Made by a program: the position numbers and the translations under genes
DNA from: Moniliella sp. 'wahieum'
Taxonomy: Eukaryota
Assembly: GCA_003971905.1 (NCBI GenBank)
Contig: RSEE01000018.1
Span: 558,001-622,000, forward strand
Length of the DNA: 64,000 nucleotides
Reading direction: 5' to 3'
Notes under the pieces: generated by a model
Seen by the model: the letters and a program-made list of their open reading frames with translations, nothing else
Database searches by the model: none
What the model was told of the DNA's origin: nothing
In this document: positions 1-64,000 of the stretch, piece after piece
How positions within the stretch are numbered: the first letter of the stretch is position 1
Layout: the number at the start of each line of letters is the position of its first letter

Positions 1-3000
1 CCATTCCACTTCCCAATGGGGACTCGCTCCGTTCGAAGATCAAGCAGGTTGCTTCGGCCGGTTTGGTGTCACGTCCAACTACCTTGCCGACAGCGACGAG
101 CTGCAGATCAAGATGGCGCAGGGGGCCAAGCCTGGTGAGGGCGGTGAGTTGCCAGGCCACAAGGTGTCGCCATCGATTGCGCGTACGCGTCACTCGACCG
201 CGGGTGTCGGTCTCATTTCCCCCCCTCCTCATCATGACATTTACTCGATTGAGGACTTGAAGCAGCTGATCTACGACCTCAAGTGCGCCAACCCTCGCGC
301 GCGTGAGCGTCAAGCTTGTGTCCGAAGTGGGTGTTGGCATTGTGGCGGCGGGTGTGGCCAAGGCCAAGGCGGACCATGTGCTGGTCTCGGGTCACGACGG
401 TGGTACGGGTGCGTCGCGCTGGACTGGCATCAAGTACGCCGGACTTCCCTGGGAGTTGGGTCTGGCCGAGACGCACCAGACATTGGTGCTCAACGACCTG
501 CGTGGCCGCGTGACGGTGCAGACTGACGGTCAACTTCGCACTGGTCGCGACTTGGCCATCGCTACGCTCCTAGGTGCCGAAGAGTATGGCTTTGCCACCA
601 CGCCCCTCATTGTGATGGGCTGCATCATGATGCGCAAGTGCTTGGGTGTGGACACGCTGGTGCGCACGCTGGGCGGTGCGCGACGAAACGCATTGGCGAT
701 ATTGCCCTTGGCGACACGCTGTTGGACGACAGCAACAACCCTGTGCTTGTCATGTCGGTGGGCGATGTGGAAACGGGGGAGATGTACCAGGTTGCATACA
801 CTCTTGATGGCGAGGAAAGCGCTTTGAGTGCACGCCGGACCACATTCTTTCTTTGGCAGCCGTGGGCGTGGAGCCCACGATGGAGAACAAGACGGTCGAG
901 TTTTACAAGCGCTGCGTGTCGGGCAAAAAGCTGGACCAGGCGGCCGAGCACGCGCCTCGTGTATGATGCACGACCTTGTAACTCTGGCGATGTCCAAGAC
1001 TTGGACCGCGAAGATGAGGTGGACGAGGAGATTGGGTATGTTATTTGGATCTTGTCCCGTGCAGCGAAGGCGTACTGACTCGCATATACCTTTAGCTCTG
1101 AGATGTTACCAAGGAGTTGCTCAGCGGGCACCGTCACCGTGCCCACGCGACGGGCGCATCGCCATTCGACCCTCGCAGTTGCGTCCATGGCAAGGAAACC
1201 GTCCACGTTTCCTTTGACCTTGGCGTCGCCATGCCCGAGCTCGAGAGCGACCACGGTCGGACGCTTCGTCGACGGCCCCTGGCACCCCAGCCATCGAGCC
1301 TGCCGCCGACACGGTGGCCCTTGGCCCGGTGGATGAACTGGTGTTGAGTGAAACTGCCAAGGCACCTGCGCCCGTTCGTGCCACCGAGGAGCCCTTCCTC
1401 CGTGTTGGGGCTCAACTGCAAGGCCGCCTTGCCCTTCTCAAGGAGAAGATCCAGGAGGCAAGTGAGTGCTCCTGCGGTGGCCTGCACAAGGTCTCGCTTG
1501 AGCTGGCGTCCGAAGAGCAGGCACAACTGGTTAACAGCCTCCTCTTCTCTGAGCACCACCACCTTGTTGAGCCCAGCCTCGTTTTGGATGGCGACCGGTT
1601 CGAGGCGACAGCTGAGGACCTTCTCAACCACTCCCACCCTAAGCTCCGTCTTTTCCGCCCTGCCAACCAGGCCGAGTTGGGGCTGGCGCAGGACGATGCG
1701 TACTTTGTTGGTGCCTGGTTGGGCGATGGAGATGCCCACCGGGCCACGCTGGCCGCTTCGGATGCGGAAATGCTGGTGTGGTTGCACAAGTATGTGGAAC
1801 AGCTGAACGCGACGCGTCCCCAGGGCGCGACCGAGCTCAAGGTAGTCAGCCGGAAGGTGACTGCGGTTGGGGACCTGGTCGGATCCAATGCGTTTGCTCG
1901 GGCCGACATGTTTAAGCACACGGTTCTTGCCCAAGACTGGAACCCGCTGGAGGCGAAGCTTACCGACCTAGGCCTTCTCGGCACCAAGGAGCGCCGCATC
2001 CCTATTGAGGCCTTCCCTTCGACTGAGGCCAAGCGGGCCCTGTTAGCTGGTCTGCTCGACACGGACGGATCTTACCTCCGTTTCAGTGGCCAGTACGTCT
2101 TTGCTCAGACCGCCGAAGGCCACATGGGGCTGGTCGAGGATGTGGCGTTGCTGGCCAAGGAACTGGGCATCTGCACCAGTGGTGTGGCCACGGAGCCGGG
2201 GGCTTCTGTGGTGACGCTAAGCGGACCCGGCCTGGCGCAGCTGCAGCCCTACTTGCTGTACGAGCGGAAGCGCATGCCTGCGGTGGCGAGCGACATGGAG
2301 GTGGCGCCGTTTGTGCTGACCAAGTTGACGGGCGAGCGGGAATACCGTGGGGTGGAGGTCTCGGGCGGCCACTTCCAGCTGGAGGATGGCTTGGTGGCGC
2401 ATAACTGCCACCTCAACACGTGCCCCGTTGGCATTGCCACTCAAGACCCCGAGTTGCGAGAGAAGTTTGCCGGCCAGCCCGAGCATGTGATCAACTTCTT
2501 CTACTACCTTGCCGAGGAGCTGCGTGGGATCATGGCCAAGCTGGGGATGCGTACCATCAACGAGATGGTCGGTCGCTCGGAGCTGCTCAAGGCTGACTAT
2601 ACTGGACGCAACGTCAAAGCATCCAAGCTGGATCTGAGCGCCATCCTCAAGCCTGCACATGAACTGCGCCCCGGTGCAGCGACGTACAAGGTGCGTCAGC
2701 AGGACCACCGTCTCTACGTTCGGATGGACAACAAGTTCATCTCGGAAGCCGAGCCGGCTCTGATGGAAGGTCTGCCCGTTCAAGTTGACTGCGAGGTGGT
2801 CAACACGGACCGCGCGCTGGGTGCCACCTTGTCGTACCGTGTGTCCAAGTTGTACGGCGAGGAAGGTTTGGCACGAGACACGATCCACATCAATGCCAAG
2901 GGTTCGGCTGGCCAATCGTGTGGTGCATTCCTTGCCCCCGGTATCACGCTCGAGCTCGAGGGCGACGCGAACGACTATGTCGGAAAGGGCATGTCGGGTG

Positions 3001-5289
3001 GCCGTCTGATCATCTACCCGCCCAAGAACTCGGCGTTCAAGGCAGAGGAGAACATTTTGATTGGCAACACGTGCTTGTACGGCGCGACGACAGGTAATGC
3101 CTACTTCCGTGGCATTGCGGCCGAGCGCTTTGCGGTGCGCAACTCGGGCGCGCATGCGGTGGTGGAAGGTGTGGGAGACCACGGGTGCGAGTACATGACG
3201 GGTGGCCGGGTCGTGGTGCTGGGCAGCACTGGCCGCAACTTTGCCGCCGGGATGAGTGGTGGTTTGCGTATGTGCTGGACATGAACCGCGACTTCTACTC
3301 GCGGTGCAACACGGAGATGGTGGAGCTGGGTCCGGTCAAGGAGCCTCACGAGATTGCCGAGCTGCGCAACCTGATTGAGAACCACCGTCACTACACGGGC
3401 TCGACGGTTGCCGAACATGTGATTCGCGACTTCCACCATCTTTTGCCTCGCTTTGTGCGCGTGATGCCATACGACTATAAGCGTGTGCTTGAGGAGGAGG
3501 CAGCCAAGGCGGCGGCCGAGAAGAAGCGCTCGAGCCATGTGGACTTGCTCGGAACCCTGTCGCGGCACAGCTCCCAGGTCAGCCTGTTGGAGGAAGAGCA
3601 GCAAGAGCAGGAGAAGGCGGCCGCCGCCAAGGCTGAGCCGGCCGAGGTGGACATTGAAGATGCGCTGCTGGATGCCGAGAAGGCCAAGACGGCGCTGGCC
3701 AAGCTGGACAAGTTGCGTGGATTCAAAAAGTACCGTCGTCGTGCGGAAAAGTACCGTCAGCCCAACGTGCGCGCCAAGGACTTTAAGGAACTGTCCAACC
3801 GCCTGACCGATGCCGAGCTCAAGGTGCAGACTGCTCGCTGCATGGACTGTGGTGTGCCCTTCTGCCAGTCGGACACGGGCTGCCCGATCAGCAATGTGAT
3901 CCCCAAGTGGAACGACTTGGTGTTCAACGGGCGCTGGGAAGAAGCCTACTGGAAGCTCATGTCTACCAACAACTTCCCCGAGTTTACCGGCCGCGTGTGC
4001 CCCGCGCCTTGCGAAGGCGCGTGTGTGCTGGGCATCATTGAGTCGCCGGTGGGCATCAAGACGGTGGAGCGGGCGATTATTGACAAGGCGTTTGAGCTGG
4101 GCCTGGTCAAGCCCCAGCCGCCGGTGCACCGGACGGGCAAGACTGTGGCCATTGTGGGTTCGGGTCCGGCCGGGATGGCGTGTGCGGACCAGCTGAACAA
4201 GGCGGGTCACTCGGTCACGGTCTTTGAACGCGCTGATCGTCCGTTTGGTTTGGCCATGTACGGTATTCCCAACATGAAGCTGGACAAGGGGGTGGTCATG
4301 CGTCGTGCCGAGCTGCTGCAAGCCGAGGGCGTGGACATCCAATGTGGCGTGGAGGTGGGACGGGACGTGGATGCGGCCGAGCTCAAGGAACAGTTTGACG
4401 AGCTGGTCTTTGCCACTGGCGCCACCTGGCCGAGGGACCTGCGTGTGGACGGACGCGATGCCAACGGGGTTCTGTTTGCGATGGACTTTTTGGGCGCCAA
4501 CACCAAGTCGCTGTTGGATTCGGGCTGCAGGACGGAAACTTCTACAATGCCAAGGGCAAGAACGTGATTGTCATTGGCGGTGGCGACACGGGCAATGACT
4601 GCATTGGTACCTCGGTTCGGCACGGCGCCGCATCGGTGGTCAACTTTGAGTTGTGCCCCAGCCGCCCGCGTCGCGCGCGCGCGACAACCCTTGGCCTCAG
4701 TGGCCCCGCATCTTCCGCACTGACTATGGTCACACTGAGGTGACGGACCACTATGGTCAAGACCCGCGCACTACCAAATCTCGACGACCAAGTTTGAAAA
4801 GGACGAGGAGAACAATCTCGTTGCCGTGCACACGGTGGAGGTCGCCTGGGAGAAGGACGCGAGCGGAAAGTGGCAGATGAACAAGGTGCCCGGTACGGAG
4901 AAGCGGTGGCCGTGTGAGTTGTGCCTCTTGGCACTGGGTTTCCTCGGCCCAGAGAACGAGGCGATCAAGTCGTTGGAGCTCAAGCAGGATGCTCGCTCCA
5001 ACATCTTGGCCGCCGACTCGAAGGGCGCCACTCCCTTCCGCCTCGGTGCCGGGCGTGTGGGCGTGTGGCGACGCTCGTCGCGGCCAATCGCTGGTGTGTG
5101 GGGCCATCCACGAAGGTCGGGCATGCGCGCAGGCCATTGACGAGCAGTTGCGTGGTACCAGCCGCCTTCCCTGGGCCGGCTCCATCCCCAAGCGCACTTA
5201 CCCTTGGACGAGCAAGGAGGTGGAGTTGCTCCAGCGGCATAAGCGCCCCACACCGCACTACAGATGAGGCCCCTACTCTGTATGATTGA
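1..5289 (+). CDS. GLT1: NADH-dependent glutamate synthase (fused large and small subunit; 5' end lies outside the window), interrupted by an intein; several apparent frameshift errors
   Basis: Motifs: [157 protein letters not shown]. The stop is at 5267 or 5289 depending on the terminal frameshift. Confidence 0.97.
639..2405 (+). mobile_element. Full-length intein with LAGLIDADG homing endonuclease, inserted in GLT1
   Basis: The insertion splits the conserved [13 protein letters not shown]. Block A CLGVDTLV starts at 639. Block [10 protein letters not shown] has TxxH at 832-843, in a shifted frame. LAGLIDADG-like motifs are [11 protein letters not shown] (~1701-1733) and [11 protein letters not shown] (~2040-2072). 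Blocks F/G are [21 protein letters not shown], ending at 2405, followed by the +1 Cys at 2406. Confidence 0.96.
1036..1095 (+). other. Putative 60-nt spliceosomal intron nested inside the intein-coding sequence
   Basis: Donor GTATGT (1036-1041), branch point TACTGAC (1073-1079), acceptor CCTTTAG ending at 1095. The segment is AT-richer than its flanks and contains the TGA (1076-1078) that terminates the upstream intein frame. Confidence 0.8.
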
Positions 5290-5861
5290 TCGATCAAAGT
5301 TGTCTCGAAGATCCAGCCAAGTGTGAATGGATTCCGTGTTTTCCCGTTCCCCTGGTGGTAATTGTAGTGCTCCAAGTACATAGGCGCATGTTTTACTCAT
5401 AGGCGAATCGTTACCAGTCACTCTGTCGTGGGTGGATCCTTTCCTTTGTTGTCACCCAACAAGGTCTACCATTCCTCGCATGGCAGCAATCAATCCAATC
5501 ATTACATAGATGCGAAAGGACCTGGGTCGGGTCGCTTGTCCAGTCCTGGCGCAGGACGCTGGACGGGGGGAAGGAGGTGAGCAGCCGAGAACATGTGACA
5601 CAACAGTCTGGGAAAGCCTTGCCTTGGGTGAGGCGCCAAGCGAGACAAATCGAGTCGCCTCAGAAGACCCCAAAGATGTCATCCAGGCCTCCTCAAGGGC
5701 AAGGCGCATGAATTGGAGCAGCGCGGGGGGGGGGGGGTATGCAGAGAGGAAAATCGTCCGATGATGCGATGTGACAGGGGAGAGGTGGAAGCTGAAGGGA
5801 GGGAGGGGGCATATCTGCCTAGTATGTGCAAGAGGAGAAAAAGCAGGGTTCCCCTTCACGT

Positions 5862-7070
5862 TCACCGTTGCAGGCCGTACATATTGTCGTACGTCGGAGT
5901 GGTGAGCGCGGGTGCTTGCCCCGCCGTGTGGGGTGCTGATGTTGCTGCCGGGTGCTCGTACGCAGGCTGCGCATAGCCGGCTTCGCTATAGCCAGCTTCG
6001 CTATAGCCGGCGTGCTGGGCCGTAGGATCGGCGTACCCATACCCATACCCAGACTCAGCTGGCGGATAGGCAGCAGCGTCTGTCGCGGGATAAGTAGATG
6101 GGTAGGCGTGCGGGTTGTAAGGGTCGTTCGTGGGCGCGTAGGGGTCGGGGTAGACGCCTGCGTGGGGACCTACCGGCCCAGTGGGGGGGTAGCCAGGCGT
6201 AGCATAGTCATCATGGTGCTCGGCGTGATGCAGCAGCCCTGCCTCTTCGCGTGCATCCGCCTCGTCCTTGACGACCATCCCTTCGTCGGAGAAGGAGGCA
6301 TCGTCGTTCTTGTGCCACAGCCCACGGGAGCGCTGGGAGCGGGAGGACTTGTAGCGGCTCAGGGGCATACCTTGACCATACGCCACCGAATCGCCACCCA
6401 TGCCCAAAGCTGGCGCGTTGGCGATGCCGGTCTGCGTAGTGCCGGCGCGCACGGCACAAGCCAGCACCCAATCCACAGGAGCCAAGCAAAATGATAATCC
6501 AGGCAGCCAATGTGAGCCAGAGAGCACTGCCAAGAGAGGCGTGGATGCCCGATTCGGCATCTTTGAGCCGGTTCTTGAGGATGAGGAAGGTGGCCAGGTC
6601 GAAAATGAAAGCGGCGCACGCCAATGTAGAGGCAATGCCAGTAAGTACGCCGCTCAAGCAGGGCGATAGGCATCCATCGCACATGGAAAAGAGGCCAAAC
6701 ACAGCGGCAGCGGCGGCGATGCCAGCAGTGATGGATGGAGGACCATGGTGTAGGTGAGGCCCTTGACGAGCCCCGAGGAGAGTTTCCCGCTCAAGGCGCC
6801 GGCCTCCGATCCGGCGCCAACTTCTTGGAGGAGGTGGGAGAGGTCAAAGGTGTAGCCGAGCTTGGCAGAGGTGCAGTTGGAGGCAAGGCAGTAACCCAGG
6901 CACCCGAAGGACGCTTCGGTGCCTTTGGGGAGGGAGTGCCCCGAGATCTGAATGGAGGAGAGGTCGACGGTGAGGAAGGCGAGGGACTTGATGATGGGGG
7001 TGCTGCATGTCACCACGGCCATCACGGCGCCGACCAAGACAAGGAAAGAGCCCGGAGCAGCAGGCAGCAT
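5862..7070 (-). CDS. SUR7/PalI (Rim9-like) family multi-pass membrane protein with a Tyr/Pro/Ala-rich C-terminal tail; frameshifted
   Basis: N-terminal hydrophobic helix, the motif FGCLGYC..CTSAKLGY, LTYTMVLHP, further transmembrane segments (AAFIFDLATFLILK; LGSALWLTLAAWIIILLGSC), and a low-complexity tail. Confidence 0.8.
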
Positions 7071-8357
7071 GGCGAGGAGGCGGAGGAGGTGGTGGTGGTG
7101 GGCAGGCGGTGCGTCCGTGCCGCCGCTCCTTGGGGGTAATCAGCAACCAGCGAAGGACAGGAGGGAGCTGCGGAGCGTGCTGACGTCAGCGAGGCAGTGC
7201 AAGGGGCAGCGAGCATCCGTGCATCCGCTCCGCAGCAGCGACGCCCATCGAAATCCAGCGCAGCACGGCGCCAGCCGGCCGCCCGGGGGCGTCTGTCGGC
7301 TCTGCGTATCCACCGGAGCTCCGCCGACGTCATAACGGCAACGCGATGATCGTAATCGATAATCGATGATCGATGTCCGCCAACCAGCCACTGGCAGCGA
7401 TGGGTTGCACGACATGGGTCACACACCGCCCAGGATGCAACCGTGTCTAGTGACTAGTGACTTGCGTGTCCCACACCGCGTGTCCCATGGACGTCGCTCT
7501 TCAGGCTTCCCACAATCAGAGGAGAGCATCAGATCCCGAGGAGACCGAGAGCGGGGCTGCGAAAAAACAAAAACAAAAACACCCGCTCATGCCAGTGATG
7601 AATATTGAATTGCGATGCATGACGGATCTGAATACAATGCATCACACGTCAGAGTCCCTGTGACGCGGTGATGGCCACTAGGTCACTCGAGGCGTTGGAC
7701 GTAGGACATGGGTCATCGATGATCAAGGCATGCTGGCATGTGGCACACTGGGCAGTACTGGGCAGTGATTTTGATGTGATGCGGCCCAGAGGCTTACCTA
7801 AGGTCTTCTGAAATGCGTGATGCATGATGCATGATGCATGATGACTCTATCCCGCCCCACCTGCCGGACGAGTGGGCTGGTGCCGGCGGGGGCACTGCTG
7901 AAGCCTGCCGGGGGAGCGCTGACTGATCGGAGCAGGGCCAGGCACGTCGCGGCACAGATCGGCGCCCCGCTGGCTACAGTGCGCTGGTGGGAGGGGGTGG
8001 CCCGCAGGGCGCCAGTGGAGTGTGGGCGTGGGCGGCGGCGGCTGCGTGGCACAGACGCCGTGCCGGCGCGCGGCATGCAGCTCCCGTGGGACCAGTACCT
8101 GACATGCGCTGGGCGAGCGTTTGGCTGGGCAGCACTGCGCCACGGGGGCAGTGTGGAGCGGCCGCGGCGGACGCAAAGCTTCTGGTGCCCACCGCCTCTG
8201 CAGGCTGCTGTGCGCCGCCGGCGCACCACCCGACGGGCAGCTGTACTCAGTACTCAGTACTCGTCCTCCCTCGCCTTGACTCAGTCCAGCTCCTCCACGC
8301 GCCCCCCGCCCCCACCGCCGCTGCCTGCCCCCGACACGCCCTCGCGCCTCCGCCGCC

Positions 8358-10339
8358 ATGCCCCCGCCCCCCGCGCCCGCGCCCGCCCTCGCCCCCTCCC
8401 CCTCGCCCTCGCCCACCCCCAGGCGCCGCAGCCTCCTCGCCAACATCGTCCCCTCCACCCACCGCCCCCACCCAGCCCCCTCGCCCGCGCCCGACGCCAC
8501 CTCCTCCACGCCCCGGCCCACCCGCCCTCGGCCCCCCACAGCCCCCACTCCCTCAACCCCTTCAGGTCCGCCTCCAAGCTGCCCCTCGACCCCGCTCCCC
8601 TCGCCCCGCTGCCCCCTGCCTCCACCGCCTCTGCCTCCACCGACGCGCTCCCCCCATCAGTACCCCGCCGAGGCCCACACCCCCACCGTCGGCGCTACAC
8701 CGACACGCGCCAGATCGACCAGCTGGCCAGCGAGTTGGCCGCCGAGCAGTCCTGGGAGGCCCAGAACCTCCAGCGCCGCATGCTTTCCCCCGGCGCCTAC
8801 GCCTCGCCCCCGGGTGCCTCGCCCGCCGCAAGCCAGAGTAGCCTGCTCGCGCCATCCCTTCGCCCCTCCTCCTCCCTCGCCCGGGCTCCTCCCGTCTGTC
8901 CCCGCTAGCACCCTACCACGCGTCTCCCCAGGCCGTCTTTACGCGCCCCCTCGGCTCTCCCGAAACACGCAGCTTGGACGCCCTCTCCTACCGAAGTGGC
9001 AGCTCTATCCCCCGCACCACCCGCTCTTCCCCTGCCCGCACGGGGTACGGGATGAGCCCCGACTTGATGGCCGGCCTCAGTGATGGGCCCTATCCCTCCC
9101 TTGGGCGGCGCTTGCCCCCGACCCCATCTTCCCGGACGGCCTCGAGTTTGGTCTGCCAGTGGTACAGGAGAACGAGCCACAGGGCAAGGGCAAGGGCAAG
9201 GGCAAAGCCCGCACCAGCTCTGTCGGCCAATCCTCCCCGCTCCGTCCGAACGAATCGCGTCGCTCCTCGACCGACACGCGACATATTCGGCGGGCAGTGA
9301 TGAGCATGTCGCTCCATGACCCCGTTCAAGAAGCGGCAGTGGCTGTGCCGCCCAAAAAATCCGGCTGGTCTTCCCCGTTTGGTGGGTCTCGCTCCGCCTC
9401 CCGCGCCGGCTCGCGGGCTGGATCGCGTGCAGGAACGCCTTCGGCGAGCCAGGCCAATTTGCGCGACACACTGTCCATGTCGCCTGCTGCGTCGTCAGCC
9501 TCCGTTGCCGGGACCTGGTCTACCACGCTGCCCAATCGGTCCACCACCTCGGTTGCGACGTCTGGCCGACGGCGTGGGTCGTTATTTGGTCTGCGGAGGC
9601 ATAAGGATCAACTCTCGCCACTTCCCTCGCCCGTCCCCTCCAAGCCACCCTCACCTCAAGAGACGACCAAGGCGCCTTCCACAGCAGGTCCGGCCTCGGC
9701 ACCCCCCAGTGCCACTTTGTCCGGCTCAGCAGCCAATCGGCCGTCCCGCAAATCTTCTACGCCAACGCAGCCGCCTACGCAAGCTGCATCCCATGGTGGA
9801 GACTCGGCCACCTCTCGTCCTGATGATCCCTCCAGCCCGCCATCAACGGAGACCAAAAGGGCCTCCGTGTGCCCAAGCTCGCCGCTGTGCTCTCTCCGCC
9901 CAGCAAGTCGCCCAGCAAGCCGCCCGCTCCGGAAGCCCAGGGCACCCCTCTGCCCCCGTTGCGCCCCGCTTGCCCCCGACAGCCGCGCAAGGCTCCAAAG
10001 TGCCCATGCCAGCGACATCGCCGGCCTTACCAAGTCCCACGCCTACTCCTAACCGTGCTCCTCAGCATGCTCAGTTATCCCCGCCGCGCAGCCAGCCCGC
10101 TGCTACTGCTTCGGGCCGCGATGCTCCACGAGGCCGGACCCACTCAACACCCAACCCAGTTTCGGGCACCAAGACGCCCGAACCCCCCGCAGCCCCAAGG
10201 GTCCACCAAACCGCCCCCTGCCCCGGCTTCCCAAGGGGGGTTGAGTAAGTTGTTCAAGCGTTTTGGCCGCTCGTCGTCCCATTCCCATTCTCAACCCAAA
10301 ACCAAACCGGCCGGCGGGGTGCAAGTAGGAGGCATTTAA
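8358..10339 (+). CDS. Hypothetical Ser/Pro-rich, probably disordered protein; frameshifted
   Basis: Overlapping long GC-rich ORFs can be joined into one protein-like sequence (RRYTDTRQIDQLASELAAEQSWEAQNLQRR, GKGKGKGK, RRRGSLFGLRR, GGLSKLFKRFG). No family recognised. Confidence 0.55.
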
Positions 10340-11120
10340 ACCACGTGTACACCTGCTCTGGTGATAACCCCTACCCACACACTGCTCCCCCTACCCTGGT
10401 CTCCCTATCCGCTCATTCCGACTGCCCCATGCGAAAGCTCACTTGGCTTTGCTTGATATACTTCGCCTTCGTTTCCCCGCTGCTGCGTTCCCGCTCGCTT
10501 CAATGGACAAACTGGTCTTGTGTTCCCTCCCCTATTCACGTCAGAGTCTGAGTCTGATTTGCGCCCCCTGGTCCCCCCAGGACACGCCCCGGACCGCTGA
10601 CTGTAGGATGGTCGATCGACAAGGTGCCGGCGGTTGGGGCGGAGGAGAGGTTAGTATGCTAGGCGAGCGCTTGTAATTGGGTAGCCTTCTCTCCACCGTT
10701 CCAACAGTGGCTACGACGTTCATGTAGGGGAGAATTGAAGGCACAACAAAGTATGTGCAAAAAGACGTATACAAGGGTGCTAGGGCCGGGGGGGTGGGCA
10801 AGCCAACGATTCTATCGCAACATCGGGACGATCTGACTGCTACGTCGCTATCTCGTCCTCCCGCTGTACTCGTTCTAATCCGCCGGTTGGGAGAAACGTG
10901 GAATCAAAAGAGAGAACAGAGGGGAAGAAGAGAAGCGGAGACCAACCAATTGGCACCATGTACTGCATCTGACCGATAGGTTTCGCATCAACATCGCTCC
11001 ACTGGGAGGCCGTCTAACGAATGAAAAGAGCGTATTGGGACGGTACACAAAGGGGGAATTGAAGGGGTCATAGCCCTAATGAGCGTGGGGACGAAACAAC
11101 AGAAGTTAAACCAGCATGTC

Positions 11121-14100
11121 TCATTGGACCGATTGGAACCAGCGACTGATCCGACGGGCCATGTGGGCTGCTGAATCTAAGGAAAGCACGGAGAGTGAGG
11201 GGAAGGAGGGAGGCCTGTGCGACTCGTGAAGATAGGGAGAGCGAGACCGAGTGCGTCGGTGCGCTGACCCCACCGTCACTCGATCCTCCCAGTCAGGCAC
11301 GGCGAGCAGGCACGCCGGGTCCCTGGGCAAGGAAAGAAGATCAGACGTCCGTGCTGACCCGTCGTTGGCGAGGACGCCTACGGTGGAAGAGGAGCGGATG
11401 GGAAGGTCGGGTGGGGTTACATTTTCGGCACCTTCAACGGCGGCAACTACCAAGCGCGAAATCTGCGTCTCGGTCGGATCGTTACTTACATCCTCCTTGC
11501 CAATGGTTGGCAGAGCCGTGCGTTCAACAACCGTACTAGTTGCATAGGGAAGGGTATGGTCCGCCCCCCCTATTTCAACTGCGCCCCGTATCGAGCCTTG
11601 CCTGGAATTCGGATCCAGGGCAGATGGCACGAGAAGCGTGCTTCTAACCCGAGGACCGCATGTGGCCAAAACGTCGGTCAACGACGTTGAAAATGAAGAG
11701 GAACGTTGGGGCGCAAGAGTGAGGGCAGATCCCGTACATGACGGACCCGGTGGGCTCCAACCATTGATATCCGACGGCTCCATCACCCTTTCGGGCAGCC
11801 TCATGACTCCCGTTGCGCGTCTGGGTCTCAACGAGGACCGCCGAGCTGGCTTGTTTGCCACGAGTGCAGGGTCCAAACCATCACGAGACTCGTCGTCTCT
11901 TCTTTTGGCGCGCTGAAATGATAGTGAAGTCCCCTCACATTCCTGCGCACCCAAAAACGATGACGCAACAGGAAATGGCACCTCTGTTCGATGCTGAGAG
12001 CGAGGGGGTGAGATGGCTGCGATGGAAGCCCATCGTACCGTGTGAGGAAGGCCAGAGAGTACGATGGCTGGGGATGGAATAGGTACCACAGGTTCGGCGT
12101 TCAGGTCCTTCGTGGCTTTCTGTATATTGGGTTCTTGCTTGGTCCTCACAGCCCCTGTTGGGTCATGGTCGCCGTCGCGAAGGCCCTGATGGCCAGCACT
12201 GCTTCCTTTGGGGGAGGGAGCAACAATGTCAGAATTGGATCGAAGCATACTGGGTTTTGCTACGTCTTGAATAGGGACGGTAGTGTTTGCAGGAGCAAAC
12301 GGAAGAAGGGAAGGCATCGACGCAGCTGTGGTGAGGGGCACAGTTACTGCCTTTGCCTTGGTGAACAATCGTGAGAAGGGTCTGTTGAAGGACTGCGAGA
12401 CGAGAGGTGTAAGCGAGGTTTCCTTCTTACTACTACTCACCTGGTCGTCGGGGAACCGCGTTGTCATCGTGACCGAGCCAGCATGCATGTCTGCGCGTGC
12501 GGCAGTCGCGTCAGTGATGATCTTAGCCTGACGCAGCGCTTCGACAGTACGCTTCCCGTTGGGAAATGTGGTGCCGTGTGCACGCTCGATCATGTTGGCC
12601 AGCATGAGTGAGTACTGCACCACGCGCTGATGCGGTCGTGCCAAGTAATCGTCCAACCGCAACTTTTTGCGTCGGCTTAGCGCCATCATGTTGTCTGCCT
12701 GTGATGGAGACATGGCCAAAGTTGGAGAGCAGGCTGGAGCAAAGGAGTCCCTTATTGTCGACGATGTCGGGCAAGGCGAGGGATCTTGGCTGGTAAAGGT
12801 TATGAGGACACGGGGAAGAAAGGGGGGGCACCAGGGCATCTTTCTTCAGTTGTGGATTCACAGCTAAACTCCAACGATGAGAGCGATCGGTTGGCGAGGG
12901 GCAATCGGCGTCCTTGATTATCAATTGCGGCAAGCGCAGGAAGGAGCGCGGCCGTCCCACTGTCCGCTGCTTTCGGTTAGGCAAGAAGGCCAGAATGTCA
13001 GAAGTGACCGAACCGCGCTTAGAACTGCCAAATATGGGTTCCTCGGAGGCGACGGCGTTGAATGGAGCGCCCACAGGATTGGGGGGGGATTGGACCATCG
13101 CAAAGGCATCGTGCTCTTTCGGTGTTTGGCCCGGCCGAGACAAGCAGCAAAATCGTGCTGGTTTCCCTGACGACCGGACCCATCATCTTCTTCTGTATCC
13201 CCCTCCACCCCCGAAGAAGATGAAGCAGACGAAGATAAGTTGATACCAGTGAAAGTTGATGCAGTAACCACTGCTCGAGCGCACTGCCGCTCGTACCCCC
13301 ACCACAAGTTTGGATCCCGTTCCCTTTCCACCTTGATAATGGACACAAGTGCCGGTTTGTACTGGCAAAATACGTCGTACACCGTCAAGTGGGGGCACTG
13401 AAGAAAGTGGCAATAACGTCAGTATTTCTTGCGAGTGCTGTTTTGTTGGTGTAATGCAGGTAGTAGAGGTAGAAAGAAACATACCAAAATGTCCGCAAAA
13501 AGAGAGGCAATGTCCACAGCAGCGGCTTCCAACTGAGCCATTACGGATGAACCGTGGGCGATTGAACCCCTTTTTTGTGTCGTAGCAATGTCTTCTCGTT
13601 GGAAAGAAGATGAAAATACTGGCGTAGAGGACATTGAGGATGACCGGGACGATAAGGGGCCGTCATGTTCTTCACATTGTACACCAAACGAACATGAGGG
13701 TGAGCTCGGGGGGCATGTGAACGGGGGATGAAGCCGATCAGTGGACGACGGGACGTCCAACCGCTCAAGAACTGTATCCAGTCGATGAAAATGCCACAGG
13801 TCATTCAGGTGCCTCGCAGCCGTCTTGTGGGTAATGAGCAGGTCTTCCAGTGCCCATTGAACCATATCCAACACGCGATGGTTCTCATTGGTTAGCCTGG
13901 AATCGATTCTTTCGGTCATAGTTTCAGCGTTACTGGCAAGACTGCTGTCGACAGGCCAATTGGCATGCATCTTGTGCTGTGATGGAGGTAGAGGGAAGGA
14001 ACTCGCCCGGGTTGCAGTTCTTGTCCACCGACTCGCCCTTCGAAGAGTCCAACACCTTGTCCATCTCATTTGTTGGAGCTCCAAGGCCCCCCTCGCTCCA

Positions 14101-15200
14101 TTTGAATGGGTTATTCGGGACAGAGAGTCCAAATCTTAGAAAGGATGAAGGAGATGGAACATATTCTTCTGGGCTGGGAGTGGGAACCGAAAGCGGCGTA
14201 ATGCCGAGGTTAGGATATGAAGTTTGAGTGGTGTTGGAAGTGAACAAAGTCTGATTAGCCAGACCCGGAAGGTAGATATGACCCAAAGCAATCAGGTCCC
14301 CCACATATGTATGCTCCGTTTGGACCAACTCCCGAATCTGATACCATAGGTTAAGTGCCGCTGCCCGCGATTCATCATTTAGATGAGGTGGTGTAAACAA
14401 TGGTTCGTCTTGGATGCAGCTGTTGGGATTCATGATTTCCCCCTGTTGTGAGCCATGTGGATTTCGCGGGGAGGGATGCGACATGCTAGATACCTCGGGT
14501 ATGGAATCATGTTGGGAAGGTGACGGAGGTTCTAATGAGGAGGGTAACGGTGGAGTTTTCTCTTCCAACCATTGAGTGTTAATGGCTGATGGCGGTGTCA
14601 CAGTGGGGGCAGCTTTTTGCACGCGAGAGGGAACAGGTGGTGCCAAAGTGGAATCAAGACTTGTACCAGCAGTTGAACCGCTGGGACTAATGGATGCCAT
14701 ACTAGGAGACAACGGTGGGAGTGGTATTCGACGAAGCGATCTCATCTTGGAGGGTTATCGCGGCAAGGAAGGACAGCGGGTAAAACAGAGAGGAGCGCAA
14801 GTAGGAGAGGCTTCAATGATTGGTCACAAGGTGCCCTCCGCAAACCATTCCCAGGGGTCTCATCTTCCTGCACTGATTGAGAAGACCCCTTTCTTGGCTC
14901 ATACAGGTCACCAGGCTCGTACTGTGAAATTGAAGGGGACGCTTCAGGGATGTTGGCTATTTTTTTGTCCCGGAGCTGATGGTCAGAAGAGTTGGGTCGG
15001 CTTGTTGTCTCCTGGCTGCCATCAAGTGAGGTGTGGCAGGTGATGCTGGAGCTGGGACTAGTGAAAGTAGAATGGGATGAAGAGGAGCAGGTGCTAGCCT
15101 TCGAAGCGGACCTGTTTGCAGGGCACGACGGAGGCATGGCCTTGGTGATTACGGTTGGGATGGGCACGGGCAAAAGCATAGGTACTTCAAACCCCAGGAT
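11121..15200 (-). CDS. Dbl-homology (RhoGEF)-like protein whose DH domain is split by long low-complexity inserts; start uncertain
   Basis: DH start motif IRELVQTEHTYVGDLIALGHIYL (~14275-14340), a middle segment VYDVFCQYKPALVSII, and a DH end motif LRLDDYLARPHQRVVQYSLML (~12600-12665). Confidence 0.7.
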
Positions 15201-16439
15201 GGCCCCTCCATAGTAAGCGAGGAGGGTAAAGGTGGACAACAGCCACAAGCCGAAGGGAGGGGCGGTGGTGGGGGCGATGGACGCAGGTAGCAAGATTGGC
15301 CAAAGAAAAGCGGGAAAGAAGGCTGCGGAAGAATGGAGAACGGAGGTAGAGAGAAAGCCGAGGCAGGTACAATGACACACTGGGCTTCTGCCCTCTCCCA
15401 CAAAAGCCCTATATATATGGTGCGCTCTCTGTGTGTGGCTTGGCAACATTATAGTAGACTCCTAGTTTCACCGGCTGCGGTCTTTCGGCTCTGTGGGCGG
15501 TGGAGGCATGAGGCCTGAGGCTTGTGAAGATGCCTGAACAATAAGGGCGTTGGGGGTTGCTGGCCAAGGAAGGGGGATGTTGCCCTCTACCGAGGATGCC
15601 CGAGGCCTTTGACCTCTTGTTATTGTCCAAATATATGGCTTCTCCACTTTTTTGCTCCGCGCGCCGATCGGAGGAAACATCGGCCACGTGGACCATGGAG
15701 AAGACAGGAAAGGAATCGTTTGACCATGCGTGGGCGGATCGGGGAGATGCGCACAGCATCATCAGTGCTGTTCAACAGGACGTTGTCGGCGGGGTGAGGT
15801 TACCATGGACCAGGTCTTGGTCATGGATCCAAGCGAGAAAGATGAGGATTTGTTTCATGATGGACTGAATGTGTTCCGGGGTCAAGCGACGGCCTTGGAG
15901 GTGACACTTGAGAAAGTAGTAGTCCACAGAGCTGGCTTGGCGGTCAAACCCAATGCACAGTCGGGTGCGCTTGTAGAAAACAAGTCGCGCACGCGCGTCC
16001 GCCCAATCACGTCATCCGTATTCATGGCGCCGACTGCATGCAGGCCCCTGGCGTGACGCAACGTTTCTGTGCGCCCGGCCCTGTCGGAGCCACTGATACT
16101 GCTCTCCACGTGTTGGTTGGTGACCATGATACGGCCTCCCGTACTTGGTCTTGCCTCAGATTTTCGTAACCATGCAGCGGTAAGCCAGAATACTGTCGCG
16201 CATAACCATGCTTGCGGCACCAAGAACTTGCATGTCACCAATGAGGGTGAGAATGTCCAACTCCACTGCTCCTCCTGTTCATTGTTTCGCCGAGCGAAGG
16301 GGCTGCACATGCACACGGTCAAAAGGTTAGCGTACGTTACAGTGGTTTAATGGCACTGATGGGGATGGATTATTACTTTGGCATTTTGAACGGGAGGAGG
16401 AGTTGCATCTTTGAACGGTGGGAGAGGGGCCGGTGACGC

Positions 16440-17166
16440 CTTAGGCTTCTGAGCGACCATCGCGGGCACTGGGAGGTGCTGTCACTGCGAACGGAACATG
16501 GTTCAACTTGGCCTTTTTGAGCGAGCGTCTGCCCATATCTTTGGTATCCGTCGCGACCGCGTCCTCATCCTCATCCTGGTAGGTGCGGAAACGCTGCACG
16601 CCGGATCAGCTGGCGGTTTCTTGCTGATATAGTGGAGAGGGGAGCAGGCCCAGCTCAGGAGAAGGGCGGCGAAGGGCCGGTGCTGATGAAGACGAGACGA
16701 ACGACTCGACGAGAGCTGAAGACGCTGTCGCCGTCGATGACGAGGTGGCAGCCTTTGCCGTGCAGGAGGGAGGAAATGCGTCGGCCCAGCTGCTGGCATA
16801 ATGATGCTTGTTTCTACTTTGGGAGCATCGTCAAGGCTGTCGGGAGGGTTACATAACAGCTGTGGCCCAGCGGGTCTTGTTTACATCCTTCCAGTTTCGT
16901 GGATGGACATGCAGGTTTTTGGGAACCACACTCCCTTCGGCGTCCGGTGCGGCAGCGGTTTCGTCAACAGATAGCTTGAGCGTCGGTTGCAGCGAGGCCC
17001 GGGCGGACCCATGCAGAGAAGCAGACAAGGCGCAGGGAGGCGAGCAGCAGCAAAGGAGGCGCGCAGGGTGGGCGCACCCAATGCACGTCACACGCGGAGC
17101 AGCGGCAAAAGGACGAGCAACCCAAAGAGTTGAGTGAGATAACACGGTGAGAGGAGAAAGAACCAT
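16440..17166 (-). CDS. Possible small hypothetical protein; frameshifted, family unknown
   Basis: Joinable protein-like ORF pieces (LKLSVDETAAAPDAEGSVVPKNLHVHPRNWKDVNKTRW ... DEDEDAVATDTKDMGRRSLKKAKLN). A TATA-like tract lies just upstream (~17212-17220). Confidence 0.35.
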
Positions 17167-17822
17167 GCTTGTTAGTTGCCACCGAGGAGAGAAGCAGAGC
17201 CACAGGAGGGTAAATATATAGTATCTTCAGCTGATGGTGATGCATGATGCCATTGCGAGTTTGAGGGGGGGTCGACAGCCAGAATCGATCATTCAATATG
17301 CTCAACCGTTCCCAAGGGCAGAAGATGGCGCCAACCTGACTGGCCGGACTACCGCCACGCCTTTCCATTTTCAGCTACATCCGTTCTCGGCAGCGCGGCG
17401 GACGTTGAACGGCGCCGGACGATGCTAACGGGTGACCAGACGGGCTGTTCGATGGACTACGCAGGGGATTAATGGGGTGCAAGTTGAATGCAGTACTACA
17501 AATGCTGGGTAGGGAGAGGGAGGGAAACAGAGGACAATGTGAGGGGAGTGTGACGTGCGTGCGTGGGTAAAGCGGTTGAAGCGAGAGCAATGCGAAGATG
17601 ACTAGGGAACAAGGTCCGGGGTGAGCCGACATGGGTGATGAGACGTGGGACACGCAGGTGCAGAACTGTCGTTGAGACGGGCATCGAGCGGGAGGGTAGA
17701 GTGAAGAGAGAGACTGGGTGGCAGAATGGTTGGATTGTGCCTACTCAGGGACTTGGAGAAGCACCTGAGTTTTCATCCAGGGAAGAGGGTCGAAGTACAA
17801 CCGCCTGTCAGCAGATCCTACC

Positions 17823-19077
17823 TTAAAATTCGAGCTTCTTGGGCTGCTCCCAGGTGAACTCGGGCCGGCCAAAGTGACCGTAGGCTGCCGTGGAGCGGTA
17901 GATGGGCTTTTGGAGCTCCAATGATGCACAATCACACCCGGCTTGAGGTTGAAGTTCTTGCGCACAATGTCGACCAGCTCCGCGTCAGTCTTGGACGAGG
18001 TGCCATACGAATCGAAAACCCGAGAGTGGCTCGGCCACGCCAATCGCGTACGACAACTGCACGAGAGCGCGCCGCGCCAGGCCAGCTGCGACCAACGACT
18101 TGGCCACCCAACGAGCGGTGTAGGCTGCCGAACGGTCCACCTTGGAAAAGTCCTTGCCCGAGAACGCACCGCCGCCGTGCGCGCCCCAACCACCGTAGGT
18201 ATCGACAATGATCTTGCGCCCAGTCAGACCCGCGTCGCCCTGGGGCCCACCAATCACAAAGCGGCCAGAGGGCTGGATGTGGTAAATGGTGCTCGTCAAT
18301 CAGCTTGGTGGGGATCACCTCCTTGATGACCTTCTCAAGAAGTTCGGAGCGAAGGTGCTCGGTGGTGATGTCATCGGAATGTGGGTGGAGACGACAACCG
18401 TGTCAACGCGGATGGGCACCAGGGCACCACCATCCTTCTTGTACTCCACCGTGACCTGGGTCTTAGTGTCCGGACGGAGCCAAGGCAGAGATCCCGTCTT
18501 GCGAGCCACCGTCAAGGCACGGTTCAGCTTGTGAGCAAGGGTGAGAGTAAGCGGCATGAGCTCGGGGGTCTCGTCGGTGGCGTATCCAAACATGATCCCC
18601 TGGTCACCGGCACCATGGTCCTCGAGGGAGCCGTGGTCAAGGCCCTGAGCAATGTCGGGACTCTGCTGCTCGATAGCAACAAGGACGTTGCACGTCTTGT
18701 AGTCAAATCCCTTGGCACTGTCGTCGTAGCCAATCTCCTTGATCGTGTCGCGAATGACCTTCTGGTAGTCAATCACCGCCTTGGTGGTGATCTCACCAAA
18801 GACCATCACCATGCCCGTCTTGGTCGCCGTCTCACAAGCGACCTTGGAGTTGGGGTCCTGGGCCAGGCAGCATCGAGAATAGCATCCGACACTTGGTCGC
18901 AGATCTTGTCAGGGTGGCCCTCACCGACAGACTCGCTGACGAAGCAAACGCAAACGCAGGCTCAGAAGGTCAGCACGATACGCCAGAGAAGCAATAGAGG
19001 GACGGGTACGCACGAGGTGAAGAGGAAGTGGCCCTCGGGCAGCTGTGGTTATGGAAGGAAACTCCGGTGGCGGCCAT
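17823..19077 (-). CDS. SAM2: S-adenosylmethionine synthetase, with one intron at 18936-19013
   Basis: [96 protein letters not shown]; ends PKKLEF*. The intron reads GTGCGT...CTGAC...CAG. Confidence 0.97.
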
Positions 19078-21069
19078 AGCGGATGCAGGGGGTGGGGACG
19101 AGTGGGGTAGAAGAAGAGGTGTGGTGGGAAAAAGAAGCATTCGACTTCCGGGTGAGGGCATTACCGCGTTCCGGGAGTTGACCGTGACGCGTGACGGGTG
19201 ACACTCTTCGGCTCCTGGAACATTTTTCGCCCACGTGCACCGAAGTTTCAAATCACCTCGAAGCACTGCCCCAGTGGCCGGGGGATGAAGGTGGGGCTTA
19301 CCGCTGCCTCTCGCCGATCTCGTTTATCGATTTCAACGATCGTTCACCGTTCTCACAGCCCTGACAGCATGGTACCAGTCACGAAGTCACTAGCTAGACA
19401 CTTCAAGTGAAGCTTCAAGCTCTTCAAGCTTCAAGCTGCTTCCTGGGGGCACGTGTTGCTGATCATCGACAAACTCAGAATTCAGTATACTCGGTCGTGC
19501 GCGGCCCCGGCCAGCCGCGGCTACCTGTTCAGCTTAGCCCGTGGACCTGCTTTGGTTTGGAGGGAGGACGGGAGAATCATGTGGGTCTGGGCAGAGAACA
19601 GCGCCAGTAGCTGGATCGTGTAAGGGGCATATAGACAGTGATGCTGATGAGGTCCCATCCTGCTGCTCACCAAGTGGCAGACGAGGCCGATGAGGAGGAG
19701 GATCCAGATTGAGACGCTAACAGGTGGGGGGCATGGCGACACCCGCTGCGTCTACTATAGGATCAGTCTCACAACACGTGGAAAGGGTGTGTGGGCGGCC
19801 TATTGCATGATGCCTGTTGTTGGGATAATTGCGACACTGCCAGATGGAAGTCGCTTATCCACATGGGCATACATCCATCGGAGAAAACGTCTCTCATTCT
19901 TTGTTAAAAAGGCAGCATGGGTGGGAACGTACCCTAAGCAAGCATGGCGTATAACCGCCGGAGAGGATGGTGCGAAGTAGAGCAAATCAGATGAAGGCAG
20001 CAACAGCAATGATAACTGTTCATCTCACAGCTTCGTATATATGAAGACCAGGGTAATACTGCTGCAGGTCCATGTGAGAATGGCTGGGGACCACCATCCT
20101 GACGCCTAAGCAGTTCTCCCTGGGGAGGGAATGGCGAACCAAAAGAAGAGAAACCGTTCAATGCCATGAAACGAATCAAGAAGTGAAGTACGCATTCTGA
20201 GTTATAGTACGGGACTTGCCTAACAACCTAAGACCTAGATGAATCCAAGGCATTATATAATAAGATGTCAGCGCCGCGATATAAAGGGGGTTCTTCAGTG
20301 GGCTCCATAGCAGTGTGAGTGCACTTCCAATCGTAGGGAAGAGGTCATGACCAAAGATGGCGAAGGCAAGGTGACAACACTTGTGGAAGGCACAGTTCTA
20401 GGAAGTAGTAGAGCGAAGGGAGACTGCGTCCTTCTGAGATGGACTATCAATGGACTACTACGGTGCGAATTCGCTGAGCCCGCTGGGAAAGCATCTGTTG
20501 AACTGGCACGGTCCGCACTTCCGCAATGATTGCAGGATCCTGAATAGAGAGACTAGTGAACACTGGATAAAGGCTGGCAGTTTAGAGAATATTGCAACTA
20601 GTGACACTCTCCCAGCGAGAATTGGTTCGAACGACCACTGAAGAGCTCGGATACATCATACACAATGCATGATGAGGCGATTAGAACGGTCCACAATGCG
20701 GAGACTCCCCCCAGGCAAAAAATTGTCCACCCTTGCTGCCGTCAGGAATAAGGGAGACAGTTGACGATCTGGAATAATGGGCATATAGGCACCCGATCCC
20801 AGCAACTTGCACCCTTCGTGGCTCTTTAGAAAAGCAGGAGTATCAGTCGAATCCCTAGGTAATATAGCCATGGGCACGCGCTACCTAGGGTACGGGATCG
20901 GATGGCGCGATCCGGAGGGTCCTGATATCCTGGCGATCCCCTGGTTCCTTGACCCTGGTGGTGCCCCCAAGTAACCCCGCAAGATGAACGGTTAGGATTA
21001 GACGTAGCGTTCCCCCTGTCCCAGCCTTAAGCTCTGCCAATGACATGGAATCAGCCATGGGAAACGCCT

Positions 21070-21324
21070 GTGCACTTTTTACATAAGCCTCACGTCAGCC
21101 CGGGTGGCGCAGCCACCCGTCCCAGCCACCAGCAACAATCGGTGATATTATTTCGTCTTTCCAGCGTGGAAGGGTTCCAGCGTGGAACGTGGCCGGTGGA
21201 ACGGTGGCTAAGGTGGCGAAGGGGGACCAGGAGAACGGTGGCTAAGGTGGCGACGGTGGACGGGAGAACGGTGGCTAAGGTGGCGACACAGCAGACCGGG
21301 CCGTAGGCCCGGTGGTCTCCTCGT
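21070..21324 (+). mobile_element. Short non-autonomous Helitron-like repeat, copy 1
   Basis: Three internal ACGGTGGCTAAGGTGGCGA units. The 3' hairpin ACCGGGCC-GTA-GGCCCGGT (21295-21313) is followed 6 nt later by CTCGT. Homologous to 21464-21685 and 49176-49393. Confidence 0.6.
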
Positions 21325-21463
21325 ATAGTATACGGCACAGTACAATATATACAGTTGTGTCTGCGCCTTATTTCAAACGGTGAATGTGGGATCATCGATC
21401 ATGCATCATGCATCATGCATGTATCGATTATCCTTCTGCCCACACGACCAAGCCTATTTCCGC

Positions 21464-21685
21464 ACGAGGAGACCACCGGGCCTACGGCCCGGTCTGCTGT
21501 GTCGCCACCTTAGCCACCGTTCCCCAGTCCACCATCGCCACCGTAGCCACCGTTCCTCCTTCGCCACCTTAGCCACCGTTCCCCCGGTCCACCGTTCCAC
21601 GCTGGGAGGGCAAATAATATCACCGATATACTCTGGCTGCGGGTGGCTGGGAACGTGTCACGGGGCAGCTGAGGTAAAAAGTGCA
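21464..21685 (-). mobile_element. Short non-autonomous Helitron-like repeat, copy 2, inverted relative to copy 1
   Basis: 21464-21521 is the exact reverse complement of 21267-21324 (58 bp). Further shared blocks are AAATAATATCACCGAT and GTAAAAAGTGCA. Confidence 0.6.
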
Positions 21686-21885
21686 GCCATTTCAGCCGAT
21701 TTTATTCAATTGAGATTCCAGCAGCGTGGGCTCTAGTGAAGTGAGCGTTAGAAAAAGCAGGAGGGGCTCAGCGCGTTCATTAACATCGTGTTATCTAGCC
21801 CACACCAATTCACACCAGTCATCCCGAGAGGACATCGTTTTACGTGCACAACTCAGACAGATGCGCTGAGGAAGATGGGGCTCGG

Positions 21886-22392
21886 TTAGAGCTTGGCCTT
21901 CTGGGCCTTGAGCACAGTGTCCAGCTTGGTTGCCAGCATAATGTTCTGTCCAGAGAAAAGTGTCAGCACTACTCGAGGGAAGAGAAACGGGATGAGGGAA
22001 GCAAGTACGTACACCCTTGACCTTCAACTTTCCGCTCATGAATGCTTTCTGGCCATTGACCTTGCCGTCCGCCATGTCGACAAAGGCTGAGTGGGTCGAG
22101 CAAGCGCACACGCATGGGTTAGTCGTCGCATAAGCATACAACAGGGCAGGGTCCACATACTCTCGTCCGACGTGTTGATCGTCACGTCAGCCTTGCCCTT
22201 CGCCTTGCCCTCGTAGGCCTCGCCGACCTTCTTGAGGTCAATGGTGTAGACCAGCTCCTTGGAGCCTTTCTTGATGTGCAGCTCAAAGACGCCATTGGTC
22301 TTCTTGATGATGTCCTTCTTGTCTTTCTCGCTGGCAGTCTTGAGACCCTCCTGGATCTGGGTGAAGAGTGCTTGGGCTTTGAACTCTGACAT
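21886..22392 (-). CDS. SCP2: Sterol carrier protein 2 (SCP2) domain protein with peroxisomal PTS1 (-AKL); two introns
   Basis: MSEFKAQALFTQIQEGL...YTIDLKKVGEAYEGKAKGKADVTI / FVDMADGKVNGQKAFMSGKLKVKG / NIMLATKLDTVLKAQKAKL*. Confidence 0.92.
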
Positions 22393-23814
22393 GGCGGGCA
22401 GCGAACACAAGGATGGAGGTGGTGAAAGTAGACAAGGCGAGCCGCAGTCGCGGGCCGTGCGTGGCCCGTCAGCATTTTTTCAATGTTAACCTTCCATGAC
22501 GAAATTTCAGGGGGCACTCGGTCACTTTCCAGCTGCGATCAATCGCCGCTCGCAGAAGGGGCGTCAGCGCGTCAGTAGCTCAGTGAAGCGGCCCAGAGCG
22601 GCCCAGAGCAGTCCGAGGCTTGTGGGGCCGTGGGGGCTGAGCACACCAAGGACAAGCACCCCATGGCGGCAGTGTCCCGCAGCCGCGCGCGATTCACATG
22701 TCGCAACAGCGCTGGGGTTACCGGCCTTACCGGTTACCTAACCGGTTACCATTATTGCCAACGCGCAAATGCCGCGCCTCCGGTTGACTGAGTACTAGCT
22801 AGCTACTGGTTGGCTCGCTCTGCGGAACGGTGCAAGCCCTGCACTGTCTCGGCAGAGCCCCACGGTATCATCACCGGTCGCTGGTCACCGGCCCAGCGCA
22901 AGTTCAAAGGGAAACTGCTGGATGAAACATTTCAGGACAAATGACGTGTGGATCTGCTAAAACGTACGCCGCGCCGCTCACCTCACCACCAGCAGCGCTT
23001 ATATACGCCCCCCCTTGTTGAGCCTCGCACTGTCAAGAGGCAACTCTCTGTTATAGGGAGCGTACCGCCCAAGGGCCGCCTACTATAGTGCAACTAAAGA
23101 GATAAGGAAATGGATCATTCTTCGAGAGTAGAGCCAAAAGCAGTAGCAGCTGACAACAAGACGGAGGGTTCGAGGACGGGAGTAGATCACAGTTCGTACG
23201 TTCATTCATGGAAAAGGGCAACGCAGACTACTCTTATACTATATCGATTCGGATCATAGAGATCATCTTAGTTGCCACTTCATATTTTGGTGATCGCCAT
23301 TACAATGAAAAAGCGGACGGCATGATGCAACTGTGCATGCCTTTGACAGGTTCATTGCACCATACTTTGAGGACATTTTTGTCAAGCCAGCCACGGAAAC
23401 AGCAGGGACAGAAAGAGGCAGCATGGAGGAAGAGTCAACATCGAGTTTCTCTTCGTGGATTGAAACGCCCAGAGATGAAGAACATGAAGCGAAACCCGCG
23501 GGTACTACGCTCTCTTTGTATACTACAATAGTATCTGCAGAGAACAGGAGCCGCAAAAAAAGGATGTGGGGGGGGATGGTATATGTGTTTGCTTTCGAGC
23601 ATATATGTGCAAGTATGGGCGGTTATTGAGGGAGAAGAGAGGAGAAAAAATATAGCGGTTCATATAGGTGATGTGTTGCAGGGCACAAGCACCTCAGTAG
23701 GTGCATCGCAGATGCGCATATAAAGAGAGATTGTTCATGTGTAAAAAGCCGAAAAATGTGGATGAGCGAGATAGGGGCAAAGCAAACGTCGACAGCCAAG
23801 AGGTGCCCAATTTC

Positions 23815-25760
23815 CTATAGGCCACTCTTGCTCACCCTCGCTGCTTCATGATGATAGTCCTGAAGGAGAAACAGGTGGCAGTGTATCATGGCTTGGGGTT
23901 GAAGGTAGGGTGAGTACGGGTGACCATTGGAGCTGCTGTTCGGACAGGCCCTCGCGGGCATGCAGCTTGCGAATGTGCCGATGTGCATCATTCTTCCGGC
24001 TGAAGGCCTCGTGCACAACGGACACTTGAATGGTGTGGGCGGTTGGGATTGTGCACGTCCAAGTGTTGACGTAGATTAGATTTGCGCTCAAACCCGCGCC
24101 CGCATGTGGGACACACCCACGGCCTGCCGTATGGATTGGCACGTTCCCCCCCCGAAAATGAACCCGTTGACCGAGCGCGGCAGATAGGTGGGAGGGCACA
24201 AGAGAGGGTCGGGTTGGCCAAGCGTTTCCATGCTACTCCGCCTCCGGATCAGATGCTCTGGCGGCGCAACCACCTCATACGAATTGGAGGGAGGGTAGTG
24301 GAAGTACACGCCATCCCATCGATCCATCTTGCAAGCCATTGTCCAACTCGCGTCCTGCATTCAGGGCGGACGTAAAGCCAGACACCCCGTCTTCCCACTT
24401 GTTCACCCGGCCCAGGCCCAGAGAGGAAGAACAGGTGGGCACCGACAAGTTTCCTTGTTCTTCCAAGGGCGAATGGCCTCTTCCAGTGTGTTGCTGTCAT
24501 GAGTGGGAGAGACAAGACGGTATATGCGACGCGCATGGAGCGGGGTGTGCGGTGAGGAAGCAGAGATGTAGAAGGATGGTGATCCAACAACAGCGCAGGA
24601 CGCCCATGGGGTTGCCATCGAGTGGCAACATAGACCGGTGCGGGCATGCCAGTTGGATCAGACCCGATCTGACCGAAGAGGGTCCCGCGTCGGAGGAGAG
24701 GGTACCCAGAGTAGTGGGCGAAAGCAAGTCCCCAAGTCGTAGGTGCTAAGCGGGGATGCGGAAGTGGGTGCCAAAGCGGGCCGAAGATATCTGATTCGCC
24801 CCCAGCTCTTCATTGTGCCCGAGGAAGATTGGTCGCAATGGGGTGCTCGGACGATCCATGCGGAAATCCACTTGATCCATAGTGCCAGTAACGCTTGGCT
24901 CTCCAAAGGCCGAAATATGATGCTCTAACTCGCCCACCACCGGGGTTAGATGCAGTTGCACAGAGGAGGTATCTAAAGAGCTTGGGCTTCGGTCGGGTAT
25001 GGTTGATGAAAGAGGCGGGGGGAGGGGTGGGAGGCTGGATACAAGTGACGTGCTGGGCCGGTCCATTCGATGAGGGGAGGAGAAAAGGTGGTTCATGCGC
25101 AAGGAAGCAGACGATGAAGCTTGAAGATCAGGTGCGGGAGCGGGAGATTCGTCGTGGTGGGGCACAGCGGTAACGTGCTGGAAGTTGTAAGGCGGCCAGC
25201 CGGTCGTCATACGAACAGTTGGTGGCGTCTGCAGCGGGTTGCGGTACTGGTCATCGGCATGGCGGGCCAGGCGCGGACCGACATGGAGAGTCGTCGAGGG
25301 AGTAGCACGTACGCCAAAGATGGCAGAAGGAGTAGAAGTGGGGAAAAAATTGGGTTCTTGGCTGGGGGCGGCACAGACTGCTCCCGAGGCGAATAGCGTG
25401 CTTTGTTGAGACGGACTCGGAAGGTCCTCCGACTGAGCAATAGGCAGGAAGGATGAAGAGGAGGAGGAAGTCGTAGTAAGAGCTCCCAAGCTGGCCAACT
25501 CGACCCCACCGTCAATCGGCCCGGTTGAGAAGTGATGGGCGTAGGAGGAGTGGCAATGGCGCTGGCCAACAGCAAGTCGACTAGGAGGTTGTCTTCCTCT
25601 ACCCCGGGAAGACTTGCTCCGGCATGAATTGTAGGGGCGGCGAAATGGAGATGCGAGGCCTGGAAGGAGGCGAATGATGATGAAAAGGGCGGGGTAGCGC
25701 CAGCAACTGGAGCAACAGCAACAGTCGTAGCAGCAGTAGAAAAGAAGACGTGTTGTACAT
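23815..25760 (-). CDS. C2H2 zinc-finger transcription factor with two C-terminal fingers and a long Ser/Pro-rich N-terminus; frameshifted, start approximate
   Basis: RPWVCPTCGRGFERKSNLRQHLDVHNPNRPH, then a second finger with FSRKNDAHRHI. Confidence 0.8.
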
Positions 25761-28700
25761 GGTGGTGTTGGCTGGAGAAGGGGCCAGGCGAGGCCCAGGA
25801 ATAGGGGGCGATGGGCAAGGGGTAAGAAGGGTGTAGGCCGTTGGTGGATGTTCGGTCGTTGGCTGCGCTGATTGTGTGGTCACGTCCGAGAAGTGTGTGT
25901 CGGGGTGAGAGAGAGAAGGGGGGCTGGATATATATTTGAGGTGGCAGCCCCCCACCACCAGCGCAGCCCGGCAGTAGCAATAGCTGGGCTGGCAAGCGGC
26001 CCTGGCTGGATGACTAGCTGGAAGCTGAGGAGCGTATTGCGGGGGCACACCAGCTCTCGTATCAGCCACATCTTCTGATCCCTGCGATCCATCGCATCCA
26101 TGTGCTGTCTACCCAGTCCTGATGCCGGACACCTTCGGCCTCATCGCACACAGCCCTACGCAGTGTCTGCCCTCTGGCGCCCCGGTACCCGGAACGGGAA
26201 CGGGGGCGCAATGTGGAAAGCCCAGATGCAGTATGGGAGAACAGAGGGAGCGCATACGTACAGACATGTTCTTGGGCACTTGGATCTTAGAGCTTTCTGG
26301 GAGGGTCCCTTGGGGTGTTTTGCAGTGGTCAGACAGAGCTGCTCAGGGCCCACTGTCGGAAGTGCTTGTCCTCTGGTGCCGCGGGGCGCCAGTGTCGCCA
26401 GTCCGTAGCATGCTGCGTGCGTCACCGTCCAACTGGCTCCACCTGATGCCTGAAGCCTAGTGCCTATTCTGCGTTGTATTCTGTGCTGTGCCTGGCTGTC
26501 TACGACAAGTGACTCGATGCCCACGAATCACTGGTTCACCGTTTCACCGGCCACCAGGGTAATAGGCATTACATACTCGGCGTACAGGAGGCGCCGGCGC
26601 CGTCACATGATGTCACACACCGTGTCACCGGACATCCGGCACAAGATCTGACATGTGAGACAACACCCCAGAGACTGTGGGGCCTACCCCAGCCACCACC
26701 TGGTCGCGCTCAGCCGGGTTCAGCGCTCAGGCTCTCTCTGAACATCCGAGGCGGCAGAGAGGCTGACCATTGCCCACACTGGCGCGTTGAGAATACAATC
26801 GCAGTACATACTTTGTGCACGCCTGGATTTCGCAAGAAAGACCCGCGTGTCCAGCGCGAGCGTAACTAGAAGACCCCTTTCCAGGTCCCTTGAAGCTTCA
26901 AAGCGTTAAGATTCAAGCTTCAAGCTTCATCGTTGGATGCGTGGAACGTGAAGCTTGAAGCTTGAGTACTGAAAAACTGAGTGCGAATCCCAGCGCGATC
27001 TCAGACCTCTGATGTGGGATTGAGCTTGGGCTCGGGGGTTATCGAGTTCTATAGTTATCGATTATCGATTATCGACCGGTTAGCCGAGCACCTGTGATCG
27101 ATGATCAGCATCTCGGAGTGTGAATATGCATGCACAGGAGCCGAGCGGCTGCCCCTACTCATAGGCCTGCTGTCATGATCATCATGTCCATATGCGATAG
27201 TCCTCCGGAGGGTGAGAGGAAGGCGCCTGAATGGGTTGACGCGTGACGGTAACATCTGTGACATTCATATGTGGGTTGTTGTTTTGGGAGTGCCAGCCAG
27301 CGTTGTTTGTGTACCGAACAAACCGCATCTCTGGATACAAAGACATCGTACATACTCCCCTGTACTTTGTTACGCAATGCGCAATACCAGAGATGCGTTA
27401 TCATATTCTGCACAATCAAACGCCTCCATTCCCTCTATGCAAAGCAGCTCTTTTTGGTCCACACACAGCCTCTCTCTAGCAGCGGCCCTATCCCCTATGG
27501 CGTGGACGTTGAGCCGAAGCTGTGAACGGCAAACAAGTAGCCTTTACTATGCCAAGCGTATTGGAAACGAGATGTCTCAAGCGGGCAGAAGCAATATTCG
27601 AGTCTCTACGTCATAACAAAAAAAGACGTCACCTATTAGCTTTGGCCGCCAAAAGGCTCTCCAAATGCGATTCACCATGGGAGTCATAAGGGCTGTGTTT
27701 TTGAAATGTAGAACATCTTGGCTGGCTGCATAGCCTTTTGCCATTGGACAATTACCACGACGCCAATCTCCGGCTTACTCCGGCTCCCCCACACACTCGA
27801 CGTCATGACGTCGTTAGTACTCCGCATCCCCCGAACGATTCGCGGTGTTTTGGTGTCGTTGCTGCGGGTCTCGGCGAATGACTCGATGACGCAGATTGCG
27901 CTTGGCGAGCCCGCCCCGCCCCGCCACACGCACACACCCATAACACACACCCACACACCTTTTCTTTTTTTTTCGCCCCCCCGTATTCAGCGCAAAAGAG
28001 TATAGGCAGCAACCCTGTTTTGCTGCACAATAACTCGTTACAGTTGATGCTGCAGCAGCCCTGGCCAAGAACAGTCGATCGCCATGTGTTTTAGGTATCG
28101 AGTCATTGCAACCCATACGTTCAGAGGCATGCTGCTATGATTGAGAAACACAGGGGAAACGTGCCCCGGCCTCGCTAGTTTGTGGAGATTTGAAGCAAAT
28201 CGACTTGAGCAAGTACATTACAACCTACCCTCGCAGGCCCCTGGGAAGAAGAGAGGTCTGAAATGTCGGAATACTGATAACATAACCAATTTGCGCACGA
28301 GGCCCAAACCTCGATCGATAGGTCCTCGTGGAGACTCAAAAAGCTGACGATATATATAGCCTTCCAAACCCACCCCGCGGATACTAGAATTGTAATAGGT
28401 ACTCGTCTCCTCTCACACTTTTTGCAACTTCTACTTCTCTTTTTCCCGCCACCAACTGTCTTTCCGTTCCACACTCTCACTTTTATATGGCTTCCCCACA
28501 TTGGCCCTGAAGGGACGCTTACGTCTGTACTCTAGCCCTTTTTCGGTCTTTTTCTCTTCGAACCCCATCAGCCATTGTTTGGGACGAGTGCGAGAGAGGC
28601 ATGGGCACTGCACTAAGGAGAGTTATTTTCATGTCAGAGGATTGTTGCTCGCGCGTTTGGACAGGGTCTCTTCAGTCCCTCATCAGGACTGGGAGAGCTC

Positions 28701-29401
28701 CTGTTTTCTCGCTTATATGTCTTCACTGTTCGATAGTGGCAATGCCCCGATGTAGCGAATGGCACAGAGGGGGGGGGGGGCACACACGTTAATATAGTTA
28801 TGGCCTCAGCCCTAGCCTCGCGTGGTTTTGTTTTGTTGATGACGACGATATGGCCAATACATTTCCCCTTTCAACATATGCTTTTACTCTTCAAGCTTAT
28901 CCCCGTTAACCATTACAGGATCTCGCTGCATCATAGTTTTGGACTTTTTGGTAGAAGAAACCAGCCGGATTAGATATCTGTGTGTGCTGGTGACGCTATA
29001 TATTGACCTCTATCTGCTCTCTTCAGTGGGGGTGAGAGGCCGGCCGCGATGAGGATTCTTGTTCGCTATTTACAATAGTAAACGACGTTGAACGTTCAGT
29101 TGAACACTGTACTCTGCCCGTTTCTACACTCCCGGCGGCGTATCCGGCGCGCCCCCCTGAGTCTATGCAGGTCCAAGTTTTGAAAAGCTTCAACTCGCAG
29201 GCTCGGCGAAACACAACGCTTTTGTCGACATGTGACGCGTGACGTAGCCACTATAGTAGTGACCTGCAGCGAGTGGCACTGAGTATACAGCCAATGGTTG
29301 TGCTGTGCACTCACACTGCTGCTGCGAAGTACCAAGTACTTCCTGAGTGCTGTGGCCAAGAGTGCTCCGCAGGCTCAGCCTGAGCCGCTGACTTGGACAG
29401 C

Positions 29402-29715
29402 TGACATGTGACAAGTGACATGTGACATGTGACATGTGACATGTGACATGCAGCTTGATGCATGTGCATGAATTGACAAGGTGTCAGGTAATCGATGATG
29501 TCTGAGATCTGATGCATCTGATGCATGATGCGTGATGATCGATGACATCGATGACATGTGACATGCATGACATGTGACATGTGACATCAATATCATCAAT
29601 GACGTGATGACATGTGCCATGCGACATGCGATATCTGCAAGCTGTCAGCGCTCAGGCGCTCAGCGGCGCTCAGGGCGCTCAGTTTCGGCGCCGCGCTCAG
29701 CACGCTCAGCCTGAG
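29402..29715. repeat. Densest block of 7-bp TNA-palindrome arrays
   Basis: (TGACATG)x7 at 29402-29450, one unit being TGACAAG. It is followed by TGATGCA, TGATCGA, TGAGATC and TGACATG units, then TCAGCGC/GCGCTCAG-type units. Confidence 0.9.
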
Positions 29716-32700
29716 CACCTCGTTGCCCCTCCAACCGGAGACAGCACGTCGGAATCGAGAAAAAGCAGCAAGTATGTATATGACAGGTGTCGAATGTCGT
29801 CTACGTCATGCATCTACATCATGCATATCCATCGTGCCATGTATGTACACAAAGTGGGTGTTCAAACGTTCCACTACGTTCACGTACGTTACACGTAACT
29901 GCAGCCCAGAATTGATGCAGCAGGATGCTGGATGTGGAGCATGGTGTTTCTTCTCTCACACCAACAAATAATAAGATGCAGTCCCAAACTATTGCGCAAC
30001 AAAAAAGCCATCGCACCTCGCTAATGCTGATGCACTGATGGTCTTCAAAACCACATCCGGCGGCGGAGAGACGTACACACACAGGGCTTAACAATACTTG
30101 GTACGTAGTGCGCTTGTTACTCTCCGCGTGGGCTTGCGCGACCCCCATCCGAGCCCCTCCACCTTAGATCGCTCAGTCACTCAGGGGCCTCTTTCTTCTA
30201 AGGCCTCTTTGGTTTCATATGGCCTGTGGCCTCCATCCTGAGGTCAGGCCTGAGGGCCTGAGGGCCTGACGCGTTTTATGCGTTACGCGTTACGCACCAT
30301 GCACGCCTAATGTATCACGTATCACGCGCCACATATCACGGCCCTTCCTTGCGGCGTGTGTGGTAGCGTCAGCACAAAAAGCTATTCAAAAGCTTCATTG
30401 ATCATCATTCTTTTTTCCTTCATTAATGTTGATTCGCTCTGAATCTGACTGATATATTTTGATGACAGATATAGGCGAACCCTTAGCTGTTATACAGCAT
30501 CATGTGATTATGGGAAACCAGTAGGATAATCCGACCACTGTCTGATATAGTTATTGGCTCTAGAATTAGGCGTATACTGTATGGATCTTGTACGCATAGG
30601 CCCTCATTTTAACTTTGGAGACCTGCTGCATTCTCTTCTGCTCTGCGTCCAGATCAATCGTTTGTTGCATAATGTATACTTGGCTGTGGTGCACTTTATT
30701 AACAATACACAACAAAAGCAGTCGGAAAAGGTCCCACATACTGCTGCATACACCCCGCGGGGGCTATACCGAAAACTCCAGGGCATTATATCCTGAGGGC
30801 TTGGGCTCCGGATCATCGATCCCGATCAAGTCTGAGATTCTCAGCCGCGTCCGGTCTGCCGGGCCACAGGCCCTTAGTAATTAGTACTGAGACTCAGTAC
30901 ATACTCAGTACTCAGTACCGAGTCTGAATACCCTCAGTCTGAGATCTGAGCCTTTAAAGCTTAAGGGCTTAGGCCTTATAGAATCTCTCAGCCCCTCAGG
31001 CTGGGTGTCAGGCTGAGGACTCCGCCTCCATGCGCCACAGCTGAGATATGAAATGAGTTTCAGAATAGATCTATTCCATAAATGAGTCGATACCGAGGTG
31101 GCTTTCTTGGCTTTTGAGATTTGAGAATACTACAGGTACGTACTTGAAGCTTGAAGCGTAATAAAGCTCGGATGTACGCTCCTAATAATAAGCGGTGACT
31201 AGTGACTAGTGACTAGTGAAGCTAGTGACTTCGTATTTTGTTGACATGGATGTTGAACGTTGACTAGCGCGGATAGTGGCTAGTGTGTACTGACTAGGAC
31301 ATGACGCATGAACGTCACGAACGTTGAACTCAACCGCTGATCGTACAAAAACAGGCCATACTGAAAAATACACATGCCGAATATACTTAACGGGGGGGGG
31401 GGCGTGGTACACACGTCTTCATTCCTCACACCTTCATCCCACAATGAGTTTTTGCCATATGTTTTCCTTGTTTGAACGTTATTTTGCTTGGGAAGATCCT
31501 TCTCTCTCCGTTTCCTCAATTCAACATCAACCCAATATTCCATGGGAACTAACGGAGGCATCGCCAGCACCGCAGGTATCTCCTGACTCTCTCATATGAA
31601 ATCGAAAAGCTTCCAAAAAAGCTGCCGATCACCGGAGAGGAGCGCGAAGCTACAGCCTGTGACATGTGAAGCTTGAAGCATAGGGTGTGGTACCGGGTAC
31701 TCACATGTACCCTACAACCGTGAACTTTTTCTGCGAGACATCTTGTTCTTGCTCAATCTGAAAAAAAAAACTAGGTACACATATCTTGAGAGGGGGAGCA
31801 CTAACATGCTTCAGAACCACGCACCATGCACCGTGCCTACTCGTGCTGTCCTGATGGGTTGTGGGCGCGGAGGGAACGAAAGTTTTCACAGGTGAACGAA
31901 CGCCCAGCGCTCACGCGCTCACGACAGATGTTCAAAGAAGTACGTTCAGATCTCAGAGAAGCGCCGAGAAAAGGAATGGTTTCCTACTGACGCGTGACGC
32001 GCCTCTCTATCTGAGACGTCAAAGAGAAAAGGAGTATATGTTATTAACAGGGGAGTAAACGTTAAACACTCCAGCTAAAGACTAAGCGCAGGCACTCCGT
32101 TACAATGCAAGAGCACAGTTGTTCAATGTGGCGCAACCTTTGCCGCTTTGGCAGTTTCAATATTAAGCAGTTCTTGGCGTGTGAGACAAACGTGAGACAA
32201 CCGAGACCCTGTGGATCCCTTCCATCCGTGTCCAAGGAACCCGATTGGAATAGGATCGGTTGCACCCCACTCCACCCCTCCCTTCCATTTTTCTCGGCCG
32301 TGTGGAGGACACGACACGATGCATTATCCCGTGCATGTTTTACCGAGACGCGTGACGCGTGAAATTTGGTGGCGGGGAAGGGAAAAGAAGAAAGCCCAAA
32401 TTCACAGTCGGGGCTAAGGCGAGGGTGACCAGGGTGGATACTATGGGCCAAGGGGTGCAGCAATCGTTCGTGGGGAAGAAGCAAGTGCAAAGCGGAAGAA
32501 ATAGAGGGAAAGAACGAGACGCTCGCCGAACGAAGAGACTGGAAATGGGAGCGAGATCAGCGCTCAGCCAAACTATGACACTGCGGGTCTGTTGCCTACA
32601 ATCGAGATGTGAATCTCACGCGTCGCGTCTCAACGACCTATCACCCTCCTCCTCAACGGATGTGAGGCTAACCTTTTAAAATACTTCTTGCCCTTGACAA

Positions 32701-33772
32701 CACCGAACGGAGGAGATCCATCTTCTGTTCCCATCAGTACTCAGTGTGGTGAACGAGTCACATACGTAGAGTCAACAAATGTAGGAACGAGAGAGGATAG
32801 CTTTTTTGGGAGAGGAGAGGGTGTCTCCTCTCGCATCCCCTTTCGTTTGGTCTTGCCTCGAGCTTGCCTCGAGCTCGCCTCGAGATGCGGATGTTCGTTC
32901 TCTCACGTGTTTCGATCTCGGGCGTAATGCTCTTCTGAGATCTGAATCCTATGACATGTGACCCTACTGTGACAAGGCGTGGGACCCTGAGGCCCTGAGA
33001 CCTGGTCGATGATCAGAGGGCCTTAGCAGCCTTATTTAGAGCATGCTTCACTGAACCTATAGCTAGAGTGTACCGTCTAGAATTGAGTGCGCGCGGGCTG
33101 CGGTATACCCGATACAGCCGGTACTATATATCGTCCATCCCAATACTTGTATCATGATCGATGACTTCGATGACAGGAACAAACGATCCGTGACCGGCGT
33201 GACCGCGTATTCAGACCCCCGAGACCGATTGAGCCGGGACCAGCGCAATGTATGTACCAACACTCGTATAGGTATCCCCTTCTGTATGCATCTCCGGCGA
33301 AAGTATCGCATCCGCCACAATACATTTGTTGTTACATGTTATCCATGTTATCCACCGTGCACCGCTGGCCACTTTGTATACACATGGTACAGCCATGCTT
33401 GATACATGATGCAAGACACGGCGCGAGGTCGGTGTGAGCCGCAGGCTGTCTATCGATTCTTGAAGGAGATCCACATCATGCTCATGCATCATGCAACTCT
33501 CGTAGGCGTCTGCCAACGACTCTCCTCCCGCGTAGCTTGGCAAAGGTTGGCTGAGTGCCACAAGGTCATCCATCCATCTCTTTGCAATCGGAATTACGGT
33601 TGAGGGTTAGTGCCCAATTCGCACCATACCATACGAGGGGCGTCTGATACCTGATCCGCGCCGACATAGTGGGGCATATAGTGCACGGTGCATTACAAAC
33701 TGCGTAGTGACAGAGGTTCCAGAAGCATCTCCTACCGGTATTGTGAGGATTGTGAGGAATTGGTAGCCATAC

Positions 33773-36700
33773 TTAGAGGACGCCCAGAGGGTCAGAGTTG
33801 GCTTTGGAGCGAGAGGAGAAAGTAGGATGGTGGTCATCAGCCAAGGGAGGCTGTACAGCCTCTTGGTCTCCCCAAGAACTCGACGAGTGGGACGCAACCA
33901 TTTGTGTCGGAAGCGTCGCAGTCGAGCCGAGTGAATCCGGTGCAAGGGGATTTCTACTGGCGCTCGTTGCAATAGACTCAAGGGCTCCATCACCCTTGCC
34001 TGATGACCAAGAGGCACCCAAGGGATCATCTGCGAGAGGCCGGTCGAGAGGGTGAACAGGAGGAGGGTGCAAGGAAAGCGAGGGGGCCTGGGGATTCGAC
34101 GAGTTTCCCAAGGGGTGCATTGGTGAGTAGGGCGCAGCAGGTGCTTGCTTTTGCGATCCCATCGATGAGGTAGAAGCAGTCATCTGGAGGGGGGACGAGG
34201 CTGACACGGAGAGGCGCTTGAAGCTGGTGCCTAATGGGTCACTCGGTACCTCCGCCCACGCGTTCGCTTCCCACGAGGAGACGCTGTCATCAAGCTGACG
34301 GGGAGCCGAAGAGGAGGGAACGGGTGCGGACACGTTGGGAGCGGCCTCCAAATGACTTGACGACGTATCCCACGGGTTCGCTTCCTCACTATCGCCAACT
34401 TGATCCCCAAAGAGCCATCCTTTGCCTGCAGACCACAGAGCACGAACTTGGCGTTTGCCGACCGCTGCAGGGTCCCAGATTGGGTCGTCCGAAGAAGAGG
34501 AGGGAACAGCCAGAGGTCCTGCGTCGTTGTCGTGACGCCTTTCAGAAAGGGTAGGGGCTCGATTGGCGACTTTATGAACGCCAGTCTTGGCCTTAGGCTG
34601 GTACGGGCGATATGCCAGTCCAGCATAGTCATCACGGCCAGATGAGCCAGTAAGAGAGATGGCCTCTTCCCCATCGATCGGTGGAGGCAGTGATTTACCC
34701 TGCGCCACAGCTTCGAGCCTCTGCTCGAGCCTCTTGCGCCGTGCATCCCGTTGGGCAGCCACTTGGACCTGTGCAGCACGTTCCAGATCGATAAATGCGT
34801 TCAAGTCTTGATCTGAGCGCCGGAACAGGGCCGGCCACAATCGCACATCCTTGCCGTTGGGCATAAGCACACTCGCGTCCGTCCGCCTTTGGGTGGCCTC
34901 CAATTCGGGGTCGTACTTGGGGTTCCTAAAAACCTTCTTGGTTGCGGGTGATAATAGTTCCCCCCACACGCTTGTGAGTGCAGGGAATCGGCGGCGGAAC
35001 TGGATTCGTTCGGCCTCCGTATTGAAGAGGAAACTGCCTGTCGTGCACTCATGAAGGGCACATTGCAACTCAACCAGCCAACCCGTCTCAAACTCGAAGC
35101 GGGAGGGGAATTGGCGATGGATCTGATAGACACAGTCAAGGAACTGATGAAAGACAGGTGAAATCTCCTTGAGATGGGTTACCGACTCTTGGTCCTGAGG
35201 TCCCCGCAGATTGGCCGCAACCGACTTGGTGAACCCCACAAGGCCGAGGCAGCATTGGTGGGCTCGAATCCTCCGTTCCGAGAGTCGGTGTCCGACTCGG
35301 ACTCGGAGAGGCTTGGTATTTGTCGTCGAAAAAGCTCGTGTGCGAAAGGTGGCCAGTCCGGTGAAGAAACCGATGGCCAAAAGACGCAAAGTCCTTTTCG
35401 ATCAGAACAGCAAAGCCCTGGAATGTGCGATAAAAGGGATCCAAGCAGACCTGGGCCACTGCTGAGAGCTGAGAGGTGCGATCCCATCCATCAGAGCAGT
35501 GAATCAAAACGTGAGCACGATCCACATGGACTGAACGCACGATCTTGCTTGCACCCTAAGGAGGGTGGGATGTCGTAACCAGCCCGACCGCTTAACCTGA
35601 TTCGGGTCGAGATTGGGCAGGGTGTCTTGCCCCTCAGCCCCGAAGCCTGGGGCAACGTCAGCGTCGGTTAAAGCTCGGTAATAGCCTTTAGGGAGTCCCG
35701 CATGACGTGAATTTGTCAATCCCAAGGATACCTTGTGTACCACCCGGATAGTAGTCCATCGTTTCACTCCCGCACCCTTAGCATGATTGGCGTACGCGTT
35801 GGTTGGGGGCCGCGCATCGATAATCACATTGTTGGCCTTAGCGCCATACATGGGTTGGTTGGCCAATATGGTGGGCGCTTCCGACGAATCGTAGTATCAA
35901 ACGCGCCCAACGACGAGTTCGCTATTTTCCCACCTTCCTCATTTGACCCCGAGCTTGGAGAATGAGTGGGAAGACCACCAGAAAAGAGGTGGGAAGTAAA
36001 GATGGCGTCGACTAACTTCTCGTCCTGAAACGCTGCGGCTGTATCGTAGTCCCACCAAAGGCTGGGATGAGCGAGTGATGCTGCCCAAATGAGCCCAGTG
36101 GAGGTAGGTCAAGGCAGGCAGACGAGACTTGGATCGAAATTTGGCTCCATGTGAAGTGTCGCGTCACTTATCGCCGAAGGAACAACCAGGAAGGAGGGAT
36201 AAGTGGAGCAAAACTAGACCCAGGTGTGTCAGAAGGCATGCCGAGAAAGGCTGTGGAGGATAAAGAAGAAAGGAGTAACGTACAGTATGGTGGGAATTGA
36301 GCGTAGTGACGCGCCAGGCCTGGGTGCGCGACCACCTCCCTGACGCTCAAACTCCCTCTTGCATCGTACACGTTCCAGCCCGATTCGCTCAACTCGCATC
36401 GAGGGAAGCGTCTTGGGTGGCTACCGAGAGACTACGCGGGTGGACGCAGCCAGCTGGTCGACGCTCTGAGAGCACAGTGTGGGTCCGAAGGAATTCGAAC
36501 ACTGCCTGGCTTGTGTCTGCTCGTCGGCAACGTACAGAGTGAGCGACTCGAAATTCTTGAGTTGCACCCAGACAGGAAGGCCCGATAGGAGGGGAAATGC
36601 GTCGCGCCTGAGCCCTACCGACGGGACGCTCGCAAGGCGGCTGACAGTCCAATAAGATGGAATGAGAGGGAAATGGTGTCCCGGGCGGGCAGAAAAGATG

Positions 36701-36872
36701 CTGCGGCGTCGGGCTGGGGCCTGGCTGGGGCTGGGCTCGCTGGCGTTGGCGATGGGCGCTGGATGGACGGAGGCGCGGGGCGAGGGCCAGAATGGCGGAG
36801 TGTGTGGTCAGAGTGAGCGCGGCGGGTCGCGTAAGCGTGCCTGCGCTGCACCACAATGCCGGGGACGTCCAT
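33773..36872 (-). CDS. YMR1: Myotubularin-family phosphoinositide 3-phosphatase; frameshifted, at least one intron
   Basis: Catalytic motif VLIHCSDGWDRTSQLSAVAQVCLDPFYRT, plus IIDARP, GWNVYD, FRSKSRLPALTYLHW and SPVFHQFLDCVYQIHRQFPSRFEF. Confidence 0.93.
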
Positions 36873-37561
36873 GGCAAGGCGGAGGGGGGGCGGCGGAGCG
36901 GAGAGGCATCGAGCATCCGCGGCGACCGGCAGGCAGCCGAGCCCAGCCGGCACCAGCGCAACCGCAACCGCATCCGCACCCACGGCCGCAACCACCCAAC
37001 CACAACCACAGCCACAACCCTGACACTGTCCTTGCGCCCCGCGGCTTGAACATTTCCATCCTGCAGATCGATTGCGTCGCTTCCATCGATGATCACCCAT
37101 GACATGTGTCGGCCCGTCCAACCCCCTCTTCTGCGCCCTCTCTGTGCCACACACACAACAATAAGGAACGCCCTTGCCAGTGGGCTACGGCCCTTTCGGA
37201 CCCTTTTGACGTCCCTTTTCGCTCCCTACGCTGCGCTCTGAAAATTTCCCAGCTTCATATCGTCCTGGACTACCTCCATCCACGAAAAAGTAACACTCGC
37301 TTCTTTGCCATTGAAGACAGGCTCCTTTCGTCTCGGGTACAGGCAATAGCTTAACATCGACCACTATGGGGGCGAGAGACCTGACTCTCTCTGAACTGCC
37401 CAAAACCAAGCCGCTTATAGCCAGAAGAAGTCCCCGCGGAATGCGCACATCCTCTGTTCCGCATCTCTGCCCCACATCCTCCCACGCCCCCTTGTTTGCC
37501 TTTTTAGTTCCGTTTAGCTTCATCCTTCATCCATAATCTTACTCCTGTGCACGGATTCCTA

Positions 37562-38758
37562 TCAAGATGTAGCGTTGCTGCCCTGTGTACACGAACCATC
37601 CCATTCCTTCACTGGGTACCAACCTTGGCGAATGTAGCAGCCACCAAAAGAGGGAACGCGAGTGTGGCATCGCACGAAACCTTGATGCTCACGCCTCCGC
37701 GCTCGGCCGATTTGATCTTGCCCCACGAGATGGCCTCGTCTGGCCGAGCACCCGAATCAGACCCGTCAAATTCTTGGCCCGTTGATGTAAACGGCATAGT
37801 CGGCACCATTGCGGAAGAGCATGGCATTGGCAATTTGGTGCTTGCACACACCGCCACCGAGGATAATGATACCTGCCTTGGGCGATTGAACCGACAAATC
37901 GTTGAGCCGACGAATGTCGCGAACCAAGTCAACAACCATGGGGCGCAACGACTTGTACGAATGGAAGTACAACATATCCCCCAGGCTGCCGTCAGTCAGT
38001 GCAGGGCAAAAGACTGGCACGCCGTTTTGGCGGCCCAGTAGAGGATGGATGATTCATCATTGATCTCACGGCCCAGGCGCTCGCACACCTTGCTAGGTGT
38101 CCAGACCATCAAGTCCCCTCATCCTCCTCATGGGTTTCTTGCCGCTCGACCCAGGAAGACGCTGTTCCGAAGCCATTTTTTCAAGAATAGGCATGATCCA
38201 ATCCTCGAAAGCAGTGTAGTTGTCGTTGGGAACGACCAGGTTGCCAATGCGGTTCATACCCTTCTTGCGCAACTCGCCACCGTCGAGGTTGAACTTGGCA
38301 ACATAGGTCGGTGCAAGACATTTGATCAAGTCCTCCTCAACGCCACCGGCCGTGGTTACCAGGACGTCGACATGCCTGTGCTGGACGAGATAGCGAATGA
38401 CTTCCCTTACACCCGAGGAAACGAGGTTGGACGTGTAGCCTAGGAAAATCTTGCACTTGGTTGCCTTGCGACGAGAATCCCGTTGCTCTGCTGTCTCCTC
38501 ACGGGCCTCCATGTCTGCTGCAATCTCTTCGGGCGACGCAGGTTCGTCCGACTGACGCCAGGTGAGCATTGAGTTGACAACATCGATGGCGTGACCAAGC
38601 TCGGTTGCCTGGAAGCCTGTGGTTCCTAGTGCGCCCAGCAGATCGTCGAGAGTAACCTTGCCCCGGCCAAAGTCGAGCCCCTTGACCTGGGGAGTGTCCT
38701 CCGGGACGCTGACAGATGCTGCAAACACGGCAGCTTGAGCGGACTCGGGGGCAGACAT
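37562..38758 (-). CDS. DYS1: Deoxyhypusine synthase; 3' end at 37562 or 37609
   Basis: [97 protein letters not shown]. Confidence 0.96.
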
Positions 38759-39198
38759 GCCGGCACGGGAAGCAGAAGAAGGTGGTGGTGGGGGGGGGGG
38801 GCGGCCGACGCTGGCAAAAAAAAAATCACCCCATTGCGGCGCTGGCTGGGCGCGAGACAGGCAGAGCGCAGAGCGCAAACGACGATGAAGTTGAATGTTC
38901 AACCTGCGAGAAGAAACGAGGACAGCCGATGAGACTGCTGTGTGATGTGCGACGTGTGATATGCAATGCGTGGTGATGCAGGTGATGGGTATATTGATGG
39001 ATGAAATTGAAATCAACTGGCTGTGCGGCTGTGCTACGGCATGCGACAGCCTGCGACGAATCACGGCTGGCGGCTGACGTGGCGCCCCGCCCACAAACCA
39101 GATGGACATCGCCGGCCGCCGCTTTTTCCTCACCACCTCCAGGCACTTCCTGGCCCCGCTCCCCCTGCTCCCCGCCGCGCCCTGAGGTCTGCTTCGAG

Positions 39199-40972
39199 AT
39201 GCGCGCCAACACCGCCCTTCTTGCTGCCACACTTGCAACTCTGGCCACGGCGCGCGACGTGACCGCCTCGGGCGCGGTGCCGCGCGGCGTGGCCCCTTCT
39301 GATGCCGCTCGCTACGAACCTCTGGACGAGACGGTTGCTGGCGCGCCAGGCTGGCGCTCTTTCTTCGGGCGAACTTATCCCCTTTGCGGCTGTCAATGAC
39401 GACTACTGCGACTGTGCCGATGGGTCGGACGAGCCGGGCACAGCTGCCTGTGCTGGCAGCCACTTTACTGTGCCAACGAGGGGCACACCCCCGCCTACAT
39501 CCCTTCCCCGCGTTGGGGATGGCCTTTGCGAGCCAACTTGCTGCGACGGATCGGATGAGGCTTTGAACCCGCTGGATGATGGTAGCACGAGATGCCCGAA
39601 CACATGTGCCGAGGTGGGCCGCAAAGCTCGTCTGGCCCAAGCTCAACGCGATGCCCTCCGCCGCTCGGGCGCCAAGATTCGAGCCGGGTACATTGCCAAG
39701 GCGGCCAAGGCATTGGCCAACGAGAAGGCCAAAGTGAGCCGATTGACGCTTGAGATTGGCCTGGCTCAAGAGAAGGTGGCCGCGCTGAAAGAGGCGTATG
39801 AGGCGGCGTCGGCCCGTCTAAAGGCTGACACGGCGGCCAAGAAGGAACTGCCGGCGTACAAGGCGCTTGTCGCGGCTCAGTACCAGCTGGCGGCCGACGA
39901 GGCAGTCAGGAAGGAGCTCCTGGACGAGTTGGTACCTCACTGAGCTGCTCGATGGTTTGGCGGGCGGGTACAACCCCAACTACCAAGATATGGCAGTCAA
40001 GGGGGCCGTGATGGAGTACCGCTCCTGGAAGGCTGCGCAAGACCCTTCTGACGAGAGACCGAGGGAACGCTGAACACGCCGACACGGGAGGCAGCGTAAA
40101 CATTGCTCAGGAGCCGCCTGTGCGGATGGAGCACTGCGGAACCTGGTTGCTCACCCTCCCCTGGTGGGCAAGGAAAGCGGCGCCTCGGTGCCAAATGATG
40201 AGCCCATCCCTCCTCCAACGAACGTTTGAGCTGCTTAGTCAGAACCCATTGGACATCGTGACACCTGGATCGTCCCGTCACTCCAAGAGTGGGCTTCTGT
40301 TCCGCATCCATGAGTACCTTCCTGACAGTGTGGTGCCTTACTTGAGGCCACCGTCGACACCCTTCTCGATCTCCTGGTCAAGGCCAATGTGGTCAGCCGG
40401 AACGGACGAGAGGAAGGTTCGGGAGAGCGCGACGAAGCTCGGAAGGAGCGCGTTGCCCTGGAAGAGGCTGAAGCGCACCTTCGTAAACTCGAAGGCGAAC
40501 TCAATGATGCCCACATGGCTTCGCAGCTTGAGCCCGCGGGTGTGGGGTCCCGAGGGGGAGTGGAAGGCCCTGGATGGGACCTGCGTCGAGTGGAAATCAG
40601 ACTCGGGAGAGTATGTGTACGAGATTTGCTTTGGTCCGGGCGCGCAAGCCCTGCAAAAGCCGCAGCGGGGTGGAGCTCAAGTCTCGCTGGGCAGGTTTGA
40701 CAAGTTCAACGTCCACAACCCCACTGATTTGAGCCCCGAAGAGGACCCAGCGCACTTCTTTGCCTCGGCGCTCTACAACAATGGACAGCGCGCTGGAACG
40801 GGCCGGACCGTTCGGCCGTAGTGATGCTACGTGCGGGACGGAGAACGCGCTGACCAACGTGTTTGAGGCGGAGAAGTGCATCTACAACATGGCCGTCACG
40901 ACGCCAGCGGTGTGCTACCCTCTGGAGGGTCAGAAGAAGACGCCGGTGGCGGACGGACACCCCGACCTGTAA
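39199..40972 (+). CDS. GTB1: Glucosidase II beta subunit (PRKCSH/Gtb1-like)
   Basis: Signal peptide [45 protein letters not shown], a coiled coil, [13 protein letters not shown], an MRH domain ([10 protein letters not shown]...YVYEICF...EKCIY) and C-terminal HPDL. Confidence 0.92.
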
Positions 40973-41364
40973 CTTTTTTTTCTCATCCGCAGTACTCTGC
41001 GCAACGAAGCCACAATCCAGTCAGACCGTGGCGTTGGAGCCCAGATATGTGGAGAGTGTCAAGGATATGCGTAGAAGCAGAGTGGATGCAAGTTGGAGCT
41101 TATCTATGCTTCTCTCTGCCGGACGTGCTCCGCTTGTGACGTGCGACTGGAGGTGCCTTTCTAGACATAAGATCTAAAGGATCGTCAACGTTGACAGTCT
41201 ACGGTCACCACGTCCCACTACTCCACCCGTCTCTACGTGACTCTAGGGGCAACCCATCTGTTTGAAAATTGATCGATCGGTCACGGTAGAGCATGCAATA
41301 CAACCTTCCATTTTGCAACAGGAAGACGAGGGGAAACATGACAGGCAGCCCGGTCGGGCCAATT

Positions 41365-43154
41365 TTAGGCATCCGTCGTGGCTGCAATCCGGGCCCCCCA
41401 CGCGCCGCGAGGCCTGAAAGCAGGCTTCTTGGCGGGGGCAGCCGCAGCGGCAGGCTCCTCAGCATTCTCCTCCTTTGTCTTGGGGGGCGCAATGGGCAGG
41501 GGCATGTTGCGCAAGTGTTGGGTCGAGTCCGCCATGCGCGTGCCGTTGCGCAAGAACCAGTCTCCGTACCGCCGCCCGGCGCGGTGCTCCGCCACATGGA
41601 CCGTGTCGCCGTCGAGAACAAAGTCGAGGTCGGATGTGTTGATCACCGTGCCCTCCAGCAGGTTGCCTGCTTGCCACTTGAATTGCCGTGTCGCCGCCTT
41701 GGCCACCATCATGCGCTCAATCACCTCTTCTTCATCGGTGTCGCAGAAGTCGGCGAGTTTGTCGATACCAAGCGACTTGTAAAGCTTGACAAAGCTCCGC
41801 ACCGTTCCGTTCGAGAGTTGAGGGATAATGTCCGCCATGAAAAGCTTGAGTTGATGCTGCACCGGGTCAGAAAGCTGGGCGTCATCCCACACCCGCATCG
41901 CCTCCGGGTCATCGTACGCTGGGCCCGAGGTGGCAATGAATTTGGGCGCCGCGTAAAGGAACAGCTCCTCAAATGCCGAGGACTGGGCCTTGTGCATCCT
42001 GGCCAGCTGCTCGCCGTATTTGTCCTTGAGTGCTGACTGCAGGCCCTCGTCAGCCGAGTAGGGCAAAGAACGATGCTGATGGCCAACAACGCGTACATCC
42101 GGTCCGCCGTCTTGGTCAGCTGATCGTGTTGGTACGAACGGGTGAAGGACTTGAGACGCTGCATGAACGTGAGGATGCTAGTGAAGGAACGAATCGCGTC
42201 AGGGTAGCGACCGAGCATCAGGTAGGCAAAGCCGACATAGTAGTAGGTAGACACATGGCACGCCGTCACACGAGTCATCAGCGCATTCTTTGCCCAACTC
42301 AATGTGGTCAAGGGTTTGAGAGCAAGGGTGTAGTCACCCAGCAGGACATGCACGCGCAGCAAACCAATCAAGCTGAAGAAGCCCAAGGTCTTGTAGAGCT
42401 GCGTGCTGCCATACTCACCCGCCACCTCGTCCGGGTCCTCCAGCGGCGGTGGCGGCGAGCTGCTGGACAATGTTGGCCTTCTGGATCAACGAGTAGGACA
42501 TTGAGCACCGAGTAGCTGCTCCACACCCCACCTTCACGGAGAAGCTCAAGATCCTCCTGTTTTACTGGAGAGCTTGTTGCGCCATTGGCTGAAGCTCTGG
42601 TACTGGTAGATAAACTCGTCGATAATGTCCCAGAGCCACTGCGAGGGCAAGTTGATGGGCACGGGGCCGTGCTCATTGTTGAGAACGTAGTTGAAGAAGT
42701 CGCAGTAGTTGTCGTACGAGCTAAAACGGTCTTCCCCGGTCGGTTGCAGACGCGAGTAGACGTGGCGGTACCAAAGTTCCTTGTAGAGGATGAGGAATAC
42801 CTGGTCATTCTCCACCAGCGGGGCGATCACCTCGGCATCGGGCCACTCGGATTGGCATAGTGCTTGGCGGTCAAGCTGTTCCAGCCCCCCTCGTACGGAG
42901 CTGATCTCGGGGAGAGAGTTGTTCTTGACAGGGGTGTAGAAGCCAATGAGGTACTTCTTGACAGGCGACGGCACCTGCTGCAGGGCAGCAGTCTGCTGGG
43001 CAGCCGCAGCCTTCTGGGCTTCGGCGACCAGGGCGGCGTGCGCGGCGTCGTCGGCAAAAGCATCGCCGGCAGCGGCATAGTCGACGCCGAGGTCGACCTC
43101 TCCTTCCAGGAGCTCCTCGTCTTCGACGTCTTGGGTGTAGTACGGGGCGGACAT
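41365..43154 (-). CDS. EIF3L: Translation initiation factor eIF3 subunit L
   Basis: FLILYKELWYRHVYSRL, LPSQWLWDIIDEFIYQYQSF, LYKTLGFFSLIGLLRVHVLLGDY, FEELFLYAAPKFI, RRYGDWFLRN. Confidence 0.95.
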
Positions 43155-43771
43155 GGTGGTGGGGGTCGAGTCGATGTCCGAGCGAGCAGGCGAAGAGCGA
43201 GGGCGGCAGGGGAGGAGCAGCGAAACAGCCGCCGTGCGCCCCGGATTTTTTTCCCCTCTGCTGCCGCCGGCCACACTGCCCGCATGCGGCGGCGGCGCGT
43301 GGGCATGCTTCGGGGGCGGAATGGCGACGACGCCGGCGGAACAGGCGGCGTGGTCCAGGCTGCCCAAAGTGAAAGTTGCAGTCCGGTGTGCAGGCGCGTG
43401 GTGTGTGATGTGCACGGTGTGATGTTGGGGGCAGAAGGCGGGGGCTGGTGGTGACCGGTGACGGTGACCGGTGAGGGTGCCAGTGAAGCTAGTGAGCGTA
43501 AGCGTGACGGGTGGAGTGACGGGTGGCAGGCACGGGAGGCGGGGCACGGGGGCGTGCTCCACTGAGGCGGCGCGGCGGCCCCGAGCAGGTGGGAAGGCGT
43601 GGCGGGCGCTGGGGCGGCGGCCGTGGCACACGCGAGCGACACAGACCCTCGCCCGCCTGGGCCACAGTCTGTCCCCAGCGGCGCGCACGCTGGATTCGGT
43701 CGATTCAGGATTGCCTGTGCGATTGATACGCCGCCCCGCTCCTCTGCCCACCCCCGCTCCTCCCCGCCGCC

Positions 43772-45131
<1,360 letters not shown>

Positions 45132-45653
45132 ATCCTTATTGGCGCTGCCTCTGACCAAGTCCATCTACATCCCCTCCTTGCCTCCGGCCAGAATGTTGGT
45201 CCAGATGATTGGCTTATCCCCATGTTCTTTGCTGTATCTCCGTTCTTTTTCACTCTTCCATACACTCTCCCTTTCTCACCCTTCGTCCTTGGGCATGGTG
45301 TGTACTGAGTCTGATGAACCCGCAACATTTTTTTGATATAACAACTGGTGCCAATGGCCCCACTACGTTCCTCCTTCGTCTGGACCCGTTTCCCCGTCAT
45401 CTGTCACTAGCCTCGTCTCTCTTGTCTACCAGCCAGCTGTGCCTTCAATCCATCTCCTAATGCTGATTTGGAAGTACCCTGTGTCCCAACGCAGAGGGGA
45501 TAACAACGCATTCCCCCTCCTGGCTCTCCCTCGTCCCCCCTTTTCATGTGAACTGTAGCATATTTGGAGGAGCAATAGGAGAGGCATGGGTATTGTCGTA
45601 TATGGAGGCAAGAGAAGCACGATGCCGTGAACGCATGAATACAAAATGCAGAA

Positions 45654-47211
45654 CTACAACTCAAAACGGGACTTGGCCGTCCCATACAGCTCTTGGTATA
45701 GCGCCCGCAAGTCATCCGACGCCTGCTTAGCCTTGGGTCCTTGCCCCATCTCATCGTTTATGGCAAGGAACTTGATCCCGTGAGCGATACGATAGCGGAT
45801 GTTGAGGCGAACCGACGCATTCTCCTCGGCAGAAGATGTCCACCGATGCAGCAATATGGTCTGTGTCGTCATTGACTGAGGCGCCACGGCAAAGGTCAAG
45901 GGCGACTTTTGATGGCCCAGAGGGCGAGTTCCATGCATCAAGCTCCCCTCGAGCGCCGTGTAGGCATGCACCAGTAGCGGTGTGATCACGTCCTCGTAAT
46001 GTCGAAAGCGGTGCGAGAGGGGTGGTGTTGATCTCGGTTACAAAACGGCGTGTTGTGCCGAGCAAGGCGGTACGGGAATACACAAAGGGCGCGTGGCGTA
46101 CAAAGCGAGGTGGAAAGGCAAGTTGCTCAGCAGGACCATAGGCACGTTGAATCGCATCCAGCGTGTTGTAGGTACTAAACCGCCAAACGTGTTGGGCAGG
46201 AACAATTTCATGGTAGTTGGGTGGCTTGCGAATCTCTTTCGATTCCAGGTATTGCAACACGCCCCGCCCCGAACCACGTCCACGGTAGCCGTCCTGGATC
46301 CAGACTTCGTCTGGAGAAACATCGTCGCCCCCCCCAAGGTGAAAAAGTCACTGGGGTGCAAGGGTGAAGGGAAGGTGTAGTCATCATTGCAGTGGATAAT
46401 CCACTCACTGTCCGGCAAATGGCTGCCGCGAGGGGGAGGGGGAAGCCGATGCAGGAAGGCTTCAATGACGTTGGAGCTAAAGGTAGGCTGAGCCGCCGGG
46501 GGGAGCAAAACGTCTTGGTCCACCCACTCGATCCGTCCGAAGATCGGGGTGGCCGGTTTGCGCGGCAGGCGACGCATGGGGTACTGCTTGTCCCTTGGCG
46601 TTGAAAGGGGGGTGGGCGAGGCGGACAAAAGAAGGTGGCGAGGGGGACACGATCACAATTCGTCCCGTGTGCCAAGGCAAATGCATGGCTAACGTGCGCA
46701 AACTGAACAGCAGATCATCATTGTCCCGATCCCGGTCGCCGCCAACGGCGACACGCCCGCCATACCGTTCCCGCAGTTGACGGTTGTCAGGGTCGCTGCC
46801 GTTGATCCATGTATAGACAATGGTCGCGTTGCGCGCCCACTCCCATTCGGGCTCGAGCTGTGCGGATGGCGCGACTGACGCCAGCCCCCCCTGGGGGTCC
46901 GGCCCCCCATCTGCTGGTGATGAGGCGAACGAAGGGAGGGAAGCCTTTGGGGTGGACACGGAAGGGAAAAGGTAAGAGGAAATGGAAGTGCGAGAGCGGA
47001 GAGGATCAGATTGGAGGTGGAGTGCCGACCGGATCGGTGCGGTGGTTGCAGCCATTACAAGGACCATCAGCACGGCGGCGACAATCAAGACAGTACAAGC
47101 GCGCGAGGGGCGGCGGGACGGATACGCAGCGCCAGGTGCATTGGATCGTCTGTGGCGAGAGGGGAAGGGGCGGATACCAAAAGGGGAGCGTGGCCGAGCA
47201 CCCATTCCCAT
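45654..47211 (-). CDS. Stealth-family sugar-1-phosphate phosphotransferase, type II membrane topology; frameshifted
   Basis: An N-terminal TM segment, CR1 IVYTWINGSDP, CR2 RDNDDLLFSLRTLAMHLPW...PTFSSNVIE...NDDY, HAPFVY, and CR4 FLAINDE. Confidence 0.88.
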
Positions 47212-49175
47212 AGTCGGTGAGGCGCTGAGCAGTCCTGGTTTCACGCGTCTTCCGGAAGCGGTGGCCGTGGTGGTGAGCAAGAAGATGTGCATTTGTTCTG
47301 AATCCCCCTGGGCTGTGTGTGGTAGGCTTGACCACTGCAGGTGGGTTGAATGTTCCTTGCCTGAGACCCGGCGCGACTGCCACCGTGAAGCCGGTGAAGC
47401 TTGAAGACGAGAAGGCCCGAAAGCTGATGCACTGAGGGTGCGCCAGCCGGCACACATCGTTTCATCACCCCCATCCCACCCGCTGTCTCGCCTGGGTCCG
47501 CTCGGGTCTGACGCCGTCTTGCTCCGCTGCTTACGCGGACCACAGGCACCTCTGCGAAATCATATCACACAGCCGGCAGCCTGCCGAACAAGGCCGGTGT
47601 TGGCAATGGTATCAACGTCAACACAGCGTCAAGGTTCAAAGCGTTTAGCGTGAACACATCGAACATGATTCTAAGCAGGGCGTAATGGGAGGTGGAAGAG
47701 CCTGGTGGAGCACACAGTGAGAAGCTGCATCCCACCACTGCCACCGCCATATGTGCCAATCTCATTTTCTTTTACTTCGGGTTCAACGTGTTCAAAACGT
47801 TCAGATGTCGTCAGACGAGTATATAGCCACAGAGTGTGGAAACTAGAAGCCGATTGCTGGCCTCGATGGTCACCGTGTTCGTTGGGCCTGACTGTCACTA
47901 TGTCATGGAAGTTGATCACAGACTTAATCACAACTTGCTCGAGGTTGTCCACATGTATATGTAAGCTAGTTAAACGTTAAACGTTAACAAGGCGCTCTAA
48001 GATAACCCTAAGCGCTATAATTATGGTGCGAAACAGGAAGAGAGTCGGCGTATTAGCGCAGAGCGTAGCGGTACTACCACACAATATCTGGCTAACTGAC
48101 GGCAACACGTGATGCACGAGATGGCCCCAACGGAGTGGGAACGAGCGAGAGGCTTCTGACCACGAACGCAAAGGTGAACGAAATCTCCAGACGAAGAGTA
48201 TGTCGCCTGGTGTCGCTCGTGACGCGTGACGTTGAAACGCGTGAAGAGAAGAAAACCAGAAGGAGAGGGAGAAAAGCGACAACAGAGAAGAGCACACAAA
48301 TTGTGACCGTGTGATGGATCGAAACGGCGCACGATCGCGAGGACAACGCAATACTAGCGTAGTGCCGACGCATCATGGATGATCTAGATGATCGATGATC
48401 GATGAGGCGACCTGAGTAAGAGTCTGAGTATACTATAGTGCACAATCATTAATCATCGATATTGTAGCGACGCGTGAAAAGGCTCTGACCTGGAGACACC
48501 TAGTCTCTAAACCACAGACGATCAGCGAGTAGAAATCAAGTAACGAGGTGAGCGAGAAGAAGGGGAAGGGGGAAGGAGAGGTGTTGGCGAAGAGGACAGA
48601 GCAAGCAGTGGGACAGGAATGTACACGTGTGGCCTGCTGGCCTGCTCGCGGCAACTCGAGGGTCTAGCTTTCACATCTACAAATCACAGGCAAGGCACCG
48701 GTGGGTGACATGGCAACAATATCGATCATCTCCAAGTTAATTAAGTCACAGCAGTACGAGCTCTACAGCATCAGAGCGAACCGCGGTTCACTTGTGCGGA
48801 TGCAGACGCAGATATCAGAAGGTGAAAACAGACGGATGATCGATGAAGAGAAGAACAGTGGAACCCATTGGACAGGGAACGGATTCCGGGCGGAAGCCCG
48901 GAGCCGTACCCGTCCACAAAAGCCCGGTACGAGTGTGAGAGATAGTGACACTTCGAAATACTACACAGCGTTACCTGAGGCCTGATGTTACAGTATACAC
49001 AGCCTTTTACTGACGGTACTGACCGGTGACCGGTGACCTCTCTCTCTCGTATCAAAAAACCATGTCAGTCCCATTAATAGACTAATGGGGAAAGGTTTCA
49101 CTTCTAATAGTACTAGAGACTAATAGCACAGTAGGACTGTCAAACCTCAGGACCTCAGGAGGCAACTTCTCCTCC

Positions 49176-49393
49176 ACAAGGAGGACTACCACCGGGCCTA
49201 CGGCCCGGTCAGCTGGGGCTTCGCCCCAGCTGTGCTGCGTCGCCACCTTAGCTACCGTTCCCCCTTCGCCACCGTAGCCACCGTTCCACCGTCGCCAACA
49301 CCGACATAGAGAAATAATATCACCGATGCTTGCTGCTGGCTGCGGGTGGGGGTGGCGTGGAACGTGGCACGGGGCAGCTGATGTAAAAAGTGC
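49176..49393 (-). mobile_element. Short non-autonomous Helitron-like repeat, copy 3 (diverged)
   Basis: Same ACCGGGCCTACGGCCCGGT hairpin, TCGCCACC(T/G)TAGC(C/T)ACCGTT units, AAATAATATCACCGAT and GTAAAAAGTGC. On the minus strand it ends in CTTGT. It has an extra hairpin CAGCTGGGGC-TTC-GCCCCAGCTG. Confidence 0.6.
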
Positions 49394-51294
49394 CAGGACG
49401 ATAGTAACCACTAATCGATCTTCCACAGTGCGTGCGTCGGTGGGCCCCGAACGGGACGTCGTAATCCGTGCCAGAAAAGTGGAGCATGCGTCTGGAAGAG
49501 CGACATCCGTGCGCTCTGAGATCTGACTGCTGATCTCTCTCAGCGTTATGAGACCTGAAGTCCTCATGGTCCTCGACGGTGCTGCAACTGCACTGGCGGT
49601 GGTATAGTGGTCTAAGCAGCAATGCCTACAGAGAAACAACAAGCAGCTAGTCACCACCAGGGTGGCTACTAGGCTGCGGAACAGGAAAACAGAAGAGAGA
49701 AAACAATGGAATTCTTATATTACGCCTGAGGAGGGACAGAAGGGACGTTGGCCAAAACACGCGAGCTACCCGCGGTGGCTAAACACATCAGTGCCCTCGT
49801 TGTAGCCTAGCAGACTCCCTATATGATAGAGCAGTATACGCTCGGCACTCGCCCCCTCGCGGGGCCTCCCCGCGAGTGACACACGCCTGCCTTGTTCTTT
49901 TGCGCTTAGGACGCCTGAGAGAGGGGGAAGCTCTGATGATCGATGACTGATGATGACCACGGTATAGATAGGCAAGTAGCTAGTAGCGGGGGGGAGAGTG
50001 TGAAATACCACATGGATCGCGAGTGTCTCGGCACTAAACTTTGTGGTTTTATCTGAGATCATCTGTTGAGAGGTATATAGGGGTCTTCCGTGGATACTGT
50101 CGTAGTATTAGTTGATGGAACCGAACTGGATTCGCGCGCATGATAATTTAATTCGCCCCATAGCAAGACGTTATCGCGGCATCGATGGAGAGAGTAACTG
50201 AGTTCACTGAGTACTCCATCTGAGTAGTGCTAGTGAGCTGAAGTAGTGACACTAGCGACTAGTGACTAGTGATTAGTGAGGCATGATGCCGAAGAGACTT
50301 GAAGCTTGAAGCTTTGGAGCTTGAAGCTTGAAGCTTATTGAAGAAGACTGAAACAGTTTTGTGAGAGGCTCAACGTTTGACGTGGTTGACATGTTGACAC
50401 CTACGCCACCAACCTCCGACGGACATTCATTTGCATTCTACGATGCGAGGCCGAAGAAGAGATTTTCGACAGGCCGTATTTCCATCTCCTAAAAACATAG
50501 GTGAGCGTGAAAAGCATATGGCCAGGTGGTTGGAGTGTATTGTAAAGATTCAACGTATACATTTTGAGCACGTTCGTTGGTCTCACAGTCTCAACAGTAA
50601 CTCAATACAGGATTCATATTCACATGTGACAGTATGCTCTCTGTTCTCTCTTTGGTCCAGCGTTCAACATGACGTGCTCGCACCTTGCTGCAATGACTAG
50701 TATCTAACTCTATTCAAAACAAAACACAAACGTCCGCAGAAACTCACTCAGTACTCAGTACTCATCTCAATAGATCTCAACGATCATCGATCCTCGTTAT
50801 CTGCATCATGCATCACTATAGTCACTAGTCACTTTCGGTCTAAAGCATGTTCTGCATTTTTGATGCATGTCAGTTGGACGTTGGCGGCGGAACCACATGG
50901 ACCCGATGCAGTCGTCTGGTGGGAGACGGGCGGGAGGTGGGGAACATGAGATCTGAGACCTGAGACCTGGGATATGAGAACCGGACTAGCCGGTAACAGG
51001 GTACCACCACAGGTTTGCTTTATCGATACGCGTCCTCTCCCTCAGAGATACAGATGGCTTTTTGTTGAAACGTCTCGCCCTTCACGATACGGAAGACATC
51101 CCGTTTGTTCAACGTTGTTCAGGCCCGCCTTAGGCCTCAGGGCCTCAGCAGAAATAAAGCAGCGGAGTCGTTGGATCATTGATAGAAGTGGTTTCTGGAC
51201 TGGTGGTTCGGTACCGAGAGATTATCGAGTATCTAACAGATTCCAAGAACCGTGTCAACAATTAAATTAGGCGTGAGATCGATGTGAGAGATAG

Positions 51295-51425
51295 CATGGG
51301 GACATGAGGACATGGGGCATGGGGACATGGGGCATGGAGGCATGGCGACATGGACATATGGAGACGTGGGGACATGGGGACAGGTGACATGGAGACATGG
51401 AGACATGGGGACAGGTGACATGGAC
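51295..51425. repeat. Degenerate minisatellite of roughly 8-bp GACATGGR/CATGGGG units
   Basis: catggggacatgaggacatggggcatggggacatgg...gacatggagacatggagacatggggacaggtgacatggac. Confidence 0.85.
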
Positions 51426-53677
51426 AGGGTGTGATGGTGTTTTCACGGTTACCGGTTAGCCACTGCCGTGACGCGTGACGCGTGAATATCAATCTTCGTC
51501 CGACAGGTCACGCGGTCACCCGGTCACGCGTCGGCGGCCCACATGTCACATCCGCCGATGCGCCCATGTCCCATGCTTCACATGTGATGCATGTGACTAG
51601 GAACTCATGCGGACACACGGCCTACAGGTCCCATGCATCACAGGGGTTAGCGCTAAGCTTAGCGGGCAAGCCACGTCTGTGAAGCAAGCATATGCTCTCC
51701 AGAAATCCACATACTCTCGGGGCTTTTTGTACCACGCGTCTGTCCCGGGCCTGAGCAGTGCCTGAGCGCTCCCAGGCCTGTGCCTTGGGCCTGAGGTAGC
51801 CGCGGTGCTGAGGCGCTGAGGCGCTGAGGGTCCTTGGGCCTGGCCATCGAATCAGGGTCAGCTTCAGGGGGGCTGCAAATGTACGTAACGCGTAAGCGCT
51901 AAGCGCTAAATACAGTAATCCGGCAAGCCGGCCTGCCCCGGAGTGCGGCTGTGTGCCTTCTTAGTGCCGTCCTGTGCCGCCTTGCCGCCTCAGGGCTGCC
52001 TCCGCGCCGCAACAGCCGCAACACCGGCGCCCGGCCGGCGCCGCAACCAGTCTTGGCATTTGCCTCACTTGATTTCGCCCTGTCTCGCCTCCGATCAGAG
52101 GGAGGCTTTAGTGCGCATCAGTCCGAGGCTCCAGCCCAGAGTCCAGTGGCGCTGTCCGCGTTTAGCGCTTCGCCTGCAGCATGAATCACGTGGCACATGC
52201 GCCTGCGCCACAATCTACCCTGCTTCAATGGAGCAACTGCCGAAAACTGACAGCGCCTATAGGAGCAGAGAGGTGCCAAGTTTGAGCGGCTGAGCCTCCA
52301 GATATCTTTAGAGCTTGAGAGCGTGAGCGTTCTGGCTGCACGGACTGCTTCCATGTGCTCTGCTAGTGCGTGCAAAGGTGGACGTTGAACGTTTGAGCTT
52401 GAATCGCCCTGCCGGGGCGGATGCCGATGATCGAGGACTGGGGCCGCATGAATAATCGAGGATGTCAAGATCTGAGACCTATTTGCGTCTCGGAAAGCCG
52501 GTGTGCTTGGCAAACCCGCAGTGGTGCGACCATCATGCATCGTACACACCAACCATCGATCATCTCGAACATCGGGCGGGCGCGGGGGCGTTGCCATCAT
52601 GTCATGCTTTTGTGTGTGATTGCATGATGTTCGAGGATTAATGCGCGCATTAATGAGGCGTCTTCCGCCGGTCAAATGTGCTATCGGGATGCCCAAGATG
52701 GACAATGGCGATTCCCCCGTCTTCATTATTACGACGGGGGGGGGACGGACGCACAACGAGAGCGGCAAGTGAGCGTCAGTTCACACTCAAGATGAACGAA
52801 CGGAGGGGTGCTGAGTAACTCAGTACTGAGTGAGTACGCAGTACAGAGTGTACTGATGTACTGTGTAGTCTCACGACCGAGCGGGCGCTGTGCCAGCCTA
52901 AGCTTTTCACCAACCAGCCAAGTGTGGCGTTTCGTGGAAAAAACGAGGGCTTCGTCCGTTTATCAAGCTTCAAGCTAAGCGTCACTAGCGTCACCACGAT
53001 GGAATGACGATTATCGATCATTAATCATTGGTCAACTACTGACTGGTAGTCACTAGTCACTGTCACTGCAGCACTGCTACCGCTGCTGTGCGAGGTGGAT
53101 TAGGCGTTGGCCTGCGTTCAATTGCCGGGGGAGGGAGATTCAGAATACGAGGTGCTGCGGATAGATGCTCTGCCCCTTGCGAGACACTCGTATGGCTGTT
53201 CGCAGCGCGCAAGCACTTAGTACCCTCAGTAATCAATGCGAGAGTACTCAGCTAAGTGCCCTGTGGCTCCGCTCCGTGGCTCAGCCCCAGTCTTGGGCCT
53301 TTCCAACACTGTGTGTAGGATACGACGCCCCCTGATCGTGTACGTACACCTCACCTCGCCAAACACCTTATCCCACCCACTATGCACTGTGCCACTCCAA
53401 AGGAGAACAAGGACGCAGTGCGGCGTTCGAGTCTTGTGCTGTACACACAGCGCGCCCAGTATCAGAGACATCCAGTTTCTATAGTGCTAGTTCAGCGTAG
53501 GCATCGCCTTAAAGGTGCCGCCACTCCTCGTCCGCCACGGAGGTTCGTCTTTCGTCCCCGCCTCGCTCAACGCACACTCCCTTCTTTGTCCTTTCAACCC
53601 CTGGGCCTTGCTCATCCACATCGCCGCGCGCTCCCAATCCCACAGTGCGCACAATCCAACCAGTGTTGTTGGTCTAG

Positions 53678-53753
53678 GTGAGCAGACTGCGCTCAGGAGT
53701 GCCTTGGAGCTCCCCTGTGTACTAACACCCTCATGCTCTTCATCCTCTTCTAG
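53678..53753 (+). other. Probable 5'-UTR intron ending immediately before the ATG at 53754
   Basis: GTGAGC donor, perfect TACTAAC branch point, pyrimidine tract, TAG|ATG. Confidence 0.7.
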
Positions 53754-56700
53754 ATGCAGGTCTGGTCTGCCTTGTTCTTGGCGGGCGCCGCCGTGGCTAC
53801 CCTGCCGGGTGTCCGCGCGCAATGCGCTTGTGGTTACCAAGACCCAACCACCCTTGCCCTCTTCACCGATGCCGTCATCACTTACTTCAACGAGACTGGA
53901 GCCGCCGACCAAGTCGTTTTTGTACCCGAAAAGTCGGCTGACCGGTACGGACGGGACAGCGCCGGTACGCTGGCACGGGTCAGCAGCCTTGGATCAACAG
54001 TCAGCGCACGAATGAATGGGAAGACGATTTCTCAGCTACCTGGCGCAGCGCCGTCTCGTACAACAACACCTTTCTCATCGCCAACGAGAGTATGGGCATG
54101 ATGGTTGCCGCTGCCGACATCAAAAACCGAATCGTTTATGGAAGTCAGTTCCAGACCCGTCGCCGTGACATTCTGTACGGATCCTTCCGGACTATGGTCT
54201 TGCCCCCTACCGATTCCAATGCTGGAACCGAGTTCGACATTGAGCTCGCGTACAACGAATCGTCCGTGGTTCAAACCTCCTTTTTCAGTAACGACAATGC
54301 GTCTGATGCCACGGTCTCCATGGGCTTTTCCTCTAAATCTAACGGTCTCAACCCCGTGTTTGTCAACCAGTCCAATATCAGTCCAGGCCAGGGAAACGAT
54401 GTTTGGCACGAATACCGCATGGACTGGCTCCCCACTGTGCTGAGCTGGAGCAACGACGGCACCAATGCGAGTCTCACTTCGATGGCCAAGCCTAAGAAGA
54501 AGGGAACACAACTTCCTGTTCTTCCGGCTCCATTCAGTTTCAAGCACTGGTCCAACGGTTCTCCCACCGGATCCCACGGACCTCCCAAGCACCACTCTCC
54601 TCTTGCTCAAATCCGCTACGCTCGTCTCTTCTTCAACTCGTCACTCGCCACGCGTTCCTCGCAGTTTGATGAACAGTGCGCCGCTGCTGGTGGTGCCCAG
54701 GTGTGCTCGACGGAAGACTGGACCTTGCGCGGCTCGACCGAGCTGGACCTAGCCATGACTGTGAACCAACCCTTGCCCCACAAACATTACCACGCTCGTC
54801 CGTACGCTTGGATTGGGTTTACAGTTTCAATCGGAATCTTTACTGCCCTCTTTGTCCATGCGTTTGTTCGCCGTGTGATCACCTCCCGCATCAAGCGCCG
54901 TGCCTTCTACGACGACTACAACCAGAAACAAGAAGAGCTCCAGGCGGAACAGGCTTCCCAGACGATTGCGTCGTCGCCTACCTCACCTAACCCACCCTCC
55001 AACAGTTTCCGCAAGAGTGACTACACCGACGTGGAACTGGCCGAGATGGCGGATCAGAAGGTATTTGACGAGGCAATGGCGACGTGGGACAACCCCGAGT
55101 TCTTGGCTGATCACTTGGATCAAGTCGATGATGACGATTCGGACATTGACGAAAAGAAGAGGCGATCGTCGAAGATCCGTTCTACCAGCACAACACTGAT
55201 TCCAGTTCGCAGGTCAGCTTGTCCCAAAGCCTCAAGTCAGGCTACCGCCTGCCCTCGGTTCATTACGTCCCTGGCACGCCCCACACCACTCGTCCTGCGT
55301 CACTCTACAGCAACACCACCGACTTGGCCGCTCGCATTCGCAGTGGAATTTCGACACCGACCGGACGAGGTACGCCGACAGGCGCGCTGACCCCCAATTT
55401 GGGTCGTCACACTCCTATGCTATCTTTCAACTCGCCTGCCATGACAACTAGCGACTCATTGGGCATGCTTCAACGTGCGGATCAACCTTCTCCGTCGGGT
55501 GACCAAGGTTCCTCGGTGTACGAGCCATCAATTGTTTCAGGAGAGGATGGGTTGGGTGCACCGCCCGCAATGCCGCCTATGGTCACGTTGCATCCTCATC
55601 CACAAATGCTTCTGGAGGATGGATCGGCGATGCCGGTACACTGGGTGACACCGATTGCTGAATGGAAGCCCGCGGCGCCGACGACCAAAGTGAGGCGCAA
55701 GGCACGCTGGCCAAGCCGGCAGGGGCTGGGGCCGATAAAAAGGCGGACAAGGCAGATGAGGCGAAGGAGACGTTTTGGGAGCATCAAGTACAAGATCTTT
55801 GTCCACACGGGCGAGGGACGGGCAACCGCGTCGGGGGCCGCCCGGGTCGAGTACTTGGACGGTCTTCGTGGGTTTGCTTGCTTGCTCGTCTCGTTGCACC
55901 ACTGGACGTTGATTTTCGAATATTCGTTCACAACGGCAGGCGTCACGGCGCACTATGGCTTTGACAAATGGATCTACCGCGTCTTGGGCCCCATTATCTG
56001 CAATGGTGGTCTGAATGTCGGCATCTTCTTCGTTCTGGCCGCCCGTGTGATCGCGAACCGGTACTTGGTGCGTGGGAACCTGCAAGACCTGGCCCAGCAA
56101 ATCTTTACGCGTGTCCCTCGTCTGGCTACGACCATCACAGCTGCCTTGCTCATCAACTACTTCCTCATTGAATCGGTACGTCTTCTGGATCACTCTATTT
56201 CCACTAGTGGGCGTGTTGCTAACAGTTCCTCGTTTTCGCTTTTCAGGGTGCATTTTACTGGGTCTCTCGTCTACCTTCGCGGACGTACAGCGTCTGGTCA
56301 TACTACCATGACTACTCCTCGGTGGGCGAGTTCATCGATTCATACCTCACGCTCTGGTTTATGCAACCACCTACCATCACCCCCTCACGCGGCACTATGC
56401 CACCGGCATTCTCTGGACTGTCCCCGTCATCATTCAATCGTCCTGGACAGTCTACATTTGCGCCCTGATCGCCCGGGAGATCAAGAAACCATGGAAACGG
56501 TATGGATTCTACATGGCTTGCTTGACGTTGGAATGGTGGTCGAACCGGTACGATTACTTCTTCATTGGTGGCCTGATGATTGCCGACTTGGACAACCGTC
56601 TCAAATACCGCCAACTGTCGGCCAAAGGAATCAATTTTCAGAAAGTTCACCGTCACCCTTGAACCCTTTGCTTGGATCCTCTTCTTCCTGGGCGCGGTCA

Positions 56701-57173
56701 TTACCTGGCTGACCCAGAATGGCACGTTTGACGCGCCCGGGGTGAGTTTGGGATCAAGGCCAACTTCCAGACGGGCAGCCCGAACAAGTGGACCGACACC
56801 CCTCTGCAGTACTACCACCTCCCCGCCATCAAGACTGCATCTGGGTTTTCTCCTTCTTCCTCCTTTGCGACTTGAGCAACTTTGTCCGCACCGTCTTTAC
56901 GCTGCGCGTCTGGACCATCTTTGGCGCAACGCGTTTTCGCTCTACTTGCTTCACGGGACAGTCTTCTGGACCGTGGGTGCGGTCTCGACCTTGAAGATGC
57001 TCAGAGCCGGCTTCCCGTACTGGGCTGCCATGATCATCAACTTCTTCTTGTGCTACGTCGTTCTTTTCGTCGCGTGTGAGATCTTTACACGTACCTTTGA
57101 CCGCTGGGGCATTATGGTCGCTCGCGCATGCTGGCGCGCTGCTTCCGGTGGTCTGGGACGTCGCATTCGTTAA
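53754..57173 (+). CDS. Membrane protein with signal peptide, GH16/ConA-like domain, one TM helix, a low-complexity linker and an acyltransferase-3 (OafA-like) multi-TM domain; intron 56176-56246; frameshifted
   Basis: MQVWSALFLAGAAVATLPGVRAQCACGY, RRDILYGSFR, WHEYRMDWLP, FKHWSNG..GPP, TM WIGFTVSIGIFTALFVHA, then RVEYLDGLRGFACLLVSLHH, VGIFFVLAA, RVPRL and FSLYLLHG. Confidence 0.82.
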
Positions 57174-59113
57174 CCACTGTGTGTACTGTTGGGTTACTTT
57201 TGTCATCTCGTTTCCTCTGTGTCTCTCTTATCTGTCTTAATTTTCTTTTCTCTTTTGCTTTAAACTGGGTCTATTGCCCAAGCTTGCAACAGTTATATCT
57301 CCTTGCTCTACAGTTTCTGTCTCCTTGTTCTCGTACCTACTACTGCGAGCTCCGCGGGAGATCCCTATCTCCTCCGGCTTTTGCGTTCGGCGGTATCGAT
57401 ATAACGACTGCTGTATATAGCACACTTCTTTGTCTCCTTTCCTATCCCCCTTCTTTCTTCTTCAAGTGCATAACGAAGATCTGACGTGTCTATATGAATA
57501 ATGATCTGCACGAACCGTGGCTACGCTTTGGGGGATGACAAAAGAAACTGAGCTCTCGGCAATTGAAAACTAAAGATGCTATTATACGTTTCTGGTCAAG
57601 AATGCTGATGGAGAGAAATCACAAATGCACTGCATGGTATAGGTCCTCGTTCTCCTGGCGTTCTCAAGGTTCGCGCGGGAGCGGGTCCGTTCGTGTACCA
57701 TCCTTTGGTACGCCAACATCGCCTCTCGCATTCCCGAGCCCCGCAGAGTGTGGTCCTCACCTCCATTCTTGATCGCCGAATGTTCTAGATCCTATCACTC
57801 GATCGGTTCGTTAGTACTATAGTCAGTACAATCGCCATTCTCCCAAGCCTCGTCTCTACCTCCTTCACCATCCGCTCGTTGTGGGTGTGTGGACCACACT
57901 AACTGGAGGATTGGCTCTGCACCGCCTCATGCAATGCACCAGACTTGGACTGGGTGCGGAGGGGAGGGTAAGCCAAAATATGCTCGAGCGAGGACATATG
58001 ACATCACGACACCCCACTTACGCAACATTCTGCGTGTAGAACGATACAGTGTACCGAGTTAGAGACTATTCTGAACCTTCTTGTCGGCGAGCACGAGGTA
58101 TTGTGCTGGTGGTATTGAGGAAAGCCAAGTGCAGTGAGCGCATTAGTAAATTGCTGTGCTCATACCAGTGTATGGATGAGTTATTTGTCCTCACCACATA
58201 TAACCAAGTTGTATAGGAGAAGAGAGGAGGGCATCGGACATGCCCACATGGTGGAGGGCAGGTGCTAGATAGCCGCCCAGTATTGTGAGTTGTGTACACC
58301 ATTACTACAACATGCAAGTGATACACGACGCCTCTCTCGTCGGGAACCACTCTCAATAATATATGCAAACAATAAGCTTCTGTTTGTGGTGTGGGTGCAG
58401 AATGTATATATAGGTCTCAACAGAGCCTGCTATTAATAGGACGGACAAAAAAGGGAAGTCTAACGCTATGGATGTGTCTTTGGCTTTGATAGACCGTGAG
58501 ATGAGACATATCACAGATGATACTCCCGTTGCACTACTGATGATGTCGATGAGGGTATGTCGTTTCACGGGATGCAAGGCAAAGAGACGGTGTGGGGGCT
58601 GGTATTATATGTTCCGCGACGAGACTACTAATAATAATATAAATGAACTGTGGGTGTGGTGTGGTGAAGACTCTTCTCCGTATCAGCGGTGTGTATTAGC
58701 CCAAGAAGGCTGCTAACTTTGCGTCTCCTGTGTCCAGGCATCGGGAGAGGAGCGGGTGGAGGCTGCGGAAATGCGGGGAACTGGCTATTAGCAAAACGCT
58801 AACCTTTTAGTAGTGTAAGTCGCGCTGATGAGGACATCGATCATGCATGCAGGGTTATTGTCGTGGAGAACGGAGTTTTGCCAACAAAATCGCGTGTGCT
58901 TTTCCTCCGCGGCAGGGGCACACAGTGGCGTGCAGCCACTCGCAGAGCACTCAGGAGGCGGAACGCTAACACAAAAGCATATTCTAGTGGACGCCCCCGC
59001 CACACAGTATTAATAGTACGTCAGCCCCCCCGTTTCTCTTATGGATCGCCCTCCCCCTCCTCACTCCATTCGCAATACTGTCCCCACCTCCACCAACATC
59101 GAAACCCCGTTGC

Positions 59114-62100
59114 ATGGGTACCCTGACTGATATTGCCCCCTCTTCCGTCTCCGCCTCTTCGGCCACCCAGCCGCCACCTCCACCCATCTTGGGTCGGGGC
59201 GCCCCTGCATTCGTGGGTGCCGACGTGAACACCAATTTTAACGCCGCTGATCGTCAGTCTCCTCCGGCCCGTTTTCCCGTATACACAACCACCACAGTAG
59301 TATGCCAGAACTACGCCACTGGTTTTCACACACAGCTCCCGCGCCCGCGGTCCTTTGCCGCTTGTTTCCGGCACCCGGCCCCACTCAATATGCATTGTTC
59401 TCAACGATGGCAAAGAAGAGTTGCCCCTGGACGAGGAGGGTGCGATACCACATTCTCCAATCCTGGCACCTTCACACTGTTCTTCGGTTGTTAACGGCAT
59501 TTCCCCTCCAATAAATGGGCAACGTCTTCTTCACCGCCTCATTCATCCGCGTCGCTCCCATCAAGACAGTCAAGATCAGGCGCACTTTGACATGGATGAT
59601 GATCCATCCGTATCCCATCACTCGCGCCTTTCTCAGATTCTCGGCAATCGGGTTTCCAAGTCTTTGTTCCATCACCACCAGCGCAACGATTCCAAGATGA
59701 ATGATGACATTCCCGAACCCCACCCGAACAAGGTTGCCGCAGCCTCAGACTCAGTCCTCAGGGTGCAGAATGATCTGCACTTGGCCCAGCCTTGCTCAAC
59801 TGAAGAACATGTAGGTCGAGGTGGTAAAACACGGGTGAACGAAGAAACCAAGAGTCTGGACTCTTCTCCGCTCCCATCTGAGTTTGGAGTACTCCGCCAA
59901 AGGGCCAACGCTGGCAGCGGACTGGTGGATCGTATCCGCTCCCACCACTCCCACAGCAGAAGCGTTGCTGTCTCTACCAATAATACCCCGGTTACTGTGA
60001 ATGGTGATGAGCCCGCGGCCACCAAGGGGCGGGTGTCCTTCTTTCCGCCAAAGTCAAAAACTTCACGTGGGAACAGTAGCGCAACCCCCCCATCCACTGG
60101 TTCATCGCTCTCTCTCAGGCCCTCAAGGCGCAGCACCGGCTCAATCGTGTTGAAAACAGCAGACCAGGACCCAACCATTCCAGTATCCACCTCTTCTAAT
60201 AGAAGTTACATCCCCTTCCCTCGTCCTACCAGTGGCACCATCTCCGGCCGACGGGCTAGCAGCGGGCTGGATACTTTGACTGGGGCAAACACGGAAGACA
60301 CGAGCAATACGGGTCTTCTATCGCCAAGGGAACCCACCATGTCGGAGTTGATCAAGGCCGCGGTTCCCTCAGGGGCGCCAAGCTCAACTGAAGGATTGCC
60401 CTTGGGAAACCGCACACCCAAGTCCAACTGGCTTCTTCGTACCCATCCAGTCCGTCCCCCTTTCAGTCCAGATGGGACTTTTCAGTGTAGTGCAGATATG
60501 GACCCCAACATGCTTCCCCGTCCAGTTGCTGATACATTTTTCCCGGGACCTCCTACGAGGTTCACGAGACGCTTAATCCAAATAAGGTCTTGAGCAGCCT
60601 CAAGGAAGAACCGGATTCCCTTAACTGTTCCTCAAATGACCATTCCGCCCGTGGAGGCTTTCCCGAGCCATTGGTGCATCCTCGTCCTCGGACTGTTGTA
60701 CTGAACGATCTGGCAATTTCTTCTCAACCAGGGCAAGCTGAATTTGAGAAGACGATGAATTCGGCAAAGTTGGCGCAGAGGACCCCTGAGGTTCGAGTAG
60801 CAAGATCCTCCCCCCGACTTCGTCGCTTGGCTGCAGAGCGGTCTCAAGTGCCGTTCCCGCATTCATCGCCTTCCAAACATGTAAGTGAGCAGGGACAAAA
60901 GAAACGGAAAACAATTCAAAAGCAAAGATCTCGCTTCCGTTGTCAGAGGCACACACTCTAGAACCTCATCTGCGCTCCTCAAACTCTCTCAATTCCCAAC
61001 TCTCTTTATTGTCCCCACCCTCACCTCCTCACACACAAGCAAGCAACCAATCTGCATTTCAAACGGCTATCTTATCCCAAGAAGAAGGAGCCAAGAATTT
61101 CTAATGGCAGCATAACCGACAGCAACAGCTCGGTGTGGAAACGGAACCTGGTTCCCAGTTCCGTTCTCATTCCCAGTCCTCTGTCGCACATCTCATCGCT
61201 CGGCAGGACAAGCTACCAACTGGACCGCGTGGTACTAACCATTCAGACACTTCGGATATCATCACGTCTCCTCGATTGCACGGTGCCTCGTCGACAGCCA
61301 ATAATCAACTGCTTCATCCGATTCGGACAAGAATTCGTTGGGATCACTTGCCCAACACACCTCATTCTCGAATCTCAAGAGGTCGATGGGTCGTCATTGG
61401 CATTGGTACGTTTCTCTGCTCTTGCTTATTTCATGGTGCGCTGGCATGCTGATTATGAATCACCTCTTCTCTGTACGAACACATTTTTGATGGATCTTGG
61501 GTGGATTATCGTCTAGATCTGAGTCGGGACCCGATTGGCCGGGGACAATACGGTGAGGTGTACGTAGCGTTGGAGACCCGAACAGGCCAAACGCTGGCAG
61601 TAAAGGTGATCCCGTTCAAGGGAAGAGATCCGGAGAGGCCCACACGCTCTTCAAAGAAGTGGATATGCTCAACGTTTGAGTCATCCGAGCGTAGTAGTGC
61701 GGTATATGGCGCCGTTAAGTCCAAGCATTGCCTGTACATCGTGACCGAGTATGTCGAGAATGGTTCGCTCCTCAAAACGCTCCGTTTTTGGGCAGTTCCA
61801 GGAGCCACTCGTCGCGGCGTACACATTCAAGACTTGATGGTCTGTGCCCTTCATGAAGCTGGGGGTAATCCATTGCGACCTGAAGGCAGCCAACATTTTG
61901 ACCACCAAGTCGGGAAATTAAGATCACGATTTGGTGTCTCCCGATGGTCGGTCAATTCACCTTCTCATGCCAATGATGTCATTGGAACCCTTATTGGATG
62001 GCGCCCGAGATCGTTTCGCTTCAAGGAGCGTCGAAAGCAAGCGACATTTGGTCGCTGGGGTGTCTGGTGATTGAACTGTTGACCGGCCATCCACCTTATG

Positions 62101-63309
62101 CAAAGCTCAACGCGATGGGAGCCCTGTATAAGATCGTAATCGACCCCCATCCTCCCTTGCCCCCTGACATAACGGAGGACCTGAACGAGTTCTTGCTGTC
62201 CTGCTTTGCCAAGCTGCCCACCCAGAGACCTCCCGCCAGAGACCTGTTGAGCCATCGTTGGTTGAATCAGGTATGGACCAACGACCCATCTCTCGCCCAA
62301 AATTCGCTGCCCGCTTTGCACCGCATCTCAGCTGAAGCGCGCCGCTTGTCGCAAGTGTTGACCCCTGGACCCACTGCTACCCCACCCACCCACTGCGGAC
62401 TCTACACACTTCATTACGGCCTCCGTCATCCCTCTCAGATCTCGGCAGGGGTCGTGATTCTGTAACGTCATCGGCTCATGTTCGTCTGAGGCCGAGCAAC
62501 CCTCGCCTGCGCAGACTTTCCGAGGCTTCGACAGGTGGATCTGCTCCGTTACTTCAACACACATTTATCCGCTCCGTCTTCAGTCAAGCGTTGGAGTGCA
62601 GCGTTTGTTTGGAGGCGATTATCCCCATGTCGGATGCATTGCTATGCAGTGCCAAATGTGGACTTGTGTGCCATCGACGTTGTCTTGCCCAGGTTCCACT
62701 GCCTTGCGTACCCATCGCGTCTTTGCGTCAGTATGACACTTCTTATACGCCTCCACTGGATGCCTCGAACAACACCTCATCGTTGGTGGAGCCGGATCGC
62801 GACTTTGCTCCTGCTTCAAGTCATCTACCTCGTCGTCACTCCTGGAAGAAGAGCTACGGCTTCTCCATCTCAGCGAGGCTGCCACACCCAACCCGTCCGT
62901 ATTCCGCAGATGGCCCTCTCACCCTCCCTCCCATTCGTCTTCATCTTTTTCCAAACTGCATCTTCGTGGGCAGCGAAAGCACAAATTGCGCAAGTGGGCT
63001 AGCACCCGTACAACTCATAAGGATGCGTCCGTGACATTTACCCCCTCCCACACGCTTTCTCTGATTCACCCCAACCATCACCTCCACCATGGCGTCTCTT
63101 CTCCCCACACAGGAATGGGGACGCAGCAGGTTGCTGTGCATCGAGTCAGCAGCCCACAACTTGGTTCACAACAGTGCCCCCACCATCGCCACATCCACTT
63201 TCCCCGCAAGATGCACAGCAAGGTGGAGGATCCATCAAGCACGCAGACAGAAAACCTGATGCAAGCCACTGCCTCATCATGTAATTCCTCTTTGTACGCG
63301 CGCCCATGA
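59114..63309 (+). CDS. Cdc15/SepH-like (STE group) Ser/Thr kinase with a long disordered N-terminus and a C1-type zinc finger after the kinase domain; boundaries approximate
   Basis: IGRGQYGEVY..GQTLAVK, IVTEYVENGSL, IHCDLKAANIL, WMAPE, ASDIWSLGCLVIELLTGHPPY, HPPLP, then CSVCLEAI..LLCSAKCGLVCHRRC. Confidence 0.82.
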
Positions 63310-64000
63310 GATCTTCATATCTGCTCTGCCCAGGCCCTGTTCGTTTTTTTCTGCATCACACTCCTTTTGCCCCTTCCCATCCAATGAACCATCCCTCTTG
63401 CGCTCTGGACGTTTTTAGCTATACTTCCGTCCCCCTTTTGCCTGCCAAAGATGTGCATTGTGAACTCACTCAGTCTTATTTTGCCGGGCCGTCTCTCCCC
63501 TTTTGGCATATTTGTTTCTTCCCATTCAACAACCTCCCCCATTTTGGCGCTCGCATCTCTTTATTGGACTGTACCCACACCTCCGTTTGCCCATTCTAGC
63601 ACTCTACGTTTCCTGACATTGCGCTTTTACTGTGGTTGTCTATGATACTCCACTTCCTTTCCTATGACTGTGCATGTGAGAAAAGACAATTGATGGTCGA
63701 AGGTGCCGAAGATGGTGCGCGTTGAGAGTGATGTTTCTATCTTCAGGTCTTTTTATCTTCACAGGCCTCAGTTTGGCACGCAATGGTCCCCCTCAAAGGC
63801 CTTTTTTGGGCTCATATAAACGGTGGATTGTCACATGTCCATGTCAGTGACGACCTTCGACGAATCACATGCATAACGGGAAGTTTTGATGGCCCCTATG
63901 CCATCTGGGAAGGCGTTGCGAAGATCCCCAACGGCAGGCCGAATGAATTAATGAGACGAGGAAGGCAACCCTAACACATAGGCGCACTGGAGGCCCTCCT

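Follow-up and report, generated by a model that had tools for sequence, protein, structure and literature searches.

The GLT1 gene and its intein

The DNA analysed here, a stretch of 64,000 nucleotides that is referred to as the window, opens inside a gene for NADH glutamate synthase (GLT1) that carries an intein. Translation of positions 303-638 gave 91-94% identity to fungal GLT1 proteins over 112 amino acids, and the end of this N-terminal extein, ...GCIMMRK, directly abuts the first cysteine of the intein. The intein was delimited from Cys1 (CLGVDTLV...) to ...GLVAHN, after which the extein resumes at Cys+1 (CHLNTCP). In alignments, the MRKC and HNCHLNT flanks were shared by three other GLT1 inteins (P0046, P0048 and P0049), and an intein-less relative (P0263) read MMRKCHLNTCP, continuous across the insertion site. 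The features of the gene are listed below; positions are those of the window.

1..638, forward strand: N-extein of GLT1 (NADH glutamate synthase), truncated by the start of the window, with one frame slip near 300
639..2405, forward strand: GLT1 intein, about 570 codons; its assembled length of 1767 nt includes the 60-nt candidate intron
639..945, forward strand: N-terminal Hint lobe, comprising block A (at Cys1) and block B (within ...FECTPDH...)
946..1035, forward strand: variable linker, first part, ending ...DEVDEEIG, where GG supplies bases 1 and 2 of a predicted split Gly codon
1096..1400, forward strand: variable linker, second part, with the C of the predicted split Gly codon, Ser-Glu and then DVTKELL...
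1698..1733, forward strand: LAGLIDADG motif 1, aligned to PI-SceI AYLLGLWIGDG, Asp kept
2040..2075, forward strand: LAGLIDADG motif 2, aligned to PI-SceI FLAGLIDSDGY, Asp kept
2340..2405, forward strand: C-terminal Hint blocks F and G, from the translation and alignments to GLT1 inteins
2406..5267, forward strand: GLT1 C-extein to the stop codon, with slips near 3266, 4523, 4660, 4766 and 5042

The hallmarks of a protein-splicing element were present, namely Cys1, the Thr-x-x-His of block B, the C-terminal His-Asn and Cys+1. The endonuclease region was aligned to residues 209-368 of PI-SceI (E = 7.6e-6) with both catalytic Asp positions kept; the Pfam matches to LAGLIDADG_3 (19.4 bits, cutoff 22.5) and Hom_end (14.3 bits) were both below cutoff. 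Residues 1-97 of the P0048 model, which are equivalent to the N-terminal Hint lobe, consisted of beta strands with high pLDDT. Judged by these sequence features, the element is a full-length LAGLIDADG intein at the usual GLT1 intein site.

A single close relative was found, P0001, an open reading frame (ORF) of 1393 amino acids from another assembly. Its identity to the window was 72% over the C-terminal 364 intein residues and 93% in the extein (93.4% over 287 amino acids of the C-extein). Among the sequences compared, the extein was closest to that of the single named basidiomycete (80.5%, compared to 75.6% or less for the others), and the host is probably a basidiomycete.

The assembled gene contained 11-12 frame changes in 5.3 kb, 9 to 11 of which were single-base deletions. 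Five or six single-nucleotide indels lay between 680 and 1257 of the intein: the N-terminal Hint lobe was read in three frames, with slips near 680 and 826, and the second part of the linker contained slips at approximately 1102 and 1257. The frame of 962-988 was uncertain. Since the G+C content at third codon positions (GC3) favoured another frame there (0.67 versus 0.22), one more single-nucleotide slip is likely before approximately 1030. Genes elsewhere in the window were split as well, with Paf67 in three ORFs and both SUR7 and a protein kinase in two. Because of these similar splits, the GLT1 indels look like assembly errors, and in an assembly with so many indels arguments from reading frame are weak.

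A candidate intron in the intein linker

The sequence-only reading had placed a 60-nt spliceosomal intron, GTATGT...TACTGAC...CCTTTAG, at 1036-1095 within the intein. Both the signals and the length were found as described, and the elements of the candidate are as follows.

1036..1095, forward strand: 60-nt candidate for a phase-2 spliceosomal intron, with U2-type GT-AG signals
1036..1041, forward strand: 5' splice site GTATGT, which fits GTRNGT and is yeast-type
1073..1079, forward strand: branch site TACTGAC, of the CTRAY type, whose branch A (1078) lies 17 nt upstream of the 3' G
1089..1095, forward strand: 3' splice site CCTTTAG, pyrimidines followed by TAG, the first AG past the branch site

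The rarity of this combination was estimated with a strict motif, GTATGT-N20-50-TACTGAC-N5-30-YAG, which had a single match, at 1036-1095, across the two strands of the window together (128 kb). The expected number of matches was 0.02, and at least one match was obtained in 2 of 100 shuffles. With wider spacing the motif matched twice in the window, at 1036-1095 on the forward strand and at 13398-13484 on the reverse strand; the simulated mean was 0.015 and none of 200 Markov simulations reached two matches. The chance that the full motif would occur within the 1.8-kb intein was approximately 3e-4.

Six other credible introns were identified in the window. They were 67-87 nt long with a GC content of 0.40-0.57, and they carried the same signals, which bears out the suggestion that the candidate resembles local introns; at 60 nt it is shorter than all six. 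The donor GTATGT also starts the introns at 22087-22160 and 13398-13484, both on the reverse strand. Two local introns on that strand, 22087-22160 and 21946-22012, were confirmed by the continuity of the Pfam SCP2 domain: profile positions 7-65 and then 62-88 span the former, and the resumed exon ends at 22013, abutting the latter. Excision of 13398-13484 restored 150+150 open codons.

The composition of the segment also differed from that of its surroundings. Its GC content was 0.47, compared to 0.60 in the flanks, and its T content was 33%, compared to 20% in the remaining intein. GC3 was 0.57 in the segment; of the neighbouring coding stretches for which it was measured, most had 0.73-0.79 and two short ones had 0.50 and 0.67.

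An in-frame TGA at 1076-1078 forms part of the branch site TACTGAC. It had been proposed that this codon closes the intein frame. The TGA does lie in the frame of the preceding ...DEVDEEIG, but it is not the only interruption, as the intein frame is also broken by the indels between 680 and 1257. Excision of 1036-1095 removes the TGA, and the same frame then runs on into Ser-Glu, which is also present in P0001.

Other types of element were considered. A self-splicing group I or group II intron was ruled out, as the segment has only 60 nt, compared to the hundreds of nucleotides of a ribozyme core, and Rfam gave no match, either across the window at gathering scores or within 900-1250 at E values up to 1. 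An introner-like element was rejected because no second, near-identical copy of the segment was present elsewhere in the 64-kb window, the longest other match being 11 nt. A possible second intron beginning at GTATGA near 961 was discarded as too short and without a branch site.

No further intron was visible in the 5.3 kb of GLT1. P0001 was collinear with 1102-5234, apart from single-nucleotide frame slips, and the N-extein was uninterrupted when compared to its homologues, in agreement with the earlier view that this is the only intron to be seen in the gene. We consider it likely, from the sequence evidence, that 1036-1095 is a genuine phase-2 U2-type GT-AG spliceosomal intron inside the linker of the GLT1 intein.

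Comparison with relatives and alternative explanations

The relative P0001 opens with MLPLAFFYSS. Its similarity to the window starts at 1102, with 40 of 52 residues identical in one frame by tblastn; from 1257 the match goes on in a different frame. Its ORF restarts 10 codons upstream of 1096, ahead of the same 3' splice site, which would place the closure of the P0001 reading frame within approximately 10 codons upstream of that site. With an AGY codon for Ser, like the one used in the window, the residues FFYS would back-translate to a pyrimidine run followed by YAG; this codon could instead be TCN. The start of the ORF could also reflect the choice of a gene caller or the edge of a contig rather than a stop inside an intron. 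The ORF upstream of P0001, for which an end within the intron would be expected, was not recovered in two alignment searches: the first returned 10 matches, all to inteins of other host proteins, and in the second it was absent among the best 120 of 7,992 matches, which were dominated by GLT1 exteins. No DNA of relatives was found in two metagenome scans, in which the C-terminal part of the window intein and the intein part of P0211 served as queries.

More distant GLT1 inteins were compared over the same region. By hhalign, residues 1-117 of P0001 had no match to ascomycete GLT1 inteins, and the alignment began only at residue 118. Since the linker could not be aligned, these inteins (37-39% identity) are uninformative as to the absence of the 60 nt, and a tentative motif match in the linker from a MAFFT alignment was dropped for the same reason. 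The stretch of P0048 that is equivalent to the linker was modelled as low-confidence helices and a disordered stretch, and linker length varied widely among GLT1 inteins. On these sequence comparisons and this model, the intron site is the least constrained part of GLT1 inteins. Three further GLT1 intein ORFs, P0209-P0211, all ended at one common point, after the first Cys of the CxCGG motif, and had unrelated tails; another intron within an intein is conceivable there.

The proposal of a host-type intron nested in the intein, such that RNA splicing would precede protein splicing, thus gained in silico support from the signal statistics, the local introns and the composition, and further support from the in-frame stop and from the point at which the ORF of the 72%-identical relative restarts. 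An alternative is that the 60 nt encode 20 residues of a variable linker, the TGA and the frame being products of assembly error and the splice-like signals a coincidence. Indels are indeed frequent, both in GLT1 and in the other genes with split domains; the linkers of GLT1 inteins vary greatly in length; and in one of the three frames no stop interrupts 828-1214, a stretch that includes the whole candidate intron. In addition, 60 is a multiple of three, so excision of the segment leaves the frame unchanged. Against this, the open frame differs from the one confirmed by P0001 downstream of 1096, the P0001 ORF breaks at the same place, composition and GC3 fall within the 60 nt, and the full motif would rarely arise by chance in the window or in the intein. 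Translation of the segment is therefore considered improbable.

The borders and phase of a real intron could also differ from 1036/1095, through an alternative donor or acceptor or through an indel at an exon edge that hides the junction. Comparison with P0001 places a single-nucleotide deletion 7 nt past the acceptor (GAGAT in place of GAGGAT), another slip probably lies within 50 nt before the donor, and there is a GGG run at the donor itself. Nevertheless, GTATGT and the first AG past the branch site were the only consensus sites in reach, and with these sites the acidic frame before the junction agreed with the frame confirmed after it, no further correction being needed; different borders are accordingly quite unlikely. 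It is very unlikely that the frame changes are real and that the locus is a decaying pseudogene of GLT1 with its intein, in which the intron-like segment would have no present function. The clustering of five or six frame changes within a 600-nt portion of the intein's N-terminal part, with none in the next 2,000 nt, would fit such decay, but the breaks are frame shifts, mostly single-base deletions, unrelated genes across the window (Paf67, SUR7 and the protein kinase) are split likewise, the extein is 93% identical to the open 1393-amino-acid ORF of P0001, and all catalytic residues of the intein and the endonuclease are kept.

Predicted expression, mobility and known parallels

For a genuine intron at 1036-1095, the following route of expression is proposed. 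The pre-mRNA would be spliced at 1035/1096, joining GG to C as a Gly codon and removing the segment with the in-frame TGA, and the spliced mRNA would be translated into a GLT1 precursor containing the intein. The intein would then excise itself by means of Cys1, the Thr and His of block B, the terminal His-Asn and Cys+1, ligating ...MMRK to CHLNTCP.... From unspliced RNA, translation would stop before the endonuclease domain and the entire C-extein. GLT1 production probably requires RNA splicing first and then protein splicing; RNA splicing, protein splicing and endonuclease activity at this locus are all predictions. Since neither the endonuclease nor GLT1 would be made from unspliced RNA, the amounts of both could depend on splicing efficiency, and intron retention might act as an on/off control, as the sequence-only reading had envisaged. 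Because of how homing works, it would be expected to copy the intein and the intron together. It is conceivable, though somewhat doubtful, that the intron is an inherited, integral part of the mobile intein that is common to at least two species and is copied at homing, which would amount to three nested layers: the host gene, the intein with its homing endonuclease, and the spliceosomal intron.

Introns within inteins had been considered rare at best. No account of such an intron was found in the accessible full-text literature. The nearest known parallel comes from the nuclear group I introns of myxomycetes, where, according to the accessible text of PMC9548176, spliceosomal introns of 47-51 nt lie inside homing-endonuclease genes and their removal in vivo was demonstrated; the named cases are I-47 of Didymium squamulosum L2066, I-49 of Diderma alpinum, and I-50 and I-51 of Didymium iridis. 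As predicted for the window, a very short host-type intron is there nested in the coding sequence of a homing element, its removal precedes endonuclease production, and it travels with the mobile element. The myxomycete carrier, however, is a self-splicing rDNA intron with a free-standing ORF for a His-Cys box endonuclease, whereas the carrier here is an intein whose reading frame is that of its host, an RNA polymerase II gene, and splicing is predicted from sequence. Because the intein is in frame with the host gene, failed RNA splicing would also destroy the host enzyme.

Compared to known GLT1 inteins, the element has the same host gene, insertion point (MMRK / CHLNTCP) and full-length LAGLIDADG architecture, and P0046, P0048 and P0049 were 37-39% identical to it over the C-terminal two thirds. 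Its linker had no detectable similarity to theirs. None of the known GLT1 inteins is described with an intron in the accessible literature, and in a 2018 survey (PMC5784728) Pezizomycotina and Saccharomycotina are the only groups with entries for GLT inteins. PI-SceI, the Saccharomyces cerevisiae VMA1 intein (PDB 1DFA, 1LWS and 1VDE), is likewise a nuclear intein carrying a homing endonuclease. It resides in a different host gene, and its alignment with the window covers the endonuclease domain only. To our knowledge, the PI-SceI gene is without an intron.

Spliceosomal introns and inteins do occur together in single nuclear genes. In the sources as far as accessible, introns adjoin or replace inteins in PRP8 of Eupenicillium and Bathycoccus and in Anaeramoeba paralogues (PMC10710043, PMC3749507), and PRP8 has an intron a short way downstream of its intein site (PMC1508164). 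Those introns occupy the insertion site or its vicinity in the extein, and the sources discuss them as excluding the intein; in contrast, the candidate in GLT1 lies inside the intein. The Cre RPB2 intein of Chlamydomonas reinhardtii is also a nuclear intein in a spliceosome-processed eukaryotic gene. Its layout is the opposite, with an uninterrupted 431-codon intein ORF in a host gene with 20 introns (PMC1635734, accessible text), whereas the only intron seen in 5.3 kb here is inside the intein.

In the accessible literature, inteins are treated as uninterrupted in-frame ORFs, the Chlamydomonas RPB2 intein (PMC1635734, accessible text) being one example. If the present interpretation is correct, ORF-based or protein-database surveys could overlook or shorten inteins of this kind. 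The locus would also provide a natural case of RNA splicing controlling a homing endonuclease together with an enzyme of an essential pathway. If the basidiomycete placement holds, GLT1 inteins reach beyond the ascomycete groups listed in the accessible text of the 2018 survey (PMC5784728). Nuclear inteins would be subject to ordinary intron gain, which inteins of nuclear genomes may undergo repeatedly, and the intron would be a marker of the residence time of the intein or of the transfer of intein and intron together between lineages.

The GLT1 intein and its host gene

Translation recovered the C-terminal two thirds of GLT1, the fungal NADH glutamate synthase, together with an insert that holds the candidate intron.

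1-5267 (+): GLT1, C-terminal two thirds
639-2405 (+): GLT1 intein
1036-1095 (+): candidate spliceosomal intron, phase 2

In the translated product, ...GCIMMRK was followed by a Cys at 639 and Hint-type sequence, and beyond ...GLVAHN (2405) the host protein resumed with [15 protein letters not shown]. The same site was empty in P0263, a GLT1 fragment sharing 87% identity with the window C-extein, in which MMRKCHLNTCP was unbroken. By these features the sequence from 639 to 2405 is an intein, placed at the GLT1 site already known, and not every close relative carries it. Cys1, block B TPDH, the terminal His-Asn and Cys+1 were present. The endonuclease domain aligned to PI-SceI residues 209-368 (E = 7.6e-6), with the LAGLIDADG Asp retained at both motifs; the Pfam LAGLIDADG_3 and Hom_end profiles scored under their cutoffs. 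Among the sequences compared, the extein was nearest to one named basidiomycete (80.5%), and the 18 other named sequences were at most 75.6% identical, which hints weakly at a basidiomycete host. A 2018 survey lists GLT inteins in Pezizomycotina and Saccharomycotina only (PMC5784728).

Inteins related to that of the window also occurred in other hosts (P0055, P0060, P0196, P0198-P0203), namely chitin synthases (PF03142, PF01644), a SEL1/TPR-repeat protein (PF08238) and one SNF5-domain protein (PF04855). The chitin synthase hosts agree with the GLT/CHS cluster noted in PMC5784728.

Signals and composition of the candidate intron

A sequence-only reading had placed a 60-nt spliceosomal intron within the intein. 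Inspection bore out this length and the exact signals, GTATGT at 1036-1041, TACTGAC at 1073-1079 and CCTTTAG ending at 1095, with 17 nt from branch A to acceptor G. On translation, the TGA inside the branch site (1076-1078) shared a frame with ...DEVDEEIG, as had been claimed. The full signal pattern matched once on both strands of the window, compared to 0.02 expected, and in 2 of 100 dinucleotide shuffles. With wider spacing the strict pattern gave two matches, the candidate and 13398-13484(-); across 200 first-order Markov simulations the mean was 0.015 and none of the runs reached two. A looser pattern (GTRNGT...CTRAC...YAG) was without enrichment in the window (14 observed, 12.3 expected), and the weight is therefore carried by the strong consensus only.

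The GC content of the candidate was 0.47 compared to 0.60 in its flanks, and its T content 33% compared to 20% in the remaining intein. Its local-frame GC3 was 0.57. Of the neighbouring coding stretches that were measured, most lay at 0.73-0.79 and two short ones at 0.50 and 0.67.

Its anatomy was that of the other intron candidates of the window, as proposed, and all of these would exceed it in length. Six other intron candidates (67-87 nt) had GTATGT or GTACGT donors (GTGCGT in one), CTGAC or CTAAC branch sites and YAG acceptors. Removal of each reopened reading on both sides, though for three of them one side or both gained just 20-35 codons, and two were confirmed by homology through continuity of the Pfam SCP2 profile.

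22087-22160 (-): SCP2 gene intron, 74 nt; SCP2 positions 7-65 in the preceding exon, 62-88 in the following exon
21946-22012 (-): SCP2 gene intron, 67 nt; start coincides exactly with the end of the SCP2 62-88 exon

The two short introns of this small sterol-carrier gene, 21946-22160(-), serve as local intron references.

Relatives, frame changes and alternative readings

A search with the intein part alone returned 45 matches, of which 44 were bacterial DnaB-type inteins. The one close relative was P0001, a 1393-aa ORF of another assembly (72% identity across the 364 query residues; Pfam domains GXGXG, Fer4_20, Pyr_redox_2 and Glu_synthase), whose match extended through the remaining intein and the entire C-extein. 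P0001 opens with MLPLAFFYSS and then aligns to the window from 1102 (40/52 residues); its two Ser and Glu correspond to AGC TCT GAG at 1094-1102. Its ORF thus appears to be closed at most about ten codons upstream of the acceptor that ends at 1095 in the window. Provided that its Ser codon is AGY, like that of the window, Phe-Phe-Tyr-Ser in P0001 would represent a pyrimidine run and YAG.

The distant GLT1 inteins (P0046, P0048, P0049 and others) were 37-39% identical and shared the N-terminal Hint lobe and all of the sequence past about position 1400, the linker between these parts being long, acidic, Ser-rich and of variable length. Since the hhalign alignment of P0001 to them began only at residue 118, they are uninformative on absence of the 60 nt. 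In the AlphaFold model of P0048 (mean pLDDT 75.8) the middle comprised less confident helices and a disordered stretch, and the candidate therefore sits in the portion of the intein under the least constraint.

P0048 model, residues 1-97: confident beta lobe
P0048 model, residues 100-208: helices, low to moderate confidence
P0048 model, residues 206-266: disordered stretch

GLT1 contained 11-12 frame changes (near 300, 680, 826, 960, 1102, 1257, 3266, 4523, 4660, 4766 and 5042), nearly all acting as single-base deletions. Where a relative was to hand the slips lay in short homopolymers; against P0001, GAGGAT was read as GAGAT at 1102 and GGTTCG as GGTCG at 1257. One further slip at about 989-1030 is suggested by the GC3 by frame in 962-988 (0.67 in another frame, compared to 0.22). 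Among 75 ORFs scanned, Paf67/eIF3L extended over three overlapping ORFs and SUR7 and a protein kinase domain over two each. Single-nucleotide indels were frequent across the assembly, a reservation that applies to every interpretation of the window from ORFs. Example split regions were:

41368-43916 (-): split region
6214-7139 (-): split region
61459-62462 (+): split region

Because unrelated genes were split likewise, the GLT1 frame changes were taken as assembly errors and not gene decay, and ORF logic near the candidate is consequently weak. Five or six changes were bunched within about 600 nt in the N-terminal portion of the intein (680-1257, spacing roughly 30-155 nt), none fell in the next 2,000 nt (1257-3266), and a second cluster lay at 4523-5042; this unevenness may reflect local low coverage.

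We consider it probable that 1036-1095 is a real spliceosomal intron in the intein. Were the stretch instead read through as coding, its stop would be an assembly error; 60 is divisible by three, and a third frame stays open across the candidate and both flanks (828-1214(+), 129 codons). This frame has the highest GC3 in 962-988, where a few codons may truly be read in it, but it differs from the frame that P0001 confirms downstream. Read-through is unlikely. That a real intron has other borders is judged slightly less likely again. The frame changes could also denote a pseudogene, the least probable reading, against which stands the same kind of split in Paf67, SUR7 and the protein kinase.

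Known systems and predicted consequences

A full-text literature search, with most subscription journals outside its coverage, found no report of an intron within an intein. The nearest documented parallel is in myxomycete mobile nuclear group I introns, whose homing-endonuclease genes contain spliceosomal introns of 47-51 nt; their removal was demonstrated in vivo (PMC9548176). Published accounts of PRP8 in Eupenicillium and Bathycoccus and of the Anaeramoeba paralogues describe introns that adjoin or replace inteins (PMC10710043, PMC3749507, PMC1508164), and that of the Chlamydomonas RPB2 intein an uninterrupted ORF in a host gene with 20 introns (PMC1635734).

Three related GLT1 ORFs of other assemblies (P0209, P0210, P0211) comprised the N-extein and first half of an intein and all ended after ...DC(K/E), where the conserved CxCGG motif has its first Cys; the tails of two were unrelated. 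Their common end may reflect a further intron inside an intein at a different position. ORFs of ascomycete-type GLT1 inteins (P0204-P0207, P0051, P0054) passed through the intein and turned into unrelated sequence two or three residues past its C-terminal Asn, the break following CH or CHL. Such breaks would fit an intron in the extein just beyond the intein site, of the kind reported for PRP8 (PMC1508164).

The proposal that GLT1 requires RNA splicing and then protein splicing is a prediction well supported in silico by the signals, composition and P0001. The pre-mRNA would be spliced at 1035/1096, GG and C forming a Gly codon, and the message would yield an intein-containing precursor from which the intein removes itself. 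On intron retention, translation would end after the N-extein and first third of the intein, so that the endonuclease and active GLT1 would both be missing; retention might in this way provide the on/off control that had been suggested. From the established mechanism, an active endonuclease would take the intron along during homing, because homing copies the whole insert via double-strand break repair.

Follow-up and report, generated by a model that had tools for sequence, protein, structure and literature searches.

Short arrays in the non-coding DNA of the window, as we call the 64,000-nucleotide stretch analysed here, obey a single grammar in which two T-N-A triplets enclose a four-base palindrome and this core usually copies the dinucleotide that adjoins it. 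The window holds 243 TNA-N4-TNA sites, 115 with a palindromic core (links) and 128 with a non-palindromic one. Across 200 dinucleotide shuffles of the window, palindromic cores numbered 8.1 ± 2.7 with a maximum of 16, and about 136 non-palindromic cores were expected, so that the enrichment over a shuffled background proposed in the initial annotation holds for palindromes and is absent from other cores. The 19,186 nt of array-bearing non-coding DNA, set against a fifth-order Markov model, gave 101 links versus 28.6 ± 5.3. The pattern is confirmed as real and very strong, and each of the 12 cores for which that annotation cited an example was found in place. A literature search returned no description of a palindrome-cored TNA heptamer pattern, and such a genome-wide pattern appears not to have been described before.

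The grammar is narrow. Palindromic cores make up 47% of sites in the TNA frame and 2-7% in the remaining 15 XNY frames; TNA alone stands out, with ANT, GNC and CNG centres at background. Core length 4 is strongly preferred (115 versus 15.2 expected), length 5 is in excess (20 versus 9), and cores of 2, 3 or 6 bases occur about as often as expected. The N of the paired TNAs is identical in 96 of the 115 links, complementary in 12 and otherwise related in 7, and the spacer is thus mostly repeated directly, as first described. Fourteen different palindromic cores are in use at similar rates. All-A/T cores had been thought missing; this is true of AATT and TATA, whereas ATAT and TTAA occur as single links, two each. 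Seven is the commonest exact tandem period (20 arrays, compared with 11 of period 6 and eight of period 4); neither period 5 nor period 9, symmetric in the same way as 7, is enriched. In 35 of the 46 exact period-7 arrays of at least 14 nt, the unit is a rotation of xy-TNA-y'x'. The links group into 91 chains within about 20 kb.

The basic event is a 7-base insertion, TNAwx to TNAwx-x'w'-TNAwx. Among the rule-obeying exact period-7 runs, 23 of the 28 twelve-mers were flank-anchored versus 0.16 expected, 12 of them in the form TNAwx-x'w'-TNAwx and 11 as its reverse complement; this main class repeats five of the seven target bases. The 19- and 26-mers end in the same phases as the 12-mers (phases 0 and 5 dominate at the start, 2 and 4 at the end), and array lengths step up by whole units. 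In 99 of the 115 links, compared with 27 of the 128 non-palindromic controls, the dinucleotide beside the motif reappears as the first two or last two bases of the core, and 73 of the 91 chains are anchored in this way. Thus, the cores are templated by the flank and not by an element. Because each core is flank plus inverted flank copy, 12-14 element families with different termini are not needed. Hetero-chains at 31658, 53011 and 21392, in which the core changes, agree with flank templating.

Counted on both strands, a spacer that is the reverse complement of the repeat's last two bases was found 113 times versus 0.3 expected, and this two-base junction is accompanied by minor forms: one palindromic base (P1; 9 versus 1.0), two palindromic bases plus one extra base (P2+1; 11 versus 0.2) and two plus two extra bases (P2+2; 15 versus 0.15). 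Twelve-mers with complementary N numbered 10 versus 0.37 expected, and those with another N, 5 versus 0.40. P1, P2+1, P2+2 and the complementary-N class each exceed expectation 9- to 100-fold; a junction retaining both overhangs occurs nowhere in the window. A rarer variant of the event, abTNAcd-d'c'-abTNAcd, duplicates the whole 7-mer at six non-array loci (0.04 expected), and four plain tandem duplications of a TNA-centred 7-mer were present (eight when counted on both strands, versus 0.37 expected). At 55 reconstructed empty target sites, N was G in 24, C in 23, A in 4 and T in 4, hence G or C in 47; position -1 (G20 A15 C12 T8) mirrors position +1 (C18 T14 G13 A10), a symmetry that is weak at n = 55.

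The initial annotation had placed the chains almost entirely in intergenic DNA. Indeed, 102 of the 115 links lie outside ORFs of at least 150 aa, which cover 59% of the window, but six ORF-free stretches, including 57171-58987 and 44280-45753, have no link at all. The ORF-free stretches of the last 10 kb are likewise without links, as are some convergent 3'-3' spacers (10337-11123 and, again, 44280-45753), and several links adjoin gene 5' ends. The same TNA grammar recurs, more thinly, in metagenome contigs, one of them Agaricomycete-like. The nearest named proteins to the window's glutamate synthase are from Ustilaginomycotina, and the host is a smut-like fungus.

Table 1. Link-rich regions, arrays and individual insertion sites in the window.
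Feature	Position	Strand	Remarks
Arrays in ORF-free stretch	7344-7843		Starts just past SUR7-like ORFs (6214-7139, minus); (TGATGCA) x3.7 at 7818-7843
Island 1	26109-33609		7.5 kb without long ORFs; 51 of 115 links, ~7 per kb; link-free gap ~27250-29085
Opposed AGCT arrays, TCAAGCT / TGAAGCT	26913-26965		19 nt apart; strong hairpin possible (arms 17 nt, 100% complementary; -21.6 kcal/mol, z -8.0)
(TTATCGA) x3	27055-27075	+	Core TCGA, TTA spacer
(TGACATG) x7, longest array	29402-29450	+	One unit variant; exact run 29415-29450
TCTGATG-ca-TCTGATG	29508-29523	+	7-mer duplicated around 2 palindromic bases
TGTCATC-ga-TGTCATC	29541-29556	-	7-mer duplicated around 2 palindromic bases
CATCAAT-at-CATCAAT	29585-29600	+	7-mer duplicated around 2 palindromic bases
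Period-8 variant (GGCCTGAG) x2.9	30247-30269	+	Usual unit plus one extra base
TATCACG plain tandem duplication	30312-30326	+	TNA-centred 7-mer, no palindromic core
Further plain TNA-centred 7-mer tandem duplications	31113-31126, 35461-35475, 37518-37532
(TGACTAG) array	31195-31219	+	Core CTAG
Hetero-chain TG-TGA-CATG-TGA-AGCT-TGA-AG	31658-31679	+	Two unlike cores, each anchored to its own flanking dinucleotide
TCAGT-ac-TCAGT	32734-32745	+	Typical founding 12-mer (TNAwx-x'w'-TNAwx); flanks unrelated; no fold of its own (0 kcal/mol)
CGTGACC-gg-CGTGACC	33189-33204	+	7-mer duplicated around 2 palindromic bases
GATAACA-tg-GATAACA	33337-33352	-	7-mer duplicated around 2 palindromic bases
GGTGATG-ca-GGTGATG	38972-38987	+	7-mer duplicated around 2 palindromic bases; upstream of conserved deoxyhypusine synthase domain
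Island 2	47560-53489		Contains 34 links and, among them, two small minus-strand ORFs (49085-49714, 52121-52780)
GATGA-tc-GATGA	48835-48846	+	Mirror-form 12-mer (yzTNA-wx-yzTNA)
Other period-8 variants	51807-51829, 51133-51148

What was observed directly is the grammar with its counts and expectations, the copying of the flank into the core, the range of junction variants and the duplication of a 7-mer centred on TNA. To explain these observations we favour, at about an even chance, the reading that the motifs are scars of a cut-and-paste transposon that duplicates 7 bp around a central TNA on insertion, and that they arose on its excision, when flank hairpins were opened two bases from the tip. 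In a target l2 l1 T N A w x, a staggered opening that spans 7 bp with T-N-A in its middle would duplicate those 7 bp, as cut-and-paste insertion does. When the element departed, each flank would be sealed as a hairpin, and a nick two bases from the hairpin tip would leave 3' overhangs of four bases, in each of which the final two bases of the flank are extended into a palindrome: w x x' w' at one end of the break and l1' l2' l2 l1 at the other. End joining that retained one overhang and clipped the other would then give TNA-wxx'w'-TNA-wx or its mirror, for a net gain of 7 bp. Each scar would leave two TNA sites with the same neighbours; overhangs formed there would be identical and cohesive, and a further event would therefore add one identical unit, although replication slippage may add units as well. 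An event at the edge of an array would meet a new flank and take its core from that. Hairpin formation, the place of the nick, the joining of ends and the existence of the transposon are what we infer. Nucleases of the Artemis type cut hairpins open about 2 nt 3' of the tip. End joining is expected to produce a range of junction variants such as that seen, and deeper hairpin opening would give 12-mers with a complementary N.

The motifs show several features of hairpin-type scars: the target duplication persists in both copies at the presumed empty site, the bases gained at the joint repeat the neighbouring flank in inverted form, as P nucleotides do, and junction variants surround a dominant form. 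The almost wholly non-coding location of the links also counts for excision scars. Against them counts the density, 91 chains in about 20 kb, which is very high for fixed scars, and the six link-free ORF-free stretches would call for an extra assumption about insertion preference or selection. The lack of any junction with both overhangs and the weakness of the target-site symmetry count against them as well. A matching mobile element was not found within the 64-kb window: the 227 ORF translations searched (15 + 109 + 103) showed no match to a transposase, integrase or reverse transcriptase family, those of Island 1 matched neither transposases nor any other mobile-element family, and self-BLAST detected no dispersed repeat family in the islands. 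Elements with terminal inverted repeats and TNA target duplications had been suggested at the outset; inverted ends of at least 10 nt beside a TNA duplication gave one candidate in the window, which is chance level, and a TNA-centred 7-bp duplication beside inverted ends gave one, composed of array motifs.

In the portions consulted, hAT, Transib, RAG1 and Muta1 are described as forming flank hairpins (PMC5499845). Judged by these portions and by those on Ac/Ds and the Coen hairpin model, hAT, Transib and Mutator excision scars and the P-nucleotide-bearing coding joints of V(D)J recombination resemble the motifs in retaining the target duplication (in the scars), in carrying short inverted copies of the flank's last bases at the joint, and in showing variants around a dominant form, with end joining after hairpin opening (PMC5873905, PMC5499845). 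Unlike those scars, the motifs have a duplication that is 7 bp long and TNA-centred, are dominated by one outcome (a gain of 2 at one flank and a loss of 2 at its partner), and occur as fixed scars at a density of about 4-7 per kb, joined into tandem chains, with no element seen in the window. As far as the Ac/Ds account goes, hAT scar palindromes are centred on the complement of the element-adjacent base and so have odd-length cores (PMC5873905), whereas the cores here are even and not so centred. The hAT-specific geometry is not seen, 3-base cores numbering 41 versus 37.5 expected. The hAT duplication is 8 bp, with variants of 5, 6 and 7 bp reported and 7 bp in hAT7 families; the length deduced here is 7 bp. 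Basidiomycete transposons with 7-bp target duplications are described, in the sections seen, as hAT7 in Pucciniales and Kyakuja (KDZ group) in Laccaria and other Agaricomycotina (PMC12730594). They share a 7-bp duplication within Basidiomycota, and the superfamily of hAT7 forms flank hairpins (PMC12730594, PMC5499845), but neither was detected in the window, and those sections report neither from Ustilaginomycotina and describe no scar arrays (PMC12730594). In the excerpted accounts, MuTAnT elements in Medicago TA repeats share the idea that a repeat may grow through target duplications arising within it, and are unlike in element, target, repeat and the lack of palindromic cores (PMC4486113); prokaryotic heptamer repeats of Xanthomonas and Nostoc share period 7 and an intergenic location (PMC4692102).

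The main rival is a host process without a transposon, in which DNA is opened at TNA, either by a nuclease, conceivably a domesticated transposase, or through a break-prone structure, and fold-back (snap-back) copying with realignment inserts TNA, the flanking dinucleotide and its inverted copy. We regard this as unlikely. A TNA-centred lesion and templated repair would suffice for the grammar, no element was found in the window, link density is very high, and other contigs share the grammar; yet clean duplication of a whole TNA-centred 7-mer is the classic mark of integration, and the fold-back routes that we could formulate need several ad hoc steps. We know of no nuclease that, outside transposition, produces both hairpins and a 7-nt stagger, which also counts against it. 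Just as unlikely is that basidiomycetes have an endogenous, TNA-targeted process of insertional mutation without a free-living transposon, for example through a host-encoded (domesticated) hairpin-forming nuclease, which would add 7 bp per event about as often as point mutations arise. An origin as ordinary microsatellites, with self-complementary heptamers more prone to slippage and expansion and their symmetry maintained by quasi-palindrome correction, is improbable. Folding is possible for arrays of 19-49 nt (-2.6 to -10.6 kcal/mol), and the whole-unit differences between arrays mean that slippage may well contribute to growth. The founding 12-mer, however, has no fold, its pre-event site holds only 5 of the 12 bases, and for single arrays between 13 and 53 of 200 shuffles fold at least as well. 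Also against slippage are the phase-locked array ends, where random ones would be expected, the single rule followed by 35 of 46 period-7 arrays, the restriction to TNA centres and the lack of enrichment at periods 5 and 9.

Selection for arrays of dimeric-protein binding sites, or for a chromatin or nucleosome signal in promoters, is very improbable. The non-coding position of the links, several of them beside gene 5' ends, and the link-free convergent spacers would suit it, but binding does not predict a core set by the neighbouring dinucleotide, the ORF-free stretches of the last 10 kb have no links, and the similar rates of 14 cores mean that no base-specific contact is preserved outside TNA. 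The interpretation offered at the outset is partly supported: an excision scar is still our preferred reading, and the alternative named there, hairpin opening with P nucleotides, fits the data. Its main model, a Tc1- or PIF/Harbinger-like scar in which a 3-bp TNA duplication encloses two bases kept from either terminal inverted repeat, is contradicted and now hardly tenable. The formal shape, TNA-palindrome-TNA, does match, and Tc1/mariner and PIF/Harbinger likewise leave short scars bounded by a duplicated target. Their scars consist of element-end bases with a TA or TWA duplication, and the PIF/Harbinger target is TWA; here, by contrast, the inserted bases copy the flank in 99 of 115 cores, and the middle base of the triplet is usually G or C. 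That model also requires 12-14 element families and predicts bare TNA-core-TNA 10-mers with unrelated flanks, which are not enriched (3 versus 1.24 expected), against the 23 anchored 12-mers. A base-calling or assembly artefact has next to no probability: the motifs are known here from assembled sequence, but they avoid long ORFs, obey the flank-templated rule and recur in independently assembled metagenome contigs.

If the excision-scar reading holds, short non-coding stretches keep a readable record of thousands of past insertion-excision events, from which target choice, hairpin opening position and end-joining outcome could be read from genome sequence alone. Scars, and not just elements, would then form a visible share of intergenic DNA and seed microsatellites of fixed grammar. 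Because TNAwx-x'w'-TNAwx is simple and countable in any genome, its link to transposons that duplicate 7 bp (hAT7, Kyakuja) or to a host nuclease can be put to a direct test. Should the motifs arise without an element, they would represent a new mutational signature, and an endogenous host process, if true, would rank among the chief processes that build intergenic DNA, together with an entire class of heptamer microsatellites with palindromic cores.

The pattern reported in the initial annotation, a 4-base palindromic core between two TNA trinucleotides (hereafter a link), is strongly over-represented in the window. All 12 core examples listed there lie where they had been placed, and the palindromic cores that it proposed to count against shuffled sequence occupy 115 of the 243 TNA-N4-TNA sites, compared with 8.1 +/- 2.7 (maximum 16) in 200 dinucleotide-preserving shuffles; the 128 non-palindromic cores are near expectation. 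Array-bearing non-coding DNA (19,186 nt) holds 101 palindromic links, vs. 28.6 +/- 5.3 under a 5th-order Markov model, which preserves 6-mer content. The palindromic-core share is 47% for TNA and at most 7% for each of the other 15 X-N-Y frames. Cores of length 4 are the enriched class (115 vs. 15.2 expected); enrichment is weak at length 5 (20 vs. 9), and none was seen at lengths 2, 3, and 6. Both TNAs carry the same N in 96 of the 115 links, and 14 of the 16 palindromes are in use, each in 2 to 16 links, with AATT and TATA absent in the window. Among exact tandem arrays period 7 is the commonest, with 20 arrays; period 6 has 11, period 4 has 8, and periods 3, 5, and 8 have 3 apiece. The unit is a rotation of xy-T-N-A-y'x', where a prime denotes the complement, in 35 of 46 exact period-7 arrays of at least 14 nt; two C-rich low-complexity runs are among the remaining 11.

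We examined the start and end positions of exact period-7 runs that obey this rule. The initial annotation had derived the core from transposon ends, which did not hold: bare 10-mers (TNA-core-TNA) are not enriched (3 vs. 1.24 expected), and the dominant object is instead a 12-mer, TNAwx-x'w'-TNAwx, which with its reverse complement (12 and 11 instances) makes up 23 of 28, vs. 0.16 expected. The 13-mers are without exception 12-mers extended by one base, and 19- and 26-mers end in the same phases as the 12-mers. In 99 of the 115 links the core is anchored, in that its first two bases equal the two after the motif or its last two equal the two before, compared with 27 of 128 non-palindromic controls. 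Likewise, 73 of the 91 chains of consecutive links have at least one anchored end, and the unanchored links or chains, 16-18, are near the number of chance links. Thus, the site before the event can be reconstructed as l2 l1 T N A w x, and the event as a gain of 7 bases, a second TNAwx plus an inverted wx. The palindrome is a flank joined to its own inverted copy, and a dozen element families are therefore no longer required. In 55 such reconstructed empty sites N is G24, C23, A4, and T4, and the base preceding TNA (G20 A15 C12 T8) mirrors the base following it (C18 T14 G13 A10), which, in this small sample, fits a target with two-fold symmetry about N.

Several rarer, related junctions occur alongside the 12-mer. 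At six non-array loci (vs. 0.04 expected) a 16-mer, abTNAcd-d'c'-abTNAcd, repeats the whole TNA-centred 7-mer around two palindromic bases, and at four others the 7-mer is plainly duplicated in tandem (8 vs. 0.37 counting both strands). Junctions with one palindromic base number 9 (vs. 1.0 expected), those with two palindromic and one extra base 11 (vs. 0.2; these are period-8 arrays like GGCCTGAG), and those with two palindromic and two extra bases 15 (vs. 0.15). Five twelve-mers have an N that is neither the same nor complementary, the two remaining bases combined. 

We put at about an even chance the reading that these junctions are excision scars of a cut-and-paste transposon. Insertion would duplicate a staggered 7-bp TNA-centred target, as such elements do, and excision would close both flanks into hairpins. 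From hairpin formation on, the steps are what we infer from the junctions. Nucleases of the Artemis type cut a hairpin some two bases 3' of its tip; a nick two bases off the tip would here leave 4-base palindromic 3' overhangs, wxx'w' and l1'l2'l2l1. If one overhang were kept and the other clipped, both mirror forms of the 12-mer would arise equally often and the site would be 7 bp longer; one hairpin opened at its tip would give the 16-mer class, both so opened the plain duplication, and deeper opening the complementary-N class. Within a scar both overhangs would be the identical palindrome and therefore cohesive. A further event inside a scar would add one identical unit, and one at an array edge would take a new core from the new flank, an expectation matched by three chains of different cores (hetero-chains). 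Slippage may lengthen arrays additionally. TNATNA with identical N is also in excess in the window (140 vs. 81.6 shuffled, both strands), part of which could be scars with both overhangs clipped; coding repeats such as GATGATGA contribute too.

Precedents for the individual steps appear in three papers: Ac/Ds scars in Candida, budding yeast, and plants contain losses of bases along with inserted palindromic P nucleotides, from hairpin resolution and end joining (PMC5873905); hAT, Transib, RAG1, and Muta1 generate hairpins on the flanking DNA (PMC5499845); and 7-bp target duplications are made by the basidiomycete elements hAT7 (Pucciniales) and Kyakuja (Laccaria) (PMC12730594). Other geometries were rejected. 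A 5-bp duplication with two P bases is asymmetric about TNA and leaves the 7-mer duplications of the 16-mer class unexplained; the one-base offset specific to hAT predicts odd-length palindromes, which were not observed in the window; a cut at ^TNA that leaves 3-nt overhangs, later filled in, yields TNATNA, without a core; and strand switching at a palindrome predicts complementary N, found in only 12 of 115 links.

Coordinates of features in the window and of hetero-chains in metagenome loci (L numbers)
Feature	Position	Strand
Island 1	26109-33609	
Island 2	47560-53489	
16-mer loci	29508, 29585, 33189, 38972	+
16-mer loci	33337, 29541	-
Plain TNA-centred 7-mer duplications	30312, 31113, 35461, 37518	
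Hetero-chains, window	31658, 53011, 21392	
Flank-anchored hetero-chains, metagenome	L002 2781-2800, 3000-3030; L072; L075; L039	
Candidate element	48456-48725	
Degenerate period-8 array	51295-51424	
Opposed AGCT-core arrays	26913-26965	
Mirror-order arrays	50254-50759; 52818-53061	
ORF between mirror-order arrays	52121-52780	
Small gene-like unit, three copies	21108-21324, 21464-21684, 49188-49393	
GC-rich stretch	8300-8900	
Final 10 kb	53500-64000	
ORF-free DNA in final 10 kb	57171-58987, 60591-60961, 63307-64000	

The window is gene-dense and eukaryotic, with few introns and no tRNA genes found. Pfam matches include glutamate synthase, SUR7, S-adenosylmethionine synthetase, SCP2, myotubularin, deoxyhypusine synthase, glucosidase II beta, eIF3L (Paf67), Stealth, GH16, an acyltransferase, and a protein kinase; a weak RhoGEF match (E 1.3e-4) falls under the Pfam cut-off. 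Among named organisms, the glutamate synthase ORF is closest to Ustilaginomycotina, with Tilletia indica first (86% across the aligned region), followed by Violaceomyces, Ceraceosorus, Malassezia, Thecaphora, and Ustilago, and we therefore treat the source as a smut-like basidiomycete. A very GC-rich stretch (0.71), with C-rich low complexity and degenerate repeats of 20-32 nt period, lies within long ORFs that overlap one another and lack a Pfam match.

As initially annotated, the links lie mostly in non-coding DNA: 102 of the 115 are outside ORFs of at least 150 aa. Six ORF-free stretches contain none. Islands 1 and 2 hold 51 and 34 links, and further links lie in smaller ORF-free stretches. 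Only four 10-11-mers of the motif, a chance-level number, occur in the final 10 kb, despite about 2.9 kb without ORFs; coding GC is lower there and GC skew negative. A degenerate period-8 array in island 2 (CATGGGGA, 16.6 copies), flanked by heptamer arrays, does not obey the TNA-palindrome rule. Two opposed AGCT-core arrays 19 nt apart could form a perfect 17-bp stem (-21.6 kcal/mol, z -8.0). A 2-kb segment has arrays with cores CTAG, AGCT, and GTAC on both sides, in mirrored order; as long inverted ends they were rejected, homology being limited to the arrays. A small gene-like unit with degenerate 9-nt repeats (GCCACCGT-type) and no Pfam match occurs three times. Two copies form an inverted pair (92-nt arms, 96% complementary) with heptamer arrays in its 139-nt spacer, and the third lies 28 kb off, in island 2. 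The copies at 21.1-21.7 kb and 49.2 kb were unalignable across their array-bearing flanks, and this comparison yielded no before/after state.

When metagenome contigs were scanned for a 19-base (TGAAGCT)n pattern, at least 123 loci matched. Among the matches listed, with the seeded AGCT cores excluded, the core is palindromic at 101 of 1249 TNA-N4-TNA sites (8.1%, vs. 4.6-5.7% in five control frames), and 337,912 nt contain 35 anchored 12-mer instances; the expectation from window shuffles is about 0.4 per 64 kb and about 2 for this length, a rough figure given the different composition. GGCC is the commonest core (13 of the 35 non-AGCT instances among the matches listed). One series (27 loci, 112,147 nt, among the matches listed) accounts for 21 anchored 12-mers, with anchoring in 21 of 37 palindromic links vs. 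52 of 323 non-palindromic ones; for the other 96 loci listed the figures are 20 of 64 vs. 171 of 823. Hetero-chains show the same anchoring, as in CC-TCA-GGCC-TCA-GCGC-TCA-GC (L002). Thus, the grammar is not private to the genome of Moniliella sp. 'wahieum', albeit far denser in the window. Its taxonomic reach is based on one identified contig, L070, a member of the series, whose bleomycin hydrolase fragment is nearest Agaricomycetes (Thelephora terrestris, 64%, then Suillus and others).

Several results weigh against the excision-scar reading. Transposase, integrase, and reverse transcriptase families had no Pfam match among 227 ORF translations of the window. The initially suggested search for inverted ends next to TNA duplications (at least 10 nt; window) returned a single candidate element, at chance level, identical 3-nt flanks of any kind occurring in 7 of 651 inverted 10-mer pairs. 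The sole candidate in the window with a TNA-centred 7-bp duplication and inverted ends is composed of array motifs. Self-BLAST of the islands revealed no dispersed repeat family, only arrays and small-gene paralogues. Moreover, 91 chains per ~20 kb is a very high density for fixed scars, and by a rough estimate the event rate per site would have to match the point-mutation rate to within about a factor of ten. The window shows neither junctions that retain both overhangs nor the odd palindromes of the hAT-specific offset. The six link-free, ORF-free stretches require an added assumption.

A TNA-centred nuclease or repair process without a transposon would be consistent with both the grammar and the lack of an element in the window; we consider it unlikely, and it counts against it that we know of no enzyme for such a process. 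Slippage favoured by hairpins is improbable, since the founding 12-mer has no fold and slippage would be unable to initiate; in addition, array ends are phase-locked, centres are exclusively TNA, and, for the single arrays, 13 to 53 of 200 shuffles fold at least as well. A chromatin code or set of binding sites would not predict cores set by the adjacent dinucleotide, which makes it quite improbable. The 3-bp TNA duplication of the initial annotation, contradicted by the non-enriched bare 10-mers and the flank-copied cores, is very unlikely, and an artefact, which would have to avoid long ORFs and reappear in other assemblies, extremely so.

That excision scars can carry P nucleotides is textbook knowledge. 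A literature search found no account of palindrome-cored heptamer arrays, of a genome in which scars, or mimics of them, are fixed at several per kb in one 7-bp TNA-centred grammar and chained into such arrays, or of scar arrays throughout a fungal genome. Should the unlikely alternative of a transposon-free mutational process prove true, it would be categorically new.

Follow-up and report, generated by a model that had tools for sequence, protein, structure and literature searches.

Classic Ac-type hAT elements use an 8-bp target in which T occupies position 2 and A position 7, and hAT elements tend to move over short distances. Transposition by hAT, Transib and Mutator-like elements, like V(D)J recombination (RAG), leaves hairpins on the flanks; host enzymes such as Artemis probably open these hairpins, which are then end-joined with footprints (PMC5499845). 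Target duplications of 7 bp occur among fungal DNA transposons in hAT7 of rust fungi and Kyakuja of Laccaria bicolor; hAT7 groups with Ac and Tam3, in the superfamily that uses flank hairpins, and Kyakuja lacks inverted repeats, its ends being CA..TG, while the accessible portions of the text and supplement describing them give neither a target consensus nor footprints (PMC12730594). A full-text literature search yielded no account of palindromic 7-bp footprint arrays centered on TNA, and the smut-fungus genome papers PMC5106213 and PMC4824034 make no mention of such motifs.

Arrays of this kind are present in a 64,000-nucleotide stretch of nuclear DNA, part of contig RSEE01000018.1 of Moniliella sp. 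'wahieum', the whole of which is referred to here as the window. Their sequence rules favor, with a probability of roughly 0.6, a reading in which the 7-bp units are footprints left when a cut-and-paste DNA transposon was excised and chains of units reflect repeated visits to one TNA site.

Abundance and composition of the 7-bp units

Units consisting of a 4-bp palindrome between two TNA triplets with the same N (TNA-pal4-TNA) occur 96 times in the 64-kb window, compared to 2.52 ± 1.42 (maximum 5) in 50 dinucleotide-preserving shuffles. Across the window the triplet is TGA in 58 units, TCA in 22, TAA in 9 and TTA in 7, with no non-TNA triplet giving more than 6, and an excess was looked for and not found with CNG, GNC or ANT. 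The excess is specific to cores of 4 bp (96 versus 2.65 expected): palindromic cores of 2 bp between the same triplets number 13 (9.0 expected) and those of 6 bp number 4 (0.55 expected). Fourteen of the 16 possible 4-bp palindromes are in use in the window, and the sequence downstream of units with the same core has nothing further in common. The preliminary description of this DNA had proposed that units were gained stepwise at a TNA site, and such gain in steps of 7 bp is supported.

Direct duplication of the TNA, also part of that proposal, is borne out by the retention of N: of 115 cases, 96 have an identical N on either side. The N differs in 19, where about 5.9 would be expected by chance, and the two Ns are complementary in 12 of these 19. 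Period-7 runs with a matched length of 5 number 89 versus 40 in shuffles, and 5, not 7, is the modal matched length. The arrangement X5 + 2 + X5, with X beginning TNA, was found 132 times in the window (5.0 expected), and in 113 of these the 2-base spacer is the reverse complement of the two bases next to it. At its simplest, the product consists of a direct repeat of 5 bp and two further bases, which read as the reverse complement of the two beside them. Palindromic bases templated by the TNA end itself are essentially absent, being found in at most one of the 19 other spacers. Outside TNA, no significant target preference was detected among the window chains (p = 0.26 and 0.10), and a wider target consensus such as CGTNACG was not significant.

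The units are concentrated in a few non-coding stretches, for which no strand is assigned:

26600..33500, hot region 1: 47 of the 96 units (2-kb bins 26001-34000), GC 0.48-0.55, long open frames almost absent
47900..53100, hot region 2: about 27 of the 96 units (bins 48001-54000)
7340..8270, small hot spot: 7 units

The window as a whole has 1.5 units in each kb, rising to 5-7 in the hot regions, a density that is very high for footprints. Open frames of at least 150 codons make up 59% of the window, yet they contain only 10 of the 96 units.

Chains and the flank coding of their cores

The 96 units of the window group into 74 chains (59 single, 9 double, 5 triple and 1 quadruple), and there are four perfect chains with mixed cores. 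The six chains singled out in the preliminary description are all present, with positions that agree exactly or to within one base. The chains and arrays discussed below are:

21392..21415, forward strand: mixed chain TCA TCGA TCA TGCA TCA TGCA TCA, fully explained by its flanks
26949..26972, forward strand: mixed chain TGA AGCT TGA AGCT TGA GTAC TGA, highlighted in the preliminary description
26968..26982, forward strand: imperfect unit ACTGA aaa ACTGA then GT, with 5 of 7 duplicated bases kept, a 3-base filler, period 8 and matched length 5
29402..29450, forward strand: longest uniform array, TGACATG seven times, score 91
31254..31267, forward strand: TGA ACGT TGA CTAG, without a closing TGA
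31660..31676, forward strand: mixed chain TGA CATG TGA AGCT TGA, fully explained by its flanks
50806..50831, forward strand: chain TCA TGCA TCA CTATAG TCA CTAG TCA
51886..51909, forward strand: mixed chain TAA CGCG TAA GCGC TAA GCGC TAA, partly explained by its flanks

Cores are flank-coded, in the sense that a core is a palindromized copy of the two bases immediately to the left or right of the chain. A form in which m copies of the left-flank palindrome are followed by n copies of the right-flank palindrome fits 62 of the 74 chains and 78 of the 96 units, where chance agreement would be about 12% per single unit. In flank-coded chains the order is fixed, left-coded cores always preceding right-coded ones, and the two-base flank match is one-sided and symmetric (upstream only in 14, downstream only in 14 and neither in 3, among the 74 chains). 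The mixed chains follow the same pattern: their two core types lie in two blocks and are never interleaved, in four of four cases in the window and in four of four among the metagenome loci described below. At 21392 the left flank GA gives TCGA and the right flank TG gives TGCA (two units in this range), at 31660 the flanks TG and AG give CATG and AGCT, and at 50806 CA gives TGCA and CT gives CTAG, the CTATAG core of that chain being CTAG with two additional central bases. At 31254 the left flank GT gives ACGT, and CTAG comes next.

Twelve of the 74 chains are not fully accounted for by their present flanks, and the chain at 26949 is among them. Its GTAC unit is coded by the GT after the next TGA (26978-26982), and fits once the adjoining imperfect unit at 26968-26982 is read; the present flanks do not account for its two AGCT units. 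Similarly, in the chain at 51886 the CGCG comes from the left flank CG, but the right flank is now AT, which does not code the two GCGC units.

Left and right flank coding accounts for most mixed chains. A flank-templated core allows no more than two core types per site, and these will stand in left-then-right order regardless of the order of events. The suggestion that each unit carries a freely chosen, independent palindrome is therefore not supported, with 62 chains flank-templated, and neither is the related idea of a chain as a tape-like record of successive events, given the limit of two core types and their fixed order. Mixed chains go beyond point mutation of uniform arrays: the cores within them differ at 2-4 of 4 positions while each is still a perfect palindrome.

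Intact 7-bp repeats and composite junctions

An unbiased scan of the window for a 7-mer followed by two palindromic bases and the same 7-mer returned 15 cases, against 0.6 in shuffles. In 8 of the 15, TNA occupies positions 3-5 of the 7-mer, so that there are 8 sites with an intact nnTNAnn direct repeat. Examples of intact repeats, and a run in which parts of both overhangs appear to be retained, are:

29508..29523, forward strand: TCTGATG-ca-TCTGATG, intact 7-bp direct repeat
29541..29556, forward strand: GATGACA-tc-GATGACA, with central TGA, tc being reverse-complementary to the initial GA
29640..29720, forward strand: run of GCGC-TCA units with periods of 7, 8 and 9 (extra G, GCG, GG), junctions keeping parts of both overhangs
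33337..33352, forward strand: TGTTATC-ca-TGTTATC, intact 7-bp direct repeat
38972..38987, forward strand: GGTGATG-ca-GGTGATG, intact 7-bp direct repeat, a 9-bp gain within the deoxyhypusine synthase gene, in its long open frame

Spacers assembled from both flank-coded palindromes were found among those of 5 bases (10 of 66, compared to 0.6 with random flanks) and of 6 bases (7 of 85, compared to 0.1), and not among the 7- and 8-base spacers of the window that were tested for a composite fit. Composite junctions are predicted only if both flanks bore flank-coded overhangs, crossed in the manner that a 7-bp duplication gives. The trimmed forms keep the same register as the intact repeats. The duplicated segment is 7 bp (nnTNAnn) rather than 3 bp, with trimming leaving only the central TNA on both sides. 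The preliminary description, which had the TNA itself duplicated at each addition, was right that TNA is present in two copies, but the duplicated stretch extends beyond it to 7 bp.

Recurrence in metagenome loci

A replication set of 119 fungal-like metagenome loci (413 kb) was retrieved with one 17-base seed. In these loci the flank rule is obeyed by 41 of 62 chains that are not of the seed type, the 21 exceptions being near the chance level for 413 kb, and three of the four mixed chains follow it on both sides. Composite junctions are again in excess, at 19 of 487 for 5-base spacers (2.6 expected) and 3 of 610 for 6-base spacers (0.5 expected). The sole orthologous pair of loci (L002 and L067) differs in unit number only, and no pre-insertion allele was seen. 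The sequence rules recur in unrelated fungal-like metagenome contigs.

Units as probable excision scars

Flank coding, the 7-bp duplication, composite junctions and replication in other DNA are observed, and from this sequence pattern we infer the presence of an element, the hairpins and the route of repair. At a target pq-TNA-ab, a 7-bp staggered cut centered on TNA would place the inserted element between two copies of pqTNAab. Its excision would leave a covalently closed hairpin on each flank, and a host nuclease opening the hairpin two bases 3' of the tip would produce a duplex ending at TNA with a 4-base self-complementary 3' overhang, a fixed offset that fits the enrichment of 4-bp cores only. 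The predicted overhangs, ab+rc(ab) on the left flank and rc(pq)+pq on the right (rc, reverse complement), could not pair with each other, and end-joining would mostly retain one of them whole and drop the other. The products would be pq-TNA-ab-rc(ab)-TNA-ab or pq-TNA-rc(pq)-pq-TNA-ab, with a net gain of 7 bp either way.

Since TNA is regenerated in two copies, the same site could be hit again and chains could grow, and because both flanks of every TNA inside a chain code the same core, uniform arrays would result. A mixed chain would be a site where left-coded and right-coded outcomes both happened. Replication slippage may also lengthen arrays that already exist. Several observations sit uneasily with the scar reading: the classic hAT target pattern is not seen, the 12 chains mentioned above are unexplained by present flanks, and no wider target preference appears. 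The 12 units with a complementary second N are likewise not predicted by the simple scar model.

Transposase domains were found neither in 112 open frames of the window nor in 64 frames of the metagenome loci, and no inverted-repeat element with an nnTNAnn 7-bp flanking repeat was detected in the window or the 119 loci. Six candidate inverted-repeat elements in this DNA proved to be artefacts of arrays or of low complexity. The published terminal motif consensus of hAT7 matched the 64-kb window 3 times (3.8 expected), which is chance level, and a foldback-like element at 21063-21684 has no recognizable 7-bp or TNA duplication.

A wider proposal, possible but doubtful, is that fungi contain an undescribed and very active lineage of hairpin-type transposons, or a host nuclease descended from such a lineage, which targets TNA with a 7-base stagger and leaves scars in such numbers that it becomes a main source of intergenic growth and of 7-bp palindrome-bearing arrays.

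Alternative origins of the units

Units could arise without any transposon by template switching during replication or repair, in which a nick or break at TNA is followed by the copying of 2-3 bases of the opposite strand and a return, giving a direct-inverted-direct 7-bp micro-duplication. The unit does have this form, with mirror centers 3.5 bases apart, on N and at mid-core, and a longer inverted copy would yield the 12 units with a complementary second N; nor was any element found in the DNA examined. We nevertheless consider this origin unlikely, since a polymerase switch would not explain why T-N-A is absolutely required (CNG, GNC and ANT being without excess), N is retained in 96 of 115 cases, and the turn-around would have to be loop-less, at the core center and without microhomology. 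Neither intact 7-bp direct repeats two bases apart nor crossed-order junctions mixing both flank palindromes are predicted by it.

A host site-specific nuclease, derived from a transposase or otherwise, might instead cut TNA with a 7-base stagger and hairpin ends, the unit being written by repair while nothing moves. The sequence rules would be the same as under the transposon model, and the lack of an element in the approximately 477 kb examined, together with the strong clustering of units in particular non-coding regions, is in keeping with such an enzyme. However, known hairpin-forming reactions put a hairpin on one side of the cut and a blunt end on the other, and for two hairpin ends to contain the same 7 bp, that stretch must already have been duplicated, as happens naturally with an insertion. 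With no candidate gene in the window as well, we regard this origin as improbable.

Slippage acting on odd palindromes of 7 bp that were already there, with point mutation afterwards, would account for the uniform arrays of up to 7 copies and for the different unit numbers of L002 and L067, and slippage probably contributes to the growth of arrays. As the origin of the units it is already contradicted. The commonest product matches at 5 positions and not at 7 or more, so most units did not arise by tandem duplication of a 7-mer; within mixed chains the cores are 2-4 coordinated changes apart; and enrichment is limited to TNA-centered units. We thus concur with the preliminary description that simple slippage could not create the units or the mixed chains, and judge this explanation very improbable.

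Duplications of 3 bp with the sequence TNA occur in the IS5 and PIF/Harbinger groups, and Tc1 excision leaves two bases of each inverted end. The footprints of a PIF/Harbinger-like or CACTA-like element with such a duplication would contain a 4-bp palindrome automatically, from two bases of each inverted end, but in 62 of 74 chains it is the flanks and not an element that code the cores, 14 of the 16 palindromes are in use, same-core units share nothing further downstream and the intact duplication is 7 bp, two bases beyond TNA on each side, so that this combination is already contradicted by flank coding and the intact repeats and is scarcely credible. It is the nearest formal version of the free-core idea in the preliminary description.

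Other schemes were discarded: a 5-bp (Transib-like) duplication with random hairpin opening, given that palindromic bases from the TNA end are missing; hairpins of the piggyBac or telomere-resolvase kind, looped at TNA, whose predicted period-5 products are not enriched; and the possible intermediates (5-bp tandem duplication; TNA plus palindrome alone), which are not or only weakly enriched.

Implications

If the excision-scar reading holds, the microsatellite-like 7-bp arrays of these fungal genomes are stacked transposon scars and not products of slippage. They would provide an unusually clean natural dataset on target choice, with TNA central in a 7-bp stagger, and would reveal both the opening of hairpins at a fixed two-base offset and the choice made by end-joining between two incompatible overhangs. 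They would also show how an element, one perhaps scarce or lost by now, can still reshape non-coding DNA, with more than one event in each kb, and such scars could be recognized in any genome by a simple sequence rule. For annotation, the reading would account for a conspicuous repeat class that repeat finders label merely as period-7 tandem repeats. Were an undescribed transposon lineage or nuclease responsible, the scars would form a countable, site-by-site register of insertion and excision, and comparison of this register across strains could give transposition rates and end-joining outcomes in nature.

Comparison with known systems

The units resemble the footprints of hAT elements (Ac/Ds, Hermes and the fungal Ascot-1) in that two copies of the target duplication are kept, in the variable trimming of ends, the occasional extra bases and the presumed repair by end-joining, and, as also in the P nucleotides of V(D)J joints, in short palindromic additions templated by the flank ends. 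Unlike hAT, the duplication here is 7 bp rather than 8 bp apart from a minority of 8-bp variants, T falling at its third position and A at its fifth, and the outcome is unusually uniform, one 4-base overhang being present whole and the other lost. The scars are also stacked in tandem arrays at more than one per kb, and no element was seen in the DNA examined. The 7-bp target duplication is shared with hAT7 and Kyakuja.

Short template-switch mutations (four-point model; quasi-palindrome correction) are similar to the units in being small direct-inverted-direct changes that make perfect short palindromes; they are not bound to one trinucleotide, do not leave intact 7-bp direct repeats and do not build up arrays. 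Heptanucleotide microsatellites share with the present arrays a period of 7, a tandem arrangement and a variable copy number, but here the unit is made de novo, from five local bases and a 2-base inverted copy, and switches from one unit to another are dictated by the flanks.

Setting of the DNA

Open frames in the window matched NADH-glutamate synthase, a SUR7-like protein, RhoGEF and S-adenosylmethionine synthetase, as well as SCP2, myotubularin, deoxyhypusine synthase, glucosidase II beta, eIF3L, a Stealth-like protein, a GH16 hydrolase and a kinase with a C1 domain. Each gene is spread across several frames, and the window is nuclear DNA with introns and eukaryotic genes, probably fungal. 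The region 8000-10000 is 71% GC, with many imperfect C-rich repeats (periods 6, 20 and 30-32) and long open frames that overlap on both strands. All results are based on this 64-kb window and on metagenome contigs.

Abundance and specificity of the units

Units in which a 4-bp palindromic core lies between two copies of the same TNA triplet occur 96 times in the window, compared with 2.52 ± 1.42 in 50 dinucleotide-preserving shuffles. They are distributed over TGA (58), TCA (22), TAA (9) and TTA (7); every other triplet gives six at most, and odd palindromes centred on ANT, CNG and GNC show no excess in the window. The effect is specific to cores of 4 bp (96 against 2.65 expected), with 2-bp cores giving 13 against 9.0 and 6-bp cores 4 against 0.55, and 14 of the 16 possible palindromes serve as cores. 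Tandem Repeats Finder reported dozens of period-7 arrays, every consensus being a rotation of TNA plus a 4-bp palindrome. Consecutive units group into 74 chains; 59 have a single unit, 9 have two, 5 have three and one has four. More than one core type is present in four of these chains, here called mixed. N is identical on both sides in 96 units and different in 19, of which 12 carry the complementary base; the latter (e.g. TCA GTAC TGA) are perfect 10-bp palindromes that still obey the flank rule set out below, and 10 are G/C swaps, more than point mutation would yield.

Complementary-N units: 7713, 19408, 29089, 30244, 50620, 51578, 52820 and others

Only 10 of the 96 units lie in long open frames, though such frames make up 59% of the window. 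Units are concentrated at 26-34 kb (47) and 48-54 kb (27), and are few at 20-24 kb and 44-46 kb, which are also frame-poor; local hopping or a preference for certain open regions would fit this clustering. A run of 11 G (31392-31402) lies within the first hot region (26600-33500).

Flanking bases code the cores

The extent of each chain's periodic pattern was measured into both flanks. In 14 chains the match covered precisely two bases on the downstream side and did not extend upstream, 14 showed the mirror case, and only 3 of the 74 matched on neither flank. This one-sided matching implies that the commonest product is TNAab + rc(ab) + TNAab (ab, the two bases to the right; rc, reverse complement) or the mirror form of this: two direct copies of 5 bp around a 2-base spacer that is an inverted copy of the neighbouring bases. 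Period-7 runs had a matched length of 5 in 89 cases, against 40 in shuffles, and X5 + 2 + X5 with X beginning TNA was found 132 times, against 5.0 expected. The predicted spacer was present in 113 of these 132 window cases; among the other 19, at most one was an inverted copy of the TNA end. Under the flank rule, a chain consists of m copies of the palindrome coded by its left flank followed by n copies of that coded by its right flank, and 62 of the 74 chains (78 of the 96 units) obey it.

Mixed chains

The six chains of the preliminary description were all found where it had placed them.

Flank coding in the six chains (slash, edge of the chain)
21392, GA/TCA ... TCA/TG: left codes TCGA, right codes TGCA; full fit
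31660, TG/TGA ... TGA/AG: left codes CATG, right codes AGCT; full fit
50806, CA/TCA ... TCA/CT: left codes TGCA, right codes CTAG; full fit bar one CTATAG unit
31254, left flank GT codes ACGT; right side, none given; left fits
51886, left codes CGCG, right does not code GCGC; left-side fit only
26949, right codes GTAC after reading the adjoining unit, no left coding; partial fit

The CTATAG unit has two additional central bases. In chain 26949, the GT that codes GTAC comes from the next, imperfect unit (ACTGA-aaa-ACTGA-GT), and the flank rule gives no explanation for the two AGCT units. Every mixed chain, in the window and in the metagenome loci listed, has two core types arranged as two blocks. 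Such a limit is not expected of a free, tape-like record of successive additions, as which the chains had been read, and that reading was not upheld.

Chain 21392 is located in the central loop of a foldback-like element (21063-21684) with ends starting GCACTTTTTAC. Its 92-nt arms (21233-21324 and 21464-21555) are 96% complementary with 9-mer subrepeats, no clear target duplication was seen at it, and a half-copy is present 28 kb distant (49188-49393).

Proposed origin of the units

Flank coding and the junction rules are expected of a cut-and-paste element with a TNA-centred 7-bp duplication and flank hairpins, and the sequence patterns suggest that the units are probably transposon excision footprints. 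The element would duplicate pqTNAab (pq, the two bases to the left), and on excision the flanks would be closed as hairpins. Artemis-type hairpin opening has a two-base offset; opening two bases 3' of the tip would leave, per side, 7 - 2 x 2 = 3 paired bases of the duplication (TNA), and two incompatible 4-base palindromic 3' overhangs. Retention of one overhang and removal of the other would give a +7 product in two mirror forms, which were observed at equal frequency, as the model expects, and retention of parts of both would give +8 and +9 products. A new insertion into either regenerated TNA would lengthen the chain, and arrays would be uniform because the two flanks of any TNA inside a chain specify one and the same core. 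Slippage may add array copies.

Junctions and the 7-bp duplication

Junctions were predicted as a prefix of the first overhang, ab + rc(ab) on the left, plus a suffix of the second, rc(pq) + pq on the right, and compared with all TNA...TNA pairs in the window, with random flanks as control.

Pairs that fit the predicted junction
Spacer 4: 91 of 152; control 14.2
Spacer 5: 10 of 66; control 0.6
Spacer 6: 7 of 85; control 0.1

No window pair with a spacer of 7 or 8 fitted. The 6-base cases (e.g. GA TGA ca-tcga TGA CA, TG TTA tc-catg TTA TC and GG TGA tgca-gg TGA TG) can alternatively be read as intact 7-bp direct repeats with two inverted bases between them. An unbiased scan for any 7-mer, two inverted bases and the same 7-mer gave 15 matches against 0.6 expected, with TNA exactly at positions 3-5 in 8 of the 15. 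The duplicated unit is 7 bp; period-8 variants (e.g. GCTGAG-GC-GCTGAG and TGAGGG-CC-TGAGGG) are compatible with an occasional 8-base stagger. A +9 footprint, GGTGATG ca GGTGATG (38972-38987), is contained in a long open frame, on the upstream side of the deoxyhypusine synthase domain; a gain of 9 bp would preserve the reading frame. At 51295-51423, the 8-bp unit CATGGGGA is repeated 16.6 times in tandem (80% match, higher-order periods 23-39); CATG is present in this array but TNA is absent, and the footprint rule is not obeyed.

Metagenome loci

Scanning metagenome contigs with one 17-base window seed gave at least 121 loci; after removal of the overlapping L021 and L085, 413 kb were analysed. 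In several listed loci, further units with other cores have a density of 0.3-0.8 per kb, where the background is ~0.04 per kb. Among the loci listed, 41 of 62 non-seed-type chains follow the flank rule, and the 21 exceptions are about as many as chance would give in 413 kb; three of four mixed chains (two in L004, one in L117) obey it on both sides, the one in L017 on one side only. Composite junctions in the listed loci numbered 19 of 487 for five bases (2.6 expected) and 3 of 610 for six (0.5 expected). Some listed loci encode fungal-type proteins (AreA-type GATA domain, family-2 peroxidase, fungal kinase); others are bacterial-looking and lack the signature. Two related loci, L002 (whole) and L067 (514-1752), are 88% identical across 1.28 kb and differ in unit number by one TCAAGCT unit and one CCTCAAGG unit, with several further 4-22 bp indels close to TNA sites.

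Contrary evidence and alternatives

Transposase domains were absent from 112 window frames and 64 metagenome-locus frames, and neither an inverted-repeat element bearing an nnTNAnn 7-bp repeat nor an empty or filled allele was seen in the window and the metagenome loci listed. Within the window, matches to the hAT7 terminal motif are about as frequent as expected by chance, and target preference beyond TNA is not significant. The very high scar density and the 12 of 74 chains without a full explanation also count against excision footprints, a model that would account for the 12 complementary-N units only with an inverted tract of greater length or by some other route. In view of the missing element, density, unexplained chains, complementary N and the other contrary points, the footprint reading is held at about 0.6. 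The remainder is divided among template switching without a transposon at a TNA-specific lesion, cutting by a host nuclease of the same geometry, and minor options.

Comparison with known systems

PMC5499845 describes flank hairpins for hAT, Transib and Mutator-like elements and for V(D)J recombination, along with their opening by a host nuclease (e.g. Artemis) and end-joining that leaves footprints. PMC12730594 reports 7-bp duplications for hAT7 of rust fungi, which groups with Ac and Tam3, and for Kyakuja of Laccaria; its supplement contains consensus sequences and no target lists. Full-text literature searches found no prior account of TNA-centred 7-bp footprint arrays. The component mechanisms are already known, and what is new lies in the TNA-centred 7-bp geometry, a junction that is nearly deterministic, the arrangement of footprints in stacked arrays, and their density.
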